64,000 nucleotides of DNA. Origin: Patescibacteria group bacterium (GTDB taxonomy: Bacteria > Patescibacteriota > Minisyncoccia > Minisyncoccales > UBA10102). The notes below the pieces were generated by a model. It saw only the letters and a list, made by a program, of their open reading frames with translations, was not told where the DNA came from and ran no database searches. This document shows, in pieces, positions 1 through 64,000 of the stretch. Position numbers and translations under genes: made by a program. Numbering within the stretch: the first letter of the stretch is position 1; each line of letters opens with the position of its first letter. The stretch is taken from NCBI GenBank assembly GCA_022563395.1, contig JADFNM010000001.1:590342-654341 (forward strand), given 5' to 3'.

Positions 1-139
1 ACGGAGTAATGCCCAAAACAGTAAAGAAATGGGCAAAGAAAGTCCCAGGCGCTTCAGATTTGATTCCTGATAAAGAGCGGTCTAAGAGAAAGACAAGGTG
101 ACAAAATGTTCCGGCAGCCTAAGGCTGGAACCCAAAAGA

Positions 140-163
140 GCCGGGATCTTTCGAGATCCCGGC
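140..163. terminator. Intrinsic-terminator-like hairpin just 3' of pth (possibly bidirectional)
   Basis: Perfect 10-bp stem GCCGGGATCT/AGATCCCGGC with a 4-nt loop, 5 nt beyond the pth stop. A T-rich run follows on the minus strand. Confidence 0.55.
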
Positions 164-167
164 CTTT

Positions 168-728
168 CTATTGTTCCAGTAATTTAAGGATGGCTTGGCT
201 CGCAACGGCAATGCTTGATTTGAGAAGTGCTTTCTCTTCTTGAGAAAAAGGTTTTAAGACAAAAGTCTCAACGTTGCTGGGTTTTCCTTTTGCGGGCTGA
301 ATGCCAACTCGCATTCTGGTAAAGTTCTTTGTTCTTAAAGCTTGGATAACGGAATCAACTCCCTTGTGTCCTGCAGACCCCCTATTTTCAGAAACCTTCA
401 CTTTTCCCAAAGGAATATCAATATCATCATGTATCACGATGAGGTTTTGAATGTTTCCTAAATCTCGTTTAGGAGCTCCTAAACGAGATTTAGGCAAGAG
501 GGATCGCACTGCCTTGCCAGAATTATTCATGAAGGTCTGCGGTTTTGCCAATACTACCTTAGTCTCGTTAAGGATGCCCTCAGAGACCAAAGAAGCATGC
601 TTCTTTGAAAGAGAGAATTCGGGGAAGCCATATTTTTTTTGAAACTCATCCAATACCAAAAAGCCAACGTTGTGACGGGTCTTTGCATACTTCTTTCCTG
701 GGTTTCCCAGTCCTACAATGAGATACAT
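168..728 (-). CDS. pth: Peptidyl-tRNA hydrolase
   Basis: 186 aa. Has N-terminal LIVGLGNPGKKYAKTRHNVGF, then FMNNSGKAV, HDDIDIP and GSAGHKG motifs typical of Pth. Contains an extra segment encoded by the palindrome at 457-494. Confidence 0.93.
   Translation of the reverse strand: MYLIVGLGNPGKKYAKTRHNVGFLVLDEFQKKYGFPEFSLSKKHASLVSEGILNETKVVLAKPQTFMNNSGKAVRSLLPKSRLGAPKRDLGNIQNLIVIHDDIDIPLGKVKVSENRGSAGHKGVDSVIQALRTKNFTRMRVGIQPAKGKPSNVETFVLKPFSQEEKALLKSSIAVASQAILKLLEQ
457..494. repeat. P-family palindrome inserted in-frame inside pth
   Basis: Perfect 38-bp inverted repeat CCTAAATCTCGTTTAGGAG|CTCCTAAACGAGATTTAGG. It shares the TAAACGAGATTTA arm with the intergenic palindromes at 24385, 33165 and 38444. 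It encodes PKSRLGAPKRDLG in pth. Confidence 0.8.
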
Positions 729-747
729 AAAAAATTTAAAGTATTTA

Positions 748-833
748 AATTTTCAGTTTCCCCCGTGTAGGAAATTATTCAAAACCGAGGGTTTTGAAAA
801 GAAGGGGGGTCGGGGGAAACTGTGTGACCGTAT
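748..833. repeat. ~85-bp structured repeat, copy 1 (inverted partner at 57015-57100)
   Basis: Nearly identical to the reverse complement of 57015-57100. The outer stem is CAGTTTCCCCCG/CGGGGGAAACTG and the inner hairpin is CAAAACC-gag-GGTTTTG. Lies in the pth/lepB divergent intergenic region. Confidence 0.8.
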
Positions 834-852
834 ATATAATGTATCATTATTT

Positions 853-890
853 CCTTAGCAAGACTAAGGATTCCTTAATTTCCGTTAAGG
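853..890. repeat. Degenerate P-family twin hairpins
   Basis: Sequence is CCTTAgcaagacTAAGG-att-CCTTAAtttccgTTAAGG. It resembles the CCTTAATTTCATTTAAGG arms found at 15.2, 15.9, 33.3, 38.5 and 47.2 kb. Confidence 0.5.
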
Positions 891-895
891 AGCAC

Positions 896-924
896 TTGAA
901 TTCACCATAATGATACAGTATAAT
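896..924 (+). promoter_or_regulatory. Sigma-70-type promoter of lepB, with a very short leader
   Basis: TTGAAT, 17-nt spacer, TATAAT. The -10 box ends 11 nt before the ATG at 936 and there is no Shine-Dalgarno. Confidence 0.6.
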
Positions 925-935
925 GAGGCACAGCT

Positions 936-1505
936 ATGAATATGAAAGGACTTTTCCAGTTTGGTTTTGAGGTGGCCAAGGTGGTTATCATTGCCCTGGT
1001 TATCGTGGTGCCCCTCCGGGTTTTTGTGTTCCAGCCATTTTTGGTTAGGGGAGATTCCATGGAACCAAACTATCACAGCGGAGACTACCTTATAGTAGAC
1101 CAGCTTTCCTACCGCTTGCGCTCTCCTGAACGGGGCGAGGTTATTGTCTTGAAGTTTCCTTTTGACCTTTCCCAGCGTTTCATTAAGAGAATCGTGGGAC
1201 TGCCAGGAGAGACCGTGGAGGTGAAAGACGGTAAGGTGCTGGTATATGGAGAAGAGGAGGGTCAAAGAGATGCCGTTGTTTTGGATGAATCAATATATCT
1301 TCCTCTTGACCTTACAACCCCGGGTTCTGCGCGCATTGACTTAAAAAAACAAGAATACTTTGTATTGGGAGACAACAGGCCCTTTTCTTCAGATTCCCGG
1401 AAGTGGGGAGTTCTTTCAAAAGAACTCATTGTGGGCAAGGTACTCTTTAACGTCTTTTCTCTGGAGGCTTTTGCAAAAGAGATTGTTCCAAAAGAAGCTT
1501 ACTAA
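936..1505 (+). CDS. lepB: Signal peptidase I
   Basis: 189 aa. Has an N-terminal TM helix plus GDSMEPN, RIVGLPGE and GDNRPFSSDSR motifs (S26 family boxes). Confidence 0.93.
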   Translation: MNMKGLFQFGFEVAKVVIIALVIVVPLRVFVFQPFLVRGDSMEPNYHSGDYLIVDQLSYRLRSPERGEVIVLKFPFDLSQRFIKRIVGLPGETVEVKDGKVLVYGEEEGQRDAVVLDESIYLPLDLTTPGSARIDLKKQEYFVLGDNRPFSSDSRKWGVLSKELIVGKVLFNVFSLEAFAKEIVPKEAY

Positions 1506-1512
1506 ATACTAT

Positions 1513-2853
1513 ATGGCAAGAAGACCAAAGTTTCAGCGCCCGACTGGCATGCGAGACATCCTGCCAGAGGAACAGCCATACTTTGAGAAAATCTACCGCA
1601 CCGTGGACGATATCGCAAGGTTTTATGGCTTTGGGAAAATAGATACCCCCATGGTAGAGGACTTAGAATTGTATGAAAGGGGTACGGGGCAGTCCACCGA
1701 CATCGTGGAAAAACAGATGTATACCATGAAAACCAAAGGGGGAGACGCCTTGGCGATGCGCCCTGAGTTTACCCCGGGAATTGTTCGAGCGTACAATGAG
1801 CACGGCATGCTTAATCTCTCCCAGCCAGTAAAACTCTATACCTTTGGACCCTTGTTTCGGTATGAACACCCTCAGGCAGGAAGGTTTCGCCAGTTCCACC
1901 AGTTTGACTTTGAGGTATTTGGAGAGGAAAGTGCTGCCATTGATGCTCAAGTAATCCAAATCTTCTACGCCATTTTAAGGGAATTGAAATTCAGCCACCT
2001 CATTATTGAGGTAAACTCCATTGGAGACGTCCAGTGCCGTCCCTACTACAAAAAGGTGTTGGTGAACTACTTGCGTCCCCGCCAAAACTCTTTGTGCGCT
2101 GATTGTAGAAGGAGAACGAGAGAAAATCCTCTGAGGGTTCTGGATTGCAAGGAAGAGAAATGCCAGAGAGTAAAGGCCCAAGCTCCCCAGATTTTAGATC
2201 ATCTGTGCGACAACTGCAAGGCGCATTTTAAGTCCCTGTTGGAGTTTTTGGACGAAACCGACCTCCCCTATCATCTAGACCCCTATATGGTTCGAGGATT
2301 GGACTACTATACCAAGACCGTGTTTGAGATTTTTTCTGAGGCAGAAGTGTCTCCCCCGGGGAGATCCTCCGAAGGAGAAGAGCAAAAGGAAGGAGAAGAA
2401 ACGCTTTCTCGAAACGCTCTGGTGGGAGGGGGAAGGTATGACAATTTAGTAAAGCTCTTGGGAGGAAAAGATGTCCCTGCCACGGGGGCTGCTGCCGGTG
2501 TTGAGCGCATTATTACCCTAATGAAGGAAAAGGGATTTCCTGCAGCAGAGATACCCGATCCCAAGGTGTTCCTGGCCCAGCTGGGAGATTTGCCGAAGAA
2601 AAAGAGTTTGAAACTTTTAGAAGAACTGCGCAAAGCAAAGATTTCCATTGCAGAATCTCTTGGGCGGGATTCTTTGAGAACACAGCTTGCACGGGCAGAC
2701 AAGCTTGAGGTTCAATACACCTTGATTTTGGGCCAGCGGGAGGTATTAGACGAAACCATTGTTATTCGAAGGATGGATACGGGCGAGCAGGTGACCGTGA
2801 AAATGGAGAAGATTGTAGATGAATTAAAGAAAAGACTTAAAAAAACCGCATGA
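1513..2853 (+). CDS. hisS: Histidyl-tRNA synthetase
   Basis: The ATG at 1513 (MARRPKFQRPTGMRDILPEE) gives the canonical HisRS N-terminus. Has class II motifs (FRYEHPQAGRFRQFHQ, GGGRYDNL) and a C-terminal anticodon-binding domain. The track ORF start at 1360 overlaps lepB and is rejected. Confidence 0.93.
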   Translation: MARRPKFQRPTGMRDILPEEQPYFEKIYRTVDDIARFYGFGKIDTPMVEDLELYERGTGQSTDIVEKQMYTMKTKGGDALAMRPEFTPGIVRAYNEHGMLNLSQPVKLYTFGPLFRYEHPQAGRFRQFHQFDFEVFGEESAAIDAQVIQIFYAILRELKFSHLIIEVNSIGDVQCRPYYKKVLVNYLRPRQNSLCADCRRRTRENPLRVLDCKEEKCQRVKAQAPQILDHLCDNCKAHFKSLLEFLDETDLPYHLDPYMVRGLDYYTKTVFEIFSEAEVSPPGRSSEGEEQKEGEETLSRNALVGGGRYDNLVKLLGGKDVPATGAAAGVERIITLMKEKGFPAAEIPDPKVFLAQLGDLPKKKSLKLLEELRKAKISIAESLGRDSLRTQLARADKLEVQYTLILGQREVLDETIVIRRMDTGEQVTVKMEKIVDELKKRLKKTA

Positions 2854-3200
2854 ATGCCGTAGAAGATTGTTTATTTTGCAAGATAGCACAAAAAGAGGCA
2901 TCCTCCGACGTTGTCTTTGAGGATGACAAGTTTATTGCGTTCCATGACGTTCATCCACAAGCTCCTCTTCATCTCTTGATTATCCCGAGAAAGCACATTC
3001 ATTCCATTGATCATATTCAGGAAGAAGACAAAGAACTAATGGGAGATTTAATCTTGACCGCCCAAAAGGTCGCACGCCAGCACAACCTTGCCGGATACAA
3101 ACTTCATTTCAACGTTGGCAGGGAAGGAGGACAGGTGATAGACCACATCCATCTTCATTTATTGGCAGGTCTGCCTGCGCAAACAGGTAAGAAACCATGA
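2850..3200 (+). CDS. HIT-family nucleotide hydrolase/transferase
   Basis: 116 aa. Has CLFCKI and the histidine triad HIHLHLL. Its start overlaps the hisS stop by 4 nt. Confidence 0.88.
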   Translation: MNAVEDCLFCKIAQKEASSDVVFEDDKFIAFHDVHPQAPLHLLIIPRKHIHSIDHIQEEDKELMGDLILTAQKVARQHNLAGYKLHFNVGREGGQVIDHIHLHLLAGLPAQTGKKP

Positions 3201-3421
3201 AAAATTCCAAGTTCGAAATTAAAAGACAAGAACGGGAAACTAATCAAGCCCTTATTCGTCGTTTCAGCAGAAGATTGAAAAACAGTGGGATTTTGATAAA
3301 CGCAAAAAAGTCCCAGTTCAGAAAGCGGGTAAAGTCAGCTCAAATGAGAAAACGAGCGGTGTTAAGAAAGCTGGAGATACGAAAAGAGTACGAGAAAAAG
3401 AGAAAATTGGGCGCCGCATAA
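3197..3421 (+). CDS. rpsU: 30S ribosomal protein S21
   Basis: 74 aa and highly basic. ALIRRFSRRLKNSGIL....RKR..EKKRK is an S21-like pattern. Overlaps the HIT gene stop. Confidence 0.75.
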   Translation: MKNSKFEIKRQERETNQALIRRFSRRLKNSGILINAKKSQFRKRVKSAQMRKRAVLRKLEIRKEYEKKRKLGAA

Positions 3422-3458
3422 TGAACCCCGTTAGAAATTAAGACAATGTTTATTATGT

Positions 3459-3953
3459 ATGAAAAGCGAAATTTCTAACGGGGTGGACCTCAAAAAACAA
3501 TTAAAAGAAGACCTGAAAACCTCCCTCAAAGAGGGGGACGAGGTTAGAACTGGCACCTTGAGAATGTTGATGGCTGCCATGGTGAACAAAGAAAAAGAAG
3601 CCCTCAGGCAAGCTCAGGGTAAAGATGAAGAACTTTCAGACGAGGAGATACAGGCAGTGGTGGCAGCTGAGGCAAAAAAGAGAAGGGAGGCAGAAGAAGC
3701 CTTTTTGAAAGGAGGAAGGCCCGAGCTTGCAGAAAAGGAAAAGCAAGAACTCAAGGTTCTTTTAACATACCTCCCAGAGCAACTCACACAAGACCAGATC
3801 AGAACCCTTGCGAAAGAAGCCATTCAAAAGACCGGAGCTGCAAGTATAAAAGACATGGGCAAGGTGATGGGTGAACTTACCCCCCAGATTAAAGGAAAAG
3901 CAGATGGCGCCTTGGTGGCAAATATTGTAAAAGACCTGTTGACTTCAAAATAG
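3459..3953 (+). CDS. GatB/YqeY domain protein
   Basis: 164 aa. Has the LKEDLKTSLKEGDEVRTGTLRMLMAAM.NKE pattern and the C-terminal MGKVMGEL....KADG pattern of the YqeY family. Confidence 0.8.
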   Translation: MKSEISNGVDLKKQLKEDLKTSLKEGDEVRTGTLRMLMAAMVNKEKEALRQAQGKDEELSDEEIQAVVAAEAKKRREAEEAFLKGGRPELAEKEKQELKVLLTYLPEQLTQDQIRTLAKEAIQKTGAASIKDMGKVMGELTPQIKGKADGALVANIVKDLLTSK

Positions 3954-4012
3954 GAGGGGGTACCATGAATAAAAGGCGAGTTTGGAGAATACTACCATTC
4001 TTTAATATAATT

Positions 4013-6472
4013 ATGAGTTTTAAAAAAATAGTCTTTCTCGCAGCGTTTTTTGCTATTTTGAGTGGAGTTTTCGTTGTGAATGTTCACCCCGCAAAAGCAG
4101 TAACAGTGGATGAACTTCAAGCTTTGATTATTCAACTTCAAGCCAAGATAGCTCAACTCCAGCAGCAGCTTACAGGAGCCCCGGGTCAACCGGCAGCTTT
4201 TTGTTATGATTTTAATATTAATCTTGGTTTTGCTCAGAGCACCACTGCCGCCGTAAAAGCGCTTCACACAGCGCTTCAGAAGCAAGGATTTAGTGCTGGA
4301 AGCGATATTACTACGGGCGTATTTACAGAGAACACCGCTTCTGCAGTTGTTGGATTTCAACAGAAATACAAAGCAGACGTGCTCGCTCCCCATGGACTAC
4401 AATTTGGAACCGGGTTTGTAGGAACAACCACACGGGCGAAGTTGAACGAGTTGTATGGATGTAAAGGTATAACGCCTCCACCCACTGAAAAACCAGAAGA
4501 AACACCAGTAGAAATTCCAGAAAAACCTCTTTGGGATTGGGCTTACTGTACTGCAGCGAGCCAATGTACCGTTGAGCAGGGTGATTGCGATACCGATGCT
4601 GACTGCGCTGCAGGTTTGTACTGCGCCCAGAATGTGGGAGTAAAATATGGCCAAGTTAGCTCCATGGACGTTTGTGAAGTGAAATCAGAAAAATCCATCA
4701 CCGTTCTTTCTCCAAATGGATGGGAAATCTGGCAGATTGGAGCGACTTATACAATTCAATGGAGCGCAACGGGATATCCTTCATATACAGCAGTTCAAAT
4801 AGGGTTGCGGGATAATAGATACAGTACAGAGCTGGGAAGCGGAGAAGCGGTTATTGTTAACACTACTAATACGGGCAGTTACAGTTTTACCGTTCCAGCC
4901 TCGTTGGGAGCATTATCTGGAGGTTTATTGGGGGGTACAAATGTCTATTCAGCTATTATATATGTTGATGGAGGGGGTCCAGGAAAATCTGATACAAGCA
5001 ATGCACCATTCAGCATTGTTTCGGCAACGACTGCAACTCCTTCTCTCATCATTACTTCTCCTGGCATCGGAGAAACATGGGTTGGAGGATCACAGCAGAC
5101 GATTCGATGGCAAACTTCTGGAATTTCTTCTCAAGGGAACATTAACGTGATTGAGCTTTACAATATCGGAACGGATCAAGCATGGGCCCTAAAATACAAT
5201 ACCCCAAACGATGGGAGTGAAGTAGTCACTGTTCCAATCTTTGAAAAACCGGCAGATCTTCTTATGCAGATAGATGTTACCGTGAGCGGTATAAGCGAAG
5301 TTTTTCGCACCAGATACACCGTGCGTATAAACCCTCCTTCTACCCCCTTCATCACCGTCTCTTCTCTTAATCCAAACGGTGAAACCCTGGAAAAGGGGAC
5401 CACGAGGTATATAAATTTGAAGTTTTCGCCTTCTGTGCCGCTCGGCGGATTTGTCATCAATTTGCTTCGTTCAGACATAGACGTGGCAGTTGCAGTTCTT
5501 AAGTTTTGTGGGACCGCAAGTGATTATATTGCAGATAATGTCGTTCCACCCAATGTAAGCTGGCAGTGGAAAGTTGGGTATGCTGCAGATGGGAAGGAAA
5601 TCCCCACCGGTTCATACAGAGTTTTTGTGTATGACTGTGGGAGCAAGATTGACAATGTTTGGACTGGAAGTGTTGCCCATACAAAAAGCAATGTATTCAG
5701 CATTGTTTCGGCAACAACTACAACTCCTTCCGTTACCGTTCTTTCTCCCAACGGAGGGGAAAGCTGGAAAGTCGGCGAGATCAGAAGAATATCCTGGATT
5801 GCCAGTGGTGTGAATTATGTCAGAATCTATATTGAAGATGATACCATTACTGGTTCTGGTTCAACCAACTATACTTACGACGGAGTCATTTCTGCTGTCC
5901 AAGGATATTACGATTGGACAATTGTCCAAAACCAATTACCAGGAGGCAGCACTCTGCCAAGAAATTACAAGATAAGAGTAGATGGTGTTAATACTGTAGC
6001 AGTGGGGGCAGATGTGGTTGCAAGAGATTGGAGCAATAATACCTTCAGCATTGTTTCACTGTCCATCACATCATTCAACTACACAGAAACCGATGCTTAT
6101 GGTGGATCAATACAATTCTCCTGGACAAGCGCTGGGGCCGATGGTGTTGAGTTGCAAATAGCTTGCCATTCAGGGCTTACTAGCACCGATGCTATTACCG
6201 GAGCAAACTTCTTTTGTGGTGATATTGATAGAAGTCTCGCGCCAAACAGTTCTACATATCTAAAGTTTACCAACACTTCTGGTGCCTTAATTAATGTTAC
6301 AGCTACTTTAACTCCGGTTATTGGAAACATTGGTTACGGTACTTATTCTAAAACCCTTAACTTCAGCATAGTTTCGGGATTAGGACTAGAAAATATAGAA
6401 AATCAGTTAGCTTCTATTTCTGATGCTGCTGCGAATCTCCTTTTTGAGATAAAGAAACTGTTGGGAAAGTAG
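4013..6472 (+). CDS. Large secreted/anchored surface protein (coiled coil, PG-binding-like domain, Cys-rich module, tandem beta-sandwich repeats)
   Basis: The ATG at 4013 gives MSFKKIVFLAAFFAILSG, a signal/TM sequence. Has coiled coil VDELQALIIQLQAKIAQLQQQL and a PG_binding_1-like segment (AVKALHTALQKQGF...VVGFQQKY...GTGFVGTTTRAKLNELYG). The repeat (F)SIVSATTxTPS-[IV]T[VS]LSPNGGExW...I.W occurs 3-4 times. Confidence 0.8.
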   Translation: MSFKKIVFLAAFFAILSGVFVVNVHPAKAVTVDELQALIIQLQAKIAQLQQQLTGAPGQPAAFCYDFNINLGFAQSTTAAVKALHTALQKQGFSAGSDITTGVFTENTASAVVGFQQKYKADVLAPHGLQFGTGFVGTTTRAKLNELYGCKGITPPPTEKPEETPVEIPEKPLWDWAYCTAASQCTVEQGDCDTDADCAAGLYCAQNVGVKYGQVSSMDVCEVKSEKSITVLSPNGWEIWQIGATYTIQWSATGYPSYTAVQIGLRDNRYSTELGSGEAVIVNTTNTGSYSFTVPASLGALSGGLLGGTNVYSAIIYVDGGGPGKSDTSNAPFSIVSATTATPSLIITSPGIGETWVGGSQQTIRWQTSGISSQGNINVIELYNIGTDQAWALKYNTPNDGSEVVTVPIFEKPADLLMQIDVTVSGISEVFRTRYTVRINPPSTPFITVSSLNPNGETLEKGTTRYINLKFSPSVPLGGFVINLLRSDIDVAVAVLKFCGTASDYIADNVVPPNVSWQWKVGYAADGKEIPTGSYRVFVYDCGSKIDNVWTGSVAHTKSNVFSIVSATTTTPSVTVLSPNGGESWKVGEIRRISWIASGVNYVRIYIEDDTITGSGSTNYTYDGVISAVQGYYDWTIVQNQLPGGSTLPRNYKIRVDGVNTVAVGADVVARDWSNNTFSIVSLSITSFNYTETDAYGGSIQFSWTSAGADGVELQIACHSGLTSTDAITGANFFCGDIDRSLAPNSSTYLKFTNTSGALINVTATLTPVIGNIGYGTYSKTLNFSIVSGLGLENIENQLASISDAAANLLFEIKKLLGK

Positions 6473-6483
6473 AATCTATATTT

Positions 6484-6948
6484 GTGGAAGAGCCACGATT
6501 TTTTAACAAGAGCGCATGGAAAGGCGTTGCCATAGCCATTATTGCAGTGGTGGCAGGGCAGCTTGTGCTTGCCTGGCAGTACTATCGCTTGGAAGAAAAG
6601 CGCCTGCCTTTAATTGAACAGCAGTTAGCCGAGCAAAAGGAAGAGATTGAAAGACAGTCTGCAAAGACAACCATCACGTCTTTTCTTAATGCATTAGAAG
6701 AAGGAAACTCAAAGCTTGCTCTTCGCTTTCTCACAGAAAACGCAGTGGTGCAAGAACAGCAAGGCGTCTTTTCTTTAAAAGAGCGCATCTTGGGTTACAA
6801 GGTAGTAAAACTGGAGCAGGTGGGTACAAACGAGTTCAGGGCGCAGGTGGAGATTGAGAACGCGGCATTGCTCCCGCAGGTTCGGCTCTTGCGTGTTCTC
6901 AAGGTGCTCGACACCTATTACATAGATTCTGTAGAGATAGCCGGCTGA
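6484..6948 (+). CDS. Hypothetical membrane-anchored protein
   Basis: 154 aa with one N-terminal TM helix (GVAIAIIAVVAGQLVLAW). No motif recognised. The 3' end overlaps the convergent capA-like gene. Confidence 0.55.
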   Translation: MEEPRFFNKSAWKGVAIAIIAVVAGQLVLAWQYYRLEEKRLPLIEQQLAEQKEEIERQSAKTTITSFLNALEEGNSKLALRFLTENAVVQEQQGVFSLKERILGYKVVKLEQVGTNEFRAQVEIENAALLPQVRLLRVLKVLDTYYIDSVEIAG

Positions 6949-7919
6949 AACTCAGAAGAGATTTCTATCATAAGAGGCATAACTTGGGTTATGCTGTTTT
7001 CGTGCAGAAGAACTTTGAGTATCATTCCTTCCATGGTTTCTTTTGAAAAGCCCTGGTCAAACACAAAGTTTCCCAGGCTGTAGACAATCCACCCCTGCTT
7101 GTAGCGTTCTATGGGTTGTATGACATGGGGATGGTGGCCAATAACAAGGTTGGCGCCAGCATCAATCGCGGTCCTGGAAAGAAGCTGCTGCACGGCGTTT
7201 GGCTTTGTTTGATACTCTTCTCCAAAATGAAAAGAAACAACAACAATATCTGCCTGCTGTTTTGTTTTCTTGATGTTTAGCTTGAGTTGTTCAAGCAAAG
7301 AGGAATCTATCCATGCAATACCAGGAGTCTTTTCTCCGGCCTGCCAGAAAGGGGAGCCAAGAGCGGTGTAGGCAAGAATTCCAACGGTTGTGCCTCCCGC
7401 GTCATAGAGAACAGGAGCCCTGGCTTCCCTCTCCGAGTTCCCTGCACCCACAGGAGTAATCCCGGCTTGCTGTAGCCGTTCTCCAGAGTCCAGCAGCGCT
7501 TCAATGCCGTAGTCCAAGCTGTGGTTGTTTGCGACAGAAACAACATCGATGCCAGCAAACACTAATCCTTCCAGAGTTCTTGGATCTGCCCTGAAAGAAT
7601 AGATACTTCCTTGTTTTTCTCCTTTATCTGAAATGATGCTTTCCAGATTTGCAAAGACAAGGTCTGCGCCTTTTAAGTAATTACCTATCTTTAAGAAGGG
7701 CCATTTCCAGTCCTGGTGTTCTTTTATGTAAAACTCTACGCCTCGGTCCAGCATAATATCCCCAACAAAAAGCAGGGTTATTTGTTCTTTGTTTGTTTCT
7801 TGCGTTAGTAGGGGAGGAACCAAAGAGGCTTGAAACTTGTCTTGCCAAAAGAGAAAGGAGCCCCCCAGGATTGAGGCGTAGAAAACAGCCATAAAGAGGA
7901 TGAGGAGAAAACGATTCAT
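6918..7919 (-). CDS. CapA/PGA-synthesis family metallophosphatase-like protein
   Basis: 333 aa with an N-terminal TM helix. Has LLFVGDIMLDRG, ANLES, VANNHSLDYG and GHHPHVIQP motifs of the CapA (PGA_cap) family. Confidence 0.82.
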   Translation of the reverse strand: MNRFLLILFMAVFYASILGGSFLFWQDKFQASLVPPLLTQETNKEQITLLFVGDIMLDRGVEFYIKEHQDWKWPFLKIGNYLKGADLVFANLESIISDKGEKQGSIYSFRADPRTLEGLVFAGIDVVSVANNHSLDYGIEALLDSGERLQQAGITPVGAGNSEREARAPVLYDAGGTTVGILAYTALGSPFWQAGEKTPGIAWIDSSLLEQLKLNIKKTKQQADIVVVSFHFGEEYQTKPNAVQQLLSRTAIDAGANLVIGHHPHVIQPIERYKQGWIVYSLGNFVFDQGFSKETMEGMILKVLLHENSITQVMPLMIEISSEFQPAISTESM

Positions 7920-8002
7920 TGTTTCTTAGAATAGCTAAATTGAATAGAAAAGAGAAAAAGAGGCTGCATGGGAAAAATAGTCCCTATTTTATCCCAATTT
8001 TC

Positions 8003-9727
8003 TCAGAAAGTAAGACTTTTACCTTTACTTAATGCCCCATCAAAATCTCCTATAAACTCCCACCAATCTCTCATTTGGCTACCCAGATATGTCAAGACGT
8101 TATTTTTACCTGGGATATTCTGCATCCACCACTTCTTAAATTCAACTCCGCCATTCGCAAGGCACGTTGTCCCATACCATGTATGGCAGCTGACATCCTT
8201 TACTTCACCGCTTCCATCCGGGCGCCAGTCCTCGCAGTTGGATTTTACTATTGTTTCGCTGGTCCATCCTGGGTCGTATTCTTCTTTGGAATTAGGGCCA
8301 GTGTGTGTCCACCCGCAGCTGTTGACAGTAGGAGAAGGTTCTCCATAGGGAAGCTGGAATTTGTTCCAAAGTGTTGCATCGACAAATCTGAAGATTGATT
8401 CGATATGATGACCGTGATTTTCAAGCGCTTCAGCAAGTCCACGTGCATAATTATAATTGTAGAGTGTGTATGATTGCGTACAGGTGGGCAAATCGTCAAT
8501 TTGCTCGCTGTTGCTTACATCTCCATATGTCCCATGGTTCCACTGGACTTGCGACGTGGTACCCATTGCCATGTTACTTTCAACTGGATTGATGTTGCCA
8601 AAATGGTAACCCCATATCCACACCTCCCTGACACCAAGATTGTCCACATAGTTGCATATACTAACATCAGTAGTCAGTATGAGATTATAATCAGGCCTAA
8701 ATACACCTGGATCCCAGGGGATTGCATTGGTCGAAATAGGCTTGGGTTTCAAAAATTCCTTATCCTCTATAACACTATATTGCAAAGAAGGTGTAGCAGC
8801 GGCATCTTTGTATCCATGATAGGTGCTTGCGCTCCCAAGCGAATTCACTATATCCGTTGTTAGCTGATTTACTTTTGTCCTTATAGAAACGAGGCTGTCG
8901 TTCATTCCGGTTATTTCGGGGTCAAGGTTGCCGTCCCCGTTTTCGGCAGGGAAGTATTTCAAAACGAGAACGGAAACAGAAATTGCGGGTGGAGAAGAGA
9001 AAGTGGTTGGAGCTGAAACAGTATAGCTTACGTTTGCATAGTTGTTACCCTCATTGGATTCGGTGATTGTGCATGCCATGTCGACAAACATCCTTGCGGC
9101 ATAAGTTCCTTGAGATACTGGTACTTGGAAACTTACCGACCATGAATCAGAACTGCTCGGCGAAAAACTATATGGCGTCCAGTGGTCAATACCGCCCGGG
9201 GCGCTGCACCCAGGGTTTGAGTTTGTGTTGGAGTAAAGGTGGGTGTTGAATGCGCTTGAGTCGCTCTGTCCCAAGTTGGTAACGCTTATGGTGGCAGTAG
9301 CTGTTTCTCCAGGTGTGTAGCTTGACCTATTAAGCGAAAAAGAAGAAATGACAAGGTCTGGTTGTCCTAACGAAGGGGTTGAAGTGGAAGTTGGTGTCGG
9401 CGGTGGTACGGGCGCTGGTGACGGCTCCGAACTTGGTTCGTCTGTTGGTGTGGCTGTGGGTGTTGGGATAGGACCCGGAGGTTGTGCTGGTTTTAGGATG
9501 GGTGAGGTTGGGGAGGTAGTTTTCTCAGGCGCTTGAGATGATTTTGTAGCAGTGGGTGGTGTACCAATCTTATTCTCAGATGGAGGCGTGGGTTCTTCGC
9601 TCTGTTCCGTTGACGTCTCTTTGGACTGTGATAGCCGCTGATATACTATGACAATGTCGACAACGATGAACGTTATCAAAGCTACGAGGATTGAGATAAT
9701 TTTGATTTGTCCCCTTGACTGTATCAT
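8003..9727 (-). CDS. Secreted protein with Pro/Thr-rich linker, CARDB-like domain and a Trp/Cys-rich C-terminal domain of unknown function
   Basis: 574 aa with an N-terminal TM helix and a long P/T/S linker. PDLVISSF...TPGETATATISVTNLG...GNNYANVSYTV is a CARDB-like pattern. No catalytic motif recognised. Confidence 0.7.
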   Translation of the reverse strand: MIQSRGQIKIISILVALITFIVVDIVIVYQRLSQSKETSTEQSEEPTPPSENKIGTPPTATKSSQAPEKTTSPTSPILKPAQPPGPIPTPTATPTDEPSSEPSPAPVPPPTPTSTSTPSLGQPDLVISSFSLNRSSYTPGETATATISVTNLGQSDSSAFNTHLYSNTNSNPGCSAPGGIDHWTPYSFSPSSSDSWSVSFQVPVSQGTYAARMFVDMACTITESNEGNNYANVSYTVSAPTTFSSPPAISVSVLVLKYFPAENGDGNLDPEITGMNDSLVSIRTKVNQLTTDIVNSLGSASTYHGYKDAAATPSLQYSVIEDKEFLKPKPISTNAIPWDPGVFRPDYNLILTTDVSICNYVDNLGVREVWIWGYHFGNINPVESNMAMGTTSQVQWNHGTYGDVSNSEQIDDLPTCTQSYTLYNYNYARGLAEALENHGHHIESIFRFVDATLWNKFQLPYGEPSPTVNSCGWTHTGPNSKEEYDPGWTSETIVKSNCEDWRPDGSGEVKDVSCHTWYGTTCLANGGVEFKKWWMQNIPGKNNVLTYLGSQMRDWWEFIGDFDGALSKGKSLTF

Positions 9728-9828
9728 GTATTATTGAATGTCTTCCTTAGAGTATAATATCATCTAGAGGGCCTTGCTGAAACAGGTTGAAGAGAAGGAG
9801 AGGGAGGAGTACAATACAGCATTATCCC

Positions 9829-10221
9829 ATGGTCGAAATACAGAATTCCACCAAAGAGCGAATAAGGGTCAAACAACTCAAGACCCTTGCAGAACGCATC
9901 TTGAAGAAAGAAAAATCGGGGAAGAAAGACCTCTCGGCAGTTCTGGTGTCTCCCCAAAAGATGCGGGAGCTTAATAAAGTATGGCGAGGCAAGGACAAGG
10001 CAACCAACGTGCTTGCTTTTCCCGGCGGCAAAGAGGCCCTGGGAGAGGTTGTTTTGTGCCCTTCTGCAATACGTAAAGATGCGCTAGAATACAAGATATC
10101 CTTTCAAAGGGCTGTTTCTTGGATGTTTGTGCACGGCCTCTTGCATCTCTTGGGGTATGACCACAAGACTTCAAACGACGAAAAGAAAATGACTCAAAAA
10201 GAACAGCGATATCTTTCATGA
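9829..10221 (+). CDS. ybeY: rRNA maturation endoribonuclease YbeY
   Basis: Has the HGLLHLLGYDH zinc motif and WRGKDKATNVLAFP. The ATG at 9829 gives a family-typical N-terminus, whereas the track ORF begins at a TTG at 9787. Confidence 0.85.
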   Translation: MVEIQNSTKERIRVKQLKTLAERILKKEKSGKKDLSAVLVSPQKMRELNKVWRGKDKATNVLAFPGGKEALGEVVLCPSAIRKDALEYKISFQRAVSWMFVHGLLHLLGYDHKTSNDEKKMTQKEQRYLS

Positions 10222-11420
10222 AACAGCGTACCCTTGCGGCATTAGACATTGGAACAAAGTCTTTAAAGATGGCAGTGGCAGAAGTTGGAGAAGATGGGGC
10301 TCTGGAGATTTTGGGTGTGGCCGAGGAACCCTCATTTGGAGTGAGAAAGAGCGTGGTGGTCAGGCCCGAGGAAACAACAAAACACATTGAAATTTTGGTG
10401 CGTAGGGCAGAGCAGATGACCTCTTCTCGTATCGAAGAAGTATCGGTTTCTTTGGGAGGGAGCAGATTGTTTGCGGTTTCTTCCCATGGTCTGGTTGCGG
10501 TATCCCGGGCCGACGGCAATATTTCAAAAGAAGACGTGGACCGAGTTTTACAGGCTGCCCAGACCTTTTCTCTTTCGCAGAACCAGGAGATTTTGGAGGT
10601 ATACCCCACCCAATATGTGGTGGACGGGGAGCAGGGTATTCGAGAACCCATCGGCATGAAGGCTGTGCGCTTGGAAACAGACATTATTGCAGTATGCCTG
10701 TTTTCCCCTGATTTAAAAAACCTGACCGATGCTGTGCTAGAAGCAGGGCTTGAAATTGTTGGCGTGGTTCCAAGTCCCTTGGCGGCAGCTACCGCAGTAT
10801 TGAGCCCGCAAGAAAAAGAGATGGGGGTTGCCGTAGTAGAGCTGGGAGCCGGAACCACGTCCCTGGCGGTGTTTGAAGAAGGAGATTTAAAACACATTGC
10901 GGTTCTTCCTGTGGGGGCAGAAAATATCACCCATGACATTGCCATTGGTTTGCGGATTGAACACGACCTGGCAGAGCGCATCAAGACCGAGTTTGGGACG
11001 GCCTCTTTAATAAAAGGAAAAAGAATGGAAAAGATTGAGCTTGGCAGCGGGGAAACCTTTACCTTTTCTTCAAAGTTTGTCACCCATATCATTGAAGAGC
11101 GGGTAAAAGAGATCCTGCAGCTTTTAAACAAGGAGTTAAAGAAATTGGGGAAACAGGGTCAGCTGCCAGGAGGCGTGGTACTGTGCGGCGGGGGAGCAAA
11201 GTTGCCGAAAATCGCAGAATTTGCCAAAAAAGAGTTAAAGCTTTCTGCAAAGGTAGGGAGTCCTCGGGGTTTGACCACCTCAAAGGAAGACCCCGCGTTC
11301 CTGGGGGTTTTTGGCCTCCTGGTGGATGCAGCAAAAGAGCAGGAATCAGGAGGCAAGATACAAAAGCCTGCCCGCGTAGCAGGATTTCTTAAAAGATTGT
11401 TTAAGTCTTTCATTCCATGA
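10218..11420 (+). CDS. ftsA: Cell division protein FtsA
   Basis: 400 aa actin-fold protein (ALDIGTKSLKMAV, VVELGAGTTSLAVF, GVVLCGGGAKLP). Has a C-terminal amphipathic helix GFLKRLFKSFIP. Confidence 0.92.
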   Translation: MKQRTLAALDIGTKSLKMAVAEVGEDGALEILGVAEEPSFGVRKSVVVRPEETTKHIEILVRRAEQMTSSRIEEVSVSLGGSRLFAVSSHGLVAVSRADGNISKEDVDRVLQAAQTFSLSQNQEILEVYPTQYVVDGEQGIREPIGMKAVRLETDIIAVCLFSPDLKNLTDAVLEAGLEIVGVVPSPLAAATAVLSPQEKEMGVAVVELGAGTTSLAVFEEGDLKHIAVLPVGAENITHDIAIGLRIEHDLAERIKTEFGTASLIKGKRMEKIELGSGETFTFSSKFVTHIIEERVKEILQLLNKELKKLGKQGQLPGGVVLCGGGAKLPKIAEFAKKELKLSAKVGSPRGLTTSKEDPAFLGVFGLLVDAAKEQESGGKIQKPARVAGFLKRLFKSFIP

Positions 11421-12364
11421 CAGCAAAAACAGTAATTAAGGTGTTTGGGATAGGGGGAGCCGGAAACAACGCGATAGACAGAATGGTACAGGCCAAGATT
11501 CGGGGAGTCGATCTCATTGCCATTAACACGGACGCCCAGGACTTAAAGAAAGTCAAAGCTCACCACAAGATTCGCATTGGCAGGGAGAGTACCAAGGGGC
11601 TGGGAGCTGGCATGAACCCGGAGCTGGGAAAACGGGCTGCCTTGGAAAGCAAGGAAGAACTTGAGAGTGCGCTTAAGGGAGCCGACATGGTGTTTCTGGC
11701 AGCAGGCCTTGGAGGAGGAACAGGGGGAGGTGCCATTGTTCCTATAGCTGAAATGGCAAGAGCGCAAAAGATTTTGAGCATTGCCGTGGTGACCAAACCC
11801 TTCACCTTTGAAGGCTCCTGGAGAAACAGGCTGGCTGACCGGGCATTGCAAGAACTTCAGGGCAAGGTAGACACCCTTTTGGTTATTGAAAACGACCAGA
11901 TTCTAGAGCTTGCAGGCCAAGACACCACCGTACTTTCTGCCTTTTGGCAGGTAGATGAGATCCTGCGCCAGGCAGTGCAGGGCATTTCAGATCTCATTGC
12001 GGTTCCTGGCATCGTTAATGTGGACTTTGCGGACGTGAGAAGAATCATGGCCTCTGCCGGACAGGCGGTGTTTGGGGTAGGCAAGGCAAAGGGTGAGCAG
12101 CGTATTGAGCAGGCCCTGGAAGCAGCTCTCCACTCACCGTTGTTGAACATGTCCATTCAAGGGGCCCAGGCTGTGCTCTTTAACGTGGCAGGAGGAGACG
12201 ACCTTTCCTTAACCGAGGTGAATGAGGCAGCGCAAAAGATCAAAGAGAAGCTCGCACCAGGAGCTACCATTATCTTTGGTGCCGTGTATGACAAGAGTTT
12301 GAAAAAAGGTGAGGTAAAGATTACCCTCATTGCCACGGGTTTTAAAAAAGGAATGTTTTCTTGA
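11417..12364 (+). CDS. ftsZ: Cell division GTPase FtsZ (core only, no C-terminal linker or tail)
   Basis: 315 aa. Has GIGGAGNNA and the tubulin signature GLGGGTGGGA. The protein ends about 10 aa after the ...ITLIATGF strand that closes the globular core. Confidence 0.93.
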   Translation: MTAKTVIKVFGIGGAGNNAIDRMVQAKIRGVDLIAINTDAQDLKKVKAHHKIRIGRESTKGLGAGMNPELGKRAALESKEELESALKGADMVFLAAGLGGGTGGGAIVPIAEMARAQKILSIAVVTKPFTFEGSWRNRLADRALQELQGKVDTLLVIENDQILELAGQDTTVLSAFWQVDEILRQAVQGISDLIAVPGIVNVDFADVRRIMASAGQAVFGVGKAKGEQRIEQALEAALHSPLLNMSIQGAQAVLFNVAGGDDLSLTEVNEAAQKIKEKLAPGATIIFGAVYDKSLKKGEVKITLIATGFKKGMFS

Positions 12365-13806
12365 TGCTGTTTTCTCAGTTTGTGTTTGGTGTTGTTCTGG
12401 CCTTTGGAGCCGGAATTTTTTTCGCCTCGTTTTTCTCTTCTTCCTACTTTTTCATCCTTCCCCTCCTTGTAGTCGGCATTATACTTGCCAGTGTCTTTTG
12501 GAGAAAGTGGAGCGTGGTGCATATGGGGGTATTGATTGCGGTGTCGGCCTTTAGCATGGCGTACTATCTTACTGCAGCAAAGCTTCCAGAGCCGCTCTCT
12601 TTTCCCCAGGACGTTTCCTTTGAAGGAAGGATTGTGACGTCACCAGAAAGAGACGAGCAGGCAATGAAAGTAATAGTGAAACCCGCACACATGAAAGGCA
12701 GGGTGCTGCTTTACGTTTCTTCTTTTGAGGAACTCAGGCAAGGGGATAGGGTTTTGGTTTCTGGCAAAATCCTTACGCCCACGGTGTTTGAGGATTTCAA
12801 CTATCCTTTATATCTAGCAAAGGAAGGAATTTTCTGGGTCATGTTTCGTCCCAGCATTGAAGTTCAACAAAAAGGAACATCATTTCTTTTTAACCTCAGG
12901 GAAACACTGCAAGAAAGAATTGATACATCCCTTCCCCTGCCTGAATCCTCTTTATTGGCCTCCATGCTTTTGGGAAATAAGGCGGGCCTGCCAGAAGAAT
13001 TGAAAGAAGACCTGAATGCCACGGGCACAAGGCACATTACTGCAATCTCTGGAATGCATGTTGCCATACTCTCTGGCATGCTTTTTGTCTTTTTGTTACA
13101 TCTTGGAATACCAAGAAAGAAGAGTTCGCTTGTGGTTTTGGGGTTTCTGCTCTTCTTTGTGATGTTCACGGGTTCTCAAGCTTCAGCCCTGCGCGCCGGG
13201 ATTATGGGAAGCGCCTTTTTGATTGCGGGTCTTTTTGGGAGGAGAAATGTTGGTTTGCGCGTTTTGGTGTTTGCCGCGGCCTTTATGCTGTTTTTTAACC
13301 CTTTGCTCTTGGCGCACGACATTAGCTTTCAGCTTTCCTTTCTTGCGGTATTTGGCATTCTCTTGTTTCTTCCTTTGTTTAAGTATGTATTTGGGCGCCT
13401 GCCCAACCCCCTTGGGTTAAGAGATGTGGTTTTTATGAGCATCACGGCTCAGATTTTCACTCTACCCTTGGTGCTTTACCACTTTGGCATACTCTCTTTT
13501 GTTTCTTTAGCGGGCAACCTCCTCATTGTTCCCTTAATTCCCCTCGTGCTCTTTCTCGGCGTTCTCTTTCTTTTGTTGAGCATGCTTCTTCCTTTTTTAG
13601 CCTACCTTTTTGCCTTTCCCGTGGGGCTGCTCCTTTCCTATCTTTCCTTTGTTATTACAGCGCTCTCTGAGTTTCCTTTTGCAGCGGGCAGTGTTGAGGG
13701 GTTTCCCTTGTGGGTGTTACTTCCCTTATTGCTGCCAGCTTCCTTTTTTGCATGGAGAGTGCAACAGGAAAAGCGATTTCGATTCCGAGAGGAAACAATG
13801 ATATGA
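12361..13806 (+). CDS. comEC: ComEC/Rec2-family competence channel protein (short form)
   Basis: 481 aa polytopic membrane protein. Has an N-terminal OB-like region (GRIVTSPERDEQAMKVIV) and the competence-domain motif TGTRHITAISGMHVAIL. No C-terminal metallo-beta-lactamase domain is present. Confidence 0.82.
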   Translation: MMLFSQFVFGVVLAFGAGIFFASFFSSSYFFILPLLVVGIILASVFWRKWSVVHMGVLIAVSAFSMAYYLTAAKLPEPLSFPQDVSFEGRIVTSPERDEQAMKVIVKPAHMKGRVLLYVSSFEELRQGDRVLVSGKILTPTVFEDFNYPLYLAKEGIFWVMFRPSIEVQQKGTSFLFNLRETLQERIDTSLPLPESSLLASMLLGNKAGLPEELKEDLNATGTRHITAISGMHVAILSGMLFVFLLHLGIPRKKSSLVVLGFLLFFVMFTGSQASALRAGIMGSAFLIAGLFGRRNVGLRVLVFAAAFMLFFNPLLLAHDISFQLSFLAVFGILLFLPLFKYVFGRLPNPLGLRDVVFMSITAQIFTLPLVLYHFGILSFVSLAGNLLIVPLIPLVLFLGVLFLLLSMLLPFLAYLFAFPVGLLLSYLSFVITALSEFPFAAGSVEGFPLWVLLPLLLPASFFAWRVQQEKRFRFREETMI

Positions 13807-13904
13807 TATATTTGAATAGTTTTCACCACGGGCCTTTGCCCGCCGAAGCGGGCTACTGCCCGCGAAGGCGGTGGAAACCGCAATTTTATGAATAAAATTG
13901 GCAT

Positions 13905-15212
13905 ATGAAAAAGGCGTGGGTTGTTGCAGTGGACATGGGATACGGGCACCAGCGGGCCGCGTTTACCTTGCGGCGCATTGCTCTTAAAGGGAAAATAATC
14001 ACGGCAAACGATTATCCTGGCATTCCAGAGCTTGACCGCACCCTGTGGCGGGAAACCCGGAGGGTGTATGAGTTTATCTCAAAGTTCAAGAAAATCCCGG
14101 TTTTAGGAGATTTGGTATTTTCCTTAATGGACAAGGTGCAAGAGATAAAGCCCTTTTATCCAAAAGAACGCCCCTTGGAACCCCCAGGACTCCAACTAAG
14201 AACCATCTATGGATTAATCGAGAGAAAGGAGTGGGGCAGGCATTTAATAGAAAAACTGGATGAGCACCCATTACCCATGGTCTGCACCTTTCCGGTTCCA
14301 GCTTTTATGGCAGAGCACTGGAAATACCGGGGAGACATCTATCTTTTGGTGACCGACAGCGATGTTGCCCGTGCTTGGGTCCCCTTCTTTCCCAAAGAGA
14401 CCAAGATTCACTACCTTGCTCCCAGTCAGCTGGTTGCAGAGCGCCTTTTGCAGTATGGAATCTCAAAGAAAAAAATTACTCTGACCGGGTTCCCATTACC
14501 AGAGGAGTTCACAAGCTCTGAGGGATTCACCCAGACAAAAGAGGACTTAAGGAGAAGGTTGGTGCGCTTGGACCAAAAGAGAAAATACATAACCCGGTAT
14601 GCTGATGTGGTGCGTTCATACCTTGGCAAGGTGCCAACAGGCCGCAACGGAGCTCCAGTTATCACATTTGCCGTAGGGGGAGCGGGTGCTCAGCAAGCTC
14701 TGGGCCAGAGCATGATTCACCACCTAGCCCCTCTTTTGAAAAAAAAGAAGCTCAAGTTGCAGATGGTAGCCGCCACCCATAAAGATGCAGCCACAAGATT
14801 CAAGGAAGCTGCAGCAAAAGAGGGATTATCTAAAAAAGAGGTTCAGGTGGTCTTTTTAAAGAGCAAGGACAAGTACTTCAAAAGATTTACTGAGGTTTTA
14901 CGCGCAACGGATATCTTGTGGACCAAGCCTTCCGAACTCTCCTTCTATGCCGCCCTCGGCATTCCTTTGCTTCTTGCCCCTCCCATCGGGTCTCAAGAAG
15001 TGCAGAACCAAAAGTGGCTGGCGCGCTTGGGGGTTGCCATACCACAGCTCAAGGTGGAGCATGCCGATGAATGGATTCCAGACTTTTTAAATCAAGGCTT
15101 GTTTGCAGAAGCTGCCATGCAAGGATTTGTAGAGATGGAGAGAAATGGCGCCAAAAATATTGCGAGTGTCATAGAATCCAATAGTTCCTTAATGAAATTA
15201 AGGAATCCTTAA
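13905..15212 (+). CDS. Putative glycosyltransferase (MGDG-synthase/UgtP-like N-terminus)
   Basis: 435 aa. The N-terminal VAVDMGYGHQRAA resembles the G-x-GH-x-x-A motif of GT28/MGDG-synthase-like enzymes, and a GGAGAQQ segment occurs later. The last 11 codons are encoded by the 65-bp repeat. Confidence 0.45.
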   Translation: MKKAWVVAVDMGYGHQRAAFTLRRIALKGKIITANDYPGIPELDRTLWRETRRVYEFISKFKKIPVLGDLVFSLMDKVQEIKPFYPKERPLEPPGLQLRTIYGLIERKEWGRHLIEKLDEHPLPMVCTFPVPAFMAEHWKYRGDIYLLVTDSDVARAWVPFFPKETKIHYLAPSQLVAERLLQYGISKKKITLTGFPLPEEFTSSEGFTQTKEDLRRRLVRLDQKRKYITRYADVVRSYLGKVPTGRNGAPVITFAVGGAGAQQALGQSMIHHLAPLLKKKKLKLQMVAATHKDAATRFKEAAAKEGLSKKEVQVVFLKSKDKYFKRFTEVLRATDILWTKPSELSFYAALGIPLLLAPPIGSQEVQNQKWLARLGVAIPQLKVEHADEWIPDFLNQGLFAEAAMQGFVEMERNGAKNIASVIESNSSLMKLRNP

Positions 15213-15236
15213 TTTCATTTAAGAGGTATGCGTATG
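15172..15236 (+). repeat. 65-bp direct repeat, copy A (contains a P-family palindrome)
   Basis: TAGAATCCAATAGTTCCTTAATGAAATTAAGGAATCCTTAATTTCATTTAAGAGGTATGCGTATG. Identical to 15901-15965 except for one base. Confidence 0.9.
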
Positions 15237-15941
15237 CAATTTTCTTTTGATTCTTTCAAACGATATATTCAAAAGGTAGAGCGACTTATTCCCGAGGGTT
15301 CAATCTCTAAGAAAGAGTTTGATTTTTTTGTTTCCTTGTTAAAAAAACATGCAGACATACAAGACGTAGGAGAAATTGGGTTTAATGTAGGATTTTCCAG
15401 TTATGCCTTTTTGTCTGCTAGAGATAACATACAGGTTACCTCCTTTGACATCGGAACTCACAAGTATGTGAAGCACGCCAAAGAATTCATCGATGCCCGA
15501 TTCTCAGGGAGACATACGCTCGTGCGGGGAAATTCTCTTAAAACAGTCCCCAGTTTTGTAGAGCACAATCCCAATACAAAGTTTGGCCTTATCTTTATTG
15601 ATGGGGGCCATGATTACCATACGGTTATCACCGATTTGCATAATATGAAGAAGTTGGCGACTCAAGATACGATTGTAGTCATGGATGACCTGACTCCATG
15701 GGAAGGGTGGGGAAGAGGACCGACAAAGGCATGGAGGGAAGCGGTTGGGACGGGACTGATACGAGAAATTGGCGTGTATAAAAACGGGGTGTCCGTCAAG
15801 AGCTTAGAAGGAGGTTCTCCGGATCGAATTTGGGGAGTTGGATGCTATCAAGAGCTAGAGAAACAGGTCTTAACATCATCTCGCAGGCGGAGATATTCTT
15901 TAGAATCCAATAGTTCCTTAATGAAATTAAGGATTCCTTAA
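15228..15941 (+). CDS. Class I SAM-dependent (O-)methyltransferase
   Basis: 237 aa. GEIGFNVGFSS, the FIDGGHDY motif and VVMDD are typical of Methyltransf_24-like enzymes. Start and C-terminus both lie in the 65-bp repeats. Confidence 0.75.
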   Translation: MRMQFSFDSFKRYIQKVERLIPEGSISKKEFDFFVSLLKKHADIQDVGEIGFNVGFSSYAFLSARDNIQVTSFDIGTHKYVKHAKEFIDARFSGRHTLVRGNSLKTVPSFVEHNPNTKFGLIFIDGGHDYHTVITDLHNMKKLATQDTIVVMDDLTPWEGWGRGPTKAWREAVGTGLIREIGVYKNGVSVKSLEGGSPDRIWGVGCYQELEKQVLTSSRRRRYSLESNSSLMKLRIP

Positions 15942-15965
15942 TTTCATTTAAGAGGTATGCGTATG
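15901..15965 (+). repeat. 65-bp direct repeat, copy B
   Basis: Same sequence as 15172-15236 with one A/T difference. Supplies ...ESNSSLMKLRIP-stop to the methyltransferase and ATGCGTATG to the next gene. Confidence 0.9.
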
Positions 15966-16943
15966 GCTAAGAAATTTATTGTTATTACAGGAATTGTTCT
16001 TGTCTTGGTATTTGTGTTTTTGTTTGTGGGAAGCGGCAAGGAGGCAGAGAATATTACCTGGGGGGTGAACTTCTCTCAAAAACAGGCAACGTATTTAAAC
16101 TTAGACTGGCAAGAAGTGTACCTGGCGTTGCTTGAAGACCTGAACGTCAAAAATCTGAGGATTGCTGCCCATTGGAATTTACTGGAGCCAGCAGACCAGC
16201 AGTTTTCCTTTGAAGGTTTAGACTGGCAGATGGACAAGGCAGCATCTTATGGAGCTAAGGTGCTTTTGGCAGTAGGTATGAAAACCCCCAGGTGGCCAGA
16301 GTGTCATATCCCAGAATGGGCAGAGAAACTTCCAAAAGAAGAATTGAGAGCGCAGGTGCTCGAGATGCTTAAAGCAGTAGTTTTGAGGTACAAAGAGCAC
16401 GAAGCTCTCTTTGCCTGGCAGGTGGAGAACGAGCCCCTGCTTCCCTTTGGAGAATGCCCTTTTCGGGATTTCTCGTTCTTGCAAGATGAGGTAGAGCTGG
16501 TACAATCGTTGGATGCAGAGCATGAAGTCCTTACCTCAGACTCAGGTGAGATGTCCTTGTGGTTCAATATGGCTCGCCTGGGAGATAAGGTGGCGGTCAC
16601 CTTGTACCAAAAGGTGTGGTCAGAGGAACTGAACACCTATCTTTCTCTCCCGCTTCCTTCAGTATTTTATGCAAGAAAAGCATGGTTGGTGAAACAGTTG
16701 TTTGGCAAGGAGGTGGTGGTAGGGGAGCTGCAGGCAGAGCCCTGGGTGCAAGGGGAGCTAGAAAACTCCACATTTCAAGAACAAGAAAAGACCATGACTC
16801 TCACGCAGCTCCAAGAGAACATTGCATTTGCAAAAAGTACTGGACTGGATACTTTCTATTTGTGGGGCGGCGAATGGTGGTACTTTATGAAAGAAACCCA
16901 CAACAGAGAAGAGTTTTGGCAAGAGGTAAAGAACATATTTTAG
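15957..16943 (+). CDS. Membrane-anchored glycoside hydrolase (clan GH-A TIM barrel, NEP motif)
   Basis: 328 aa with an N-terminal TM helix. Has NLRIAAHWNLLEP and WQVENEP (acid/base Glu motif of GH5/GH42-like enzymes). Confidence 0.6.
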   Translation: MRMAKKFIVITGIVLVLVFVFLFVGSGKEAENITWGVNFSQKQATYLNLDWQEVYLALLEDLNVKNLRIAAHWNLLEPADQQFSFEGLDWQMDKAASYGAKVLLAVGMKTPRWPECHIPEWAEKLPKEELRAQVLEMLKAVVLRYKEHEALFAWQVENEPLLPFGECPFRDFSFLQDEVELVQSLDAEHEVLTSDSGEMSLWFNMARLGDKVAVTLYQKVWSEELNTYLSLPLPSVFYARKAWLVKQLFGKEVVVGELQAEPWVQGELENSTFQEQEKTMTLTQLQENIAFAKSTGLDTFYLWGGEWWYFMKETHNREEFWQEVKNIF

Positions 16944-16953
16944 AAGTTTATTC

Positions 16954-17550
16954 ATGATTATTGCAAACTTCGTACGCTGGTTGGTAGACAGTATTGGGAG
17001 GAGGCGAGCAAAGCAACTCGTTGGCAAGCTTGAGCATTTCCTTCAAGACGGAGAGAGCGTGCTGGATATTGGAGCTGGAGGAGGATGGAACGGAGAGCGA
17101 ATCCACCAGGAAAAAAAGTGTAACGTCACCCTGCTGGACATTAGTAGTAACCTGAACCGAACTCAGCTCCCTCTTTTGCTGTACGATGGAACCACAATTC
17201 CTTTTGCCGACAATTCTTTTGATACCTCCCTGCTTTTGTTTGTGCTTCATCATTGCCAAGATCCAGCCAAGGTGTTGAAAGAAGCGGTCCGAGTGAGTAA
17301 AAAGCGCGTTATTATCATGGAAGACACTTTTGGTTCTTGGTTCGGACGTATCCTGCTGTGTTGTTATGACACGTTTGAGAATTTCCCTGCTTTATTGGTA
17401 GAACCCTCATACAAGATGAATCTTCCCCATAACTTCAAGAAGGTTCCTGAATGGAAAGAAGCATTTGAACATCTTGGCCTTAAGCTTGTGCACACAGAAC
17501 ACATTCAGCGTTTTCCCATTACTCAGATTCTGTTTATCCTTGAGAAATGA
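16954..17550 (+). CDS. Class I SAM-dependent methyltransferase
   Basis: 198 aa. Has VLDIGAGGG (motif I) and a Methyltransf_11-like layout. Confidence 0.75.
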   Translation: MIIANFVRWLVDSIGRRRAKQLVGKLEHFLQDGESVLDIGAGGGWNGERIHQEKKCNVTLLDISSNLNRTQLPLLLYDGTTIPFADNSFDTSLLLFVLHHCQDPAKVLKEAVRVSKKRVIIMEDTFGSWFGRILLCCYDTFENFPALLVEPSYKMNLPHNFKKVPEWKEAFEHLGLKLVHTEHIQRFPITQILFILEK

Positions 17551-18299
17551 TCAGCGTTATCATCCCCACCTTAAATGAGGAAGAGTATCTTCCTATCGTG
17601 CTGCGTTCTGTCAGAAGGCAGGGGATTAAAGATCTTGAAATTATTGTTGCAGATGCCAGCTCAAAAGATAGAACGGTGAAGATTGCAAAATCTTTTGGGT
17701 GTAAGGTCACGAAAGGAGGCATGCCGGGAAAAGGACGAAACGAAGGGACAAAGGTTGCAAAGGGAGACATTCTTGTGTTCTTGGATGCTGACGCCAATCT
17801 TCCCCCAAACTTTTTGAAAAAGTTCTTAAAAGAGTTTGAGCGGCGTCGTTTAGACGTTGCAGGGTGTGTAATGAAACTTCCTGGCAAGAAAAAGATTTAT
17901 CGTGTTTTTGAAAAACTCTACAAACTCTATTTTAAAAACACCGAGAAGTTTTACCCCCATGCGACCAACTGTATTGTGGTGAAAAAGTGGCTTCATGAAG
18001 AGGTAGGAGGTTTTGATGAAACTGTGAAGCTTGGGGAGGATTTCAAATACATTCAGGCGGCGTCAAAGAAAGGAAAGTTTGGATTTTTAGCCAACGTTTG
18101 GTTCTACAGTTCCCCGCGCCGCGCAGAAGAAGATATGACAAAGATTATTACCCAATACTTTTTGGCCGAGGCATATATGACCTTTATTGGCCCCATCCGG
18201 ACGGACATATTTAAATATCGTTTTAACCATCTTCCCAAGGGATGGAAAAGCAAATCGCCTCAACGGCGGTCCGCCGACGAGGCGGTAAAGAAACCATGA
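17547..18299 (+). CDS. Family 2 glycosyltransferase
   Basis: 250 aa. Has ISVIIPTLNEEEYL, the D-A-D motif (VFLDADA) and GGFDE. Overlaps its neighbours by 4 nt on both sides. Confidence 0.85.
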   Translation: MISVIIPTLNEEEYLPIVLRSVRRQGIKDLEIIVADASSKDRTVKIAKSFGCKVTKGGMPGKGRNEGTKVAKGDILVFLDADANLPPNFLKKFLKEFERRRLDVAGCVMKLPGKKKIYRVFEKLYKLYFKNTEKFYPHATNCIVVKKWLHEEVGGFDETVKLGEDFKYIQAASKKGKFGFLANVWFYSSPRRAEEDMTKIITQYFLAEAYMTFIGPIRTDIFKYRFNHLPKGWKSKSPQRRSADEAVKKP

Positions 18300-19477
18300 G
18301 GAAAAAGCTCGTCTATCTAGATTACGCAGCTTCCACGCCTGTAGACCAAAAGGTGCAAAGAGCAATGACGCCTTTTTTACGTTCTGAGTTTGGCAATCCT
18401 TCTTCTGTACACCAGCTGGGACAACGCTCTAGAGTTGCAGTGGAGACCGCAAGAGAGCGGATTGCCACATTTCTTGGTTGTTCTGCAAACGAGGTTGTGT
18501 TTACCTCGGGGGCTACGGAGGCAAACAACCTTGCAATTCAAGGAATTGTTGCAAGGGAGTCTCCCTTGCAAAGACCACATGTTGTTACCTCGGCAATTGA
18601 GCATGAGTCAGTATTGGCCCCTATTCAAGCGTTAGAGAAAGAAGGCACGATTGAAGCCACCTACGTTAAGGTTGGCAAAGAGGGAATTGTAAACCCTCAA
18701 GACGTAGAAAAGGCAATACAAAAGAACACTATTCTCGTATCCATTCAATATGCAAATAGTGAGGTTGGTACCATCCAGCCCATACCTCACATTGCAAAGA
18801 TAATCAAGAAATACAAAATACAAGATACAAAATACCAGATACTATTTCACACAGATGCCGTGCAGGCAGCGTTGTATCTTGACTGCAGCGTGGAGAAGCT
18901 CGGGGTTGATATGCTTACCTTAAGTTCTCATAAGATATACGGGCCAAAAGGAGTTGGTGTCTTATATATAAGGAAAGGGATTTCAATTCACCCCCTGTTC
19001 TTTGGTGGAGGGCAAGAACAAGACATTAGGTCCGGCACAGAGAATGTTGGAGGCATTGTTGGCATGGGAGAGGCGATACGAGAAATCCAAAATCCAAAAT
19101 CCAGAGTCCAAAACATTAGGATACGGCAGTTAAGAGACAGACTCATGAAAATTATCCCACAAAGAATCTCTGGCGCAAAACTAACGGGTTCTTTATTGCA
19201 AAGGCTACCAAACAACGTGCATGTTTTAATTAAGGGAGTTGAAGGAAAGGATGTTGTTTTGCTGCTTGATCAAAAAGGGATTGCGGTTTCCACTGGTTCG
19301 GCATGCTCGGAAAGGTCTCAAGAACCCTCGCACGCGCTCTTGAGTATGGGGTATGAACAAGCAGAAGCCCGCTCTGCTTTGCGCATAACCTTGGGAAAGC
19401 ATACAAAAAAAGAAGAGATAGAGAAAACCGTGAAGATTCTGGAAAAGACGGTTGAACAACTCAGGGCAAAGAAGTAA
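18296..19477 (+). CDS. Cysteine desulfurase (NifS/IscS class V aminotransferase)
   Basis: The ATG at 18296 (MRKKLVYLDYAASTP) overlaps the preceding stop (ATGA). Has SSHKIYGPKGVG (PLP-Lys) and SGTENV.GI...GSACS motifs. Confidence 0.9.
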   Translation: MRKKLVYLDYAASTPVDQKVQRAMTPFLRSEFGNPSSVHQLGQRSRVAVETARERIATFLGCSANEVVFTSGATEANNLAIQGIVARESPLQRPHVVTSAIEHESVLAPIQALEKEGTIEATYVKVGKEGIVNPQDVEKAIQKNTILVSIQYANSEVGTIQPIPHIAKIIKKYKIQDTKYQILFHTDAVQAALYLDCSVEKLGVDMLTLSSHKIYGPKGVGVLYIRKGISIHPLFFGGGQEQDIRSGTENVGGIVGMGEAIREIQNPKSRVQNIRIRQLRDRLMKIIPQRISGAKLTGSLLQRLPNNVHVLIKGVEGKDVVLLLDQKGIAVSTGSACSERSQEPSHALLSMGYEQAEARSALRITLGKHTKKEEIEKTVKILEKTVEQLRAKK

Positions 19478-19492
19478 AGTAGAGGATACGAT

Positions 19493-20821
19493 ATGGAGAA
19501 CACTAGAAGGCCTCAGATGAATCCACTGCAAAAACTCATAAAGAAACTAGGGCACCGTGAGCTGATTTCTCTTTTGATTTTGGTGGTTGCGGTTTCCTCG
19601 TTGTCTGGTTTTGCGGGAGGAGCTGTAGTTGGGGGAGTTTTATATCAACAGGTTGCCTCTTTGCTTAAACAGGTTGAATTTGAGTTGCCAGACCGCATCA
19701 TACAAGAGACGGTGGTAGAAAAAGAGTATATCCCCCAGACTTCGCAAGAGCAAAAAATTATTGACGTGGTAAAGAATGTTTCTCCTGCCGTGGTAAGCAT
19801 CATTATTACCAAGGATGTTCCGGTCATTGAACAGTTCTTTGTTGACCCTTTTGGAGATTTCTTTGGGGGGCACAGCCCATTTGAGTTTCAGGTTCCGCAA
19901 TTCCGCCAGCAGGGAACTGAAAAACGCGAGGTGGGAGGAGGATCGGGATTTATTGTTTCGCAGGATGGGTTCGTCATTACCAACAAGCACGTGGTGTTAG
20001 ATGAGGAGGCAGATTACACGGTTTTTACAACAGATGGACGCTCTTTTCCTGCTCGCGTTCTGGCAAAAGATCCTTTGCAGGACCTTGCGGTCTTGAAAAT
20101 TGACCAAGAAAACATTATTGACGCTCAGGGCAACTTTACCGCAAAGCCTTTTCCTGCGGTAGTCTTGGGAGATTCTGCAAACCTTAAAATAGGCCAGACC
20201 GTCATTGCCATTGGAAACGCATTAGCTGAGTTTCGCAACACGGTTTCCGTAGGAGTTATTTCTGGGCTTGGGCGCACCATTACAGCTTCCGGGGGAAACT
20301 TTGTTGAAACCATAGAGGATGTCATACAAACCGATGCCGCCATTAACCGGGGCAACTCAGGAGGCCCCTTGCTTAACCTGGCAGGTCAAGTTATTGGTAT
20401 TAACACCGCAACCGTGCTAGACGCGCAAAACATCGGTTTTGCAATTCCTGTAAACAGGGCAACGCGTGATATTGAGCAGGTAAGGACACTTGGCAAAATA
20501 GTGTACCCCTTTTTGGGAGTACGCTATGTTGTAATAACAGAGGCAATAGCGCGCAAAGAAAATCTGCCGGTCACGCACGGGGCATGGATTAGGCCCGGCC
20601 CCAGTGGGGAAGCTGCTGTTACCCCAGGGTCAGCTGCAGAGGAGGCAGGGATTCTTTCTCAAGACATTCTCTTGGAAATGAACGGGGAGCGCATCACGCA
20701 AGAGAATTCTTTGGCAAAGATTATCCAGCAGTACAACCCCGGAGACCAGGTTGTGCTTAAGGTGCTGCGCTCGGGGCAAGAACGCATTCTCAATGCCACC
20801 TTGGGCGAACGCTCAGAATAG
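19493..20821 (+). CDS. htrA: HtrA/DegP-family serine protease with PDZ domain
   Basis: 442 aa with an N-terminal TM helix. The catalytic triad context is ITNKHVV / DLAVLKI / GNSGGPLLN. Has a C-terminal PDZ-like region. Confidence 0.9.
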   Translation: MENTRRPQMNPLQKLIKKLGHRELISLLILVVAVSSLSGFAGGAVVGGVLYQQVASLLKQVEFELPDRIIQETVVEKEYIPQTSQEQKIIDVVKNVSPAVVSIIITKDVPVIEQFFVDPFGDFFGGHSPFEFQVPQFRQQGTEKREVGGGSGFIVSQDGFVITNKHVVLDEEADYTVFTTDGRSFPARVLAKDPLQDLAVLKIDQENIIDAQGNFTAKPFPAVVLGDSANLKIGQTVIAIGNALAEFRNTVSVGVISGLGRTITASGGNFVETIEDVIQTDAAINRGNSGGPLLNLAGQVIGINTATVLDAQNIGFAIPVNRATRDIEQVRTLGKIVYPFLGVRYVVITEAIARKENLPVTHGAWIRPGPSGEAAVTPGSAAEEAGILSQDILLEMNGERITQENSLAKIIQQYNPGDQVVLKVLRSGQERILNATLGERSE

Positions 20822-20827
20822 CTTGCC

Positions 20828-20892
20828 CCCACACTAATCGTGTTGTGTGCTGTGCACAAATCCAGCAAATGCTGCGACACAATTAGTGTGGG
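20828..20892. promoter_or_regulatory. Long inverted repeat between htrA and clpB (terminator or heat-shock operator candidate)
   Basis: Arms CCCACACTAATCGTGTTG (20828-45) and CGACACAATTAGTGTGGG (20875-92) form an 18-bp stem with one mismatch and one G-U. It is followed by T6 and TGgTATGAA, 11 nt before the clpB ATG. Confidence 0.45.
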
Positions 20893-20935
20893 AGCTTGCG
20901 CCGCCCCCTTTTTTGTGGTATGAAGAACCCATCCT

Positions 20936-23644
20936 ATGAACTCAGGCAATTTTACCCATAAGGCGCAAGAAGCCTTGTTTCAAGCGCAAAATCTCGCCCA
21001 AGAGCGCAGCCAACAGCAGGTTGATGCTTTGCATTTGCTGTTTTCTCTGCTTTCGCAAGATGAAAGCGTGGTGTTAACACTGCTGCAAAAGATTGGGGCA
21101 GATGTTGACGGTTTAAAACGCAAGGCAGAAACGGCCTTAGAACGGCTCCCTGTGGTAACAACCGTAAACCCCCTTGGCCAGTTTTACCTTACCCAGGATT
21201 TAGCAAAGGTGCTGGAACGGGCTCGCCAAGATGCCTCAAAGATGGGAGACGAGTATGTTTCTGTAGAACATTTGTTTTTGGCATTGCTAGACACGGATTC
21301 AAAAGCAAAAGAAACCTTGGAGCGCACCAGCTTTCTCAAACCCAGTATTGGAGGACCAGAAACAGTAGAGTTTGGCCGCTTAAATTATGAAACGGCCTTA
21401 AAGATTTTAGCCCAGATTCGGGGGGGAGTTCGCATTACAGACCCTACTCCAGAGAGCAAGTACCAGGTGATAGAAAAGTATGCCAGAAACCTCACTCGTT
21501 TAGCCCGTCAGGGCAAACTTGATCCTGTTATTGGCAGGGAACAGGAAATCCGAAGATTAATGCAAGTGTTGTCACGCAGAACAAAGAACAACCCAGTGCT
21601 CATTGGAGAGGCTGGCGTTGGGAAAACAGCCGTTGTGGAAGGCCTGGCGCAAAAGATTGTAAGAGGGGACATTCCAGAATCGCTGAAAGAAAGGGAAATC
21701 ATCGCCTTGGATATTGGGGCTTTGGTGGCAGGAACCAAGTACCGGGGCGAGTTTGAAGACCGAATTAAAGCTTTGTTAAAAGAAATTGAGAGAGCAGCGG
21801 GGAAATATCTTTTGTTTATTGATGAGCTTCACACCTTGGTGGGAGCTGGGGCAGCCGAGGGAGCAATTGATGCTTCCAACCTGTTAAAGCCGGCTTTGGC
21901 ACGGGGAGAATTGAGGGCAATTGGAGCCACCACGTTAAAAGAATATCAAAGATACATTGAAAAAGACCCTGCTTTAGAACGAAGGTTTCAGCCTATCTTG
22001 GTGGTAGAACCCAACATTGAAGATGCCATTTCAATCTTGCGGGGCATTAAAGAAAAGTATGAGCTGCACCACGGGGTGAAGATTAAGGATTCGGCCTTGG
22101 TGTCTGCTGCAAACCTGGCAGCCAGATACATTTCAGACAGGTTCTTACCAGACAAGGCAGTGGACTTAATGGATGAGGCAATGAGCTCTTTGCGTTTGGA
22201 AATGGAATCTGAGCCCGCAGAGCTTGATTCTTTAAAACGGCAGATTCAAAAACTTGAGATTGAACAGGAAGCATTTAAGGCAGAGGGAGTCCAAGAAAAA
22301 AAGGTAAAGGCCAATGCCAGGGCCTTGGCTGATTTTAAGGAAAAGGCAAAGGCAATTGAGTCAAAGTGGAGGTCAGAAAAAGAGGTTATCGACGCCATAA
22401 AAGACATTAAAAAGGACTTGGAAGATGCAAGGTTTAGGGTAGAAAGGGAACAGACAGCAGGAAACTCACAAAAGGCAGCTGAGATAAAGTATGCAACAAT
22501 CCCGGATTTGATGAAGCGCCTTAGCGGAGAAGAAAAAAAGCTGGCACGGTTTCAAAAGACCAACCCCCTGCTCAAAGAAGAGGTGGTGGAAGAAGACGTT
22601 GCCAGGGTGGTTTCAAGTTGGACCGGCATTCCCGTTATGCGTTTGATGGAAGAGGAGGCAAAGAAACTGGAAAAGATGGAAAACGTGTTAAAGCGCAGAA
22701 TTATCGGGCAAGAAGAGGCGGTTGTCGCCATTTCAAATGCGATTAGAAGAAACAGGGCAGGATTATCTGAAGAAAACAGACCCTTGGGTTCTTTCCTGTT
22801 TTTGGGTCCTACGGGAGTAGGCAAGACCGAGACCGCAAAGGCATTGGCTGAGTTTTTGTTTAATGATGAGAATGCTTTGGTTCGTCTGGATATGTCAGAG
22901 TACATGGAGCGCCACACCACCTCACGCATGATTGGTTCTCCTCCGGGGTATGTGGGATATGAGGAAGGAGGTCAGTTAACTGAGAAAATCAGAAGACGAC
23001 CTTACAGCGTCATCTTGTTTGACGAGATTGAGAAGGCTCATCCCGAGGTATTCAACGTGCTCCTGCAGATAATGGAAGATGGCCGTCTCACCGATGCCAA
23101 AGGCAGGACTGCCTCTTTCAAAAACGCTATTATTATTATGACCTCAAACGTTGGCTCCCAGCACATAGCTGAAATGTCTCCCCTGGGCTTTATGGGAGAC
23201 AACCTTCAAGAAAAAAAGAGCGCAGTTAAAGACAAGGTTATGGAAGCCCTCAAAGAAGAGTTTCGGCCCGAGTTTTTGAACCGCATTGACGAGATTATCA
23301 TCTTTAACTACTTAACAAAGCCAGAAATCAAAAAGATTGTGGAGTTGGAATTAACTAAAGTTGCCTCGCGCATCTCTCTTAAAGGAATTACAATGGATGT
23401 CACAGAAAAGGCAAAAGAACTTTTGGCAGAGCTGGGGTTTAACCCTTCTTTGGGCGCCCGGCCTTTAAAGAGAATCATTCAGCGTAAGGTGTTGGATCCT
23501 CTATCTTTAAGAATTGTGGCAGGAGAGATACAGCCAGGGAGCAGAGTTCGGGTGGATGCAGAAAACAAAGAGATTGTATTGCTTTCGTCTATGGATTCTT
23601 TAAAAACCTCTCCAAAGGGAAAGTTCGCAAAAACAGCACGGTAA
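20936..23644 (+). CDS. clpB: ATP-dependent chaperone ClpB
   Basis: 902 aa. Has a Clp_N repeat, two AAA+ modules (GEAGVGKTA; GPTGVGKTE) and a long coiled-coil middle domain between them. Confidence 0.95.
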
Positions 23645-24364
23645 ATGCCAAAGCGTATTCTTTTACTCTTGCTTCTGTTTTTGGCGGGAGCCGTTGGAGG
23701 ACTCTGGTCCCAGGCCTTTTTGTTGCCCTCATTGGCAGCAAACCCTGCTTTTCAGAATTGGCAGTTTCTCAAAGACTGGAACGCAAGAACCCAGGTAATA
23801 GCCCCGGTAGAGCAGATTTTTGTGCGTGAGAACGAGGCAGTACAGCGAACCATTCAACAGATAAAAGGTACTGTGGTTGCCTTAAAGAGTGCCGGCGCCA
23901 GACAGGGCTCAGGTCTTGTGTATACCTCAGACGGTTTAATTGTTACCCTCTCTTCTTTAGTTCCGGATGGTTGGAAGGTTACGGTGTATCCTGAAGGGCA
24001 AGATTCCTTGCCAGCAAAGATTCTTAAGCGAGACGTTGCAAGCAACCTTGTGTTATTGAAAATAGAAGATGCAGGGCTTAAAACAGCTGGCTTTGTTAAA
24101 AATGGGGGAGTTGAGCTTGGAGAACGAGTGGTGTTGTTGGCAAAGATTGTTGAGGCGGACGAGAGTACTTTGACTGTGAACGTAGGGGTTGTAAAGAAAA
24201 TAGAAGAGGATTCTTTGGTAACTTCAATTGTAGAACAGGAGAATGTTGACGGAGCCCCTTTGTTTAACGTAGAAGGCAGGGTAGTAGGGCTTGCAGATGC
24301 CGACCTTCAGGGCAATATCTTTGTCATTCCATCCTTAGTTTTAAGGGAATTCCTCGGCCTCTAA
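23645..24364 (+). CDS. Membrane-anchored trypsin/HtrA-like protein lacking the catalytic triad
   Basis: 239 aa. Has an S1C-like fold signature (GSGLVYTSDGLIVT, NLVLLKI, GRVVGLA). The His position has no His, Asp is replaced by Asn (SNLVLLK) and Ser by Ala (VDGAPLF). Confidence 0.65.
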   Translation: MPKRILLLLLLFLAGAVGGLWSQAFLLPSLAANPAFQNWQFLKDWNARTQVIAPVEQIFVRENEAVQRTIQQIKGTVVALKSAGARQGSGLVYTSDGLIVTLSSLVPDGWKVTVYPEGQDSLPAKILKRDVASNLVLLKIEDAGLKTAGFVKNGGVELGERVVLLAKIVEADESTLTVNVGVVKKIEEDSLVTSIVEQENVDGAPLFNVEGRVVGLADADLQGNIFVIPSLVLREFLGL

Positions 24365-24384
24365 TTCTTATTAATTAATACATC

Positions 24385-24424
24385 CTAAACGAGATTTAAG
24401 CAGCACTGCTTAAATCTCGTTTAG
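24385..24424. repeat. P-family palindrome (copy at the left edge of the accessory region)
   Basis: CTAAACGAGATTTAAGCAGCACTGCTTAAATCTCGTTTAG, followed by TTATCCACAGGTTTT..CAGCTCTTTT. About 72 bp is repeated directly at 33165-33236. Confidence 0.85.
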
Positions 24425-24499
24425 TTATCCACAGGTTTTTCTCAACAGCTCTTTTTTAAATCATCTCGCAATCTGTAGACTAGAAAATTAAGATAGTCA

Positions 24500-24564
24500 G
24501 TTCGAATTCTACCCGCGGAGCTCGTAAAGTTGAACCAAAGAATCGCCAAGAAGGCGGTTTTTTG
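24500..24564 (+). repeat. Junction repeat J0 (right-half unit with hairpin and T-tract)
   Basis: GTTCGAATTCTACCCGCGGAGCTCGTAAAGTTGAACCAAAGAATCGCCaagaaGGCGGTTTTTTG. Confidence 0.8.
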
Positions 24565-24626
24565 TTAGACTTAAAATAGAATGAAAAGTCGAATATAATA
24601 GTTATTAAAATAACCAAAAAAATATT

Positions 24627-25052
24627 ATGAAAACTCTCATTGAGAAGGGGATCGTCTTCTTCGGCGCTCTCACGGTGTTCCTGCTGCTTCTTCACGCCAC
24701 GGACGAGATTGCGCGCGGCGCGGCCGCCCAGCAATACGCGATCGTCGGAGCCGGAGTGGCCGTCCTATTCTTCATCCTGCTGATGATCCTTTACGTCTTC
24801 GGCATCGGATGGGCCTGGAAGCAACGTAGGCTGGGCTACGGGATCGTCCTCGTGGCGTCCGCCGCCGCCTTCTTGCGGACCTTCGCCGTGATCCTCGGCT
24901 TGGGCAACCCGGATCTGGAGGCCCTCTTCGCTGCCTACGCCAGCGAGGCCGTAGGCGTCTTCTTCGTCTTCGTCTACCTGGCCATTGCCCTGACGAGCCT
25001 GATGGCTCTCTTCCTCTCCATCTACGCACTGGTTATCCGGAAGCGGGAATAA
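24627..25052 (+). CDS. Cassette 1: small 4-TM membrane protein, GC-rich
   Basis: 141 aa with four hydrophobic helices. In a hand count, one 60-nt line (24661-24720) has 40 G+C, far above its neighbours. Confidence 0.65.
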   Translation: MKTLIEKGIVFFGALTVFLLLLHATDEIARGAAAQQYAIVGAGVAVLFFILLMILYVFGIGWAWKQRRLGYGIVLVASAAAFLRTFAVILGLGNPDLEALFAAYASEAVGVFFVFVYLAIALTSLMALFLSIYALVIRKRE

Positions 25053-25231
25053 GGTTCGCAGGCCGAGGCAAAGCTGTTTACTGAACCAGTAGAAGTCCTC
25101 GTCGAAGTCAGGACTCTGGAGAATTACTGAGAAGTTACTATCGACCCCTGACTTTTTCGTATGGTTGAATTTCCGAACGCCTTCGCAAGCATTAACCGCA
25201 TGGTTCGCCCAGCGGCCTTTATCTTTGCACC

Positions 25232-25308
25232 AAACAGGTTCTAACGTCGTCCAGTAGGGGGAGCTCGTAAAGTTGAATCAAAGAATCGTCAAACAGGCGG
25301 TTTTTTGG
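25232..25308 (+). repeat. Junction repeat J1 (full short form)
   Basis: AAACAGGTTCTAACGTCGTCCAGTAGGGGGAGCTCGTAAAGTTGAATCAAAGAATCGTCaaacaGGCGGTTTTTTGG. Confidence 0.85.
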
Positions 25309-25321
25309 TAGAGTAGGAGAC

Positions 25322-26455
25322 ATGAAATACCTTCTATTCGCACTCATTGGAATTGTTGTTCTGGCAGGTGGGTTTTTCTTTTTCCATTTTCAAGGAAACC
25401 CTGGAGAAGAGGAACCCTTATTTCCTCAAAAGGAGGAGTCAATGCCTGGAGAAAGCATTGAAACTGGGGCATCAAAAAAGGAAGTCTTGGAACAAGAGGA
25501 ATCTTCTGCGTCAGAATCAGCCCCTGCAATTTCTCAAGTTGAAGAAGCAACTGAAGAGGTCGTACAAAAAGATTTTAGGATGGCCTTTGTGCTTTTAATT
25601 CGTAGTTCTTCTGATGCAACGCCAGGAAGAATAAATAAAATTAATGAAATCAAAAATGCCTTTCCGAATTCTTTCAAAACGGCAACAAGAAATTTAGCAA
25701 CGATGGATACATCTTCAGACATTGTAATAATGACTGTAGACTCGGGTCCTGACATTACTTCATTTCTATTTGATTGGGGTAAATATCCACAAAAGTTTTA
25801 TGAAGATCACGAAGACAACTTTGACTTTATAAGTTTCTATACAGCATTCGAAGATCAACAATCTCAAGCTCATTTACCAGTAAGCAATGCCATAAAGGGT
25901 ATTGGAAATGTTAACTTAATGAATTCAGCAAGAGGATATGGTTCAGGGGGTAGGCTAAAAGGATTAAATTTTATGGGTGATATTACAATATTCGAAAGAT
26001 TGCAGCTTTTAACTATAGAATCTGCATTAAATGCTTTAAAACATGAAACAGGTCATCAGTGGTGTTGCTATATAATGGACAGTAGAGAAGAAAATGGCAA
26101 TGTGCCATTAATACAGGAGTATGTTCACTGGAACTTCTTTTTGGACTTAAAAAGTATCAATGATGGCTATATTGATCCATTAGGGGGAACTGATTGGATT
26201 GAAGTAGAGAAAAATAAATTCAAAGTATCAGATCGGTTAAGATATATAGAAGCTCGGTATTCACCGCTTACCTTGTACTTAATGGGACTTTTGTCAGCAG
26301 AAGATGTGCCACCAATACCATTAATAAGACCCTTTGATTCAGTTATAGAAAAATCAACCTATCCTCCTAATGAAGTTGATGGGATTAAAGAATTTGTTTC
26401 CATGGAAGACATAATTGCAAGAGAAGGAAAGTGGAGATGTTGTTTTAGTCCTTAA
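25322..26455 (+). CDS. Cassette 2: membrane-anchored putative zinc metalloprotease (HExxH)
   Basis: 377 aa with an N-terminal TM helix, an acidic linker and LKHETGHQW (HExxH). The gene is AT-rich: one 60-nt line (25621-25680) has 17 G+C. Confidence 0.6.
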   Translation: MKYLLFALIGIVVLAGGFFFFHFQGNPGEEEPLFPQKEESMPGESIETGASKKEVLEQEESSASESAPAISQVEEATEEVVQKDFRMAFVLLIRSSSDATPGRINKINEIKNAFPNSFKTATRNLATMDTSSDIVIMTVDSGPDITSFLFDWGKYPQKFYEDHEDNFDFISFYTAFEDQQSQAHLPVSNAIKGIGNVNLMNSARGYGSGGRLKGLNFMGDITIFERLQLLTIESALNALKHETGHQWCCYIMDSREENGNVPLIQEYVHWNFFLDLKSINDGYIDPLGGTDWIEVEKNKFKVSDRLRYIEARYSPLTLYLMGLLSAEDVPPIPLIRPFDSVIEKSTYPPNEVDGIKEFVSMEDIIAREGKWRCCFSP

Positions 26456-26610
26456 CTTTCAATGTTCTTACGTGAACATATCGAGTAGCAGAAGAGGAGG
26501 GAACATTCTAGGTAGACGATATCATCCGTAGGGGGGGTCTCTTTTGGGGTGTAGGGGGGATCTAAGGAACGAGTTCTGGAGTATGGAGAATCTCCTGGTT
26601 CTCTCTTATC

Positions 26611-26684
26611 CAGGTTCTAACAGCCTCCACGCTCCGGAGCTCGTAAAGTTGAGTCAAAGAATCGCCACGATGGCGGTTTTTTGG
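26611..26684 (+). repeat. Junction repeat J2 (full short form)
   Basis: CAGGTTCTAACAGCCTCCACGCTCCGGAGCTCGTAAAGTTGAGTCAAAGAATCGCCacgatGGCGGTTTTTTGG. Degenerate GTAGGGGGG units lie just upstream at about 26535-26580. Confidence 0.8.
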
Positions 26685-26696
26685 TATACTAAAAAT

Positions 26697-27329
26697 ATGA
26701 AGAAGACTATCTTGGTTCTTTTTGGAGGTACAGCTATTATTGTAGGTGGACTCTTTGTGTACGATAGTTATATTGTTGATCAGAGACAGGATAAGGAAGA
26801 AAGGATCCAGGAAAGTTTAACACAAGAGATAGTGAAGGATCTTGGTATTAATATCGCAGACTGGCAAACCTACCGCAACGACGAGTTCGGATTCCAGATG
26901 AAATATCCTGAAGAATGGGAGGTGAAAGAATTTGAGACAAAAATTGATATTGGTATTTTTGGATTGCCTAAACATTATTTCGTTACTGTATCTAAAAGCG
27001 AAAACCCAGAAGGTCTAAATGGTAAACAATATGCTCAACAATGGCTAAGGAGGTTAATTCGTACTCTTCCAGAACAGACAATTATATCAACAAGCACTGA
27101 GGCGATTGAGGTAGGTGGATATGGTGGGTCTATAGTTCGAGATTTTCATATAGAGATAGAAGATGAGCCAAACCTTGATGTGATTTTCGTAGTCTTACCT
27201 GATCAAGAACTAATCTACCAAATCCAATTCCCAATAGGTGAAGGGCAATTAAGCAAGCGTATTCTAGATCCTGAAAAAAATTACAGAACTGCAAATCAAA
27301 TCCTCTCTACGTTTCAGTTTATTAAATAG
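26697..27329 (+). CDS. Cassette 3: secreted/anchored protein with ADWQTYRN-EFGF-KYP-W motif
   Basis: The ATG at 26697 gives MKKTILVLFGGTAIIVGG (TM). The motif ADWQTYRNDEFGFQMKYPEEWEV is shared with cassette 5. The track start at 26544 runs through J2 and is rejected. Confidence 0.7.
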   Translation: MKKTILVLFGGTAIIVGGLFVYDSYIVDQRQDKEERIQESLTQEIVKDLGINIADWQTYRNDEFGFQMKYPEEWEVKEFETKIDIGIFGLPKHYFVTVSKSENPEGLNGKQYAQQWLRRLIRTLPEQTIISTSTEAIEVGGYGGSIVRDFHIEIEDEPNLDVIFVVLPDQELIYQIQFPIGEGQLSKRILDPEKNYRTANQILSTFQFIK

Positions 27330-27330
27330 A

Positions 27331-27430
27331 AGCAGGTTCTAATAATCCTCCGACTTGTTTTAACACAGACTCAGGATATTTGATTTCTTCTATCCACCTA
27401 AAAGTTCGAAAATCGTCCCACCCGCGGAGC
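27331..27430 (+). repeat. Junction repeat J3 (left motif plus a second degenerate unit, no hairpin)
   Basis: AGCAGGTTCTAAT..., about 60 nt, then ...AAAAGTTCGAAAATCGTCCCACCCGCGGAGC. Confidence 0.65.
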
Positions 27431-27434
27431 AATC

Positions 27435-27463
27435 TTGACAATATCACAAAAATGTGGTATTGT
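27435..27463 (+). promoter_or_regulatory. Promoter of the cassette 4 small ORF
   Basis: TTGACA, 17-nt spacer, TGgTATTGT (extended -10). A TAAGGAG Shine-Dalgarno lies before the ATG at 27500. Confidence 0.55.
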
Positions 27464-27499
27464 TTTAGTAGACTGAATTTGTACAGTAAGGAGCTAAGG

Positions 27500-27679
27500 A
27501 TGGCAAAGAAGATTGTTGTAATTCAGCGTGGTGACCCAGGCTACACAGACTGGTATGCTTCCACAGAGGAGGGGGGAGGAATTGGAGCGGGAAGCAATGG
27601 TAGTACAGCAGCAGAGGCAGTTGGGAATCTTATACTCAACCATTCTAAGCTGTTCGACTGTGAAGTCGAAATCAAATAG
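27500..27679 (+). CDS. Cassette 4: small hypothetical protein (59 aa)
   Basis: MAKKIVVIQRGDPGYTDWYAST..., preceded by TAAGGAG. The track ORF start at 27380 runs through J3 and is rejected. Confidence 0.5.
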   Translation: MAKKIVVIQRGDPGYTDWYASTEEGGGIGAGSNGSTAAEAVGNLILNHSKLFDCEVEIK

Positions 27680-27742
27680 TCCCGTAGCAGAAAAGTTCCA
27701 TTAGGTTCAATTCTGTATGGGACTTTTCTGTTAGGAAAATAT

Positions 27743-27890
27743 AAAACAGGTTCTAACATCGTCTCGTCAGTAGGACCATTTCTCGATTTAAACCAGCCAT
27801 ATATTCTGAGTCCTCTAAAAGTATAATAAGCTTTGGACTGGGGAGCTCGTAAAGTTGAATCAAAGAATCGTCAAACAGGCGGTTTTTTGG
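27743..27890 (+). repeat. Junction repeat J4 (long form, 96 nt between AAC and GTT)
   Basis: The left part is AAAACAGGTTCTAACATCGTCTCGTCAGTAGG. After a variable centre, the right part GGGGAGCTCGTAAAGTTGAATCAAAGAATCGTCaaacaGGCGGTTTTTTGG is identical to J1. Confidence 0.85.
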
Positions 27891-27902
27891 TAGAATATAT
27901 CC

Positions 27903-29792
27903 ATGCAAAAGAATGATTTTGAACACACTCAACGAGAAACATCCGAGCCCACTTCTTTGGGCTGGAAGAGTGCTTGGAAGGTTACAAAGGAGGTATATAT
28001 ATGGATCATTGGAGTTAATCTCCTTCTCCTATTGTTCAGTGTGGTATTTGGGGGTGTGCTCGATCCATTACTCGCATTGCTTTCTATAGTTTTGCCGATT
28101 GCTGGTATTGTTGTTGGAATCAAAAAATCATTTCCTCAGGCACAGAGAGGATTTCCAATCTTCCGTACAGCCTTTCTTATTGGAGTAATACCACTGGCTG
28201 CATTGTTTTTGTTTGGGCTATGGGCTATTCTCATAAATCTAGATCATCTAAGAACAAATGGTCTAGCAGCAGTTGTCCTATTGGTTGGACAAATTTCTGA
28301 GTTTGCTTCCATAGGACTTTTCTCTTCCTTGGTTTTTGGTACTGTATCCTACTTTGTTCTCTTAAAGAAAAGAATTTCCACGGATACCTCTTTTAAATCT
28401 ACATCTTTAAAATTTCTCGGATTATTTTTTCTCTTACTATTTATTTATATTTTCATAGGAGCAGTGTTTGCTTCTCTTCTTTTCATAACTTCTGCAGCTT
28501 GGTCTAAAGATAGCAAGTCTCAAGAAAATATATCAGAAGTTGAAATTAGCAAGCAAGATGAAACAGCCGATTGGCAAACTTACCGAAACGAAGAGTTTGG
28601 GTTTGAAATAAAATATCCTGATCAATGGGGAATAAGAGAGACAGGCGATGGTTCTTTTGAAATTTATATTCAACAAACAGGTGTAAGTGATATTGGCTCA
28701 ATAGTCTTTACAGGAGATTCAAATATCGATACAGCAATACAAAACCATCTGGCAAGGTATGTTGTTGGAACGCTAATTCAGAGAGAGGAAAATATAAGCT
28801 TGGATGGGAAATATGGAAAGCTTGTATATCAAAATACAGGTGGACGGGATTTGCAGGAGGATGATTTGAGTAAATGGTACTTTGTTGTAAATAATGGACA
28901 AATACTTAAACTTGGTCTTTATTTCCGCCCAAAAGGTTATGACTATGATGAATTATTTGATTTAATGCTCTCCACGTTTCGGTTCATTGAAAATGCGAGG
29001 GTAACTCTACCAACTACTTGTAAAGACGAATTAGATGGGGTTCCTGTTATTACTTCAATCTCACCAGCTTCTGGGTTAGTAGGTACAGAGGTTGAAATCA
29101 GAGGATGTAATCTTGGAGGATTTGAAGGTGACCTCGATGCTGTATTTGTACGGAGCGACGGGGAAGAAATCCCGCTTTATGGTGGAACATGGTATCCAGG
29201 ATATGGGGGAGCAGAACCAGGAAAACTTATCAAGATAATTGTACGGCCATACTGTGAATCTGGCTCTGTAACTGGACGTTATTCTGGAATTACCTCACCA
29301 TGCGAAACAGTAAATGTAACCCCAGGTACGTACAAAGTTTATACAGAAGCTTGGGGGAAGAAGAGCAATGAAGCTCTTTTTATTATTAAGTCTTCAGAGA
29401 ATATGCAAACGATTAAACTTTATTATTATAATGAAGAACATGATCCTAACTTTGATTGTATAGCTGAAGCAGTTATTTCGGTTGAGCGAGAGATTCCTAT
29501 AACAAATACACCCATTCAAGATACAGTCAAACTTCTTATAGAAGGAAAATTAACAGTAGAAGAAAAAGCCGCCGGATTTTCAACAGAGTTTCCTCACCCA
29601 GATTTCGAACTTCTTGGTGCAAACCTTACAGATGATGGAATTTTGACATTAGACTTTCCAGAAGTCTTTGGATTTACTAGTGGAGGATCATGTAGGGTTG
29701 GTATATTGAATGCAGAGATCGAAAAAACAGTTAAACAATTCTCACAAGTTAAAGAAGTTAAGTACACAAACATAGGGATATTTCAGCCATAA
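27903..29792 (+). CDS. Cassette 5: polytopic membrane protein with extracytoplasmic ADWQTYRN-motif, IPT/TIG-like and GerMN-like domains
   Basis: 629 aa with about 5-6 N-terminal TM helices and ADWQTYRNEEFGFEIKYPDQW. PVITSISPASGLVGTEVEIRGCNLGGF is IPT/TIG-like. C-terminal IKLYYYNE...IPITNTPIQDTVKLLIEG is GerMN-like. Confidence 0.7.
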   Translation: MQKNDFEHTQRETSEPTSLGWKSAWKVTKEVYIWIIGVNLLLLLFSVVFGGVLDPLLALLSIVLPIAGIVVGIKKSFPQAQRGFPIFRTAFLIGVIPLAALFLFGLWAILINLDHLRTNGLAAVVLLVGQISEFASIGLFSSLVFGTVSYFVLLKKRISTDTSFKSTSLKFLGLFFLLLFIYIFIGAVFASLLFITSAAWSKDSKSQENISEVEISKQDETADWQTYRNEEFGFEIKYPDQWGIRETGDGSFEIYIQQTGVSDIGSIVFTGDSNIDTAIQNHLARYVVGTLIQREENISLDGKYGKLVYQNTGGRDLQEDDLSKWYFVVNNGQILKLGLYFRPKGYDYDELFDLMLSTFRFIENARVTLPTTCKDELDGVPVITSISPASGLVGTEVEIRGCNLGGFEGDLDAVFVRSDGEEIPLYGGTWYPGYGGAEPGKLIKIIVRPYCESGSVTGRYSGITSPCETVNVTPGTYKVYTEAWGKKSNEALFIIKSSENMQTIKLYYYNEEHDPNFDCIAEAVISVEREIPITNTPIQDTVKLLIEGKLTVEEKAAGFSTEFPHPDFELLGANLTDDGILTLDFPEVFGFTSGGSCRVGILNAEIEKTVKQFSQVKEVKYTNIGIFQP

Positions 29793-29820
29793 AAATTGCA
29801 AAGCGAACAATATTTCAGCA

Positions 29821-29981
29821 AAAACAGGTTCTAACTTCGTCCAGTAGCCCCCAGCAATTCCTCCATTTCTTTCATTTCATTCTTAATATTTACCCAATCA
29901 AGAGTTCTAAACTCGTTCAATAGGGGGATTTGATTAGCCTTATTATACTTTTTCAAGAATCGCCACGGAGGCGGTTTTTTG
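29821..29981 (+). repeat. Junction repeat J5 (long form with a tandem degenerate unit)
   Basis: AAAACAGGTTCTAACTTCGTCCAGTAGCCCCC..., then ...AGAGTTCTAAACTCGTTCAATAGGGGGA..., then ...AAGAATCGCCacggaGGCGGTTTTTTG. Confidence 0.75.
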
Positions 29982-29994
29982 ATAAGGTAGAAAT

Positions 29995-30213
29995 ATGGGA
30001 ACTTTGATAACCATTAAAACCTACCCAGATAGGACAGAGGCAGAACTTGTAAAAGGAGTTCTTGAGTCAAAAGGTATCAAAGCTATGGTTTCTGCAGATG
30101 ATGCTGGCGGGATGAATCCCGCCCTCTTATGGGCCACAGGGGGAGTGCGCTTACTCGTTAAGAAGAAAGATATTCAGATGGCAACTGAGGTTTTAGAAAG
30201 TTTTAGTAAGTAG
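29995..30213 (+). CDS. Cassette 6: DUF2007-like small protein (putative signal-transducing fold)
   Basis: 72 aa. The pattern ...TEAELVKGVLESKGIKAMVSADD...GGVRLLVKKKDIQMATEVL matches the DUF2007 family layout as I recall it. Confidence 0.55.
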   Translation: MGTLITIKTYPDRTEAELVKGVLESKGIKAMVSADDAGGMNPALLWATGGVRLLVKKKDIQMATEVLESFSK

Positions 30214-30223
30214 ATAAATCCAC

Positions 30224-30250
30224 GAAACAGGTTTTAACTTCGTTCCATAG
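30224..30250 (+). repeat. Junction repeat J6 (left motif only)
   Basis: GAAACAGGTTTTAACTTCGTTCCATAG. The right half and hairpin are absent. Confidence 0.55.
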
Positions 30251-30334
30251 ACGACTCAAGGCGATATTGTTCTTTCAAGAAGTGTGTAGTATCATTTAAT
30301 ATAGTCATAATTCCTTAATCTAATACAATACAAG

Positions 30335-31348
30335 ATGAATAAAATCATTGTAGTTATACTTGTGGTGGTGGCAGCGATATTGCTCATCAGTACTATTACG
30401 GGGTCACCAACTGAGTCTCTTACTAAGACAACGTATGCCTCTATTCCTGATTCAGCTTTTGGGCCAGTTATTCCAGAAAAAGGATACCGCGTTGAAGAAA
30501 TAGGCGATGGCCTTTACTGGGTAACTGAAGGAGTCTACCATATGATGTTTTTAACAACTGGAGAAGGGGTTATCGTTGTTGATGCTCCGCCATCCATTGG
30601 AGAAAATATATTGAAAGCCATTGCAGAAACAACTGACGAACCCATAACTCATGTTATTTACAGTCACTCGCATGCAGATCATATCGCTGCAGCAAGTATG
30701 TACCCAGAAAATGCAATATATATTGCTCATGAAGAAACTGCTTTGAGATTAGCTCAAGATAGACCTTTTGAATTTGGTTTGTTTGTGGGAGGCTCTGATG
30801 TTCCAGATCCTACGGTAACCTTCTCAGACACCTATACATTAACTGTCGGCACGCAAACATTAGAGCTCGAGTACAAAGGACCTGCCCATAGACCAGGCAA
30901 TATCTTTATCTATGCTCCTCAGCAAAAAGTGTTGATGTTTATTGATGTTATCTTCCCCGGATGGACACCGTTTAAATGGTTAGCCGTTGCGGAAGACGTG
31001 CCTGCCTTTGTTGATGCTCATGATTGGGTATTAAGCTATGACTTTGATGCATTAATCAGCGGGCATGTAGGACGTTTAGGAACAAGAGAAGATGTTGAAA
31101 TGCAAAAAGAGTATATCTTAGATACTCAAGCTAATGCAGCGAAAGCACTACAAACAGTTGATTTTAGTGCTATTGCGGCGGAAATTGGGTTTTCAAATGT
31201 ATGGTTACTATTTGACACCTATTTAAATGCTGTCAGCGAAGAATGCGCAAAACTAACAGAGGAAAAATGGGTAGATAGATTAGGTGCGGTTGATGTATTT
31301 ACCAAAAGTCATTGTGATAAGTTAGTTGAGAGCTTAAGAATTGATTAG
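30335..31348 (+). CDS. Cassette 7: secreted metallo-beta-lactamase-fold hydrolase
   Basis: 337 aa with an N-terminal TM/signal sequence. Has the HxHxDH motif in HVIYSHSHADHIAA. Confidence 0.8.
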   Translation: MNKIIVVILVVVAAILLISTITGSPTESLTKTTYASIPDSAFGPVIPEKGYRVEEIGDGLYWVTEGVYHMMFLTTGEGVIVVDAPPSIGENILKAIAETTDEPITHVIYSHSHADHIAAASMYPENAIYIAHEETALRLAQDRPFEFGLFVGGSDVPDPTVTFSDTYTLTVGTQTLELEYKGPAHRPGNIFIYAPQQKVLMFIDVIFPGWTPFKWLAVAEDVPAFVDAHDWVLSYDFDALISGHVGRLGTREDVEMQKEYILDTQANAAKALQTVDFSAIAAEIGFSNVWLLFDTYLNAVSEECAKLTEEKWVDRLGAVDVFTKSHCDKLVESLRID

Positions 31349-31425
31349 TCTTATGGGGCTAGTAATCCTCAAAATACTGTAATCATAGTTTAATTTTAAA
31401 AGCGTTGACTCTCTGTTTTATTGAG

Positions 31426-31500
31426 AAAACAGGTTCTAACGTCGTCCAGTAGGGGGGAGCTCGTAAAAGTGAACCAGAGAATCGCCAAGTAGGCGGTTTT
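31426..31500 (+). repeat. Junction repeat J7 (full short form)
   Basis: AAAACAGGTTCTAACGTCGTCCAGTAGGGGGGAGCTCGTAAAAGTGAACCAGAGAATCGCCaagtaGGCGGTTTT. The TGGTAGAGT box is displaced to 31524-31532. Confidence 0.8.
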
Positions 31501-31569
31501 GAGTTTACACTGAGTACTCGAAGTGGTAGAGTGAAGTAAAGAGTTTCTTAAACCAATATCTACACGTTT

Positions 31570-32502
31570 ATGAAAGCAGTTCAAATTAATAAATATGGCG
31601 ACAACAGTGTCGTTGAAGTCAATGAGAAAGCAGCCAAACCAGAGGTGTCTGCTGGTACAGTTTTAGTGGAAGTCCACGCCGCAAGCGTTAATCCTGTGGA
31701 CTGGAAAATCCGGGAAGGATATCTTAAAGAGATGATGCAGCTTGAGTTTCCAGCCACCCTGGGGGTTGATTTTTCAGGTGTAATAGCAGAGGTTGGTGAG
31801 AGTGTTTCCGGGTTTAAGCCAGGGGATGAAGTCTATGGCATGGCCAGCGCCATGACTGGCGGTTCGTTTGCTGAATTTATAATTGTACCATTTGCATCAG
31901 TAGCCCTTAAGCCAAAAAGCGTCTCGCATAGTGAGGCTGCGGCCGTCCCACTTACGGGATTAAGTGCGTTGCAAGTCTTAAAGGACCAGATGAATATTTC
32001 CAACGGACAAAAAGTACTAATTCATGGCGGTGCTGGTGGAATCGGCACGTTGGCAATTCAGATAGCAAAACAGCTTGGCGCTGAAGTTGCAACAACCGCA
32101 AGTAAAGAGGATAGTGACATTGTGAAAGAATTGGGTGCGGATACGGTTATTGATTATAAGAATGAAAAGTTTGAGGATATGGTGAAAGACTACGATGCGG
32201 TTTTTGACACTATCGGCGGTGAAACATATCAGCGATCATTTCAAGTACTCAAAAAGGGTGGAGTTATCGTTTCCATGGTCGAGAAGCCGAATGAAGAACT
32301 GATGAAGCAATACGAAGTTGAGGCGAAGATGCAATTTACTCAACCCAACGGCGCGCAGCTTGCAGAACTTGCCACCTTGGTTGATGAAGCGAAGATGAAA
32401 ATAAAGATTGACCGCGCATTTCCCTTGGATGCAGTAAAAGAAGCACTTGATTATTTACAAAACAGCCACCATCAAGGCAAGGTGGTGATTACTGTTAAAT
32501 AA
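31570..32502 (+). CDS. Cassette 8: NADPH:quinone oxidoreductase / MDR-family zinc-type dehydrogenase
   Basis: 310 aa. Has VLVEVHAASVNPVDWK, a GxGxxG-like cofactor loop (IHGGAGGIGTLAIQ) and C-terminal GKVVI. Confidence 0.85.
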   Translation: MKAVQINKYGDNSVVEVNEKAAKPEVSAGTVLVEVHAASVNPVDWKIREGYLKEMMQLEFPATLGVDFSGVIAEVGESVSGFKPGDEVYGMASAMTGGSFAEFIIVPFASVALKPKSVSHSEAAAVPLTGLSALQVLKDQMNISNGQKVLIHGGAGGIGTLAIQIAKQLGAEVATTASKEDSDIVKELGADTVIDYKNEKFEDMVKDYDAVFDTIGGETYQRSFQVLKKGGVIVSMVEKPNEELMKQYEVEAKMQFTQPNGAQLAELATLVDEAKMKIKIDRAFPLDAVKEALDYLQNSHHQGKVVITVK

Positions 32503-32534
32503 TAAGTAAGTTTTTTTGATTGTTATTTGCCTAT

Positions 32535-32612
32535 AAAACAGGTTCTAACGTCGTCCAGCAAGGGGAGCTCGTAAAGTTAAGCCAAAGAATCGCCATGCAG
32601 GCGATTTTTTGG
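32535..32612 (+). repeat. Junction repeat J8 (full short form)
   Basis: AAAACAGGTTCTAACGTCGTCCAGCAAGGGGAGCTCGTAAAGTTAAGCCAAAGAATCGCCatgcaGGCGATTTTTTGG. The G-to-A change in the 3' arm keeps the stem paired. Confidence 0.85.
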
Positions 32613-32624
32613 TAGCTTTAAGAT

Positions 32625-33053
32625 ATGCAGACTAAGCTTTTCTTGAAAGAAACGGTTCTTCTTACAAAGTCTTTTGATGCACATCAAGATTGGGAGGTTC
32701 CAATCCCCGGATTTTTTATAATTGCCTCAAAAGATACTACAAAAAAATCAATAGCTGAGTTTACAAGTGAAGAAGTAAAAGAGCTTGGTAGTGTAATCCA
32801 TAGAGTACGGGTGGGGATGCGAGAAGTATTAGACATAAAAGATGTATATCTATTACAGAACGAAGCTTCCAAACACGGGTTTCACGTCTGGATGTTTCCT
32901 CGTTATTCATGGATGGAGAAGTTTGGATGGAGCCCTAAGTCTATAGCTTTGATTATGGAACATGCAAACAAACACATGAAAACAGACGGTAATATTAAAG
33001 AAGTAAAGGATGCGGTTATTCGGGTAAGAGAATATCTTGAAAACAGGTCCTAG
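32625..33053 (+). CDS. Cassette 9: HIT-like fold protein
   Basis: 142 aa. Has a degenerate histidine-triad-like segment HGFHVWMFPR. The stop codon lies inside the J9 left motif (GAAAACAGGTCCTAG). Confidence 0.55.
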   Translation: MQTKLFLKETVLLTKSFDAHQDWEVPIPGFFIIASKDTTKKSIAEFTSEEVKELGSVIHRVRVGMREVLDIKDVYLLQNEASKHGFHVWMFPRYSWMEKFGWSPKSIALIMEHANKHMKTDGNIKEVKDAVIRVREYLENRS

Positions 33054-33156
33054 TATCATTTCACCAACAATTCTTCTATTTCTCTCATCAAGTTTTCAGG
33101 GTTTTCAATAGCTTCTATCCACCTAAAAGTTCTAAACATGTCCCATAGGGGGGAGC
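33039..33156 (+). repeat. Junction repeat J9 (terminal: left motif plus a second degenerate unit)
   Basis: GAAAACAGGTCCTAG..., about 70 nt, then ...AAAAGTTCTAAACATGTCCCATAGGGGGGAGCT. It abuts the palindrome at 33165. Confidence 0.7.
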
Positions 33157-33164
33157 TACTTCCG

Positions 33165-33205
33165 CTTAAACGAGATTTAAGCAGCACTGCTTAAATCTCG
33201 TTTAG
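33165..33205. repeat. P-family palindrome (array / LTD-module boundary)
   Basis: CTTAAACGAGATTTAAGCAGCACTGCTTAAATCTCGTTTAG followed by TTATCCACAGGTTTTCCTCAGCAGCTCTTTT. It is a direct repeat of 24385-24457. Confidence 0.85.
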
Positions 33206-33282
33206 TTATCCACAGGTTTTCCTCAGCAGCTCTTTTCAACCCAACTCAAAACCCTGTACAATAGAAAAGGTGTGTCGAATAC

Positions 33283-33321
33283 CTCCTTAATGAAATTAAG
33301 GATGCTTTAATTTCATTTAGG
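33283..33321. repeat. P-family palindrome upstream of the 33346 gene
   Basis: CTCCTTAATGAAATTAAGGATGCTTTAATTTCATTTAGG. This and the following ~35 nt are repeated at 38498-38552. Confidence 0.8.
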
Positions 33322-33345
33322 CACTATTAACCTTTTGGATTTTGT

Positions 33346-34008
33346 ATGCAAAAACAAGTGCTTATTATAGGGGCAATCCTTCTAGTGATTGTTATTGGAG
33401 GGATTTTTTTGTTGGTGAATCAAACAGAAACTAAATCTCGTTTAGGAGAACCTGAATACAGTACCACCCCAACCCAGTGGAGCCAAGCCGAAGATTACAA
33501 AATAGAAGAAACTCCCACCGGCACCGTTGTGGCGAACGAAAAAGCTGGCTTCAGCTTCAAAGTCCCTGAGGGGTGGAGTGTGGAAGGAGAGGAGGGGATT
33601 ACGGTAGGAGAATATGCACTTGTAATCCTTTCTTCTGAGGCAGAATTTGAAGAAGATCAGTATGGCAATAAAACTACATTTCTCAGAGGATGTGCTATTA
33701 GCTTAGAAACCTTATATCAGAAAGACGAGGTTGTTTCTGTCAAGAATTTAATTGATACTTATAATGAGAAACCCGAGGCAAAACCAGAAGACGAAAGCAT
33801 TATTATTGTTGATAATCAGTCAGCTCTTAGGGCGATTTTCGTACCAGAAGACCTAGAGATTTTAGAAAAAATCGGAGAGTTTATTCAAATACGAGTTCCA
33901 ATTTCTGAAGAAACTCTAATAGGGTTTGGGATAAGGATGAAGCCAGAATACAGATCTGATTGCATTGCTGAATTCGACAGCTTTATCTCAAGTTTCTCCA
34001 TTAACTGA
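33346..34008 (+). CDS. Secreted/anchored hypothetical protein
   Basis: 220 aa with an N-terminal TM helix (VLIIGAILLVIVIGGIFLLV). Contains a half P-family element in-frame (CTAAATCTCGTTTAGGAG encoding KSRLG) at 33431-33448. Confidence 0.65.
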   Translation: MQKQVLIIGAILLVIVIGGIFLLVNQTETKSRLGEPEYSTTPTQWSQAEDYKIEETPTGTVVANEKAGFSFKVPEGWSVEGEEGITVGEYALVILSSEAEFEEDQYGNKTTFLRGCAISLETLYQKDEVVSVKNLIDTYNEKPEAKPEDESIIIVDNQSALRAIFVPEDLEILEKIGEFIQIRVPISEETLIGFGIRMKPEYRSDCIAEFDSFISSFSIN

Positions 34009-34028
34009 GTATAATTTTGTATCTACTA

Positions 34029-37000
34029 ATGGAGAAAGGATCTCTTCTATTCATTGGCATCTCCTTAGTTCTTGGGTTATCTCTCTTTTTCTTAGCTTTT
34101 GCGCAGTATGAAGAGACGTTTGCTTTGTCAGAAAAAGATATTAAGGACGCACTCATACTATCTAAAAAAGATACTACTCTTATCCTGGGCGTTGCGCAAA
34201 GCGAAACCTCTAAACTAGTACCTAATGGTAGAATTTTTGCTTACTCATCTCGAGGACAAGCCGCACTCACACTTTTTAGAAGCTCTTCTAGAAAAGCGGT
34301 ACTGGATTTTCTCCCCGGATTTGCTGCTACCGAGACCGTAAAAGTTGTTATTAAAGCAGCCTCCTCGTTCCAGAAGCTTTCAACAGTAACAGCAAAAGAA
34401 GTTTTAGAAGAAATAGAAAAACAGACGGTTCAAAAAGCGGTAGAAACTGGAGTCAATTGGCTTTTTCAAAATAAGATAAAGATCGGGAGTGGGAGTATAA
34501 CAAAAACGTACCGTAACTATGAAGGCGTTCAGACAGAAGCAATTTTCCAGTACGTAGTGGCTTATGAGAGTATTGATTCAGAGAGCGCTAAGGCGATGGT
34601 GGAGTTTTATTCTCCAGATTTCGTTGATGCCCCAGAGGCAAAGAGTTCCATTTCGGGTTTTATCGGATTTGTCGGTGATTCGCCTCACAGTGGCACCGTA
34701 GATCCTTTTGTGATCCATCTAGAGACTCAAGTTACAAAATCCGCCTTAGGCTGGGTAGTCGATTCGTCTGCTCGAACAAAAATCACGGTCGAGTTTCCCG
34801 ATGAGGTGCCGAGGTTGGAGCTGACAAAGGAATTGCCCTACCCAATAGAAGAACAAAAGATTAATCTCCTCAATAAGCTTACTGCGATAAAGAAAGTTTT
34901 TGATACACTTGGAAATGCTGGAATTGAGATATTTAACATTCTTAGCAAGGGGGTGGGAATGGTACAAGGAACTGCCGAGGATTTTTTTTCCTTTATATCC
35001 AAGGTAATCTCTCTTGGTGGCGCCGGTTTAGTAGACCCTGCTGTTGAATCTCAACTTAACGAGATTAAGGAAGAGTTAGATGTAAAAGAGAATCAAGCGC
35101 AACTTAGTTTAACTAAGGATGAGGGCGATGAGCCTTTCCTTCAACCCCAATCTGAAGTTAACCAAGTAGAATTAAGCGAGACTAAGGAGGATTTGAAACT
35201 ACAGGAAAACCAGGAGGGTGAGGAGAAACTTAGTCTCGTGAAGGAGATATGCGTCATTAATCCTCTGAAATCTCCTGTTTTTGGCGGTGTAATTTTAAGC
35301 GAGATCGCTTGGATGGGTACTGTTGCCTCGGCAAATGATGAGTGGATTAGATTGCAAAATGTTTCCCATCTGCAGAATATCTCAAATGTGTCGGTAAACC
35401 TGCAAGGGTGGCAGCTCATTGATAAAAATGGGGATATTGAGGTGATTTTTGAACAGGACCACCTTATTTCTTCACGGGGAGCATTTCTTTTGGAGCGTAC
35501 CGATGATACCTCGTTGCCGAGTGTTTCAGCAGACTTCATTTACACAGGGGTTCTCAATAATACAAATGAGGCATTGTATCTTTTTGACAGCAACTGTGTG
35601 TTGCGAGACAAGGTGGAAGCTAGTCCTAACTGGCCAGGGGGCGATAATGATATCAAGCAACCTATGGTGCGTCTTTCAGATTTAAGCTGGGAGCAGGCAA
35701 AACTTGATTTAGTCAAGGATGAAGAGGTGCAAGAAAGGGTGTTTGCAGGATGCCTTGATGGACAAATAAATATTAACGCGGTAAATAACGACTTGCTGCA
35801 AGAGATTGTTCAGATTGGAGACGTCACAGCAGAACAAATTATTGAGGCGCGTGTTTTGCAGGCCTTTTATACGATAGACGAGCTTGAGAGAATTTCAGGA
35901 ATTGCAGAGAGAACCGTTGCAAAAATTAAAGAGCAAGGGTGGGCCTGCGCAGCAGACGCGAAGGATGTCAGCTTTAGGTCCTTTCAAAAGCCAGTTTCAT
36001 ACGGAGGAGGGGGAGGTGGCTCTTCAGGCTCTCAATCTTCGCAGGAGAATCAAAGCGAAGAAGCGCAACTTTGTTCTCAAGCAAATATAGGTAGTCCCAG
36101 CAATACTCCCGTTATCATCAACGAGATAGCTTGGATGGGCACTACAAATTCTGCAAATGACGAGTGGATAGAATTAAAGAATGTTAGTGAAGAAGAGGTT
36201 ACACTTGAAGGATGGCAATTACTTGATGCCAGCGGTCAGATTGAAGTTATTTTTACAAACCAGGATATCATTGCTGCATCTGGCTTTTATATTCTGGAGC
36301 GCACAGACGATACTACTCTTTTGGGTATCACAGCAGATACTATCTATGTGGGAAGTTTGGGTAATAGCGACGAATCTTTAAGACTTTTTGATAATACCTG
36401 TACTCTTATCGATGAGATTATAGCTGATCCGGATTGGCCAGGGGGTGATAACGATACGAAATATACTCTTGAAAGAGCAGAAGATTTATCCTGGCAGACC
36501 CATTATGGAGAGGATAATAGCGGGACCCCGGGTGCAGAGAATAGTACGGCTCCAGAGGATCCACCGACGCCCGTTGTCTTGCCCCAAACCGTGGTTATAA
36601 ATGAGGTAGCTTGGATGGGAACAATAGCTTCTGCAAACGAGGAGTGGTTAGAACTTTACAATACCACGGCTGCAGATGTTGATCTCATTGGGTGGAAACT
36701 GCAAGCAGAAGATAGTGCCCCAACCATTGAGTTGATAGGTACTATTGCAGCGAATAGTTACTTTTTGTTAGAGCGGACTGATGATACTACAATTTCTGAC
36801 ATCGCTGCAGACCAGATATATACAGGTGCTCTAGAAAATGAGGGAGAAATTTTGAAACTCTATGATGCAGAAAATAATCTTATTGATATTGTTGATGCGT
36901 CCGCTGGCTGGATTGCAGGAGATAATGCAGTAAAACAGAGTATGGAGCGCATAGATGCGGCAAAAGGGGGGTCTGACCCCCCTAACTGGGCAAATAACAA

Positions 37001-38438
37001 TCTTATTACACATAACGGAGAAGATTCAGATGGGGGATATGTGAATAGCACTCCACGAGCGCAAAACAGTGTTTCTTATTCTTCTACAACAATAATTAAC
37101 ACTGCGTTTCTCCGCTTTAACGAATTTGAAGAAGTCACCCTTGCTTTTCTGGGAAGTCCCTACGAAATGCTAGGGAATATTGAAGTGCCCCCTGGCAAGA
37201 CATTGATTGTGGAACCAGGGGTCACTATTCGCTTGAAAGCTCTAAAGTCCCACGTGATTATTCATGGTACGCTGCAGGCTGTGGGCAGTGAAGATAACGT
37301 TATTACCTTTATTGACGGCGCTGACGGAAATTTTGGGAATTGGTGCGGCTTTTCCTTTTCTTCTACCAGCACTAACTCTCAGTTGGAATACGTGAAGGTA
37401 GAACAATCAGCGAGCGTTACACCCACCTGCGGCACATTAGGAGGAAAGACCTATGCTTTGTTTGTGGATGGGACTGACATCATCATGAAGAATTCTGTCA
37501 TTAATAAAGGTAGTTCTGATCACAAACTCTCTCTTAGAAACTCAAATTCCACTATTGATTCTCTGACGATTACAGGTGATACAACCAAGACAGCGTTCGC
37601 TGCAGGAATATACATAGAAGGAGGAAGTCCGAGCATAACCAACTCTACGATTAAAGATAGCGCCATTGGTATATTTGTGGAGAATAATGTGTCGGACCCT
37701 GCAAGCTTGCCTACTATTACTAATAATACCCTAACGGATAATACCTATGCTATTATTCTGGCGGGAGCCGATGCTGTGGTTTCTGGCAATACGGCAACCG
37801 GCAATACGTATAACGGTATTTGGGTAAAAGATGCCATATCAACTGCAAACGCCGTCTGGGAAGCAGACACCATTCCCTACATTGTAAACCAGCTGGAAAT
37901 AGAAGCAGGAAAAACCCTAACGATACAATCTGGTGTTGTTGTAAAGTTTCTTGCCGCACCCCTAAGTAATACGGAATTTATCGTACACGGCACCCTATTA
38001 GTTCAAGGCACCGCAGCAAACCAGGTGGTATTTACAAGAATTGGGGATGACACAGTAGGAGGAGATACAAACGGAGAAGGGCTTTCTTCTACCGTATACT
38101 GGAAAAGAATGCGCTTTACTTCAACAAGCACTGGTTCTGTTTTGAATCATACGGTTTTGAAATATGGGGGGCATGCGGCTGTGAAATATATAGGGGAGAC
38201 AGAAGGAGATGGTGCTTTGCATGTACAAGGGGAGGTTGATTTGCAGAATGTGACTGTGCAAGATAGCCCTAGGGTTGGCTTGTATTCTTCAGGTATAATA
38301 ACGGGGTCTGGTATAACGCTTGTAGATAATGCATATGGCCTTAACCTTGTAATGGCAGAGTGCCCGGTGCTTACCAATGTAACCATTTCTGGTTCTGGAG
38401 AAGATTTCTACCCTGGTTCTTTGGAGTGCCAATTTTGA
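34029..38438 (+). CDS. Giant secreted protein: three lamin-tail (LTD) domains, ComEA-like helix-hairpin-helix region and C-terminal right-handed beta-helix
   Basis: The ATG at 34029 gives MEKGSLLFIGISLVLGLSLFFLAF. LTD signature [IL]xEIAWMGT..SANDEW[IL]EL.N......L.GW.L occurs at about 35289, 36111 and 36591. An HhH segment is at about 35770-35940 (NINAVNNDLLQEIVQIGDVTAEQIIEAR...ISGIAERTVAKIKEQG). PbH1-like repeats span about 37090-38438. Confidence 0.8.
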   Translation: MEKGSLLFIGISLVLGLSLFFLAFAQYEETFALSEKDIKDALILSKKDTTLILGVAQSETSKLVPNGRIFAYSSRGQAALTLFRSSSRKAVLDFLPGFAATETVKVVIKAASSFQKLSTVTAKEVLEEIEKQTVQKAVETGVNWLFQNKIKIGSGSITKTYRNYEGVQTEAIFQYVVAYESIDSESAKAMVEFYSPDFVDAPEAKSSISGFIGFVGDSPHSGTVDPFVIHLETQVTKSALGWVVDSSARTKITVEFPDEVPRLELTKELPYPIEEQKINLLNKLTAIKKVFDTLGNAGIEIFNILSKGVGMVQGTAEDFFSFISKVISLGGAGLVDPAVESQLNEIKEELDVKENQAQLSLTKDEGDEPFLQPQSEVNQVELSETKEDLKLQENQEGEEKLSLVKEICVINPLKSPVFGGVILSEIAWMGTVASANDEWIRLQNVSHLQNISNVSVNLQGWQLIDKNGDIEVIFEQDHLISSRGAFLLERTDDTSLPSVSADFIYTGVLNNTNEALYLFDSNCVLRDKVEASPNWPGGDNDIKQPMVRLSDLSWEQAKLDLVKDEEVQERVFAGCLDGQININAVNNDLLQEIVQIGDVTAEQIIEARVLQAFYTIDELERISGIAERTVAKIKEQGWACAADAKDVSFRSFQKPVSYGGGGGGSSGSQSSQENQSEEAQLCSQANIGSPSNTPVIINEIAWMGTTNSANDEWIELKNVSEEEVTLEGWQLLDASGQIEVIFTNQDIIAASGFYILERTDDTTLLGITADTIYVGSLGNSDESLRLFDNTCTLIDEIIADPDWPGGDNDTKYTLERAEDLSWQTHYGEDNSGTPGAENSTAPEDPPTPVVLPQTVVINEVAWMGTIASANEEWLELYNTTAADVDLIGWKLQAEDSAPTIELIGTIAANSYFLLERTDDTTISDIAADQIYTGALENEGEILKLYDAENNLIDIVDASAGWIAGDNAVKQSMERIDAAKGGSDPPNWANNNLITHNGEDSDGGYVNSTPRAQNSVSYSSTTIINTAFLRFNEFEEVTLAFLGSPYEMLGNIEVPPGKTLIVEPGVTIRLKALKSHVIIHGTLQAVGSEDNVITFIDGADGNFGNWCGFSFSSTSTNSQLEYVKVEQSASVTPTCGTLGGKTYALFVDGTDIIMKNSVINKGSSDHKLSLRNSNSTIDSLTITGDTTKTAFAAGIYIEGGSPSITNSTIKDSAIGIFVENNVSDPASLPTITNNTLTDNTYAIILAGADAVVSGNTATGNTYNGIWVKDAISTANAVWEADTIPYIVNQLEIEAGKTLTIQSGVVVKFLAAPLSNTEFIVHGTLLVQGTAANQVVFTRIGDDTVGGDTNGEGLSSTVYWKRMRFTSTSTGSVLNHTVLKYGGHAAVKYIGETEGDGALHVQGEVDLQNVTVQDSPRVGLYSSGIITGSGITLVDNAYGLNLVMAECPVLTNVTISGSGEDFYPGSLECQF

Positions 38439-38443
38439 TTCTG

Positions 38444-38484
38444 CTTAAACGAGATTTAAGCAACATTGCTTAAATCTCGTTTAG
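38444..38484. repeat. P-family palindrome (right boundary of LTD module)
   Basis: CTTAAACGAGATTTAAGCAACATTGCTTAAATCTCGTTTAG, starting 6 nt after the stop of the giant gene. Confidence 0.85.
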
Positions 38485-38497
38485 TTTCTCATAACTA

Positions 38498-38525
38498 GAT
38501 TAAGGAATCCTTAATTTCATTTAGG
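38498..38525. repeat. P-family element plus duplicated upstream region of the 33346 gene
   Basis: GATTAAGGAATCCTTAATTTCATTTAGG, then CACCATTAACC...TTTTGCATGCAAAAA. This parallels 33296-33357, including the ATG-CAA-AAA start. Confidence 0.75.
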
Positions 38526-38564
38526 CACCATTAACCTCTTTTATTTTGCATGCAAAAAAAGAAA

Positions 38565-38591
38565 GGCGTCCAGTTCCCCCTACTGGACGCC
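38565..38591 (-). terminator. Intrinsic terminator of the minus-strand HTH gene; carries a 15-nt core of the cassette junction repeat in inverted orientation
   Basis: Stem GGCGTCCAGT/ACTGGACGCC with a 7-nt loop and a T-rich tract on the minus strand. The minus-strand sequence CGTCCAGTAGGGGGA (38575-38589) is identical to the J1/J7 core. Confidence 0.6.
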
Positions 38592-38617
38592 TCTTGGGTT
38601 CTCGAGACCCTTTTCAC

Positions 38618-38854
38618 TTAGCTGACCCTCGTTATCTCCAGAGTTTCGCCTGGAGCGAGGGCAACTTTACGGACGTTGATGCCGAGCTTGAGGAACCAGT
38701 AGTTCAACGTGGCTTTGCTGACGTCAAGCTGGCTGGCTATCTCCTGAAGGTCCGATTCCTCCTGGTCGTTGATCATTGCCGGGAGAAGCTGCTCCAAAGG
38801 TTGTTTGAAGTGTCTCTCCACAGACAACATGAGGTTGGTCTTTTTTTGGGCCAT
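38618..38854 (-). CDS. Small helix-turn-helix DNA-binding protein (GC-rich, foreign-looking)
   Basis: 78 aa starting at MAQKKTNL..., preceded by AGGAG 9 nt upstream. The HTH-like segment is LQEIASQLDVSKATLNYWFLKLGI. Confidence 0.55.
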   Translation of the reverse strand: MAQKKTNLMLSVERHFKQPLEQLLPAMINDQEESDLQEIASQLDVSKATLNYWFLKLGINVRKVALAPGETLEITRVS

Positions 38855-38965
38855 GGGTGGTTTCTCCTTATACAGGATCTTCCTCCCCGTGCCCTCCCCA
38901 TTTACTGCCACGGGAGCGGTTTTGTTCGACGAGTCTCGAGTGTTATGTTGCTGAAAAGATCTGGT

Positions 38966-39166
38966 TTAGGGCACCTTGGCGGGTACCCTAGAAATGTAGG
39001 AAAGAGGAACATTTCTCAATACCACTGTGTCGAGCTGCACAGTGGCACGGGGAGTAGGTCCTCCTGTGAGGGCGATGATGAGGGCCCCGGTCAGGGTAGT
39101 GCCCCCACTCCTTGTGTCGACAGGGGTTTTGTTTTTCATGCATGCCCTTGCTTCTAGAGGTCCCAT
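38966..39166 (-). CDS. Small hypothetical protein (GC-rich), upstream partner of the HTH gene
   Basis: 66 aa with AGGAG 6 nt upstream of the ATG. It is in the same reading frame as the downstream HTH ORF, separated from its open upstream extension by a single TAA. Confidence 0.4.
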   Translation of the reverse strand: MGPLEARACMKNKTPVDTRSGGTTLTGALIIALTGGPTPRATVQLDTVVLRNVPLSYISRVPAKVP

Positions 39167-39265
39167 GATCTGCTCCTTTTCATGCTAGTCCAATGAGTGT
39201 TTCTGCGGGCTAGAGACTATAGAGTGTTTATAGCATAGTTGGTTGTCCTTGTCAACTTCCCCTTT

Positions 39266-39294
39266 TTGACCTACCGCTAGGTCTTTGGTATATT
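39266..39294 (+). promoter_or_regulatory. Promoter of the 39341 regulator gene
   Basis: TTGACC, 17-nt spacer, TGgTATATT. A leader hairpin CCCCCACCACTC-aaatat-GAGTGTGGGGG follows before the ATG. Confidence 0.5.
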
Positions 39295-39340
39295 GGGGTG
39301 AGCCCCCCCACCACTCAAATATGAGTGTGGGGGTAAAAAA

Positions 39341-39985
39341 ATGACTCCTGATTTTTTTGTTCGCCTTACAATGGCGGTCCATAAAGTAGTTGATATCCTG
39401 CCCCGGCAAGATCCTTTGAGGGTACAGATGCAAGATTCCGCAAACAAGCTTTTGGCAAGTTTGGTTTTACTTGCACAAGAAAATCCGGTTACCAAAGAGC
39501 AAAAGCGCCAGGTTGCCCCAAGGGCCATCAGGGAGCTTGGTATGCTTATTGCCTATTTAAACTATGCAAAGCGCACGACCCAGATAAACCCAGAGAACTT
39601 CTTGGTGCTGGAACGGGAATATAATAGGGTAGGAGAATTTTTGCGAAAGATTCACGAAACCCAGGGCGATTTTTACGGCTCCGCGGGAGCTTCGCCTAAA
39701 TCGCCCGCCGAAGCCAAGCAGTTGGCTTCGGCCCCACAGCCTCTACCCGATGCTGCGCTTGAGCGAACTCCCTCATCCATACCTCCTAAGTCTCGCTTAA
39801 GCACAAGGCAGACCCGCATTTTGGAGCTTATGCGCAACAAGCCCAAAACCCAGGTTTGGGAGCTGCAAAAGGTTCTTCCCGAGGTAACAAAAAGGACCCT
39901 GCGCCGGGACTTAGACGACTTGCTCCATCGTCATCTCATTATCAGGCAAGGGGAGTGGAATGAGGTTTTTTACCAGATTCGCTAA
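39341..39985 (+). CDS. Two-domain regulator: four-helix-bundle N-terminal domain plus DeoR-type winged HTH
   Basis: 214 aa. The C-terminal LSTRQTRILELMRNKPKTQVWELQKVLPEVTKRTLRRDLDDLL is a DeoR-like HTH pattern. Confidence 0.65.
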   Translation: MTPDFFVRLTMAVHKVVDILPRQDPLRVQMQDSANKLLASLVLLAQENPVTKEQKRQVAPRAIRELGMLIAYLNYAKRTTQINPENFLVLEREYNRVGEFLRKIHETQGDFYGSAGASPKSPAEAKQLASAPQPLPDAALERTPSSIPPKSRLSTRQTRILELMRNKPKTQVWELQKVLPEVTKRTLRRDLDDLLHRHLIIRQGEWNEVFYQIR

Positions 39986-40072
39986 GAATTGGGGAATAAC
40001 TGTGGAAAAAACTAGGACATCGACTTTTTATGGAATTTGTCCTATCCTATGCGGTAGGACATTCTCATAAGT

Positions 40073-40576
40073 ATGGAGGAAATCAATCAATATTTCAGCC
40101 AGGTATACGACCAATACGTCAAGCGCATCTACCGGTTCATCTACCTTAAGGTCAGTTTAACGGAGACGGCAGAAGACCTGTCGTCTGAGGTGTTTTTGCG
40201 TCTGTACCGGCATATTCAAAAGAACAATCCCATCATTGAAAACCCCCAGGCCTTTCTCTACCAAATAGCAAGAAATGTGGTGGCAGACCACTACCGGAGC
40301 AAAAAAGTCTCTTTAGTGTCTATTGAGAGGACCACCATTGAGATTGAGGATATTAGCGAGAAAACAAGGGAACAGGGCGAGATAAGCTTGGAAATGGACC
40401 GGATAAGGCAGGCCATAGCCCAGCTGCAAGACGACTACCAAGACCTTATTATCTGGCGGTACATAGACGAGCTCACCGTACCCGAAATAGCCCAAATTAC
40501 CGGCAAGACCGAAAAGAATGTGAGAGTAGGAGTCCACAGGGCTATTAAAGCCCTTAAGGGCAAAGTAGCTGCTTAA
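40073..40576 (+). CDS. ECF-type RNA polymerase sigma-70 family factor
   Basis: 167 aa. Region 2 is YVKRIYRFIYLKV...AEDLSSEVFLRLY. Region 4 is YIDELTVPEIAQITGKTEKNVRVGVHRAIKALK. Confidence 0.88.
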   Translation: MEEINQYFSQVYDQYVKRIYRFIYLKVSLTETAEDLSSEVFLRLYRHIQKNNPIIENPQAFLYQIARNVVADHYRSKKVSLVSIERTTIEIEDISEKTREQGEISLEMDRIRQAIAQLQDDYQDLIIWRYIDELTVPEIAQITGKTEKNVRVGVHRAIKALKGKVAA

Positions 40577-40590
40577 ATCTCGTTTAAGCA
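40570..40590. repeat. P-family half element/hairpin across the sigma-factor stop codon
   Basis: TGCTTAAATCTCGTTTAAGCA (stem TGCTTAAA/TTTAAGCA). Confidence 0.6.
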
Positions 40591-40652
40591 ACAGGCTCGG
40601 GCGGCTATGGCCGGTAGTGTAACAAATAGGCGTATTTTACGTCATAATATAA

Positions 40653-41408
40653 ATGAAGGACGAGAAGAATCTCGTACAAAAACTCACTCTTTTAAAAAGC
40701 ATTGAACCCAAAGACAATTGGGTGCTTTTTGCTAAGAACAGGATTTTAGAGGATGGAGCTAAAATGCCTCAAGTGGTAGGACATTTTGTATCCTATCTAC
40801 GATACCTTGAAAAGGCCACCTTCGCTCTGCGAGCTACGGTGGCTAAACCAGCCTATGTATTTGCAGCCCTGGCCTTTGTGGTATTGGGAGGGGTTGGCTA
40901 CAAGATTTCCCAAAATAGCTTGCCAGGGGATGCCTTGTACTCGGTTCGTTCTGTCATTGAAAAGGCAACTATTGGAAGCGACCCCTTGGCTTCTTTGGAG
41001 GTAGCCCAAAGGCGCTTACAAGACCTAAGAAAGGTGGTTGAGGGCAACAAGGTAAAGAACCTGCCTCAAGCAACAAAGGACTTTAACCTAAGCGTTACAG
41101 AGGTTTCCAAGGGTCTTTTAGCCCTTGTGGAAAACGAGCCAGACAAGGCTTTACAGCTCTCTCGCGAACTAGTACAATTGCAAAAGGACAAAGCTCAAAT
41201 AGAGCAGATTTTAGGCGCTGCCATTGGCGAGGAGGAAGCATTAGAATTGACAAACGCAACCAAGGTTTTTGTTGAGTCAGAGCTTACCTATTTGTTGAAC
41301 CATACCCTCACAGAAGAACAGAATGCCCTTTTGAGAAAAGCGCTTTTTGACTACCAGGCAGAAGATTATGAGGCAGCATTAGAAAAGATCTGGGCGATTT
41401 CAAACTAA
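40653..41408 (+). CDS. Putative anti-sigma / DUF5667-like membrane protein
   Basis: 251 aa with a single central TM helix (PAYVFAALAFVVLGGVGY) followed by a helical extracytoplasmic domain. Sits immediately 3' of the ECF sigma gene. Confidence 0.55.
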   Translation: MKDEKNLVQKLTLLKSIEPKDNWVLFAKNRILEDGAKMPQVVGHFVSYLRYLEKATFALRATVAKPAYVFAALAFVVLGGVGYKISQNSLPGDALYSVRSVIEKATIGSDPLASLEVAQRRLQDLRKVVEGNKVKNLPQATKDFNLSVTEVSKGLLALVENEPDKALQLSRELVQLQKDKAQIEQILGAAIGEEEALELTNATKVFVESELTYLLNHTLTEEQNALLRKALFDYQAEDYEAALEKIWAISN

Positions 41409-41548
41409 ATTTACGTGAAGGCTGAACCCACTCTTTTGTTGTGGGATTGAAAAATCACTAAAGGTCGAAACTCGAGAATAAGTCGAAAGAATAATCCCTG
41501 CCCGCAATGCTACGCATAGCGTTGCAGGCGGGAAAACAAAAATAGAAA

Positions 41549-44500
41549 ATGAGAAAATTCAAAAGGATTTTTGCTGCTGTAACTGTCATGACTATGTTGG
41601 GAGTGGCAGCTGTTCCTGTACCTGCTTCTGCTTTAACTGCAGAAGAACTGCAGGTACAGATTGATGCCCTTTTGGCACAGTTGGCAACATTACAGACAGA
41701 GTTAACTGAATTAACAGGAGAAGAAGCCCCAACAACAGGTGCAATTACAGGAGTCCCCGATGGCTTTACCTTTGAGACCAATCTGGCTCAAGGAGACTCT
41801 GGGAGCGACGTAATGTACCTCCAGATTGTGCTGAACTCTGATTCAGACACCAAGCTGGCAGATTCAGGAGCCGGTTCTCCTGGAAGTGAAACAACCTTCT
41901 TTGGTCCTATAACCAATGCTGGTGTTGTAAAATTCCAGGAAAAGTATGCCGATGAGGTTTTGGCAACTTATGGACTAACATCTGGAACAGGTTTTGTGGG
42001 CACTACCACAAGAGCAAAACTTAATTCTCTGCTTGGTGCAGCTCCCGCAGGTGAAGAGGAGCCAACAGGAGAAGAGCCAACAGGAGAAGAGCCGATAGTA
42101 GAAGGAGATTTGTCAGTTGCCACGCCTGGTCCTGCAGTTACAACGTTTGTTGCAGGTCAAGCCACCGCAAACCTGATTGATCTTACATTTGTTGGAACAG
42201 CCACCGTTACAGGACTTACGTTAGAAAGAATTGGTGTTTCTAGTAATACCACGGCTTCAAACGTATACCTGTTTGACGGCGTTGTTCGTTTGACCGATGC
42301 TGGCACAGTGAATTCAGACGGCGTTGTTACCTTTAACAATGCAAACGGCCTGTTTATTGTGAGCGGCGTAAAGACCATTTCAGTGAAATCAGACATCTTA
42401 AACGGTTCGGGCGAAACCCTTGGTATGCAGTTGACTGCAGTTACCCTTGCAAGCGGCACGGTGAGCGGCCTTCCCGTTACGGGAAACCTTAACACCATTG
42501 CTTCAGCCAGTTTGGGTACTGTTACCCTTGGTCTAATAACTCCAACCACGTCAACTATTGACGCGGCAAACGACGTTATCGTTTGGGAGAGTACTGCAAC
42601 TGTGGGTCTACGCAAGGTTTCATTGACCAGACTTGCGCTTCGCAACATCGGTTCCATTAACTCAACGGATGTTCAAAACTTCCGCTTGCAGGTTAGTGGC
42701 GTAGAAGTTGCCCAGACTCAAAGCCTGGACTCAAGCGGATTTGTTACCTTTGACCTTTCTGCTTCACCATATGTTCTGGATACGGGAAACCGCATACTCA
42801 GAGTTATGGCCGACGTGATAGGAGGAGCTTCTCGAAACCTGCAAATGTCATTGCGCAGAGCCGCAGACATTGGTTTGGTTGACAGCAGCTTCAACGTCAA
42901 CATTACTGCAAGTGATACTTACCCGGCAAGTACCGGAGTTGTTGATATCAACGCAGGAACAATGACGGTGGTAAAGGCATCTGATTCGCCTTCCGGTAAC
43001 ATTACCGACGCAGCAGTAGATGCTGTCTTGGCACGCTACACGTTTACTGCATTCGGGGAGCCAATTAAGGTTGAAACCTTAAACGCTGTCGTTGATTCCA
43101 GTGATAATGCCGTGGCCCAGTTAAGAAACGGCCGCATTATGGTGAATGGAGCTCAGGTTGGAAGCACTGCCGCACTTGTAGAGGAGAATACAACAGCAAC
43201 AGGTACGCAGTACACAACCAACTTCATTGTGAACCCTGGCACTCCGGTAACCGTGGAAATTCGCGCCGACATCTTTGACGACGACGGAACAAACGATGTT
43301 ATCTCAGGTGTCACCCTTGTAGCCAGCCTGGCTCAAGTTACAGGCAATGCTGTGCCTCAGACGTCACTTGGTACCATTAATGTTCCAACTGCTAACCAGG
43401 CTGCAAACCAGGTATCCGTAGCAACCGGCTCTGCCACATTGGTTGCAACAGCAAGTTACCCCAACCAGACCTTTACGGTTCCAATTACAGCTTACAAGAT
43501 TGCTGAGTGGGATTTGACGAATGGTTCTACAGAGGCAGTGAACATTACAACCCTTGACGCAGACTTTGCAAGAACTGGCAATCTTCTTATCGGAAGCTTG
43601 TCTGACGTATGGGTTAAGTACGGTAGCAACACTTCTACCGTTAAGTCTTCGGTAATCTTGACTCCCAATGTTTGGTCTGTAAACTTCCAGCTCGCTAAAA
43701 GCGAGACCATGAAGATTCAGGTGTTTGCAAACATCAGCAGCTTTTCGATTACAAGCGACACGGTAACCGTAACAATGGAAGTTTCAGGAACTGGTGTTGA
43801 TTCTGCAACCACTGTTACTACCAGTGCACAACCCGGCCAAACCATGACTGCCGGAACAGGTACCCTAGTAGCTGCATTAGATGCCTCATCGCCTAATTCT
43901 GCATTGATTGACGACTCAGGCACTGTAAACGTTGCAGCATTTGAGTGGACAACCACAAACGACATCTTCACGATTACCGAGATAAACGTCAATCTTTCAA
44001 CCGCAACCGCAGTAACAAGCGTGCACTTGATGGATGGTACCACTGCGCTTTCGACGAAGCCCGGTGCCATCGACGTAACATTCGGAGGTCTTTCTATACC
44101 GATTGTTGCAAACGGCACCAAGACATTAGGTATTGACCTTGTAATGTCTACGGTTGGATTTGGATTCGGTCTTACCGCTTCAGATGTGGCTGTAACGCTC
44201 GACGTTGTAACATCTAAGGATTCACAGGGTGTGGAGTACGTTGACGCGAGTCCTAACAGTGATCAAGGTAGCCTGAATGATGATGGCGGTGATCCTGTGG
44301 GTAACGCAACCTACGCCTACAAAGCAGTTCCAACCATTACTTTGGTAAGTCTGCCTACAGGCCTATTGGGTACGGGTACCAAGACACTTTCTAAGTTCAC
44401 CATAAATACCAATGGTACAGGAACCATTGCCTGGAGAAAGCTTCTCTTTACGGTTACCAAGTCAATAGTTGCTGGTGATGGAGTCATTAGTGCCCCAGCC

Positions 44501-45373
44501 CTATGGGAGGGCAATGAACAGGTTACCGGTACTGCAATTGTAACTAACCTTGGCGTTGGTCAGAGTCCAGGGAGCATTACATTCTTGGCTACGAGCGAAG
44601 AAGCGATTTCAGGAGCCAAGACCTATGAGTTGCGTGCAACTATAGCTGGAACCATTGCAGTGAATGACAGCATTAACACGAGCATTGCAAACCCGCTTAC
44701 TACCTTTGCAGCTTCTCTTGGAGCTTTCGCATCACAAACCACAGGTGGTAGCAACGTCTACTACGATGTAGGTGATGGAGGTACGGCAGATGTTGGTGAT
44801 GTTCGCCAAAGCACTGCTCTCTCTGTAGTTTCTGCTTACGTACAGACAGACACAGGAATTGCAACGTTCTTAACGTCTGATAATACTGATGAAGTATTGT
44901 CATTCGGCACCGTTGGCACTGGCCTAACCATTATCCTGACGGAAACTGGTGCAGGTACAGACCTGATTACCAACCCGCTTACCGGTACATTGGTAGACGC
45001 TGGATTTACTTGTAACGCGCATGCTGCGGCAAATGGTGGTGGTGCTGTTGAGCCAATCCCTGCAAACATCTTGTCAGTTAAATGCACGAATGGCGCTGGT
45101 AATGAAGTGATTCTCAACACCGCCCTAGTGGTTCCAGATGCTGCGCTACAGATAACTACAATTACTCTTACCACAAGCACATTTGCGACCAACACCGTTG
45201 TTGGGGCAAATGATTCTGACCTCAACATTCCGTTGACAGCCGGAGTTGATGCAACAGCATCATTCCTGTGGACTGATAAGTCAGCTCAGAGTCATGGAAT
45301 TACCACGACTGACTGGACGCGAGACTACTTAATAGATGTTCTGCCAACAAGTACGCAGGGCCTCAATAAGTAA
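41549..45373 (+). CDS. Giant secreted surface protein (signal peptide, coiled coil, PG-binding-like domain, long Thr/Val/Ala-rich beta-region)
   Basis: 1274 aa. Has a signal-like N-terminus, AEELQVQIDALLAQLATLQTELTEL, and a PG_binding_1-like segment (DVMYLQIVLN...VVKFQEKYADEVL...GTGFVGTTTRAKLNSLLG). Confidence 0.8.
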   Translation: MRKFKRIFAAVTVMTMLGVAAVPVPASALTAEELQVQIDALLAQLATLQTELTELTGEEAPTTGAITGVPDGFTFETNLAQGDSGSDVMYLQIVLNSDSDTKLADSGAGSPGSETTFFGPITNAGVVKFQEKYADEVLATYGLTSGTGFVGTTTRAKLNSLLGAAPAGEEEPTGEEPTGEEPIVEGDLSVATPGPAVTTFVAGQATANLIDLTFVGTATVTGLTLERIGVSSNTTASNVYLFDGVVRLTDAGTVNSDGVVTFNNANGLFIVSGVKTISVKSDILNGSGETLGMQLTAVTLASGTVSGLPVTGNLNTIASASLGTVTLGLITPTTSTIDAANDVIVWESTATVGLRKVSLTRLALRNIGSINSTDVQNFRLQVSGVEVAQTQSLDSSGFVTFDLSASPYVLDTGNRILRVMADVIGGASRNLQMSLRRAADIGLVDSSFNVNITASDTYPASTGVVDINAGTMTVVKASDSPSGNITDAAVDAVLARYTFTAFGEPIKVETLNAVVDSSDNAVAQLRNGRIMVNGAQVGSTAALVEENTTATGTQYTTNFIVNPGTPVTVEIRADIFDDDGTNDVISGVTLVASLAQVTGNAVPQTSLGTINVPTANQAANQVSVATGSATLVATASYPNQTFTVPITAYKIAEWDLTNGSTEAVNITTLDADFARTGNLLIGSLSDVWVKYGSNTSTVKSSVILTPNVWSVNFQLAKSETMKIQVFANISSFSITSDTVTVTMEVSGTGVDSATTVTTSAQPGQTMTAGTGTLVAALDASSPNSALIDDSGTVNVAAFEWTTTNDIFTITEINVNLSTATAVTSVHLMDGTTALSTKPGAIDVTFGGLSIPIVANGTKTLGIDLVMSTVGFGFGLTASDVAVTLDVVTSKDSQGVEYVDASPNSDQGSLNDDGGDPVGNATYAYKAVPTITLVSLPTGLLGTGTKTLSKFTINTNGTGTIAWRKLLFTVTKSIVAGDGVISAPALWEGNEQVTGTAIVTNLGVGQSPGSITFLATSEEAISGAKTYELRATIAGTIAVNDSINTSIANPLTTFAASLGAFASQTTGGSNVYYDVGDGGTADVGDVRQSTALSVVSAYVQTDTGIATFLTSDNTDEVLSFGTVGTGLTIILTETGAGTDLITNPLTGTLVDAGFTCNAHAAANGGGAVEPIPANILSVKCTNGAGNEVILNTALVVPDAALQITTITLTTSTFATNTVVGANDSDLNIPLTAGVDATASFLWTDKSAQSHGITTTDWTRDYLIDVLPTSTQGLNK

Positions 45374-45459
45374 TTCTCTCAGTAACTGCATCCCTATCCT
45401 TGTGCGCCCTTCGTAGCCCTTGTGGTGAAGTAGGGTGGGGGATTAACAGGAAACCCACT

Positions 45460-45487
45460 AGCCCCGCCTCTCTGGCGGGGCTTTTGG
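45460..45487 (+). terminator. Intrinsic terminator after the giant surface-protein gene
   Basis: AGCCCCGCC-tctct-GGCGGGGCT followed by TTTGGTTT. Confidence 0.7.
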
Positions 45488-45502
45488 TTTGGCGCTGAGT
45501 AT

Positions 45503-45510
45503 TGTATAAT
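45503..45510 (+). promoter_or_regulatory. Extended -10 box 7 nt upstream of the ATG (leaderless-type start)
   Basis: TGTATAAT at 45503-45510, ATG at 45518, no Shine-Dalgarno. Confidence 0.5.
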
Positions 45511-45517
45511 TTGATTT

Positions 45518-47221
45518 ATGAAGCTGCGTACAAAGATATTATTTTCTATTGTTTTTACAGTTGTTTTTTTGCCATCCGCTGTTCAGGCCGAGTTTTTGGG
45601 CCAGACTGTTGTTTTTTTTGTTGACTCTTCTTATGACGCAACAAAAAGAGAGGAATTGCCTGCGGCTTTGGTAAAGATTTCTCCCAAACTTCTTTTATAT
45701 ATTGATGATGCCTGGTGGTCAGCTCAAAACCCTTTTGTGCAAGATGAGGTAAGGCGCTCTTTTAATGCTTTGGCAACAGAGTTTGAAGGAAGAATATATC
45801 CTATTCTTACCTCAACCTTTGGAAGCGAATGGAAGCCGGGGATTGACAACGATTCTCGTATTACGGTTCTTTTTCACCCCATGACAGATGAGGCCGGGGG
45901 ATACACAAATTACGGAGACGAATATCCCAAGGTACAGAACCCCACATCAAACGAGCGTGAAATGGTTTATTTAAACACTGCTTTTATCACAAGCCCAATG
46001 CTCAAGAGCCTTCTTTCGCATGAATTGGTACATTTGATTACCTTTAATCAGAAAGAAAACCTGCACAACGTTTCAGAAGAGATGTGGCTCAATGAGGCAA
46101 GGGCAGAATATGCTTCAACGCTTTTGGGATATGACGATGTGTTTTTAGGTTCAAACCTTGAACGGAGGATACAAACGTTTATCCAAGACCCTACCGATTC
46201 CTTGATAGAATGGAATAACGAAAAATCTGATTATGCGGTGGTAAATCTTTTTATACAGTATCTTGTTGACCAGTACGGGTTAAACATTCTTAAAGATTCT
46301 CTGCTATCTAGCAAGGTTGGGGCAGCCTCTCTGTTTGAAGCACTGGAGAACAATGGATTTAGCACCACCTTTGCCGAAGTGTTTACCGATTGGACCATTG
46401 CAGTGCTTGTGAATGACTGCGCCCTAGGAGAAAGGTATTGCTATAAAAATCAAAACCTTAAAGATTTTAAGGTGGTTCCGCAAACCAACTTTTTGCCTGT
46501 TTCAGGAGAGAGTACGTTTTCTTTGGTGAACACCACAAAGGATTGGGCAGGGAACTGGTACAAACTTGTGGGAGGCAACAATGTACTTAAGGTAGAATTT
46601 CAGGGTAATCCTTTGGCAATCTTTAAACTGCCCTACCTTGTAGAAAATCGCGAAGGGCAGATTACTCTTAAGTTTGTTACTCTTAACGAAAACCAGAAGG
46701 GGCAGTTTGAGCTCCAAAATTATAAGGAAAACCGTTCCCTCATTCTCATTCCTTCTCCCCAGACAAATACCCAAGATACCGAGAATTTTCTTCCTTATCA
46801 GTTTGTTTTAACCTTTTCTACAGCCCAAAGAACTCAAGAGCAAGAGCAGGTTTTAATTGACCAGCTCTTAGCTCAAATTGATTTTCTTGCAAAAGAGATA
46901 GCCAAGATTCAGGCACAAATTTATGCTCTTTTGGCAGGCCAGGGCACGGCAAACTGCTCTTCATTTACTAGGGATTTGTCTTTTGGAATGAAAGATAATT
47001 TTGAGGTTAGCTGCTTGCAGGAGTTTCTAAAATCAGAGGGACCTGACATCTATCCTGAAGGAATTGTATCTGGCAACTTTCTTTCTTTGACGCAGGCAGC
47101 GGTAGTGCGCTTTCAAGAAAAATATGCGGATGATGTTCTGCTGCCTTTGGATTTGGAGAAGGGGACAGGATATGTTGGAGCTTCCACAAGAGCAAAAATC
47201 AACTCCATTTTATCTCCTTAA
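45518..47221 (+). CDS. Secreted zinc metallopeptidase-like protein with C-terminal coiled coil and PG-binding-like domain
   Basis: 567 aa with a signal peptide and the HELVHL (HExxH) motif. The C-terminal LIDQLLAQIDFLAKEIAKIQAQIYALL is followed by VVRFQEKYADDVL...GTGYVGASTRAKINSIL. Confidence 0.75.
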   Translation: MKLRTKILFSIVFTVVFLPSAVQAEFLGQTVVFFVDSSYDATKREELPAALVKISPKLLLYIDDAWWSAQNPFVQDEVRRSFNALATEFEGRIYPILTSTFGSEWKPGIDNDSRITVLFHPMTDEAGGYTNYGDEYPKVQNPTSNEREMVYLNTAFITSPMLKSLLSHELVHLITFNQKENLHNVSEEMWLNEARAEYASTLLGYDDVFLGSNLERRIQTFIQDPTDSLIEWNNEKSDYAVVNLFIQYLVDQYGLNILKDSLLSSKVGAASLFEALENNGFSTTFAEVFTDWTIAVLVNDCALGERYCYKNQNLKDFKVVPQTNFLPVSGESTFSLVNTTKDWAGNWYKLVGGNNVLKVEFQGNPLAIFKLPYLVENREGQITLKFVTLNENQKGQFELQNYKENRSLILIPSPQTNTQDTENFLPYQFVLTFSTAQRTQEQEQVLIDQLLAQIDFLAKEIAKIQAQIYALLAGQGTANCSSFTRDLSFGMKDNFEVSCLQEFLKSEGPDIYPEGIVSGNFLSLTQAAVVRFQEKYADDVLLPLDLEKGTGYVGASTRAKINSILSP

Positions 47222-47259
47222 TTTCGTTTAAGCATTCTTGCCTAAATGAAATTAAGGAG
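47214..47259. repeat. P-family palindrome across the stop codon of the 45518 gene (terminator-like)
   Basis: CTCCTTAATTTCGTTTAAGC-attctt-GCCTAAATGAAATTAAGGAG. The arm sequence is intermediate between the two P-family variants. Confidence 0.8.
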
Positions 47260-47262
47260 ATA

Positions 47263-47291
47263 TTGACAAAATCAAACTCATAGTGTATAAG
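47263..47291 (+). promoter_or_regulatory. Strong sigma-70-type promoter with no ORF behind it
   Basis: TTGACA, 17-nt spacer, TATAAG. Confidence 0.55.
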
Positions 47292-47297
47292 GGAGAT

Positions 47298-47366
47298 GTG
47301 AGTGCAACCCTTTTGGGTGCTCTACGTAAGACGGCGAAAAACCTCCCTCGAGCGAGGTTTTTTGCT
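47298..47366 (+). ncRNA. Candidate small RNA or terminating leader (orphan promoter-to-terminator unit)
   Basis: Predicted ~65-nt transcript with hairpin AGTGCAACCC-tttt-GGGTGCTCT. It ends in AAAAACCTC-cctcgagc-GAGGTTTTTT. There is no ORF and I recognise no known RNA family. Confidence 0.3.
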
Positions 47367-47490
47367 TTTAAAAGGACTTTTTGATACCATATAATCGGAT
47401 CGGGAGTAGCGCTCACAAAGTCTTACATGTGGAGTCTAGCGCTTCCGGTCCATATATATGCGTCTCATCTAGTAGATGAGACATATATAT

Positions 47491-48438
47491 ATGGATGCGA
47501 GTATCTTAAAACTTCTCCCGAGGACAAGAAGAAATGTTCCTCTTGCTTCCTACACCACGTTTAAGATTGGGGGGCGAGCCCGCTATTTTTTTATTGCACA
47601 AAAGACGAAAGATATTGTTGATGCGGTAGAGGCAGCAAAAAGCTTACAGGTGCCGTTTTTTGTTTTGGCAGGGGGGAGCAACGTGTTGCTTGCAGACAAG
47701 GGATTTTCTGGTCTAGTAATTTATATACAAAATACAACATACAAGATACAAGGCACAAAACTCTATGCTGAGGCCGGAGTAGATTTTCCTGTGATTGTAA
47801 AAGAGACAGGAAAGAAAGGATTGGCGGGGTTGGAATGGGCAGGTGGGCTGCCAGGTTCTGTTGGTGGAGCCGTGAGAGGAAACGCAGGAGCCTTTGGAGG
47901 CGAAGTCAAAGACAATATTCTTTCGGTTGTGGCGTTAGATACGAAGGGAAATGTGAAAGTGCTTTCTAGAAAGCAGTGCAGGTTTTCTTACCGAGACTCT
48001 ATGTTTAAAGAAAAGAACTGGATTGTGTTTTCTGCAACCTTTCAGCTAAAAAAGGGAAACAAGAAAGAGATTCAATCAGCAGCACAAGACCATATACAGT
48101 ACCGAAAGGAGCGACACCCCCTAGAATATCCTAATGCGGGAAGCATTTTTAAGAACTGCGACTTTAAAAAGTTTTCAAGGAAGCTTAAAAAAGAATTGCA
48201 ACATGTGGTAAAAGTGGATCCTTTTCCCGTTGTTCCCACCGCATATCTTATTTCTGAGGCCGGATTGAAAGGATTGCGCGTTGGAAAGGCAGAAGTTTCC
48301 AGAAAACATCCAAACTATATGGTAAACTTGGGGGGAGCTTCTTCGAAAGATGTGTTGCGCTTGATAGAAAAGGTAAAGAAAAGTATTAAAAAGAAATTTT
48401 CCGTGTCGTTAGAACAAGAAGTGCAGTATATTTCATGA
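47491..48438 (+). CDS. murB: UDP-N-acetylenolpyruvoylglucosamine reductase
   Basis: The ATG at 47491 gives MDASILKLLP.... Has an FAD-binding fold (YTTFKIGG.ARYF, GGGSNVL) and C-terminal MurB motifs (AGSIFKN, HPNYMVN). Confidence 0.9.
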   Translation: MDASILKLLPRTRRNVPLASYTTFKIGGRARYFFIAQKTKDIVDAVEAAKSLQVPFFVLAGGSNVLLADKGFSGLVIYIQNTTYKIQGTKLYAEAGVDFPVIVKETGKKGLAGLEWAGGLPGSVGGAVRGNAGAFGGEVKDNILSVVALDTKGNVKVLSRKQCRFSYRDSMFKEKNWIVFSATFQLKKGNKKEIQSAAQDHIQYRKERHPLEYPNAGSIFKNCDFKKFSRKLKKELQHVVKVDPFPVVPTAYLISEAGLKGLRVGKAEVSRKHPNYMVNLGGASSKDVLRLIEKVKKSIKKKFSVSLEQEVQYIS

Positions 48439-48598
48439 TGTAATACTTTATTTGTTTGTTTTGTGGAAAACTATCTCTAACGGGGTTGACAGCACACGTT
48501 TATAATGAAAAAATATATAAATAGTATTGCGATGGTAACATTATGAAAAGTCGAACCACCTGCAAATGTACTTCAACAATATTTTGATACATACTACT

Positions 48599-48709
48599 AT
48601 GGCAAAGAAGCGAAGAAAGAAAGCTGCTTCCAAGAAGAAAGCAGCTCCAAAGAGAAAGAAGGCTGCTCCCAAGAAAAAGAAAGCAGCAAAGAGAAAAAAG
48701 AAGAGATAG
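48599..48709 (+). CDS. Small Lys/Ala-rich basic protein (histone H1-like tail composition)
   Basis: 36 aa, MAKKRRKKAASKKKAAPKRKKAAPKKKKAAKRKKKR, followed by a 15-bp-stem hairpin. The opposite-strand ORFs are Phe/Leu-rich mirror artefacts. Confidence 0.5.
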   Translation: MAKKRRKKAASKKKAAPKRKKAAPKKKKAAKRKKKR

Positions 48710-48725
48710 TCTCCAGAAAGATGTA

Positions 48726-48770
48726 CCTGCTTTGCAAAACGATTTGCTTTTAGCAGTTTTGCAAAGCAGG
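48726..48770 (+). terminator. Strong hairpin 3' of the small basic-protein ORF
   Basis: Perfect 15-bp stem CCTGCTTTGCAAAAC/GTTTTGCAAAGCAGG with a 15-nt loop. Only a weak T-run lies downstream. Confidence 0.5.
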
Positions 48771-48884
48771 CCCTGGATTTGCATTTTTGCCCCACTCCAT
48801 TTCTTGGGGTTGTTTTTTTGACTGGCCTGTGGTAGAGTAGTGCTACAGAAAAATATAATCTTCAATCGATTTTTTCCTCTTTTT

Positions 48885-48912
48885 CCCCGCACATAACTCG
48901 TTATGTGCGGGG
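48885..48912. repeat. Twin hairpin A upstream of speH
   Basis: CCCCGCACATAA-ctcg-TTATGTGCGGGG. Confidence 0.7.
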
Positions 48913-48962
48913 TGTCCCAAGATTTTGGGCGCTCCGTCTTCACTGAAATGTGAGGGCTGAGG

Positions 48963-48987
48963 CCCCGCACATAAATTATGTGCGGGG
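48963..48987. repeat. Twin hairpin B upstream of speH
   Basis: CCCCGCACATAAATTATGTGCGGGG. The arms are the same as in hairpin A, which lies 50 nt upstream. Confidence 0.7.
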
Positions 48988-49011
48988 TAAGCGATTGAAT
49001 ACATATGCTTT

Positions 49012-49416
49012 ATGCAGCAGACAAAGAGGGTTCCTTCATGGACCAATCCTATCAATGCAATAGTTCCCAAATTTGCGTATGCTGGCACCCACGTGGTAGC
49101 TGATTTTTGGAACGGCAAAGTCATTGAAGACAAGAAAGAACTGGAACAACTCTTGCTGGGAGCGGCAAAAGCTGCAAACAGCAAGCCCTTGCAAATTTCT
49201 ATTTACAAGTTTGCCCCCCAGGGTATCACGGGGGTTGTTTTGTTGGCAGAGTCGCATATTGCCCTGCATACCTGGCCTGAGATTAACTATATTGCAATAG
49301 ATATTTTCACCTGTGGCATGGAGGCGCGGCCCAAAGATGCTCTTTCGTACTTTGAAAAGCATTTGCACCCGGAGCGAGTTGAGGTAACAGAAATGAAACG
49401 AGGAAGACAACCATGA
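49012..49416 (+). CDS. speH: S-adenosylmethionine decarboxylase proenzyme (SpeH/class 1 pyruvoyl type)
   Basis: 134 aa. LLAESHIALHTWPE contains the Glu-Ser self-cleavage site. Also has AIDIFTCG. Confidence 0.88.
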   Translation: MQQTKRVPSWTNPINAIVPKFAYAGTHVVADFWNGKVIEDKKELEQLLLGAAKAANSKPLQISIYKFAPQGITGVVLLAESHIALHTWPEINYIAIDIFTCGMEARPKDALSYFEKHLHPERVEVTEMKRGRQP

Positions 49417-50282
49417 GGATGAAACTCCTTGGAAAACAGTGGATGTTTGAGGAGTTCATTCCAGGAGAACTGAAAAGTGCCTTTACGGCATTTTCTGTTG
49501 ATCGAGAAATTCTGGAAACAAAGACGCCATACCAGAAGATTTCTATTATTGAGAATATTGAATTTGGGAGAATGCTGTTTCTTAATGACCTTGTGCAGGT
49601 CGCAGAAATGGGCGATGCAGCATACCATGAAATGCTTGTTCACCCAGGGCTTTTAACGCACCCAAAACCACAGAAAGTGCTAATCATTGGCGGCGGTGAT
49701 GGGGGTACGCTGAGAGAAGTTTTAAAACACCCCGTGCGGGAGGTTTTGCTGGCGGAGATTGATAAAGAAGTAATCAATGTTTCAAAACAATATCTTCCTT
49801 CTATATCACAAAATGCCTTTGAAGATCGCCGGACCAAGGTTTTTATTGAAGATGGTATGGAGACCCTAAAAAGGTATCGTAATGAGTTTGATTGCGTTAT
49901 TCTTGATTCCAATGATCCCGATGGCTCAATGGCCCATGAGCTATTTACGTATAATTGTTTTAAACTAGTAAAACAAGCATTAAAACCAAACGGTATTTTC
50001 ATAGCGCAGACAGGATATCTTTCAGATAAGTTTGGAAAACAAGCAAGAAAAGAAATGAAGAAAGTTTTTCCTTTTGTATGGTTTCACAGGGCTTTTGTGC
50101 CGTATATTCTTGAAGACGAGCATACATTTTCTTTTGCAAGCTCGCAAAAAAAATATAAAGAGATAACACTTTCAGCGCTCAAGAAGCGTTACGAAAGGCG
50201 GAGTCTTGTGACTTCGTATTATTCTCCAGAAATGCACCTGGCATCCGCCGTCTTGCCTAAGTATCTTCAGGAAAGCACTTAG
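49413..50282 (+). CDS. speE: Spermidine synthase-family aminopropyltransferase, paralog 1
   Basis: 289 aa. Has YQKISIIE, YHEMLVHP, IIGGGDGGTLREVLKH and ILDSNDPDG. Confidence 0.88.
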   Translation: MRMKLLGKQWMFEEFIPGELKSAFTAFSVDREILETKTPYQKISIIENIEFGRMLFLNDLVQVAEMGDAAYHEMLVHPGLLTHPKPQKVLIIGGGDGGTLREVLKHPVREVLLAEIDKEVINVSKQYLPSISQNAFEDRRTKVFIEDGMETLKRYRNEFDCVILDSNDPDGSMAHELFTYNCFKLVKQALKPNGIFIAQTGYLSDKFGKQARKEMKKVFPFVWFHRAFVPYILEDEHTFSFASSQKKYKEITLSALKKRYERRSLVTSYYSPEMHLASAVLPKYLQEST

Positions 50283-50373
50283 GGGTGGTATGGAGCATGT
50301 CTTGAAGGCGGTACAGCCAAAGAAGGTGGATGTACGAGAAATAAAAAGGGGCGCAGCAAAAGGGTAATGTAAC

Positions 50374-51237
50374 ATGAAGAAGATCTCAGTTTTTGGGAAT
50401 ACTTGGGCACTGGAAGGATTCCTTCCTGGAGAGAAAAAGATATTTCTTGCGGGTTTTGCAATAAAAACAAAGATATATACGGGAAAGAGTAAGTATCAAA
50501 GTATAGATATTTTTGATACAAAAGGATATGGTAGAATGTTTTTCCTTGATGGGTTAGTACAGCTCTCCACAAAAGATGAGGCGGTGTATCATGAAATGCT
50601 GGTACATCCCGCCTTGATGCATCATCCTTCCCCGCAGCGAGTTCTCATTATCGGTGGGGGAGATGGAGGAGCACTGCGTGAAGTACTAAAGCATCCTGTT
50701 AAGGAAGCGTTTTTAGTTGAAATTGATGAAGAAGTGATTTACGTCGCAAAAAAGTATCTTCCCACGCTGTGCCGTTCGGCCTTTGGAGACAAGAGAAGTA
50801 AGATTGTGGTGGCAGATGGAATTGAGTTTGTTGCGAAGCATAAAAACTATTTTGATTGTATAATTCTTGATTCCAACGATCCGGACGGAGTTATGGCAGC
50901 AAAACTTTTTGAAGAGAAGTTTTTGCGCGCCGTAAAAAATGCGCTTAGAAAAGATGGTATTTTTTCCGCACAGACTGGGTATATTTCTGATACCTTTGGC
51001 TTGAAAGCACGAGCTACCATGAGAAAGGTATTTTACTCCTTTGAATTGCACCGCGCCTTTGTCGGGAGTTTTCCGCGAGATGAACACTCTTTTCCTGTCG
51101 CGTCTTTAAAAATGGATCTTGCAAAGACGACAGAGAAAGTTCTTGAAAAAAGATATAAAGAAAGGAGGATCTCTACCTCATACTATTCTCCAGTCATGCA
51201 TTTTGCTTCGGGTGTTTTTCCTCCTTTATTAAAGTAA
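50374..51237 (+). CDS. Spermidine synthase-family aminopropyltransferase, paralog 2
   Basis: 287 aa. Has YQSIDIFD, YHEMLVHP, IIGGGDGGALREVLKH and ILDSNDPDG. Confidence 0.85.
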   Translation: MKKISVFGNTWALEGFLPGEKKIFLAGFAIKTKIYTGKSKYQSIDIFDTKGYGRMFFLDGLVQLSTKDEAVYHEMLVHPALMHHPSPQRVLIIGGGDGGALREVLKHPVKEAFLVEIDEEVIYVAKKYLPTLCRSAFGDKRSKIVVADGIEFVAKHKNYFDCIILDSNDPDGVMAAKLFEEKFLRAVKNALRKDGIFSAQTGYISDTFGLKARATMRKVFYSFELHRAFVGSFPRDEHSFPVASLKMDLAKTTEKVLEKRYKERRISTSYYSPVMHFASGVFPPLLK

Positions 51238-51265
51238 CATATCTTTTTTGGGTTTTCTGTGTGCT

Positions 51266-52120
51266 ATGAAGTTTTTGAATTCACCATATAATTTCAAAGA
51301 GGCAAATGTTGTTTTTTTTGGCGTACCTATTGGAAAGCGATTTTACGATGCCGCAAAAGCGTTGCGCAACACCCCTGTGTATATGGAGGATTTTGATATT
51401 GCAAGCAAGAAGGAATTGCTTGAAGGCATAAAAGTTGTAGATGTTGGGGATTTAAAGCCCAAAAAAACAGAGGATATCACGCAATATACTCGCTCCATTA
51501 TAGAGAATAACAAAATACCAGTTGCGATTGCAGGAGATCACCCATCGCTTTTTACTATTCCCGCTTTCCCGGAAGGCATTAAAGTTATAAGCTTTGATGC
51601 CCATTGCGATTTAAAAGACGAGTATAAAGATGACAATATTGTAGACTTAAGCACTCTATGGAATGGCAAATTTGATGCGAGAGTGAATGGAGCAACGTGG
51701 TTGCGCAGATTAAGCGAAACCATGGATCCAAAGAATATTTTGCTGATTGGGGTAAGGTCTTGCGATGCAGAAGAACTTAAGTTTATTGAGGAGAGCGGTA
51801 TTACATACATTACAGTAGGGGATATTCAAGAAAATAGAGAAGCAGCGCAAAAGAAAATCCAGGAATTCTCTGAAGGCTCAAAGGTATATATTACTCTTGA
51901 TGTGGATGTTTTTGACCCAAGTATTGCCCCCGCAGTTCATCAGCCAGAACCAGACGGGATATATTTTTTGGAGTTTAAGAGCTTACTGCGCGCTATCTCA
52001 GGCAATATTGTGGGTCTTGATGTCTGCTGCTTAAAACCGATAAAGGGAAACCAGATAACGGAATTTCTTGCTACAAGAGCGTTGTTTGAGATATTAAGCT
52101 TGGTTAAAAAAAGAGTATGA
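51266..52120 (+). CDS. speB: Agmatinase / ureohydrolase family
   Basis: Has GDHPS, SFDAHCDL, GVRS and LDVDVFDPSIAP manganese-ligand motifs. An alternative TTG start lies at 51248. Confidence 0.85.
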   Translation: MKFLNSPYNFKEANVVFFGVPIGKRFYDAAKALRNTPVYMEDFDIASKKELLEGIKVVDVGDLKPKKTEDITQYTRSIIENNKIPVAIAGDHPSLFTIPAFPEGIKVISFDAHCDLKDEYKDDNIVDLSTLWNGKFDARVNGATWLRRLSETMDPKNILLIGVRSCDAEELKFIEESGITYITVGDIQENREAAQKKIQEFSEGSKVYITLDVDVFDPSIAPAVHQPEPDGIYFLEFKSLLRAISGNIVGLDVCCLKPIKGNQITEFLATRALFEILSLVKKRV

Positions 52121-52491
52121 GAAAGAATTATACAAAGACCTATCATATTATTTTTGATGCTTTTGGTGTAGATAAAAAACTCTTAAGGAATGAGAAGTTT
52201 ACGTTGAATTTATTACTTCAACTCCCAAAATTAGTAGGAATGAAGATTCTCTCTGGGCCACATTTAGTGCGAGACTATGATACTGGGCACGAAGGACTTA
52301 CTGGATTTGCGATTATAGATTACTCACATATCTCTTTACATACTTTCGTTGATACGCAAGAGATTTTTATAGATATATTTTCCTGCAAACCTTTTGATTA
52401 TAAGAAAGTACGGCGATATCTTTTTAAGCAATTGAAAATAAAGAGCGGGCAAGTTGAAACATTAGAAGTTAAATACCCCTGGGAGAAATAG
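52117..52491 (+). CDS. Second AdoMetDC-like pyruvoyl enzyme (divergent cleavage motif; possible arginine decarboxylase)
   Basis: 124 aa. IIDYSHISLHTFVD aligns with ESHIALHTWPE of SpeH but has Tyr-Ser instead of Glu-Ser. Also has IDIFSC. Confidence 0.65.
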   Translation: MRKNYTKTYHIIFDAFGVDKKLLRNEKFTLNLLLQLPKLVGMKILSGPHLVRDYDTGHEGLTGFAIIDYSHISLHTFVDTQEIFIDIFSCKPFDYKKVRRYLFKQLKIKSGQVETLEVKYPWEK

Positions 52492-52497
52492 CAGTAC

Positions 52498-53367
52498 ATG
52501 AAGAAGCAAAAAGTTGCACTGGTAGATAGTGTTCCCTTTGACGAATCAAGGGTAACGGTTGCCTACAAGGTAAAAAAGGTACTGTATTCGGGGAAATCTG
52601 CATATCAAAAGATTAATGTCTTTGATCTTGAGTTTTATAGAAGAGCGCTATTTTTGGATGATATTTTGCAAACAACGCAAAAAGATGAATTTATCTATCA
52701 TGAAATGCTTTGCCAAGCACCGCTATTTTTACATTCTTTGCCAGAGAAAGTTTTAATTATCGGCGGAGCCGATGGAGGCGCATTAGAAGAAGTGTTAAAG
52801 CATGCATCGGTACAGGAAGTTTGGATGGTAGAGATAGACAGAAAAGTTGTTGATGTATCCCGAAAATATCTTCCCTCTATTTCCAAGAATGCATTTCAAG
52901 ATAAGCGGACACATCTTCTTTTTGAGGATGGGAAGGAATTCGTAAAAAAGCACAAGAGTTTTTTTGATGTTGTCATTCTCGACCTCTCAGATCCAGGAGG
53001 GCCCGCAGAAGGCCTTATCTCCCCAGCGTTTTATAGAAATGTAAAGCAATGCCTGCGAAAGAATGGGATTGTTTCTGTACAGTCTGGTTCTCTTAGCGCC
53101 CAGCCACATCTTGTGGCCTTAATCCAAAAGCGTTTGCGCAGCGTTTTTCGCTTTGTAGAAATGCGATGTGCAGTAGTTCCTTCTTACCAAGCAGGAGTGT
53201 TTACCTTTACCTTAGCTTCGGACTTTAACTTCTCTATGGTTTCCTCAAAGACCTTAGAAAAGAAGTTTAAAAGCGCAAAAAAGATGGATTTGAAGTATTG
53301 GTCTCCAAAGATTGCTGTTGCATCAGCTATTTTACCAAGGTACATAAAAGATTTTTTGGGAAAATAG
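52498..53367 (+). CDS. Spermidine synthase-family aminopropyltransferase, paralog 3 (most divergent)
   Basis: 289 aa. Has YQKINVFD, YHEMLCQ, IIGGADGGALEEVLKH and ILDLSDPGGPA. Confidence 0.85.
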   Translation: MKKQKVALVDSVPFDESRVTVAYKVKKVLYSGKSAYQKINVFDLEFYRRALFLDDILQTTQKDEFIYHEMLCQAPLFLHSLPEKVLIIGGADGGALEEVLKHASVQEVWMVEIDRKVVDVSRKYLPSISKNAFQDKRTHLLFEDGKEFVKKHKSFFDVVILDLSDPGGPAEGLISPAFYRNVKQCLRKNGIVSVQSGSLSAQPHLVALIQKRLRSVFRFVEMRCAVVPSYQAGVFTFTLASDFNFSMVSSKTLEKKFKSAKKMDLKYWSPKIAVASAILPRYIKDFLGK

Positions 53368-53428
53368 TAAAAGAAGAGGTCAATACCACTTTTTTACAAA
53401 CACTCCATTTTAGGCAATAATAGCTATT

Positions 53429-55861
53429 ATGAAGATTTTTGAGAAATTCTTTGCTCAAGACCACGAGAAATACGCGAAAAAATTCAGGCCCCAAATAGAG
53501 AAGATTGCCTCTTTTGAGGCAGAACTGAAGTTGCTTTCTCTTGAGCAGTTTAAAGAGAGGACAAGGGAACTCAAGGAACAACTTTCCAAAGACGCACAAC
53601 TGGATATTTTGCTCCCGGAGGCTTTTGCATTGGTGAGGGAGGCCTCTTTGCGTACGCTTCAGCAGCGGCATTTTGATGTGCAGTTAATAGGAGGCATGGT
53701 GCTTCACGAGGGCAAGATTGCAGAAATGAAGACAGGAGAAGGAAAGACCCTTACCGCAACGCTTCCCGTGTACCTTAATGCTTTAACGGATAACGGGGTA
53801 CACATTATTACGGTAAACGATTATCTGGCAAAGAGAGACACGGTGTGGATGGGGCAAATCTACCATGCCCTGGGTTTGTCTGTTTCTTGCATTACCCACG
53901 ACGCTTCCTATATATACGACCCGAGTTACGGACAGGACTCAACGCAGGATGAAAAACGAGATACCTTAGGTTCATTTTTAGTAGAGGAGTCTTATCTTCG
54001 TCCCGTTTCAAGAAAAGAGGCGTACCTGGCCGATATTACCTACGGGACAAACAACGAGTTTGGCTTTGACTATCTTAGAGATAATATGGCGCAGAGCTTG
54101 GAAACCCAGGTGCAGCGGGGCCACGCTTTTGCCATCATAGACGAGGTAGATTCTGTGTTGGTGGACGAAGCAAGAACCCCCCTGATTATTTCTGCCCCAG
54201 ACCAGGAAAGCTCCTCTTGGTACAAAGAGTTTGCTCGCCTCGTACCCCAGCTCAAAAAGGAAGAAGATTATGAGTTAGATGAAAAGTTAAAAGCAGTAAC
54301 CTTGACGGAACAAGGCGTAAACAAGGTAGAGCGGTTAATGGGGGTGAAGGATATTTACCAAGAGCGTGGTATTAAGTTTTTGCATCATTTAGAACAGGCC
54401 CTGAAAGCAGAGGCAATCTTTGAGCGCGACCGAGATTATGTGGTGAGAGACGGAAGCGTTGTTATTGTAGATGAGTTTACCGGAAGACTCTTGCCAGGAA
54501 GAAGATACTCTGGCGGCCTGCACCAGGCCTTAGAGGCAAAAGAGGGGGTTTTGGTGCAGCCAGAATCTTTGACGTTGGCCTCCATTACCTTTCAAAACTA
54601 TTTTAGGATGTACAAAAAGCTAGCTGGAATGACAGGAACCGCTTTAACTTCAGCTGAAGAGTTTTCTAAGGTATACAACCTTGAAGTAATCGCCATTCCC
54701 ACAAACAAGCCCATGGTGCGCCAGGATATGCCAGACAAGGTGTATCAATCACAAGAGGCAAAGTTCAATGCCATTGTAGAAGAGATCAAGGAGAGACAGA
54801 AAAAAGGACAACCTGTGCTTATTGGTACGGTCTCCATTCAAAGGAATGAATATCTGGGCAAACTTTTAGAACGGCAGGGAGTTCGCCATGAAATGCTCAA
54901 CGCAAAAAACCACGAGAGGGAAGCTGCCATCATTGCACAAGCTGGGCAAAAGGGAGCTGTTACCGTTGCAACAAACATGGCAGGAAGAGGGGTAGACATT
55001 ATCTTGGGGGGAAACCCGTTAGATGAGAAGGAGGCAGAAGGGGTCAAGAGTTTGGGAGGGCTCCATGTTATTGGAACCGAACGCCACGAAGCAAGAAGAA
55101 TTGACAACCAGCTGAGAGGACGCTCTGGCAGACAAGGAGATCCAGGGTCTACCCAGTTTTTTGTTTCTTTAGAAGACGACCTCATCCGTATCTTTGGGGG
55201 GGAGCGCATTCAAAAATTAATGCAGCAGCTCCACTTGCCAAAAGAGGAGGCCATTGAGTCCAAGATGGTATCTGGAACCATAGAGTCAGCCCAAAGCAAG
55301 ATTGAGGGGTTTAACTTTGATGCGAGAAAGCACCTGCTGGAGTATGATGATGTGTTGAATAAACACCGAGAGACCGTGTACCGAAAAAGGAGAGAATTGC
55401 TCAATATGGCCAAGGAAGGAACCTTAAAAGAGTATATTCTTGGGGTTATAGAAAAGCTTGGGAAAAACAAAGAGGAATATGACAAGAAAGAACAGGAACT
55501 GGGTCAAGAAAATCTGCGCCAGGCAGAAAAGATTGTTGCCATGCGCGTCTTGGATTCCTTGTGGCTTGAGCATTTAGAAAACATGGAGGCCTTGCGGGAT
55601 TCTGTAAAATTGCGCGCCTATGGTCAGCAAGACCCTTTGATAGAATACAAGAATGAGGCAAGAAAAATGTTTCAGTCTTTTGTAGAGAACATGGAGGCAA
55701 TGATTGCAAACGCTTTGCTTCAGATTTCGCGTGTTCAGCCGCATCAACATCAGCATGTGCACCAGGCCTCCCAGCAGGATCCGCAATACAAGAATGTTGG
55801 ACGAAACGACCCCTGTCCTTGCCAAAGCGGCAAGAAATTCAAGCGCTGCCATGGTGCATAG
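53429..55861 (+). CDS. secA: Preprotein translocase ATPase SecA
   Basis: 810 aa. Has MKTGEGKTL (Walker A), the DEAD-like DEVDS, TNMAGRGVDI and the C-terminal zinc motif CPCQSGKKFKRCHG. Confidence 0.95.
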   Translation: MKIFEKFFAQDHEKYAKKFRPQIEKIASFEAELKLLSLEQFKERTRELKEQLSKDAQLDILLPEAFALVREASLRTLQQRHFDVQLIGGMVLHEGKIAEMKTGEGKTLTATLPVYLNALTDNGVHIITVNDYLAKRDTVWMGQIYHALGLSVSCITHDASYIYDPSYGQDSTQDEKRDTLGSFLVEESYLRPVSRKEAYLADITYGTNNEFGFDYLRDNMAQSLETQVQRGHAFAIIDEVDSVLVDEARTPLIISAPDQESSSWYKEFARLVPQLKKEEDYELDEKLKAVTLTEQGVNKVERLMGVKDIYQERGIKFLHHLEQALKAEAIFERDRDYVVRDGSVVIVDEFTGRLLPGRRYSGGLHQALEAKEGVLVQPESLTLASITFQNYFRMYKKLAGMTGTALTSAEEFSKVYNLEVIAIPTNKPMVRQDMPDKVYQSQEAKFNAIVEEIKERQKKGQPVLIGTVSIQRNEYLGKLLERQGVRHEMLNAKNHEREAAIIAQAGQKGAVTVATNMAGRGVDIILGGNPLDEKEAEGVKSLGGLHVIGTERHEARRIDNQLRGRSGRQGDPGSTQFFVSLEDDLIRIFGGERIQKLMQQLHLPKEEAIESKMVSGTIESAQSKIEGFNFDARKHLLEYDDVLNKHRETVYRKRRELLNMAKEGTLKEYILGVIEKLGKNKEEYDKKEQELGQENLRQAEKIVAMRVLDSLWLEHLENMEALRDSVKLRAYGQQDPLIEYKNEARKMFQSFVENMEAMIANALLQISRVQPHQHQHVHQASQQDPQYKNVGRNDPCPCQSGKKFKRCHGA

Positions 55862-56333
55862 GAAAAAACTTTTTACCCTTTGTATTGTTTGTCGAGGAGA
55901 TCAGGTTTTGCTTGGCATGAAAAAGAGGGGATTTGGACAAGGGAAATGGAACGGGTTTGGAGGAAAGGTAGAGGCGAGGGAGAGTATTGAAAAGGCAATG
56001 AAGCGAGAACTCAAAGAAGAGATTGGTATCATTCCTCGCTCTTTTGAAAAGAAAGCGCTCTTTGAGTTTCATTTCAAAGACAATCCTGAGTATCTTGAGG
56101 TTCATGTGTTTTATATTCCTTCTTTTGAAGGCGAACCAAAAGAAACAGAAGAAATGAGGCCGCAGTGGTTCTCAAAAGAAAAGCTCCCCTTTGAGAGCAT
56201 GTGGCCGGATGACAAGCACTGGCTTCCCCTGTTTCTTGAGGGGAAAACCCTGCGCGGACGATTTTCATTTGGAGATGACGATGTCCTCATTGACTATACA
56301 CTCAAAGAAGGCGATTTCACTTTTGGAAGCTAA
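55851..56333 (+). CDS. NUDIX hydrolase (MutT/MTH1-like)
   Basis: The ATG at 55851 overlaps the secA end by 11 nt. The Nudix box is GGKVEARESIEKAMKRELKEEIGI. Confidence 0.85.
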   Translation: MVHRKKLFTLCIVCRGDQVLLGMKKRGFGQGKWNGFGGKVEARESIEKAMKRELKEEIGIIPRSFEKKALFEFHFKDNPEYLEVHVFYIPSFEGEPKETEEMRPQWFSKEKLPFESMWPDDKHWLPLFLEGKTLRGRFSFGDDDVLIDYTLKEGDFTFGS

Positions 56334-56351
56334 GCTTCCAAAAAGCTAAAA

Positions 56352-56996
56352 ATGGTATTTGCTCCGTTTCTCTTCATCATTCTCTTAATTCTCGCGATTC
56401 CATTCCTTCTTGCTTTTGGGTTTTTTCATGTTCTGCGCCTGGGGTTTGAAAACCTTGGCTTCCCACCAGAGATGGTTCTTTTAACCTTGGTGTCAATGCT
56501 TTTGGGTTCTTTTGTGAACATTCCTTTGGGAAGAAGGAAACTGGTAGAGGTTACAGAGTCGCATTTCTTTGGGCTGTTCAAAAGAAAACGGCTTTTGGTG
56601 CAGGGTCTTTCCGTGAATGTTGGAGGAGCTTTAATCCCCTTGGCCATCGCGGGTTTCTTGCTCTTTCGCGTTCCTCTTGAGGAAACGCTCATTGCAACCT
56701 TGTTCATGACCCTGGTTGCGTGGAAACTTTCTTATGTGGTTCCTGGCAGGGGTATTGCCCTGCCCGTTCTCATTCCACCCTTGTTTGCTGCCCTCTTTGC
56801 CCTGTTGCTGGCACCAGAGGAAGCTGCCTTGGTTGCTTTTGTATCTGGAACCCTGGGAGTTCTGCTGGGAGCTGATCTCCTGCGTTTGCCCCAGGTTGTG
56901 CGGGGTGAGGTTGGCATGATGTCCATTGGAGGGGCTGGAGTGTTTGATGGTATATTTCTTGTGGGGATAGTGGCTGCTTTACTCGCAGGCCTCTAA
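56352..56996 (+). CDS. Polytopic integral membrane protein (DUF1614-like)
   Basis: 214 aa with about 6 hydrophobic helices. The family assignment is from memory only. Confidence 0.55.
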   Translation: MVFAPFLFIILLILAIPFLLAFGFFHVLRLGFENLGFPPEMVLLTLVSMLLGSFVNIPLGRRKLVEVTESHFFGLFKRKRLLVQGLSVNVGGALIPLAIAGFLLFRVPLEETLIATLFMTLVAWKLSYVVPGRGIALPVLIPPLFAALFALLLAPEEAALVAFVSGTLGVLLGADLLRLPQVVRGEVGMMSIGGAGVFDGIFLVGIVAALLAGL

Positions 56997-57014
56997 ATGC
57001 TACGATAAGGTGGT

Positions 57015-57100
57015 TACGTTCACACAGTTTCTCCCGACCCCCCTTCTTTTCAAAACCCTCGGTTTTGAATAATTTCCAACACGGGGGAAACTGAAAATTT
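57015..57100. repeat. ~85-bp structured repeat, copy 2 (inverted relative to 748-833)
   Basis: The reverse complement matches 748-833 with only a few mismatches. Ends 15 nt before the secD ATG. Confidence 0.8.
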
Positions 57101-57115
57101 TATTCTAAAATTTTT

Positions 57116-58435
57116 ATGAAACCAAAAAGGAAAGCATTGTTGATACTTTTCTTTGTATTTTTCCTGGGAGCACTAGCTGCTTCTTTTGTATTCCCTCAGT
57201 ATCTTAAGGTTCCTGGCATGGCGAATGTTCCCTTTCGGTTGGGACTGGATTTGCAGGGCGGGCTTCATTTGGTGTATGAAGCTGACTTGGAAACTATTCC
57301 TTTCTTTGACCGAGACGAGAAAATGCAAGGGCTCCGCGATGTTATTGAGCGCAGGGTTAACTTTTTTGGAATTTCAGAACCTACCATTCAGCTACAGGGT
57401 AAAGGGGAAACAAGGCGTCTCATTGTGGAGCTGGCAGGCATTCAAGACACGAACCAGGCTATCTTGTTAATAGGGCAGACGCCATATCTGGAGTTCAAAG
57501 AATATAGGGAGAATTATCAAGAGATTTTGGCAAGCAACCAACAAGTGCTGGAAACAGGAGAAGGGCAGCTTGAGGACCCGTTTCAGGCAACTTTGCTGAC
57601 AGGGGGATATCTGTCGCGAGCCGAGGTTGGGCTTGACAATCTGACCCAAGAGCCCCTTATTATCCTGCAGTTTGACAAAGAGGGTTCTTTACTGTTTGAA
57701 GAGCTTACAAAAAAGAATATTGGGCTGCCTTTGGCCATATTCTTGGATGGGGCATTGCTGCAGGCTCCCGTGGTGCAAGGCGTTATTTCCGGTGGAAGAG
57801 CCCAGATTACGGGAAGCTTTACGGTCAAAGAAGCGCAGCGCATTTCAAGAGAATTAAACAACGGGGCATTGCCGGTTCCCATTACCCTACTCTCGCAGCA
57901 GAGCGTGGGGGCAACCTTGGGGGCAGAATCCTTGCAAAAGAGTTTGGCCGCGGGATTGCTTGGTCTTGCCTTTGTGTTTGTATTCATGATTCTGGTATAC
58001 CGTATTCCAGGCATGGTTGCTGGAATCGCTCTGATTTTGTATGCCTTGTTTTTTCTCTCATTGTTTAAGCTTATTTCCATTACCCTGACTCTGGCTGGAA
58101 TTGCGGGAGGCATTCTTTCTTTGGGCCTGGCGGTGGATGCGAACATTCTTATCTTTGCCCGTATGCGAGAGGAGCTGCGCACAGGAAAGAGTTTTGGCCT
58201 GGCTTTAGAAGAAGGGTTTAAGCGGGCATGGCCCTCCATTCGGGACGGCAATATTACCACGCTTGCCGTGGCATTAATCCTCTTTTGGTTCGGAAGCTCT
58301 TTTGTGAAAGGATTTGCCTTAACCTTGTCTTTGGGAATTTTGGTCAGCTTGTTTTCTGCCATTTTCATAACCAAGAACATGCTGAGGTTGTTTATAGATA
58401 CCAAGATTGCAAAAGTTTCGTGGCTTTTTCGCTAA
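57116..58435 (+). CDS. secD: Protein-export membrane protein SecD
   Basis: 439 aa. Has an N-terminal TM helix, a periplasmic domain (LGLDLQGG), and C-terminal TM bundle motifs (LAGIAGGILSLGLAVDANILIFARMREE). Confidence 0.92.
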   Translation: MKPKRKALLILFFVFFLGALAASFVFPQYLKVPGMANVPFRLGLDLQGGLHLVYEADLETIPFFDRDEKMQGLRDVIERRVNFFGISEPTIQLQGKGETRRLIVELAGIQDTNQAILLIGQTPYLEFKEYRENYQEILASNQQVLETGEGQLEDPFQATLLTGGYLSRAEVGLDNLTQEPLIILQFDKEGSLLFEELTKKNIGLPLAIFLDGALLQAPVVQGVISGGRAQITGSFTVKEAQRISRELNNGALPVPITLLSQQSVGATLGAESLQKSLAAGLLGLAFVFVFMILVYRIPGMVAGIALILYALFFLSLFKLISITLTLAGIAGGILSLGLAVDANILIFARMREELRTGKSFGLALEEGFKRAWPSIRDGNITTLAVALILFWFGSSFVKGFALTLSLGILVSLFSAIFITKNMLRLFIDTKIAKVSWLFR

Positions 58436-58436
58436 C

Positions 58437-59318
58437 ATGATATTTCAAAAACTCCAACGCATATTATTTATCCTTTCTTTTGTCGCCATGGGAGCCAGCG
58501 CCTTTGTCCTTGGATTTTTTGGTTTAAACTTAGGGATTGATTTCACCGGAGGAAGCTTACTGGAAGTAAAGTATGAAAATGAACGTCCCACCACAAAAAG
58601 CATCCAGGAGTCCTTAAAAGCTCTTGATTTGGGTTCTTTGTCTGTACAGTACACGGGGGAGAAGGGAGCGTTGATTCGCATGAAAGATATTCCAGAGCCC
58701 GTGCACCAGCAGGTACTTTCTTTATTGGGAGAAGATATACAAGAACTGAGATTTGAATCTATTGGACCTACTATTGGAAAGGAACTTCGTGAAAAGACCT
58801 TGCTTTTGGCGGGATTAGCCATGGCTGTAGTGATTTTGTACATTGCCTTTGCCTTTCGGAGAACGGCAGAGCGTGTTCGCCCTTGGCACTGGTCGGGAGC
58901 CGCAATGGTAGCTTCTTTTCACGACATTCTTTTGCCGCTTGCGGTGTTTGCGGTGCTGGGAGAGTATGCCGGGGTTCAAGTCACCATTCCCGTGGTGGTT
59001 GCCCTGCTTACGGTTGTGGGGTATTCCATTAACGATACGGTGGTGGTGTTTGACCGTATTCGAGAAAACATCTTCAAGCATGTTGGTTTTGACTTTAAAG
59101 ACACGGTACAGCAAGCGCTGCGCCAGACTTGGTTTCGTTCATTGTCCACTTCTTTGACCACGCTGGCGGTGCTTGTGTCCATGTATCTTTTTGGGGGTTC
59201 AACCTTAAAAGATTTTGCTTTCATGCTCATGATAGGAATTGTTGCGGGCACTTTCTCTTCTCTGTTTCTGGCTCCCTCCCTTTTGCTGGTGTGGAGAAGA
59301 GAGATGTTCAGGGTTTGA
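58437..59318 (+). CDS. secF: Protein-export membrane protein SecF
   Basis: The ATG at 58437 lies 1 nt after the secD stop. Has GIDFTGGS and GYSINDTVVVFDRIREN. Confidence 0.92.
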   Translation: MIFQKLQRILFILSFVAMGASAFVLGFFGLNLGIDFTGGSLLEVKYENERPTTKSIQESLKALDLGSLSVQYTGEKGALIRMKDIPEPVHQQVLSLLGEDIQELRFESIGPTIGKELREKTLLLAGLAMAVVILYIAFAFRRTAERVRPWHWSGAAMVASFHDILLPLAVFAVLGEYAGVQVTIPVVVALLTVVGYSINDTVVVFDRIRENIFKHVGFDFKDTVQQALRQTWFRSLSTSLTTLAVLVSMYLFGGSTLKDFAFMLMIGIVAGTFSSLFLAPSLLLVWRREMFRV

Positions 59319-59357
59319 CAAATTCCTTATTAAATGGTTTGATAGACCAATTGGAAC

Positions 59358-60377
59358 ATGCCAACGGTATCTTTTGAAAAGCTTAGCTTGGAACTTGTAG
59401 AACAGCTCCCGCCACGAATAAAGGATGTGGTTGTAGGGCGTTTTGGTTTGAGCGTAGTACCTCCCCTGACCCTGGAGGCGGTGGGAAGACAGCACCAGAT
59501 AACCAGGGAACGGGTGAGACAAATTGTAAAAGAAGGGTTAGCGCGGCTCAGAAAGGATATGCAGCAGGCAAAGTACAAAGATCGGTATGCCGCCACCTTT
59601 GAAGAAGTAGCTGCCACCTTGAGAAAGGCAGGGTCCATGAAACGAGAAGACCTGCTGCTTGACCTGCTTGAGGCCAAAGATGCAGTAAACCACGCCCTGT
59701 TTCTTTTGACCCTGGGAGATCAGTTCTATAATCAAAGAGAGACCCAGGACTTTTACGCTTTTTGGACCCTAAGGGAAGACATGGTTCAAAAGGCCCGCCC
59801 TTGGCACCAGCGCCTTCTTTCGTTCTTTCAAAAGAAAAAGAGTCCTGTAGCGGAGCAAGAATTGCGGCTCTTGCATGGAAAAGAGGTATTCTTGTACCTT
59901 GAAATTTCAAAGCTTATTGAGAAAAGTCCGGATGGAAGATGGGGGCTTAAAACATGGTCTGAGGTAAATCCCCGAGGCATGAGAGATAAGGCGTACCTCG
60001 CGCTTAAGCAGCAAGGTAACCCTTTGCATTTCAAGGAGGTTGCCTCTGCCATTGCAAAGTTGCAAGAAAACCTTACTCTGCAAAAAAAGAAAGCCGTGCT
60101 TCCCCAGACCGTACACAACGAGCTTATCAAAGACCCCCGGTTTGTGTTGGTTGGTCGGGGAACCTATGGATTATCTGACTGGGGTCTTAAGTCTGGAACC
60201 GTGAAGGATGTGATGCGCTCAATCTTGGCAAACAATGGAAAAACCATGCCAAAAGCAAAACTCGTCGGAGAAACCCTGCAGCGGCGCCAAGTGAAATTAA
60301 GCACCATCTTGCTTAACCTGCAAGACCGACGGTATTTTTTAAGAAATCAAGACGGCACGTATACCTTAAAACTATAA
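59358..60377 (+). CDS. DNA-binding protein with sigma-70 region-4-like HTH and C-terminal HARE-HTH-like domain
   Basis: 339 aa. The N-terminal LTLEAVGRQHQITRERVRQIVKEGLARLRK is region-4-like. The C-terminal NPLHFKEVASAIAKL...DPRFVLVGRGTYGLSDWG is a HARE-HTH-like pattern. Confidence 0.6.
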   Translation: MPTVSFEKLSLELVEQLPPRIKDVVVGRFGLSVVPPLTLEAVGRQHQITRERVRQIVKEGLARLRKDMQQAKYKDRYAATFEEVAATLRKAGSMKREDLLLDLLEAKDAVNHALFLLTLGDQFYNQRETQDFYAFWTLREDMVQKARPWHQRLLSFFQKKKSPVAEQELRLLHGKEVFLYLEISKLIEKSPDGRWGLKTWSEVNPRGMRDKAYLALKQQGNPLHFKEVASAIAKLQENLTLQKKKAVLPQTVHNELIKDPRFVLVGRGTYGLSDWGLKSGTVKDVMRSILANNGKTMPKAKLVGETLQRRQVKLSTILLNLQDRRYFLRNQDGTYTLKL

Positions 60378-60385
60378 GTTTTGCC

Positions 60386-61681
60386 ATGCAAGAAGTTTTC
60401 CTTCTTCTCGGTTTCATCTGGCAAGTTACCATTACCTGGTGGTGGCTGTTTCTCCCGTTCCTTTTGTGGAAACCAGCGGTGTTCCTGTGGCTTTATTGGC
60501 GAAAGGAAACTTTTTCGGGGCAACAGCGGTACATTCTCCTGGAGATTAAAATGCCAGAAGACGCTCCCCGGCCTTTCAAGGCAATGGAGGATGTGTTTAC
60601 TGGCTTGTGGCAGATGCATGATCCCGCAAACACCAGGGAGGCGTGGCTGGAGGGAAAGTACCAGCTTGCCTTTGCCTTAGAAATGGTTTCCGCAGAAGGA
60701 AACATTCATTTTTATCTTCGCATTCCAGAAGGAGCCCAGAAGCTGGTGGAGTCTGCCATTTATGCCCACTACCCCTTAGCAGAACTTGAGGTGGTGGAGG
60801 ACTATACCAAACTCATTCCCCAAGACATTCCCAACAAAGAATGGGATTTGTGGGGCACCAACTATGTCTTGGAGCGCCCCAGCCCCTACCCCATTAAGAC
60901 CTATGCAAAGTTTTTTGAACCAATCGCCACCGACAAAGAAGAGATGCGTATTGATCCCATGGCCCTTTTGGTGGAAGGATTCTCCCAGATTGGTAAAGGG
61001 GAGCATATCTGGATTCAGTTTGTCTTGACCCCCATTTTGCACACCAACCCGCGTGAAAGCAAGCTTGTTGAGGAGGGGCGGGAGATTGTAGCTGAGATCG
61101 TGAAACGCCCTCCCCCTGTAAAGGACAAAGGATTACTTGGAGACATTGGAGTGGTGGGAAAAACCATAGCTACCGGGCAAGTAGAAGCGCCCAAAGAAGA
61201 ATACCGGGAAATCATCCCTCCCGAAATGAGATTAACCCCTGGGGAACGGGAGATTGTCTTGTCTGTTGAAGATAAAATCAGTAAGTACGCCTTTGGCACA
61301 CATTCCAGGTTTATTTATATAGCAAAACGGGAGAACTACTTTGGACCTGCCAAAGCTCTGCCCATGTCCTGGTTTACTCAGTTTGGGACTGCAACCTTTA
61401 ACAACTTTCGGCCCCTGCGTCCCACCTTAACCAAGGTATACACCATTTTTACCTGGTTTATGGACAAGAGAAGGGTGTTTGTGAGAAAAAGGCGTTTGTT
61501 TCGAAACTATACCTTGCGTCTTTCTCCGTACTTCCCGAAGCCAGGAGGCACGTTTGTCTTGAATGTTGAGGAACTAGCCACCATTTTCCATTTCCCCGGC
61601 AGAATTACTGCTCCTTCTTCTGCTGTGGTGAGGGTTGGATCAAAGAAAGGAGAAGCTCCCTCCGGGCTTCCCACCGAGTAA
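60386..61681 (+). CDS. Membrane-anchored protein of unknown function, partner of the following ATPase
   Basis: 431 aa with two N-terminal TM helices and a large soluble domain. No motif recognised. Ends 3 nt before the next gene. Confidence 0.65.
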   Translation: MQEVFLLLGFIWQVTITWWWLFLPFLLWKPAVFLWLYWRKETFSGQQRYILLEIKMPEDAPRPFKAMEDVFTGLWQMHDPANTREAWLEGKYQLAFALEMVSAEGNIHFYLRIPEGAQKLVESAIYAHYPLAELEVVEDYTKLIPQDIPNKEWDLWGTNYVLERPSPYPIKTYAKFFEPIATDKEEMRIDPMALLVEGFSQIGKGEHIWIQFVLTPILHTNPRESKLVEEGREIVAEIVKRPPPVKDKGLLGDIGVVGKTIATGQVEAPKEEYREIIPPEMRLTPGEREIVLSVEDKISKYAFGTHSRFIYIAKRENYFGPAKALPMSWFTQFGTATFNNFRPLRPTLTKVYTIFTWFMDKRRVFVRKRRLFRNYTLRLSPYFPKPGGTFVLNVEELATIFHFPGRITAPSSAVVRVGSKKGEAPSGLPTE

Positions 61682-61684
61682 GTC

Positions 61685-63472
61685 ATGGACATTAACTTTT
61701 TTGGCATTACCAATTTCCGAAATACACAAAGGCGTTTTGGCATAAAAGTGGACGACCGAAGACGCCATTTTTACGTTGTGGGGAAGACCGGCATGGGAAA
61801 AACCGAGATGCTAAAGAATATGGCGGTGCAGGACATTCAGGGAGGGAACGGCATTGGATTTGTGGATCCGCACGGGGAAGCGGCAGATGAATTATTGCAG
61901 TTTGTCCCCACCGAGCGCTTAAAAGACGTCATTTACTTTAACCCTGCTGACACAGACCACCCTATTGCTTTTAACGTCATGGAGAATGTGAAGGCCGAGC
62001 ACCGTCATTTGGTGGCTTCTGGTTTAATGTCTGTGTTCAAAAAAGTCTGGCCCGACGTGTGGTCGGCCCGCATGGAATACATTTTAAACAACACGGTGCT
62101 GGCCTTGTTGGAGTATCCAGGATCAACCCTGTTGGGGATTAACCGCATGCTGGTGGATGTAGACTACAGAGCAAAGGTTATCAACAAGCTCACCGATCCC
62201 GTAGTCAAGGCCTTTTGGATTCAAGAATATGCAAGATATACGCAGAGGTATGAGGTGGAAGCAACCGCTGCTATCCAAAACAAAGTAGGCCAATTCGTGT
62301 CTAATCCCTTAATTCGCAACATCATTGGTCAGACAAAGTCTTCCTTTGACATGCGAGAGGTCATGGACAAAAAGAAGATTTTAATACTCAATCTTTCCAA
62401 AGGACGCATTGGGGAAGACAATTCCCGCCTCTTGGGAGCCATGCTTATCACGAAAATCCAGCTTGCTGCAATGTCTCGAGTGAGCATTCCGGAAGACCAG
62501 CGGCAGGATTTCTTTTTATACATTGATGAGTTTCAGAACTTTGCGTCAGATTCTTTTGTGAGCATTCTTTCTGAAGCGAGAAAGTATCGCTTGTCTTTGA
62601 TTTTAAGCCACCAGTACATAGCGCAGCTGGACGAGAACGAGTCTAAGGTTCGCGGGGCCGTGTTTGGAAACGTTGGCACAATTGTGTCTTTTCGGGTGGG
62701 GGCAGAAGACGCAGAATTCTTAGAAAAGGAGTTTACTCCGGAGTTTTTGGCTTTAGATTTTGTGAATCTGAACAAGTACTCAATCTATGTAAAGCTCATG
62801 ATTGACGGCATTACGGGTAAACCATTTTCTGCCCAAACCCTGCCGCCTCCAGTGCTGCCCTTTGTTTCTCCTGAAGAATCCAACCAGGACGAGATTATTC
62901 GCTGGAGCAGGGAACAGTATGCATCCCCTCGCCACCAGGTGGAAGATGAGATTGCGAAGTGGGCAGAGGTTGATGTTGCTGGCGAAAAGAAAACGCAGGT
63001 GGTTCAACCTGCCGGTCAAGAGCAGATACTCTATGATGCAAGGTGCGATAACTGCGGCAAGGATACCAAGGTGGTCTTTGCCCCGGACGGCAAAAGGAAA
63101 ATCTACTGCAAGTCGTGCAGGAAAAAGCTTCAGCGGAGCAAGAGTCAACTGCTCGACTCTGGCGGGCGCGTACCCCGAGGAGTTCCTTCCGAGGGGTCGC
63201 AGAGCGCCCAGGGGCAGGTTTCCTTAAAGGAAGCTATGCAAAAGGAACCCACCATATTTTATCCTTCAAAAGGGAAGCAGGATCATTCAAATCAAAAGAG
63301 AAAAGAAGTGGACAGACAAGGATTAAAAGAAGTTTTGGGAGAGGCTCTTAAAGAAGGAACATCTCAAAAAAAATCCCTGCCTATAGAGGCAGGCCAGAAA
63401 GACGAGCCCAACACCAAGACAAGTCTGGTGCGGGGTAAACTTCGGCCAGGGGAAACCCTGCGTTTCTCTTGA
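61685..63472 (+). CDS. VirD4/TraD/HerA-like P-loop ATPase with C-terminal CxxC-x17-CxxC zinc ribbon and basic tail
   Basis: 595 aa. Walker A is VVGKTGMGKTE and Walker B-like is FFLYIDEFQNF. Also has ARKYRLSLILSHQ, and CDNCGKDTKVVFAPDGKRKIYCKSC has exactly 17 residues between the Cys pairs. Confidence 0.75.
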   Translation: MDINFFGITNFRNTQRRFGIKVDDRRRHFYVVGKTGMGKTEMLKNMAVQDIQGGNGIGFVDPHGEAADELLQFVPTERLKDVIYFNPADTDHPIAFNVMENVKAEHRHLVASGLMSVFKKVWPDVWSARMEYILNNTVLALLEYPGSTLLGINRMLVDVDYRAKVINKLTDPVVKAFWIQEYARYTQRYEVEATAAIQNKVGQFVSNPLIRNIIGQTKSSFDMREVMDKKKILILNLSKGRIGEDNSRLLGAMLITKIQLAAMSRVSIPEDQRQDFFLYIDEFQNFASDSFVSILSEARKYRLSLILSHQYIAQLDENESKVRGAVFGNVGTIVSFRVGAEDAEFLEKEFTPEFLALDFVNLNKYSIYVKLMIDGITGKPFSAQTLPPPVLPFVSPEESNQDEIIRWSREQYASPRHQVEDEIAKWAEVDVAGEKKTQVVQPAGQEQILYDARCDNCGKDTKVVFAPDGKRKIYCKSCRKKLQRSKSQLLDSGGRVPRGVPSEGSQSAQGQVSLKEAMQKEPTIFYPSKGKQDHSNQKRKEVDRQGLKEVLGEALKEGTSQKKSLPIEAGQKDEPNTKTSLVRGKLRPGETLRFS

Positions 63473-63482
63473 CCCTTGACCC

Positions 63483-64000
63483 ATGAGATGGCTTCCTGAC
63501 CTCTTCTTGAAAGGAAAGCGCGTGTTGCTGCGAGCTGACTTTAACGTCCCCTTAAAAGAAAGCGGGGAGATTGCAGACGACTTTCGTATTACAGCCACCC
63601 TTCCCACCATGCAGCATATTCTTTCTCAAGGGGGAAAGCTTGTGGTGATGAGCCACTTGGGAGACCCCGGAGGAGTATATGATGAGCGATTAAACATGCA
63701 GGGTGTCAAAGAAAAGCTTGTAGAACACTTAAAGATTGCTGTTGAGGTCACGCAGGATTGCATTGGCAGGGAGATTGAGGAGAAGACAAAGAACATGAAA
63801 GAGGGGGAGGTCTTGCTTTTGGAGAATCTCCGTTTTCACAAAGAAGAAGAGAAAAACGACAGGAGTTTCACGCAAGAACTCGCAAAACTTGGAGACGTGT
63901 ATGTTTCAGACGCATTTGGGGTTTTACACCGCGAGCACGCTTCTGTAGTGGGAGTTCCAGCACTTTTGCCTTCAGCTGGAGGGTTTCTGCTCAAAAAAGA
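63483..64000 (+). CDS. pgk: Phosphoglycerate kinase (5' part, runs off the window)
   Basis: My own translation gives MRWLPDLFLKGKRVLLRADFNVPLKESGEIADDFRITATLPTMQHIL..GGKLVVMSHLGDPGG, the canonical PGK N-terminus. Not in the ORF track because it has no stop in the window. Confidence 0.88.
   Translation, partial: MRWLPDLFLKGKRVLLRADFNVPLKESGEIADDFRITATLPTMQHILSQGGKLVVMSHLGDPGGVYDERLNMQGVKEKLVEHLKIAVEVTQDCIGREIEEKTKNMKEGEVLLLENLRFHKEEEKNDRSFTQELAKLGDVYVSDAFGVLHREHASVVGVPALLPSAGGFLLKK

Follow-up and report, generated by a model that had tools for sequence, protein, structure and literature searches.

Probable REP/REPIN-type hairpin repeats in a Patescibacteria (CPR) bacterium and a RAYT-like transposase gene in its relatives

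The window, that is, the whole 64,000-nucleotide stretch analyzed here, is part of a 671-kb contig of a Patescibacteria (CPR) bacterium and includes pth (168-728, minus strand) and the divergent lepB, a methyltransferase gene lodged between DUF6938 and GH42-like genes, a low-GC gene array, a 1473-aa LTD/HHH gene and an ECF-type sigma factor gene. Dispersed through it are copies of a short palindrome whose building block is a 17-bp unit of two-fold symmetry, CCTWAR-N5-YTWAGG, found mostly as an inverted pair. Two sub-variants, V1, C(C/T)TAAA-TCTCG-TTTA(G/A)G, and V2, CCTTAAT-GAA-ATTAAGG, differ mainly at symmetric positions, and in both the flanks of the unit are themselves palindromic. The initial annotation had listed twelve sites, and the sequences that it gave are present at all 12. 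Its written consensus, YCTTAAWTYTCRTTTAAG, has no exact match because the sub-variants differ by 1 nt in length; eight sites match it with at most two mismatches, against 0.19 expected. Of the sites that it read as inverted pairs, 853-890 consists of two different self-palindromic units abutting each other, and not of one arm repeated, while 38498-38525 comprises half a unit and one full unit. The features are as follows (no strand is assigned where none is given).

454..497: V1 inverted pair (TCTCG...CGAGA, GAGCTC centre), in frame inside pth, encoding PKSRLGAPKRDLG
853..890: CCTTAGCAAGACTAAGG and CCTTAATTTCCGTTAAGG, two adjoining units in the gap that separates pth from the divergent lepB, a short way upstream of the extended -10 inferred for pth
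15172..15236, plus strand: junction module J1, made of TAGAATCCAATAGTT, a V2 pair (15186-15226) and GAGGTATGCGTATG; repeat family D4
15228..15941, plus strand: cargo, a Methyltransf_24 gene between the DUF6938 and GH42-like genes, with a 65-nt module on each side
15901..15965, plus strand: junction module J2, with a V2 pair at 15915-15955, 98% identical to J1
24385..24455, plus strand: V1 inverted pair (24385-24424), TTATCCACA (24425-24433), then about 22 nt; left copy of the 70-nt direct repeat D5
33165..33236, plus strand: V1 inverted pair (33165-33205), then TTATCCACA (33206-33214); right copy of the 70-nt repeat, 97% identical
33283..33321, plus strand: V2 pair that separates an inferred extended -10 (TGTACAAT) from the start of a 220-aa gene
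33431..33448, plus strand: lone V1 unit, read in frame within the 220-aa gene and encoding TKSRLGE
38444..38484, plus strand: V1 inverted pair, 6 nt past the LTD/HHH (1473-aa) stop codon
38498..38525, plus strand: V2 half unit and one unit, within a 67-nt repeat shared with 33288-33354 (D12)
40570..40590, plus strand: single V1 unit in which the ECF-type sigma factor gene has its stop codon
46456..46472: additional candidate unit, CCTTAAAGATTTTAAGG, from a strict unit scan, in frame inside a 567-aa gene
47211..47262: longest pair (I1), with 24-nt arms, a V2-like/V1-like hybrid that includes the stop codon of the 567-aa gene

The 13-mer TAAATCTCGTTTA occurs in 10 exact copies in the 64-kb window, against an expectation of 0.10 even when one mismatch is allowed. 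The V1 pattern is found 10 times (1.0 expected) and the V2 pattern 3-4 times (0-0.1 expected), and by our own estimate strict units are expected about 0.05 times per 64 kb. An inverted-repeat finder recovers the pairs independently (I1, I2, I4-I9). Two inverted units make a hairpin of 15-24 bp with an AT-rich stem, and the pair at 47211-47262 folds at -29.2 kcal/mol (z = -10). The foot of the unit is CCTAAA, CTTAAG or CCTTAG, and several unit variants stand side by side in one genome. The 1.5-15 kb and 47.3-64 kb parts of the window yielded no copy; one further pair lies in the 9.5 kb beyond its right end. The 9-mer TTATCCACA, which is the DnaA-box consensus, forms the loop or the 3' tail of units in many CPR genomes. 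A scan of the whole window at Rfam gathering scores gave no match, and a tRNA/tmRNA scan of the window found none. TIGR arrays, in which tandem units with box C/D motifs accompany a Tas protein (PMC12045711), were considered and rejected, as the copies in the window are dispersed and not tandem.

Evidence for the nature of the repeat comes from related genomes, whose fetched loci are given here by number. L191, a close relative with a 74%-identical peptidase, has a RAYT-like gene directly after the peptidase gene, where the window has the palindrome of the 24385 site. The 223-aa product scores 31.3 bits against Pfam Y1_Tnp (gathering score 23); among NCBIfam families it fits REP-associated tyrosine transposase best (E = 1.6e-17), and the HUH and YIHLNP motifs can be aligned with E. 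coli TnpA-REP (PDB 4ER8). A tblastn search with this protein over all fetched loci found homologs in L012, L039, L051 and L081, all of them loci that had been fetched by the palindrome DNA pattern alone (four homologs in 151 kb, where 0.19 would be expected; P ~5e-5). Y1_Tnp scores above the Pfam gathering score, with REP-associated tyrosine transposase as the top NCBIfam family, recur among these pattern-fetched genes. In L081 and L039, units of the genome's own variant stand on both sides of the RAYT-like gene; in L051 a pair lies 11 nt upstream, and the genes of L051 and L191 are flanked on one side. The neighbours are a ComFC-like gene (L039, L012) or ligA/ftsW (L051), a housekeeping context, and no tnpB was found near the RAYT-like genes. 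These proteins fall below the NCBIfam equivalog cutoff (18-64 bits against 80), and no DnaA-C-like domain was found in their C-terminal domain. Within the 64-kb window and the 9.5 kb to its right, no RAYT-like gene was found. The REP/MITE-like character suggested by the initial annotation is thus borne out by CPR loci that were selected on the palindrome and carry a unit-flanked RAYT-like Y1 gene. Judged from sequence, the palindromes are probably REP/REPIN-type hairpin repeats of this bacterium, partnered in its relatives by a RAYT-like transposase gene.

The palindromes had been described as marking gene ends, which holds at several sites; 457-494, however, lies in frame inside the pth ORF and not at a gene end, and 33431-33448 is also intragenic and in frame. 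At least 2 of the 12 copies in the window, in pth and in the 220-aa gene, are of this kind, and relatives have intragenic copies in PGA_cap, in an LTD gene and in an HTH_DeoR-like gene. That copies supply stop codons is correct for the units at 15210, 15939, 40574 and 47219, and one more such unit lies 2.9 kb to the right of the window (L195 14886). Other copies occupy 15-nt gaps between genes that are apparently translationally coupled. Comparison of orthologous loci reveals presence/absence differences at the pth copy, at the 3' end of the sigma factor gene, at the methyltransferase gene and at the array/LTD region. The pth copy is an insertion of 8-13 aa relative to solved Pth structures; across 60-120 homologs, some have the insert, some lack it and some carry another variant, as in L188, where it is missing, and L182/L183, where a different variant occupies the same site. 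A V1 pair with a GAGCTC centre, as in the pth gene of the window, sits in a different gene in L186. The unit beside the pth promoter-like sequence (853..890) is conserved in L184 and L182, and the unit at the end of the sigma factor gene is absent from the orthologous gene end in L185. The L186 counterpart of 33165..33236 is one unit of another variant plus TTATCCACA. The 33283..33321 pair is only 74% identical to its orthologous pair in L186, against 94% for the flanks, and is palindromic still. The notion that units always evolve faster than their flanks fits this comparison and fails in pth, where the element is 95% identical in L184, against 79-89% for the flanks, and about equal to the flanks in L182.

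Could the hairpins act mainly on RNA, as intercistronic or 3'-end stem-loops that serve in termination, in blocking 3' exonucleases or as RNase III sites by which the expression of adjacent genes is tuned? They are very stable as predicted RNA structures (-15 to -29 kcal/mol, z -5 to -10), many copies stand at gene ends or in 5' leaders, and E. coli REPs do influence mRNA 3' ends. Nevertheless, a terminator-like, T-rich tail follows a single copy in the 24-41 kb part, that at 38445, and the AT-rich stems do not fit a Rho-independent terminator, which has a GC-rich stem and a direct T run. Neither the in-frame copies in the essential pth and in other ORFs nor those in the 15-nt gaps of seemingly coupled genes suit such a role, and the asymmetric 9-mer TTATCCACA points either way with respect to the genes beside it (about 6 sense, 9 antisense). 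An action on RNA, which would leave the presence/absence pattern and the RAYT association unaccounted for, is in our judgement improbable, and termination, proposed earlier for the palindromes at large, is not supported as their general role.

The initial annotation placed copies on either side of the methyltransferase gene, of the array and of the LTD module; this is confirmed and is extended by comparison with relatives, in which the methyltransferase gene and the array/LTD region vary, and its proposal of a recombination hotspot for accessory DNA is supported. J1 contains the last codons and the stop codon of the DUF6938 gene and also, for the gene that follows, the ribosome-binding site and start. 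Depending on the relative, the DUF6938/GH42 junction holds 0, 1, 2 or 3 inserted genes, and wherever modules exist (the window, L186, L187 and L189) every boundary has one 65-nt palindrome module, the cassettes lying between such modules, and the module flanks are conserved. The methyltransferase gene is absent from the junction in L185, L186, L187, L191 and L192; in L186 the empty junction has a single module, and in L189 the methyltransferase gene and a second cassette go with three modules. Homologs of the methyltransferase are sparse, the next-best matches being 77%, 62% and then 51% identical. The low-GC array is bounded by the 70-nt direct repeat (24385..24455 and 33165..33236), the 15-kb array/LTD region is missing or different in relatives, and no palindrome element was found after the peptidase gene in L185-L187. 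Hybrid pairs, with arms of different variants, were found in L049, L103 and L134, at J2 of L189 and at 47211-47262. L001-L004, fetched by an identical protein, are the same strain (99.97% identical) and therefore of no use for presence/absence.

These junctions invite a reading in which the pair modules are attC-like or lox-like sites of site-specific recombination, with inverted arms around a 3-10 bp crossover, and the repeats are by-products. The 0-3 genes at the DUF6938/GH42 junction with one module per boundary, the hybrid pairs and the direct repeat around the array all accord with it; as at integron attC sites, hairpins lie at cassette boundaries and structure is better conserved than sequence. 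However, attC sites are 57-141 nt long, have R'' (RYYYAAC) and R' (GTTRRRY) boxes and extrahelical bases, and have IntI nearby, whereas inspection found neither boxes nor extrahelical bases in the far shorter elements, whose arms are just 6+5+6 bp, and identity with attC was rejected. No tyrosine recombinase or IntI was found in the window, and no integrase or other recombinase in the window or beside the hotspots. Moreover, most copies bound no cassette at all (pth, the sigma factor gene end, gene linkers), which makes dedicated cassette sites, too, an improbable primary identity.

The REP/REPIN reading gains from the spread of the repeat. Units also occur in Parcubacteria, Yanofskybacteria and Saccharibacteria MAGs, often with TTATCCACA as loop or tail. 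A GTDB scan with a degenerate two-arm pattern yielded 57 loci, 7 of them in the family and the rest mostly unrelated palindromes and tandem repeats; the CTAAA-N5-TTTAG pairs come from Yanofskybacteria, Parcubacteria, Paceibacterota, Saccharibacteria and one unclassified MAG, and 4 of the 7 family loci have TTATCCACA in the spacer. A metagenome scan gave at least 15 distinct composites, although the matches listed are mostly AT-rich, oriC-like DnaA boxes plus one abundant gut contig. No composite was found in viral contigs, which yielded two distant Y1 homologs without flanking hairpins. With tblastx, L039 and the other GTDB CPR loci gave a sole match to the window, L059, in core genes (YbeY/FtsA region) with no palindrome near; the common repeat was therefore not brought along with shared neighbouring genes. 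Between genomes the arms covary: 15 composites show 38 double-sided changes against 15.3 +/- 3.1 in shuffles, none of 500 shuffles attains as many, and pairing is found in 92% of cells. The covariation could, though, have arisen by template switching or by gene conversion at palindromes and not through selection for the hairpin.

Covariation between the arms of a pair is not required of double-stranded operators, which the units would be if a dimeric regulator bound them, with DnaA on the adjoining TTATCCACA, as a regulon or a DnaA-titration set. The flanks of a unit are indeed two-fold symmetric and one helical turn apart, one unit, conserved across three genomes, takes the -35 place in the inferred pth promoter, and the only two perfect DnaA-box 9-mers in the 64 kb are both within elements. 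Yet the N5 centre is identical within a genome, an identity of which a spacer would have no need, copies stand in ORFs and at stop codons, and the RAYT association is left without explanation; operators are a very improbable alternative. Inverted pairs and species "dialects" are known from Neisseria DUS too, and the window has comEC and a ComEA-like LTD/HHH protein, but uptake signals for a ComEC/type IV pilus machinery, the second option of the initial annotation, are extremely unlikely, given that several variants coexist in one genome and that the copies are sparse and patchy, add 8-13 codons as insertions and concentrate at accessory DNA and not at core genes. DUS and Correia elements likewise form inverted pairs at gene ends with species-specific variants; DUS/USS, however, are a single prevailing 9-12-mer that recurs roughly once per kb through the core genome, against about 0.16 per kb for the V1 13-mer in the window, and Correia elements are miniature transposable elements of 100-150 bp with TA target-site duplications.

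As REP/REPIN-type repeats, the CPR elements resemble the REP/BIME/REPIN and RAYT systems of E. coli, Pseudomonas and Stenotrophomonas in being short dispersed palindromes, often inverted doublets that make a long hairpin, uniform within a genome and different between genomes, and in the repeat-flanked Y1/HUH gene that stands alone amid housekeeping genes of related CPR genomes. They recall BIME mosaics, with the DnaA-box 9-mer in place of the IHF site that BIMEs have between REPs. The system has unusual features nonetheless. The units lack the GTAG foot of proteobacterial REPs, their conserved asymmetric part being TTATCCACA, 3' of the unit, and each unit is symmetric, with flanks conserved across CPR classes. 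Unlike REPs, the elements use TTATCCACA as loop or tail; unlike the extragenic classical REPs, some copies lie in frame within genes; and the RAYT-like proteins are divergent and belong to a reduced-genome host. Rickettsia palindromic elements also make in-frame palindromic inserts in a reduced genome, adding a peptide in tolerant loops; they are 100-150 bp long and have no known transposase partner, whereas the CPR elements are 17-40 bp, mostly intergenic and RAYT-associated. Mycobacterial MIRUs share the intercistronic operon gaps and the overlap with upstream stop and downstream start, but are direct tandem repeats of 46-101 bp and not palindromes. In the literature searched we found nothing on such repeats, or on REP/REPIN-RAYT, in CPR/Patescibacteria; papers on LexA motifs had no bearing on the palindromes.

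How might such elements spread? Possibly, the RAYT-like enzyme acts in trans on the hairpin where DNA is single-stranded, as at the replication fork, recognising it and cutting and joining it, and this would copy or homogenise units within a genome, which would explain the ten identical 13-mers here and the other N5 "dialects" elsewhere. New copies would last where they are harmless, in tight intergenic gaps, often donating a stop codon, in 5' leaders or as in-frame protein linkers. The dispersed modules of 40-70 bp would then be substrates for recombination by which cassettes are inserted, deleted or swapped, and it may be because modules recombine that accessory segments are bounded by direct repeats of them. 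It is also conceivable, though we think it rather unlikely, that the RAYT-like HUH enzyme uses the hairpin modules as single-stranded recombination sites for an integron-like capture and shuffling of cassettes, taking the place of a tyrosine integrase and making the units more than selfish REPs, with the embedded perfect DnaA box tying cutting and copying to DnaA or to replication.

The Patescibacteria are a very large group with tiny genomes, from which non-essential DNA is believed to be lost. The hosts in which REP/REPIN-RAYT systems have mainly been recognised are Proteobacteria, Cyanobacteria and Bacteroidetes (PMC6006769). If our interpretation is correct, CPR genomes keep a system of hairpin replicators, and its unit flanks and DnaA-box 9-mer are met again in several lineages (among them Parcubacteria-type MAGs and Saccharibacteria). 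Some RAYT subclasses carry a DnaA-C-like domain although their flanking repeats have no DnaA boxes, which is unexplained (PMC6006769); a DnaA-box 9-mer inside a REP would complement that earlier finding. The elements would, moreover, alter proteins by adding in-frame segments to pth and to linkers, and provide stop codons. They would also mark, and probably mediate, the insertion of accessory cassettes, and hotspots would therefore be predictable from sequence alone. Were the HUH enzyme to capture cassettes as well, these host-dependent, reduced genomes would have a dedicated way of gaining accessory genes at fixed hotspots, for instance the DUF6938/GH42 and peptidase/HTH_DeoR junctions. In practice, the motif may serve as a marker when CPR metagenome bins are screened for RAYT genes or for variable regions.

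The window carries members of a dispersed family of hairpin-capable repeats that is found across CPR classes. Their arms covary, copies lie in frame within genes or donate stop codons and are present or absent among relatives; moreover, modules built from them stand at cassette boundaries, and in other CPR genomes they are physically associated with genes for RAYT-like (REP-associated Y1/HUH) transposases. All palindrome sites listed by the initial annotation hold the sequences described, and an independent inverted-repeat search returned pairs, that is, two units in inverted orientation, at 454-497, 15181-15229, 15910-15958, 24385-24424, 33167-33204, 33278-33328, 38446-38483 and 47211-47262. 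The 18-mer consensus first proposed has no exact match, because the lengths of the sub-variants are one base apart and the consensus leaves no room for this, although at up to two mismatches it recovers 8 sites against 0.19 expected. The true building block is a 17-bp unit with self-palindromic flanks around a short asymmetric centre:

V1 unit: C(C/T)TAAA-TCTCG-TTTA(G/A)G
V2 unit: CCTTAAT-GAA-ATTAAGG

The two are equal at 13 of 17 positions and differ mainly at mirror positions (2/16, 4/14); this similarity, together with intermediates at 853, at 47211 and in relatives, places them in one superfamily that comprises two or more subfamilies. Of the 13-mer TAAATCTCGTTTA the window has 10 exact copies (0.1 expected). 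Both pair arrangements are present, CGAGA...TCTCG (24385, 33165, 38444) and TCTCG...CGAGA (457), and the pairs fold, as RNA or single-stranded DNA, with -15 to -29 kcal/mol (z -5 to -10). Rfam and tRNA scans of the window gave no match.

Nearly all genes of the window are on the + strand, and the copies are placed relative to genes as follows:

457-494, pair in frame inside pth, encoding PKSRLGAPKRDLG
853, copy between the divergent pth and lepB
15210, 15939, 40574 and 47219, units over stop codons
24385 and 38444, copies 6-20 nt past stops
33283 and 38498, leader or promoter-proximal copies
33431, unit in frame inside a 220-aa gene

Among the copies at 24-41 kb a T-rich tail follows that at 38445 only, so that the terminator role first proposed for the family is not general. 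Inside a 203-aa + strand ORF (38546-39157), the minus strand has a strong terminator-like hairpin (38594-38562); which strand is coding there is therefore uncertain, and the true gene may lie on the minus one. The family extends beyond the window and beyond the accessory cluster, since another V1 pair (TCTCG...CGAGA), at 14884-14925 of L195 and about 2.6 kb past the right end of the window, provides the stop codon of an MGMT-like (DNA_binding_1) gene (L-numbers denote other loci or relatives compared with the window).

Among relatives, the copies turn over. Compared with solved Pth structures, the pth element adds 8-13 residues, and in 60-120 close homologs the same loop either holds inserts readable as unit pairs of differing variants or has no insert. 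The insert peptides include PKLSLGAPKLSL, PKLGLGTPKPSL and PKPGLG...; at the DNA level the loop reads CCTAAATCTCGTTTAGGAGCTC... in L184 and CCTAAGCTTAGCTTAGGAGCTCCTAAGCTAAGCTTAG in L182 and L183, and the loop of L188 is without an insert. In L182 another gene holds a second copy of the L182 variant, in L186 a V1/GAGCTC pair lies within a different, HTH_DeoR-like gene, and L185 lacks the unit at the sigma-factor stop. For the leader of the 220-aa gene, the window and L186 share 94% identity in the flanks and 74% in the pair, with palindromy kept; such faster divergence of units than of flanks is not universal. The linker of the HTH_DeoR-like protein contains an in-frame full V1 pair in L186 (20065-20102, PKRDLGAPKSPLG) and remnants only in L185 (GAPKSRL; 12092-12700) and the window (PPKSRLS; 39341-39985), a pattern suggestive of an old insertion whose decay has run at different rates.

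The methyltransferase gene (15228-15941) lies between 65-nt direct repeats that are 98% identical, and is absent from L185, L186, L187, L191 and L192. The DUF6938|GH42 junction into which it is inserted is a cassette hotspot:

Window, 15212-15957: methyltransferase
L189, 945-2507: two cassettes (DUF2268 and methyltransferase), three modules
L191, 776-2337: three other small genes, a 104-aa gene and a DUF433/PIN-like toxin-antitoxin pair
L185, 1561-1894: 333 nt of non-coding DNA
L186, 2365-2408: empty, one module
L192, 1554: empty

The low-GC gene array (24.4-33.2 kb) is likewise bounded by direct repeats, here of 70 nt, each a V1 pair plus the 9-mer TTATCCACA. L185 lacks the entire 24.4-39.3 kb region; L186 lacks the array and keeps the neighbouring LTD module. 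The interval between the trypsin-like peptidase and HTH_DeoR genes is hypervariable:

Window, 24365-39340: 15 kb
L186, 10720-19752: 9 kb, with an IS1595-family transposase
L185, 10720-12092: 1.4 kb
L191, 10720-11470: RAYT-like gene at the contig end

With modules at variable cassette boundaries among relatives, the recombination hotspot that had been suspected is upheld.

A second repeat family is present in every spacer of the array (24492-32631; at about 24517, 25232, 26611, 27817, 29934, 31427 and 32536). After its 3' motif AACAGGTTCTAACGTCGTCCAGTAGGGGGAGCTCG comes CAAAGAATCGyCAnnnnGGCGGTTTTTTGGTAGAAT, in which a small GC hairpin and T run are fused to an extended -10. AACAGGTTCTAACGTCGTCCAGTAGGGGGAGCTCG also occurs at the end of the inserted methyltransferase gene, in the window (15863-15895) and in L189, and so ties this insertion to the array cassettes. 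The promoter-like TTTTTTG(R)TA(n)AAT, with the extended -10 directly after the T run, stands upstream of many genes in the clade (L185 ~1805; L187 ~2370; L189 ~995, 1725; L191 ~2240; window 24555, 25300, 26676, 27882) and may be the usual promoter form in these organisms. Three spermidine-synthase paralogs, an arginase-family gene, an AdoMet decarboxylase and a TrwB/TraG-like type IV coupling protein are further features of the window (49413-53367; 61685-63472). L183 contains a diversity-generating retroelement (reverse transcriptase and bAvd; 15866-17246), and in L192 the HtrA and ClpB genes are separated by an inserted HigB-like toxin (6978-7247).

A candidate enzyme comes from L191, a close relative; its peptidase and that of the window share 74% identity. 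Directly after the peptidase gene, at the position of the window's 24385 V1 pair, is a 223-aa gene, separated from the peptidase gene by one unit and a box-like TTACCCAC. The 223-aa protein matches Pfam Y1_Tnp at 31.3 bits (gathering score 23). Among NCBIfam models, NF047646, 'REP-associated tyrosine transposase', fits it best (E = 1.6e-17), at 63.8 bits and so under the cutoff of 80, and its HUH (PTHIHL) and tyrosine (YIHLNP) motifs align to E. coli TnpA-REP (PDB 4ER8). A tblastn search of every collected locus found homologs in L012, L039, L051, L081 and L156, all originally retrieved solely through DNA matches to the palindrome. All five pass the Y1_Tnp threshold with the RAYT model as best NCBIfam match, and the RAYT-like proteins here are divergent. 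Four of the five homolog loci are among the 23 family-type loci (151 kb in total), against 0.19 expected if there is one RAYT-like gene per 800-kb genome (P about 5e-5). In L081 and L039 the gene has on either side units of the variant that its genome carries, among them a composite with the 9-mer, which bears out the REP/MITE-like reading of the initial annotation; L051 has a pair 11 nt upstream of the gene. The RAYT-like genes are surrounded by housekeeping genes (ligA, ftsW, a ComFC-like gene), and no tnpB was found near them. A RAYT-like gene flanked by units among housekeeping genes is the defining REP/REPIN-RAYT arrangement. The window and the 9.5 kb to its right contain no RAYT-like gene; one further V1 pair lies in those 9.5 kb. 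In three genomes the RAYT-like gene is directly upstream of the ComFC-like gene, which encodes a double zinc ribbon and phosphoribosyltransferase (L039 872-1633; L012 686-1540; downstream of L081 7911), a conserved context that connects it with a competence gene.

A GTDB scan (one genome per species) for two TAAA-N5-TTTA units at most 14 nt apart gave 57 loci, seven of them with the family architecture, from Yanofskybacteria, Parcubacteria, Paceibacterota, Saccharibacteria and an unclassified MAG. The spacer is TTATCCACA(N), the DnaA-box consensus, in four of the seven; the only two perfect TTATCCACA in the window are each directly 3' of a V1 pair (24425, 33206). RAYT subclasses with a DnaA-C-like tail have been described, the flanking repeats of which lack DnaA boxes (PMC6006769); no such tail was seen in the CPR RAYT-like proteins. 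A noisy metagenome scan for TAAA-N5-TTTAGTTATCCACA yielded at least 15 different composites built as unit-TTATCCACAN-unit'. Among 15 composites N5 varies (TTCGA, TCCGA, CCGAG, TTCCA, CCAGG, CTAAG and others) and the second unit carries the reverse complement of the first unit's N5: 92% of cells are paired, and double-sided changes number 38 against 15.3 +/- 3.1 in shuffles (reached in 0/500), a signal lost once partners are slid by one column or more. Such covariation need not reflect selection, as template switching at palindromes can also produce it. All 15 composites are intergenic, with gaps to the nearest ORF of -15 to about +140 nt; a larger gap in L048 stems from an ORF that was not called. 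Relative to the flanking genes the 9-mer is found in either orientation, which argues against a strand-specific RNA role. A GC-rich hairpin, CCTGCCTGCCGGCAGGCAGG, adjoins AT-rich units in unrelated CPR loci (L039 ~1690, L078, L187 ~2310, L185 ~1780), forming BIME-like mosaics of several small palindromes.

Intrinsic terminators, attC sites, TIGR arrays and DNA-uptake sequences were each considered for the family and set aside, as defining features of each are lacking; the uptake-signal alternative raised initially is unlikely. The closest known kind is REP/BIME/REPIN-RAYT, from which the CPR family differs in having no GTAG foot, in the symmetry of each single unit, in the embedded DnaA-box 9-mer, in its intragenic copies and in its host phylum, which is new. 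Like Rickettsia RPEs, the CPR palindromes include in-frame inserts and, like MIRUs, they overlap stops and starts; no account of comparable CPR elements turned up in the literature searched. The RAYT-like enzyme probably recognises the hairpins on single-stranded DNA and copies or homogenises them, and TTATCCACA may contribute to the function of the element, with DnaA or the transposase recognising it. The dispersed modules would serve as recombination substrates for the gain and loss of cassettes.

Follow-up and report, generated by a model that had tools for sequence, protein, structure and literature searches.

The stretch of DNA considered here, which I will call the window, is 64,000 nucleotides from a Patescibacteria group bacterium (GCA_022563395.1, JADFNM010000001.1:590342-654341), and the feature that concerns us is a perfect 38-bp palindrome at positions 457-494 (CCTAAATCTCGTTTAGGAG|CTCCTAAACGAGATTTAGG) lying inside pth, the gene for peptidyl-tRNA hydrolase (168-728, minus strand). 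The host gene is a Pth1: the open reading frame is intact and encodes 186 amino acids (containing SGKAVRSLLPKSRLGAPKRDLGNIQNLIVIHDDID) with a PF01195 domain, the product agrees at 100% identity with an aminoacyl-tRNA hydrolase deposited for Patescibacteria, solved Pth structures match it at E = 2e-33, its AlphaFold model reaches a TM-score of 0.86 to 7y52, and the conserved Pth columns are present, the catalytic histidine (H19 in this protein) included. The palindrome, which a first-pass annotation of the sequence had pointed out, is exact, since the 19-mer at 457-475 on the plus strand equals that at 476-494 on the minus strand with 0 mismatches, and the minus strand reads through it as PKSRLGAPKRDLG. 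Symmetry continues imperfectly out to 454-497 (TTGCC...GGaAA), giving 22-nt arms that are 95% complementary with one mismatch, and in a relative (L081) these outer ends are fully symmetric (TTGCC...GGCAA). The architecture is nested: CCTAAA-TCTCG-TTTAGG and CCTAAA-CGAGA-TTTAGG, two inverted 17-nt mini-hairpins of the form CCTAAA-N5-TTTAGG, flank a central AGCT, and because each arm is itself a hairpin the element has two alternative folds, either one 17-bp hairpin or two small ones. Folded as RNA, the element forms a 17-bp stem at -26.8 kcal/mol (z = -4.7). Simple arithmetic puts the chance expectation for a perfect 19+19 palindrome in 64 kb at about 2e-7, and the arm 19-mer finds 5 window matches at up to 3 mismatches where shuffles predict 0.01. 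The same pth sequence occurs in three further assemblies from different samples (four independent assemblies in all), and therefore the palindrome is not an assembly artefact.

Within the protein the insert corresponds to residues 79-91, between a helix (67-77) and a strand (96-106), and when mapped onto the AlphaFold model, as the annotation had proposed, it forms a low-confidence loop of an otherwise confident structure (mean pLDDT 91.4, with residues 81-90 averaging 54), which supports placing it in a predicted surface loop that is structurally permissive. The segment from SGKAV to HDD is 25 amino acids long here and 17 in most orthologues, the length that the annotation gives for the Escherichia coli enzyme, and at this very point the window protein exceeds the solved Pth structures by 8 residues. 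The accompanying idea that the excess roughly equals the length of the element is only loosely right: the excess is 8 aa (24 nt) against the 17-aa loops and 12 aa (36 nt) against the closest alleles lacking the insert, which have 13-aa loops. The frame in which the element is read has a simple basis, for frame 2 of the unit contains TAG and frame 3 contains TAA, leaving the PKxxLG frame alone open, and because the element is palindromic this single open frame exists in either orientation; the PKxxLG frame is thus constant in every coding copy because the other two hold stops.

The palindrome is supported as one copy of a dispersed repeat family. Its unit, a 17-nt hairpin with the consensus C(C/T)TA(A/G)N-N5-N(C/T)TA(G/A)G that as a rule is joined to its reverse complement, is present 10 times in the window, spread over 7 sites (0.01 chance matches are expected for the 19-mer arm), and a 13-nt core, TAAATCTCGTTTA, is identical at these 7 unrelated sites; none of the repeat sites lies in the next 10 kb beyond the window, and the copy number covers about 74 kb of the 671-kb genome. 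Three of the sites are intergenic dimers with the units in the opposite order to that in pth: 24385-24424 (CTAAACGAGATTTAAGCAG-CA-CTGCTTAAATCTCGTTTAG, family D5), 20 nt past the stop codon of the gene at 23645-24364; 33167-33204, a dimer of the TCTCG-type unit between the co-directional genes 32625-33053 and 33346-34008 and 113 nt past the stop of the upstream one; and 38446-38483, again of the TCTCG type, 7 nt past the stop of the gene at 34017-38438 and called terminator-like by a simple scan. The remaining three are single units on the plus strand. One, at 33430-33448, bears out the earlier observation that half of the element recurs in an unrelated gene in the same frame: it differs from the arm by 1 mismatch in 19, is exact from 33431, and is read as TKSRLGE in the ORF 33346-34008, in a linker after an N-terminal membrane helix. 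A diverged unit (CCTAAGTCTCGCTTAAG, 39785-39801) is read as PKSRLS in a linker before the HTH domain of the ORF 39341-39985, and a third (CTTAAATCTCGTTTAAG, 40572-40588) belongs to a TCTCG-type hairpin (40569-40591) that carries in its stem the TAA terminating an ECF sigma-factor gene (40073-40576). The TCTCG/CGAGA loop is therefore common, within the window, to pth, the intergenic dimers and three genes, and it appears again in another genome (L098) as a perfect CGAGA/TCTCG dimer between pth and lepB; it behaves like a master sequence surrounded by a cloud of variants.

Other genomes show the same scatter. Orthologues of the ORF 33346-34008 carry TK(SR/FD/LG/PD/SD/PG)LG at the same place, carry it duplicated once, or lack it, and a tblastn search for such orthologues against all the collected loci gave no matches. 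A 33-kb contig has both a pth without the insert and the second gene without the unit, and a 168-kb contig, probably from a single genome, has CTTAG-type units in pth and TKSRLG in the second gene, and hence the variants within one genome are not always uniform. In L082 (2543-2580; also in L083) the variant seen in the L082 pth cassette recurs as a double-hairpin palindrome close to the N-terminus of a gene of the PGA_cap family, where it is read in frame as PKLSLGETKLSLG; it is absent from all 3 of the orthologues compared.

The Pth loop itself is hypervariable across 120 Pth relatives. Beside the ordinary bacterial type of 17 aa (xxFYKIxxxN) there are short alleles of 13-14 aa and three expanded classes, namely class 1 (19-28 aa, of the PKxxLG(x)PKxxL type), class 2 (20-24 aa, KLSxxKLxL..KEL) and class 3 (24 aa, RNLVSKRLETKFLSKH). 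These alleles come in part from a Pth scan of genome contigs, whose 80 loci, with only one close relative among them, served as a negative control for palindromes, and in part from a degenerate pattern anchored in pth and run over metagenome contigs, which yielded 5 loci with new allele classes among them. Every one of the 13 expanded alleles for which DNA was available in the close clade is a long palindrome with nested hairpin arms (about 12 distinct sequences, arms of 16-26 nt), and in a comparison of 65 pth DNAs the best palindromic arms measure 5-11 nt in ordinary 17-aa loops and 18-26 nt in the expanded loops of this clade. The alignment with orthologues that had been suggested thus finds close relatives of both kinds, with and without the insert: the 17-aa loops are non-palindromic and the expanded loops of the close clade are all palindromic. 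The alleles are varied, with TCTCG/CGAGA loops in the window and L081, CCTAAACTCGGTTTAGG-CACG-CCTAAACCGAGTTTAG in L094, CCTAAGCTTAGCTTAGG... in L082 and L084, CCGGG/CCTCG and CGAGG/CCTCG loops in L092 and L096, CCTAGACTTGGTCTAGG-AGCT-CCTAGACCAAGTCTAGG in L093, class 2 cassettes with arms of 19-23 nt in L088, L089, L095 and L097, and a perfect 50-bp palindrome in L091. The loop is also an indel hotspot in more distant lineages (P0070, P0078, P0073, P0093, P0099; L061, L062, L071), where loops of 27-36 aa and, in one case, a tandem duplication (ITRPGRVV-ITRPGRVV) are found; the three of these with DNA examined (L061, L062 and L071) have no long palindrome.

One might suppose from the recurrence of a PKxxLG or TKxxLG signature in at least three proteins that the peptide is what selection sees, a basic loop that could touch tRNA and be useful to Pth or to other proteins, the DNA palindrome being its by-product. 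However, the class 2 and class 3 alleles encode unrelated peptides (KLSFPKLNL, RNLVSKRLETKFLSKH) and are equally palindromic, identical units stand in non-coding DNA, the insert is predicted to be disordered, and the stop codons in the other two frames fully explain why the frame is constant; an explanation at the level of the peptide is exceedingly improbable, being essentially excluded by the non-coding copies and by the class 2 and class 3 alleles.

How the arms stay complementary can be read from the alleles. When eight class 1 alleles were aligned and scored against the long-hairpin model, 97% of the cells paired, 8 of the 17 arm pairs had changed on both sides, and a single G-U cell stood against 22 double changes, values reached in 0 of 500 shuffles and lost when the model was slid along the sequence as a control; the stems of the small hairpins likewise covary. 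The stability of the RNA hairpin given above (-26.8 kcal/mol, z = -4.7) and the retention of palindromy over some 12 alleles at one site would be expected of a functional element of the pth mRNA, such as a cleavage site for RNase III or a pause in translation by which the level of Pth is tuned, but G-U intermediates are nearly lacking, which favours a constraint or a copying process at the level of DNA over selection on RNA structure. Considering as well that many close relatives lack the hairpin (those with 13- or 17-aa loops), that the element also sits in unrelated genes and in intergenic DNA, and that no Rfam family matches it, I regard a role in the messenger as very improbable. The Rfam scan of the whole window at gathering thresholds returned no hits, and permissive scans of the hairpins gave only miRNA-precursor look-alikes far below threshold.

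A second palindrome sub-family, TCCTTAATGAAATTAAGGA[A/T]TCCTTAATTTCATTTAAG, is made of CCTTAA-N5-TTAAGG dimers and always stands just 5' of a promoter or a start codon. Its sites are 852-890, 15181-15229, 15910-15958, 33278-33328, 38492-38525 and 47211-47262, of which those ending at 15229 and 15958 overlap a ribosome-binding site. The first of them (TCCTTAG-caagac-TAAGGA T TCCTTAA-tttccg-TTAAGG, family D4) is a double hairpin that separates the divergent pth and lepB, and relatives have 0, 1 or 2 units, with differing loops, in the orthologous spacer. Units of these kinds occur across the clade downstream of genes, next to promoters and, now and then, within coding sequence. Such positions invite the reading that the units are duplex DNA sites for a dimeric regulator or a nucleoid protein, with TCCTTAA/TTAAGGA or CCTAAA/TTTAGG as half-sites and the apparent loops as spacers, the pth copy being an intragenic operator or a fortuitous site; the conservation of the stems and variability of the loops, the placement of five CCTTAA sites (852-890, 15181-15229, 15910-15958, 33278-33328 and 47211-47262) just upstream of promoters or start codons, and the operator-like look of their centre, ATTAAGGAWTCCTTAAT, all agree with it. 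Yet spacers need not be mutual reverse complements, and the loops covary between the arms in nearly every allele; stem positions 5-6 covary too instead of being fixed, locations after stop codons and within at least three coding regions are odd for operators, and no regulator has been identified, which makes this reading rather improbable in my judgement.

Several other features of the window and of its relatives deserve mention in their own right. A module of about 90 nt is repeated 5' of six or seven consecutive plus-strand genes (24492-24584, 25235-25327, 26611-26703, 27817-27909, 29934-29983, 31427-31505 and 32539-32631); it reads AAACAGGTTCTAACGTCGTCC...GGAGCTCGTAAAGTTGAAYCAAAGAATCGCCnnnnnGGCGGTTTTTTGG with an ATG some 15 nt later, thereby placing a terminator-like hairpin and T-run right before each start codon, has no Rfam match, and could be the shared promoter or leader (perhaps an attenuator) of a regulon. 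A palindrome with 23-nt arms (TCCATATATATGCGTCTCATCTA / TAGATGAGACATATATATATGGA) at 47449-47495 covers the predicted ATG of a murB-like gene (47476-48438), whose true start may lie downstream, or else the palindrome may be a regulatory site. Between 49012 and 53367 there are three paralogous spermidine-synthase genes, two for AdoMet decarboxylase and one of the arginase family (agmatinase-like), a polyamine module that is unusually redundant for a small genome. A small gene of unknown function with no Pfam match lies between pth and mfd (L099:10628-11191, 187 aa, which is just past the left end of the window, and L081:4956-5408, 150 aa); it is confined to the two genomes with the TCTCG-type pth cassette and is absent in L082, L084 and L086. 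In L084, about 5 kb from pth, a reverse transcriptase (RVT_1) adjoins a bAvd-like gene (15866-17246), a pair that looks like a diversity-generating retroelement and appears unrelated to the palindrome.

The pth site is far from static. In L096 and L097 a cassette of about 70 nt is wholly different, class 1 in the former and class 2 in the latter, although the DNA to either side of it matches at 100% over about 200 nt, with a few adjacent codons differing synonymously, and L094 and L098 differ in the same manner (a 19-aa loop versus one of 13 aa). L092 has a 15-nt tandem duplication in its loop, and the 19-aa alleles, which stop at a CTTAG direct repeat, look like deletions between such repeats. 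Together the duplication, the CTTAG-repeat deletions and the swaps between strain pairs therefore indicate that the site changes by slippage and by replacement of tracts of about 70 nt. Such changes would be expected of a palindrome that causes breaks, with a diverged copy serving for their repair, and since these bacteria encode ComEC, incoming DNA would be a plausible donor. The state of the loop is patchy on a neighbour-joining Pth tree, which is poorly resolved and was used for patchiness only. The annotation had spoken of a mobile palindrome that invaded coding sequence without disrupting the frame, and of this the in-frame copy of a dispersed repeat stands, with other genes affected as well, whereas a single invasion does not, for the pth loop behaves as a long-lived hypervariable locus, and the mobility of the element is an inference. 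The same codon boundary is occupied in many lineages, which fits vertical descent with change in situ at least as well as repeated insertion; no clean empty site was found, the closest alleles without the insert differing also in adjacent codons, and no target-site duplication is visible at any copy.

These observations lend some credit to a scheme that dispenses with mobility altogether, in which a quasi-palindrome formed a single time in the ancestral pth loop and has kept being re-perfected and reshaped by template switching and slippage, and the copies elsewhere arose independently as the same mutational process acted on similar AT-rich motifs. All class 1 alleles share one codon boundary, their covariation is strictly Watson-Crick, slippage products exist, the pth-lepB intergenic units keep a fixed place while their loops change, and the perfecting of quasi-palindromes by template switching is well established (PMC7202029). 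Against this, the identical 13-nt core at 7 unrelated sites in 64 kb, and the same loop at unrelated sites of other genomes, require copying between sites, and no simple template switch interconverts class 1 and class 2 cassettes in otherwise identical genes; evolution wholly in place is thus unlikely.

Turning to systems already described, the closest resemblance is to the REPs of Proteobacteria and other phyla and their paired forms (REPIN, BIME), short stem-loop palindromes (20-40 bp) with hairpin units of about 17-20 nt that commonly occur as inverted pairs, to be compared with the 17-nt units and 38-40 bp dimers of the window, where each dimer is a nested palindrome because each arm is a near-perfect hairpin. 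REPs have many copies per genome, mainly 3' of ORFs between co-directional or convergent genes, a pattern that the window may share with its 7 sites in 64 kb, the three intergenic inverted dimers lying 7-113 nt after co-directional stops. As with REPs, the sequence variant is specific to each lineage; some REPs overlap gene ends and provide stop codons, and a minority are translated within ORFs (PMC3733652), as units of the present family are too. The differences are equally clear. The GTAG or CGTC tag that defines classical REPs (PMC3733652) is absent from the unit ends at the pth copy, the three intergenic dimers, 33430 and 40572, the stems are AT-rich (CCTAAA/TTTAGG), the family resides in a CPR bacterium whose genome measures about 0.67 Mb, many alternative palindromes occupy one coding site across a clade, and no RAYT gene, the single-copy Y1 transposase that the repeats flank in REPIN-RAYT systems, was seen in the window: a Pfam scan of some 50 window proteins (about 11% of the genome visible) and of the small pth neighbour found no transposase domain (RAYT/IS200-like, Y1_Tnp or other), nor an HUH or recombinase domain.

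An identification with the Rickettsia palindromic elements (RPEs), to which the element was first likened, does not hold. The likeness is real in that a palindromic repeat sits in frame in a housekeeping gene of a reduced genome and adds a peptide tolerated at the surface, the ORF being intact and relatives without the insert existing. RPEs are, however, about 150 bp long (PMC10969869) and fall into ten families, each with a conserved peptide of some 40-50 aa, and the pth element, at 38-44 bp and 13 aa with a sequence that varies between strains, is excluded on size, a member of the described families having about 100-150 bp, and has the look of a REP dimer. Quasi-palindrome hotspots in E. coli and yeast, where intramolecular template switching drives the arms to exact complementarity (PMC7202029), share the perfected inverted repeats and the character of mutational hotspots, but these are isolated events at arbitrary sites and not a dispersed family with a shared core. 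PARCELs, in Mollicutes and others, are similarly palindromic coding DNA readable on either strand in reduced genomes (PMC2996958), although they are longer tandem intragenic repeats in surface proteins, and here we have a single short dimer in a cytoplasmic enzyme belonging to a mainly non-coding family. Other candidates were set aside more readily. MITEs measure 70-300 bp, end in inverted repeats and are flanked by target-site duplications, and the present element has 38-44 bp, flanks that are inverted and not direct (TTG / AAA in the window, TTG / CAA in L081) and no direct duplication at the intergenic copies; DNA uptake sequences (USS/DUS) recur about once per kb, and k-mer analysis found the core 5-6 times in 64 kb and no dominant 9-10-mer; TIGR-Tas arrays were rejected because the dimers are isolated and do not form tandem arrays; and in viral contigs the generic double-unit pattern matched only non-palindromic coding repeats of the PSxxLG type, the 14-mer core giving single matches at chance level.

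The explanation I favour, with a probability of roughly 55%, is that the palindrome is a nested repeat of the REP/REPIN kind that is tolerated in frame, with arms kept complementary by hairpin-templated copying, at a site that is unstable and recombinogenic. The element would thereby belong to a family of short nested-hairpin repeats, specific to this lineage and REP/REPIN-like in form, and its survival in pth would have two reasons, namely that this copy uses the one stop-free frame of the unit and that it landed in a surface loop between helix and strand that is predicted to be disordered, so that the insert would be a tolerated passenger and not a functional part of the enzyme. Complementarity of the arms would be upheld by a process at the DNA level, likely hairpin-templated copying or template switching, or alternatively by re-copying from other members of the family. 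Because a palindrome is unstable, the site would become a hotspot for slippage (the 15-nt duplication and deletions of 12-18 nt) and for short-tract recombination, and these would together yield the many alleles of the relatives. A bolder proposition, which I hold to be similarly improbable to the binding-site reading, is that the cassettes are not passive at all. They could belong to a dedicated hairpin-templated system of CPR bacteria, in the form either of a new, minute kind of non-autonomous mobile DNA, moved by an enzyme yet to be recognised, or of a break-and-repair mechanism aimed at palindromes, and such a system, if true, would rewrite the loop of an essential enzyme and the linkers of other proteins and exchange alleles between strains; or they could be functional structured DNA or RNA sites, in which case the hairpins would control pth and neighbouring genes.

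CPR/Patescibacteria genomes are tiny and thought to be repeat-poor, and the literature searched yielded no description of such repeats in these genomes or in pth. What is already known is the principle that palindromic repeats can be tolerated in coding loops: in-frame RPEs are documented in Rickettsia and in-frame or stop-providing REPs in other phyla (PMC3733652; PMC10969869), and therefore the kind of element is familiar. What is new is the family, its nested architecture and, above all, a palindromic cassette with many alleles in an essential gene. A REP-like family thus extends into a gene for translation rescue, and the locus offers a natural experiment on how palindromes are maintained, on how far an essential enzyme tolerates insertion, and on short conversion tracts between uncultured strains. 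The PKxxLG/KLSxxKL loop is usable as a strain-level marker, and it also carries a caution for those who work with metagenome-assembled genomes, where hypervariable protein segments can be driven by DNA structure.

What the first reader, a model, noticed from the sequence alone, without database searches (positions are those of the whole stretch)
24500..33156. Integron-like array of nine single-ORF cassettes separated by a conserved ~75-bp junction repeat, with no recombinase in view
**Seen in the sequence:**
- Ten copies (J0-J9) of one junction sequence separate nine + strand ORFs of 59-629 aa.
- The consensus is AAAACAGGTTCTAACGTCGTCCAGTAGGGGGAGCTCGTAAAGTTGAATCAAAGAATCGCC-N5-GGCGGTTTTTTGGTAGA.
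- The ORFs have unrelated predicted functions: 4-TM protein, HExxH protease, secreted proteins, DUF2007-like, MBL-fold hydrolase, quinone oxidoreductase and HIT-like.
- By eye I found no further copy elsewhere in the 64 kb, except a 15-nt core in inverted orientation at 38575-38589.
- The left end reads TTCTAAC. The right part reads GTTGAAT, GTTGAAC, GTTGAGT or GTTAAGC.
- The AAC-to-GTT distance is 26-28 nt in short junctions (J1, J2, J7, J8) but 96 nt in J4.

**Established knowledge:** integron attC sites have RYYYAAC and GTTRRRY ends around a variable centre. Arrays lacking an integrase (CALINs) exist.

**Inference:** this is a recombination-built cassette array in a CPR-like genome.

**Caveats:**
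- The core is shorter than classical attC sites.
- I could not find convincing L-box pairing by hand.
- About 40 nt 3' of the putative crossover point is also conserved, which classical cassettes do not show.
- It may therefore be a different, undescribed cassette/recombination system.
Basis: partly seen in the sequence, partly recalled or inferred. Interest (0 to 1): 0.85.

Follow-up and report, generated by a model that had tools for sequence, protein, structure and literature searches.

The report
Serine-recombinase gene-cassette array at a tRNA remnant
Nine single genes in this candidate-phyla-radiation genome are separated by copies of the attachment site that a large serine recombinase family uses to insert DNA at the 3' end of tRNA genes, so the array resembles an integron in layout but rests on different, apparently undescribed machinery that is widespread in these bacteria.

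Summary
Ten junctions separate nine co-oriented ORFs, and they occur only at 24.5-33.2 kb.

The junction is not an integron attC. Its left part ("M33": AAACAGGTTCTAAC-N-TCGTCCAG + N5 + GGAGC) mimics a tRNA T-arm and acceptor 3' strand. The outer motif AGGTTC sits 5 bp further out than in a real tRNA, which is the published attP-versus-attB relation for large serine recombinases (LSRs).

A large LSR family (more than 2,400 homologues) has genes that end exactly on this site. The genes read either into a real tRNA 3' end or into M33.

J0 is a decayed tRNA-Asn. In relatives, intact tRNA-Asn genes anchor similar arrays.

M33 occurs in 99 stretches of GTDB genomes, mostly CPR. It is typically found in same-strand arrays (median spacing 864 nt, mostly one ORF per segment) downstream of tRNA genes.

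The right part of the junction is a hairpin plus an extended -10 promoter.

The window encodes no recombinase. The array is absent from sister species and identical in four near-clonal contigs, so here it is probably a stable, partly decayed relic.

Verdict: a recombination-built cassette array, LSR/tRNA-based and integron-like only in topology. Whether single cassettes move individually is not shown.

The parts
24386..24455 (.). Left copy of a 70-nt direct repeat. It consists of a 38-nt perfect palindrome (TAAACGAGATTTAAGCAGCACTGCTTAAATCTCGTTTA) followed by GTTATCCACAGG... and brackets the island.
24468..24521 (+). J0: decayed tRNA-Asn pseudogene, 3' part only (…TTAAG…CAGTTCGAATTCTACCCGCGGAGC). 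This is the former B-type arm and core, i.e. the anchor of the array.
   Evidence: 23-nt match to the tRNA-Asn 3' end with 3 mismatches. Comparison with the real tRNA-Asn genes of L005, L073, L091 and L119. ARAGORN finds no tRNA in the window.
24517..24569 (+). T-module after J0: GGAGC + TCGTAAAGTTGAAC + hairpin (AGAATCGCC-N5-GGCGGTTTTTT) + TGTTAGACT (-10-like).
24627..25052 (+). Cassette 1 ORF, 141 aa, membrane protein, no Pfam match.
25232..25264 (+). J1 M33 site: P-type arm AAACAGGTTCTAACGTCGTCCAG plus acceptor-like core TAGGGGGAGC.
   Evidence: (E=5.8e-11)
25260..25312 (+). J1 T-module (hairpin plus TGGTAGAGT). The ATG lies 7 nt after the -10-like box.
25322..26455 (+).
26610..26640 (+). 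J2: partly decayed M33 (CCAGGTTCTAACAGCCTCCACGCTCCGGAGC).
26636..26688 (+). J2 T-module. The scan predicts a promoter, TCGCCA-17-TATACT with TG.
26698..27329 (+). Cassette 3 ORF, about 210 aa counted from the ATG that follows the module. PsbP_2-like.
27331..27430 (+). J2b long-form site. Distal unit GCAGGTTCTAAT. Proximal variant-2 P arm AAAAGTTCGAAAATCGTCCCA (27400-27420) plus core CCCGCGGAGC, identical to the tRNA-Asn acceptor end.
27431..27463 (+). D-module: TTGACA-17-TATTGT promoter. It is homologous to the sequence directly downstream of the real tRNA-Asn in L005.
27503..27679 (+). Cassette 3b ORF, 58 aa.
27741..27846 (+). J3 long-form site. Distal M33 AAACAGGTTCTAACATCGTCTCG, a decayed proximal unit, and core GGGGAGC.
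   Evidence: (E=4.6e-6)
27842..27894 (+). J3 T-module, identical to that of J1. Predicted promoter TCGTCA-17-TAGAAT with TG.
27903..29792 (+). Cassette 4 ORF, 629 aa (PsbP_2-like, TIG, Germane domains).
29822..29928 (+). J4 long-form site. Distal M33 (29822-29844) and proximal variant-2 P arm AAGAGTTCTAAACTCGTTCAA (29900-29920) plus TAGGGGGA.
29956..29983 (+). J4 hairpin plus T-run, followed by TGATAAGGT.
29995..30213 (+). Cassette 5 ORF, 72 aa, DUF2007.
30224..30254 (+). J5: decayed M33 (GAAACAGGTTTTAACTTCGTTCCATAG).
   Evidence: E=6.8e-4
30335..31348 (+). Cassette 6 ORF, 337 aa, MBL-fold hydrolase. The same cassette (86% aa identity) lies directly after tRNA-Asn in L119.
31427..31460 (+). 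J6 M33 site, intact, with core TAGGGGGGAGC.
31456..31505 (+). J6 degenerate T-module.
31570..32502 (+). Cassette 7 ORF, 310 aa, zinc-type dehydrogenase/quinone oxidoreductase.
32536..32568 (+). J7 M33 site, intact, with core CAAGGGGAGC.
   Evidence: (E=1.1e-11)
32564..32616 (+). J7 T-module. The hairpin folds with z = -3.1.
32625..33053 (+). Cassette 8 ORF, 142 aa, no Pfam match.
33040..33156 (+). J8 long-form terminal site. Decayed distal unit, then variant-2 P arm AAAAGTTCTAAACATGTCCCA (33125-33145) plus core TAGGGGGGAGC. No right-hand module follows.
33167..33236 (.). Right copy of the 70-nt direct repeat.

Best explanation
**What it is.** The array is a tandem series of small, mostly single-gene integrative cassettes laid down next to a tRNA-Asn gene. 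That gene is now a pseudogene (J0).

**How it was built (inferred).** The recombinase is a CPR-wide family of large serine recombinases (LSRs) that integrate DNA at the 3' end of tRNA genes.

**What each junction contains.**
- A P-type (attP-like) half-site: AAACAGGTTCTAAC-N-TCGTCCAG, or its variant AAGAGTTCTAAAC..GTYCAAT.
- A core copied from the tRNA acceptor 3' strand (…GGAGC). The crossover lies at or next to GGAGC.
- A right-hand module that belongs to the next cassette. It is either a hairpin overlapping an extended -10 promoter placed 6-9 nt before the ATG (T-module), or a TTGACA-17-TATTGT promoter (D-module). Each cassette therefore appears to be an insulated, self-expressed unit.

**How the site works (inferred).**
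- The recombinase reads the universal tRNA T-arm as its B-type half-site. It reads M33 as the matching P-type half-site, with the outer motif 5 bp further out.
- The LSR is not encoded in the window. If still present, it acts in trans from elsewhere in the genome or from a visiting element.

**State of this copy.** In this genome the array is probably a stable, partly decayed relic: the tRNA anchor and about half of the sites are degenerate.

**Shown versus inferred.**
- Shown: site anatomy, its linkage to tRNAs and to LSR gene ends, its distribution in arrays, and reuse of cassettes in other arrays.
- Inferred: catalysis by the LSR, insertion of cassettes one at a time, and promoter activity.
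For: **1. tRNA anchoring**
- L005 has a real tRNA-Asn. Its 3' end and downstream promoter are homologous to window J0 and J2b.
- L119, L073, L039 and L091 have an intact tRNA-Asn followed by cassettes and M33 sites.
- In all 14 GTDB loci that hold both a tRNA and an M33 site, the tRNA is on the same strand and upstream.

**2. Hybrid nature of M33**
- The last 7-9 nt match the acceptor strand of the local tRNA: Asn ..GGAGC; Gln in L027, 13/14 nt; Trp in L045, GCCCCTGC 8/8.

**3. Half-site geometry**
- The inner motif GTCC is 7 nt from GGAGC in both the tRNA and M33.
- The outer motif AGGTTC is 2 nt from GTCC in the tRNA but 7 nt in M33 and in the variant arm.
- That is a 5-bp shift. Rutherford et al. 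2013 describe the same shift for the zinc-ribbon motif in LSR attP versus attB (PMC3783163).

**4. LSR genes end on the site**
- The L095 LSR (Resolvase + Recombinase + Zn_ribbon_recom domains) stops inside M33.
- Among the 120 best of more than 2,400 homologues, 56 stop in the antisense of a tRNA T-stem (..GLRG*), 33 read through an antisense tRNA (..QGSNLRP..), and at least 17 carry a tail encoded by the P arm (..LDxFRTLDW..).
- The window's long-form junctions encode the same peptide on the minus strand.
- Distant phage LSRs show the same tails.

**5. A complete element**
- L110 is a whole 10-kb element: tRNA-Asn overlapped by the LSR stop codon, then HTH_17 and restriction-modification genes, then a variant P arm + GGAGC at the far end.

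**6. Breakpoint position**
- L005 and L006 are unrelated to the left of M33, differ within the acceptor part, and are identical for more than 120 nt from GGAGC onward.

**7. Arrays are common**
- 99 GTDB stretches match the motif, against about 4 expected from pattern length and database size.
- 46 locus-strands have at least 2 sites, with up to 8 sites in 5 kb. Median spacing is 864 nt.
- 57 of 99 inter-site segments hold exactly one ORF. ORFs are co-oriented with the site 136:41.

**8. Cassette reuse**
- The MBL cassette occurs with 86% aa identity directly after tRNA-Asn in L119, and with 80% identity with other neighbours in L118.

**9. Variable locus**
- Sister species (82-85% identical flanking protease) lack the array at this position.
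Against: - No LSR or any other recombinase gene is in the 64-kb window. The rest of the genome could not be examined.
- Four contigs with an identical flanking protein have identical cassette order, so there is no strain-level polymorphism here.
- The array is not next to a functional tRNA, and several sites are decayed.
- Only 4 of about 100 GTDB loci with M33 hold an LSR within 8 kb, and only one of those directly abuts a site.
- Canonical LSRs recombine only attP x attB. Serial insertion into an already occupied site needs a relaxed specificity that is not demonstrated.
- No conserved P' half-site is seen to the right of GGAGC across junctions.
- The exact crossover dinucleotide is not mapped.
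- The array could equally be what remains of nine larger elements after deletion.
Confidence: 0.72

Rival explanations
1. The array is the decayed remnant of serial integrations of full-size, LSR-carrying elements (about 10 kb, as in L110). Deletions removed each recombinase and most cargo, leaving one gene plus the att scar. On this view single-gene cassettes are not themselves mobile units.
For: - Full-size elements with the same ends exist.
- Several window sites and the tRNA anchor are decayed.
- The array is invariant in four near-clonal contigs.
- Tandem arrays with remnants are known from tRNA islands (PMC7192596; tycheposon preprint).
Against: - The 22-nt core is perfectly conserved in more than 100 copies across CPR classes.
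- Arrays reach 8 sites in 5 kb and most segments hold exactly one co-oriented ORF. Repeated, tidy deletion to a single gene is an unlikely route to that pattern.
- Each cassette carries a conserved promoter module abutting the core.
- The MBL cassette recurs as the same small unit in other arrays.
Confidence: 0.2
2. M33 is the site of a tyrosine recombinase (a Xer-like or phage-type integrase targeting tRNA 3' ends), and the link to LSR genes is incidental.
For: - tRNA genes are the classical targets of tyrosine integrases (PMC4383910 abstract).
- Tyrosine recombinase genes lie within 8 kb of M33 in L080, L085 and L088. In L088 the gene starts 65 nt to the right of a site.
Against: - Only 3 loci show this, and the position is not consistent.
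- The T-stem-like inverted repeat in M33 encloses 12 nt, too long for a 6-8-bp tyrosine-recombinase overlap region (sequence plus general knowledge).
- The 5-bp outer-motif shift is the LSR signature.
- Hundreds of LSR genes terminate exactly on the site or on a tRNA end.
Confidence: 0.05
3. This is a classical integron cassette array without an integrase (CALIN), and the junctions are attC sites.
For: - The layout is single-ORF and co-oriented.
- RYYYAAC-like (TTCTAAC) and GTTRRRY-like (GTTGAAT) strings are present in the short junctions.
Against: - No attC-like fold is predicted on either strand.
- No Rfam match is found at E<=5.
- The spacing between the two strings is too short.
- The homology breakpoint is at GGAGC, not at GTT.
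- GTTGAAT is absent from most junctions elsewhere.
- The cassettes carry their own promoters.
- No IntI-type gene is present.
Confidence: 0.01
4. The junction is only a reused intergenic regulatory unit (terminator plus promoter, REP- or MITE-like repeat) spread by duplication, with no site-specific recombination involved.
For: - The right part is hairpin- and promoter-like.
- A lone M33 sits between htrA and clpB in L007.
Against: - Sites are strictly same-strand, arrayed, downstream of tRNAs, and hybrid with the local tRNA acceptor.
- They form the 3' end of LSR genes.
- The left part has no predicted structure.
Confidence: 0.02

Closest known systems
Tandem arrays of integrative genetic elements at tRNA genes (Islander/TIGER-type genomic islands; Prochlorococcus tycheposon islands)
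   Same: - Serial site-specific integration next to a tRNA gene leaves same-strand att repeats that contain tRNA 3'-end sequence.
- Cargo accumulates in a strain-variable island.
- Remnants without an integrase are common.
- A minority of tycheposon-like elements use large serine recombinases (PMC7192596).
   Different: - The repeat here is not a displaced tRNA fragment. It is a conserved P-type half-site (a T-arm mimic with a 5-bp shift) joined to only the acceptor strand.
- The units are about 0.5-2 kb, mostly one ORF, and each has its own promoter module.
- No integrase is present per unit.
- The associated recombinase is an LSR whose ORF spans the crossover.
Staphylococcal cassette chromosome (SCC) composite islands at rlmH (CcrAB/CcrC large serine recombinases)
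   Same: This comparison rests on my own knowledge.
- LSR-driven integration occurs at the 3' end of a conserved gene.
- Tandem elements are separated by short direct repeats of the integration site.
- Units without a recombinase (pseudo-SCC) persist and can be moved in trans.
   Different: - The target here is a tRNA, not a protein-coding gene.
- The repeat is a 33-nt half-site plus core.
- The cassettes are far smaller.
- The host is CPR.
Integrons (IntI tyrosine recombinase, attI, attC)
   Same: - The topology matches: an anchor site followed by many co-oriented, mostly single-ORF cassettes, each ending in a conserved recombination site.
- Arrays can occur without a recombinase in view.
   Different: - There is no attC fold.
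- The recombinase class is different.
- The anchor is a tRNA gene rather than attI/Pc.
- The cassettes carry their own promoters.
Phage and ICE large serine integrases (phiC31, Bxb1, A118/LI)
   Same: - The domain architecture is the same (Resolvase, Recombinase, Zn ribbon).
- The attP and attB half-sites share motifs, with the outer motif shifted by 5 bp.
- An HTH_17 gene that may be a directionality factor lies next to the integrase gene in L110.
   Different: - The B arm is the universal tRNA T-arm.
- The integrase ORF crosses the crossover point, so its C-terminal tail changes with integration state.
- Sites occur in long chromosomal arrays.

Membership tests
Integron / CALIN | attC sites are imperfect inverted repeats (R''-L''...L'-R') of about 57-141 nt that fold as a bulged single-strand hairpin. 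| tested here: not met
   - The left 48 nt of J1 give z = -0.45 (top strand) and +0.30 (bottom strand).
- The only stable structure is the downstream hairpin of the T-module.
- No Rfam match was found.
- The dedicated attC model of IntegronFinder could not be run.
Integron / CALIN | Cassette boundaries (the crossover) lie at G|TT of the R' box. | tested here: not met
   The L005/L006 homology breakpoint and the module boundaries fall at GGAGC, 12 nt upstream of GTTGAAT.
Integron / CALIN | An IntI-type tyrosine recombinase with attI and the Pc promoter (absent by definition in a CALIN). | tested here: not met
   tblastn with tyrosine recombinases from related loci finds nothing in the window. 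The whole genome was not available.
Integron / CALIN | Mostly promoterless, co-oriented, single-ORF cassettes. | tested here: inconclusive
   Co-orientation and one ORF per cassette are met. The cassettes carry promoter-like modules, so they are not promoterless.
Large serine recombinase att system | A recombinase with Resolvase, Recombinase and Zn-ribbon domains is physically linked to the site. | tested here: met
   - This is met in related loci, not in the window.
- The L095 and L110 LSR genes end on the site or on the tRNA.
- Tail classes of 120 homologues agree.
- The window has no LSR.
Large serine recombinase att system | attP and attB half-sites share an inner motif at the same position and an outer (ZD) motif 5 bp further out in attP. 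| tested here: met
   GTCC is 7 nt from GGAGC in both the tRNA and M33. AGGTTC is 2 nt from GTCC in the tRNA and 7 nt in M33. The reference rule comes from PMC3783163.
Large serine recombinase att system | A 2-bp central crossover dinucleotide shared by both partner sites, with a recognisable second half-site (P'/B'). | tested here: inconclusive
   - The crossover is narrowed to GGAGC or the base before it.
- No conserved right half-site is seen across junctions.
- The T-module resembles the LSR-gene P' arm only weakly (11/18 nt, read).
Large serine recombinase att system | Demonstrated recombination activity on these sites. | not testable with these tools
   This needs an in vitro or in vivo assay.
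tRNA-targeted genomic island (tandem IGE array) | An intact tRNA gene at one end and a repeat containing tRNA 3'-end sequence at the other. | tested here: inconclusive
   - The window has only a tRNA-Asn pseudogene.
- Relatives have an intact tRNA.
- The repeat shares only the acceptor strand with the tRNA.
tRNA-targeted genomic island (tandem IGE array) | Each unit carries its own integrase. | tested here: not met
   None of the nine cassettes encodes a recombinase.
REP / MITE-like dispersed intergenic repeat | Copies are scattered genome-wide in both orientations, independent of tRNAs. | tested here: not met
   - In the window, sites occur only in the array and on one strand.
- Elsewhere, only 2 loci have sites on both strands, and the tRNA is always upstream on the same strand.

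The most novel reading that the evidence does not exclude
CPR/Patescibacteria, and some neighbouring lineages, possess a general gene-capture platform analogous to the integron but built from different parts.
- A large serine recombinase, supplied in trans, inserts small, promoter-bearing, mostly single-gene cassettes one after another at the 3' end of tRNA genes.
- The conserved 23-nt T-arm mimic acts as the cassette-borne site, the analogue of attC.
- The tRNA acts as the anchor, the analogue of attI.
- The recombinase's own C-terminal tail switches with integration state, because its ORF crosses the crossover point.
Probability: 0.4. Interest if true: 0.88.

Novelty: new variant of a known kind. 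Interest (0 to 1): 0.74.

Why it matters
- CPR bacteria have tiny genomes, and how they acquire and shuffle accessory genes is poorly understood. The searchable literature describes their 'genomic islands' only by compositional prediction (PMC12455944).
- A conserved, easily searchable 33-nt site would give a concrete, testable mechanism for gene flux in about a quarter of bacterial diversity. It marks cassette arrays next to tRNA genes in many CPR classes and is tied to one recombinase family.
- It would be a second, independently evolved integron-like architecture, based on a serine rather than a tyrosine recombinase.
- It offers a family of LSRs whose attB is the universal tRNA T-arm. That is of interest for genome engineering.
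- For this window specifically, it explains the low-GC block of unrelated genes, some with their closest relatives in SAR324 and Thaumarchaeota.

Tried and rejected
- **tRNA and Rfam scans of the window.** No tRNA was found, no family reached its gathering score, and nothing relevant appeared at E<=5.
- **Right-part pattern in GTDB genomes and IMG/VR.** Zero hits in both. JGI metagenomes gave only 2 hits. The hairpin/promoter module in this exact form is therefore lineage-restricted, unlike M33.
- **Plus-strand small ORF.** I considered that the junction encodes KTGSNVVQ(*/Q)GELVKLNQRIAKQAVFW on the + strand, perhaps with TAG read-through, because substitutions looked synonymous. I dropped this: copies carry frameshifts and insertions, and the minus-strand LSR-tail origin explains the conservation.
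- **Independent minus-strand genes.** The small ORFs overlapping junctions (24480-24734, 27753-27932, 31396-31584) were considered as genes. I rejected them as relics of recombinase tails.
- **DNA uptake sequence.** Rejected because there are too few copies per genome and they are strictly arrayed.
- **Recurrent neighbouring recombinase.** Clustering 815 ORFs from about 100 loci gave no dominant family. LSRs appear in 4 loci and tyrosine recombinases in 3.
- **Strain-level cassette polymorphism at this locus.** None was found.
- **Conserved right half-site.** k-mer enrichment to the right of GGAGC found only hairpin words and TTGAC words.
- **Literature.** Searches for a prior description found none.

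Full report

Yes. The repeat finder and pattern searches recover the junction repeat only between 24.49 and 33.16 kb, always on the + strand. The 31-nt right part has 5 matches and the 24-nt left part has 4, against 0 in shuffled sequence. Ten junctions separate nine + strand ORFs of 58-629 aa. Their Pfam content is unrelated: two PsbP_2-like proteins, one of which also carries TIG and Germane domains; DUF2007; MBL-fold hydrolase; zinc-type dehydrogenase; four ORFs have no match. The 'inverted core' at 38575-38589 is at chance level (E=18).

Three things were missed.
- The junctions come in short, long (two site-like units 60-95 nt apart) and degenerate forms.
- J0 differs from the other junctions.
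- A 70-nt direct repeat (97% identical) brackets the whole block at 24386-24455 and 33167-33236. The block also has lower G+C than its flanks.

**2. The lead that changed the interpretation.**

The right-part pattern had no match in GTDB genomes or IMG/VR and two matches in JGI metagenomes. One of these, L005, carries a genuine tRNA-Asn. Its 3' end (GGTTCGAGTCCTACCCGCGGAGC) and the promoter just downstream are homologous to window J0 (CAGTTCGAATTCTACCCGCGGAGC) and to J2b. L005 and L006 carry different genes between the same junction types. J0 is therefore a decayed tRNA-Asn. ARAGORN finds no tRNA anywhere in the window.

**3. Anatomy of the left part ('M33').**

A scan of GTDB species representatives with AACAGGTTYTAACNTCRTNCAG found 99 stretches, against roughly 4 expected from pattern length and database size. 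Nearly all are in CPR classes (Saccharibacteria, Nealsonbacteria, Paceibacterota, Doudnabacteria, Falkowbacteria, Kaiserbacteria and others), with a few in Omnitrophota and other bins.

Alignment of 132 copies gives A-AACAGGTTCTAAC-N-TCGTCCAG, then about 5 variable nt, then GGAGC in about 75% of copies. Nothing is conserved beyond that on either side.

The variable segment plus GGAGC has the length and position of a T-stem end, a 7-nt acceptor 3' strand and a discriminator base. Where a tRNA is in view, this segment copies that tRNA:
- Asn-type ..GGAGC in most copies;
- GCCCCGCA next to tRNA-Gln in L027 (13/14 nt);
- GCCCCTGC next to tRNA-Trp in L045 (8/8 nt).

In all 14 loci holding both a tRNA and M33, the tRNA is upstream on the same strand. 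M33 is therefore a hybrid: a conserved, element-borne arm joined to the host tRNA's acceptor strand.

**4. Which recombinase?**

In L095, a 498-507-aa protein with Resolvase, Recombinase and Zn_ribbon_recom domains is encoded on the opposite strand and stops inside M33 (…NQPIWLRLLDDVRTCLV*). It has more than 2,400 homologues at E<=1e-10. The conserved body of these proteins ends …NQP(I/T)(G/W)L(R/P). The L-R/P codons are the reverse complement of the acceptor/GGAGC core.

Beyond that point, the 120 best homologues fall into these classes:
- 56 stop at once (..GLRG*), which is the antisense of a tRNA-Asn T-stem;
- 33 read through an antisense tRNA (..QGSNLRP.., ..LDSNQ.., ..VGIEPTT..);
- at least 17 carry ..LDxFRTLDWxxI.. 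or ..LDDVRTC..;
- 14 are truncated or unclassified.

The third tail is the minus-strand translation of M33 and the long-form junction. The window's long-form junctions give the same peptides: LLNEFRTLDWVNIK.., GWDDFRTFRWIEEI.., LWDMFRTFRWIEAI... Phage LSRs at only 37% identity show the same tails.

L110 shows a whole element:
- a tRNA-Asn overlapped by the LSR stop codon;
- an HTH_17 gene and restriction-modification genes;
- about 10 kb away, a variant P arm (AGAGTTCTAAATGTGTCCAAT) + GGAGC, followed by host sequence.

**5. Half-site geometry.**

In both the tRNA and M33, GTCC lies 7 nt from GGAGC. AGGTTC lies 2 nt from GTCC in the tRNA but 7 nt from it in M33 and in the variant arm (read). 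Rutherford et al. 2013 showed that the zinc-ribbon-domain motif of LSR sites lies 5 bp closer to the centre in attB than in attP, while the inner motif stays in place (PMC3783163). The tRNA T-arm thus behaves as a B-type half-site and M33 as the cognate P-type half-site. Because GGTTCRAnYC is universal in tRNAs, this would also explain how one family targets Asn, Gln and Trp genes.

**6. Where is the crossover?**

L005 and L006 are unrelated to the left of M33. They share the M33 arm and differ in the acceptor part (CTGTCCCTC versus GCAGCCCGC). From GGAGC onward they are identical for more than 120 nt. The same right-hand modules follow both real tRNA ends and M33 sites:
- the T-module (hairpin plus extended -10);
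- the D-module (TTGACA promoter);
- a 'GGCTAGTGAGG…' module.

The R/P alternation in the LSR tails places the variable/constant boundary one base before GGAGC.

**7. Arrays are the rule.**

- 46 locus-strands have at least 2 sites.
- There are up to 8 sites in 5 kb (L030).
- L039 has a tRNA-Asn followed by six sites bounding five single-ORF cassettes.
- Median spacing is 864 nt.
- 57 of 99 inter-site segments hold exactly one ORF.
- ORFs are co-oriented with the site 136:41.
- Only 2 loci have sites on both strands.

The layout in the window is thus a widespread CPR architecture.

**8. Cassette reuse and locus variability.**

The MBL cassette (window 30335-31348) recurs at 86% aa identity in L119, directly after rpoD, a 127-aa gene, tRNA-Asn and a T-like module. 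Homology runs from about 65 nt upstream of the ATG to about 35 nt past the stop. It recurs at 80% identity in L118, with a multicopper oxidase as neighbour and an M33 site 42 nt downstream. Its next-best homologues (66-77%) are in SAR324 and Nitrososphaerales, which indicates horizontally acquired cargo.

At the window's own locus, relatives whose flanking protease is 82-85% identical lack the array entirely (L007, L009, L113-L116). Four contigs with an identical protease have the same nine cassettes.

**9. The right part of the junction.**

The only stable predicted structure is the hairpin CAAAGAATCGCC-N5-GGCGRTTTTTTGG (z down to -3.2). The left 48 nt are unstructured on both strands. The promoter scan finds TCGYCA-17-TAGAAT/TATACT with an upstream TG in J2 and J3, and TTGACA-17-TATTGT in J2b. 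The ATG follows the -10-like box by 6-9 nt in J1, J2, J3, J4 and J7, which suggests leaderless or very short-leader transcripts. This last point is inference.

**10. What remains open.**

- No recombinase gene is in the window, and the rest of the genome could not be read.
- Canonical LSRs recombine only attP with attB, so serial insertion into an occupied site needs relaxed specificity. By my own knowledge this is known for staphylococcal Ccr recombinases. It is not shown here.
- No conserved right half-site is evident.
- The nine units may be true mini-cassettes moved in trans, or trimmed remains of larger elements. I favour the former because of the perfect conservation of the site, the one-ORF regularity and the promoter adaptors.
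- In this genome the anchor tRNA and about half of the sites are decayed, so the array is probably a stable relic. It may have been moved here as a block, which the 70-nt flanking repeat hints at but does not explain.

**11. Comparison and novelty.**

The mechanism class is known: site-specific tandem integration at a tRNA gene (PMC7192596; tycheposon preprint). So are LSR attP/attB rules.

What appears to be undescribed is the combination of three things:
- an LSR family that uses the tRNA T-arm as its B arm;
- a recombinase ORF that crosses the crossover point;
- long arrays of promoter-bearing single-gene cassettes punctuated by the P-arm site across CPR.

Literature searches found no description. 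It is not an integron by any defining feature tested, but it has the layout of one.

Noticed in passing
window 24386-24455 and 33167-33236; also 38446-38483: A 70-nt direct repeat (97% identical; 38-nt perfect palindrome plus GTTATCCACAGG, which contains a DnaA-box-like TTATCCACA) brackets the pseudo-tRNA and the array. The palindrome alone recurs after the 1473-aa LTD gene. It may be a gene-end terminator, and the duplication may mark insertion of the whole island as a block. This is unexplained.
   Followed up: partly
L073 ~985-950(-), L039 after tRNA-Asn, L017, L064 ~2582-2620, L077: A third conserved right-hand module (GGAGC-AGGCTAGTGAGGnnTTCGGGAGACCGAGnnGCC) follows both real tRNA-Asn genes and M33 sites in several CPR genomes. 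Its nature (small RNA, binding site or half-site) is unknown.
   Followed up: no
LSR homologues P0076-P0195; L095 465-1988(-); L110 10001-11470: The LSR ORF crosses the recombination core. Its C-terminal tail is therefore 20-40 aa (..LDxFRTLDW..) next to a P arm and only 1-3 aa (..LRG*) next to a tRNA. This could couple recombinase properties to integration state.
   Followed up: partly
window 26856-26919 vs 28566-28629; ORFs 26698-27329, 27903-29792, 33346-34008: Cassettes 3 and 4 and the 220-aa gene just outside the array share a PsbP_2-like domain. Cassettes 3 and 4 also share a 64-nt stretch at 80% identity, so these are paralogous secreted proteins inside and outside the island.
   Followed up: no
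window 30335-31348: The MBL-fold cassette protein has 66-77% identical homologues annotated in SAR324, Nitrososphaerales and Saccharospirillaceae. This suggests cross-phylum transfer in a marine setting.
   Followed up: partly
L034 ~3430-3470 and ~5930-5970 (-): Two M33 sites have identical flanks for at least 150 nt, which means an exact tandem duplication of a 2.5-kb cassette in a Saccharibacteria MAG. It could be unequal recombination between sites or an assembly artefact.
   Followed up: no
L007 7008-7040: A lone M33-like site (E=3.4e-8) lies between htrA and clpB in a sister species that lacks the array downstream of the protease gene.
   Followed up: no
L010 14706-14727(-) (IMG/VR UViG_3300009529_003397): A prophage-like contig (terminase, portal, capsid) has an M33 site 90 nt from its end. 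This is consistent with phages using the same attachment system.
   Followed up: partly
window 24480-24734(-), 27753-27932(-), 31396-31584(-): Minus-strand ORFs of 59-84 aa overlap junctions. They are best explained as open frames left by recombinase-tail coding sequence, not as genes.
   Followed up: yes
L113-L116, L007 just after the protease gene: Sister species encode a small basic ORF (MAKTKKGKKIVEVHEHKRKLSKGKRIVVREHRRSTPN) at the position where the window has the island.
   Followed up: no
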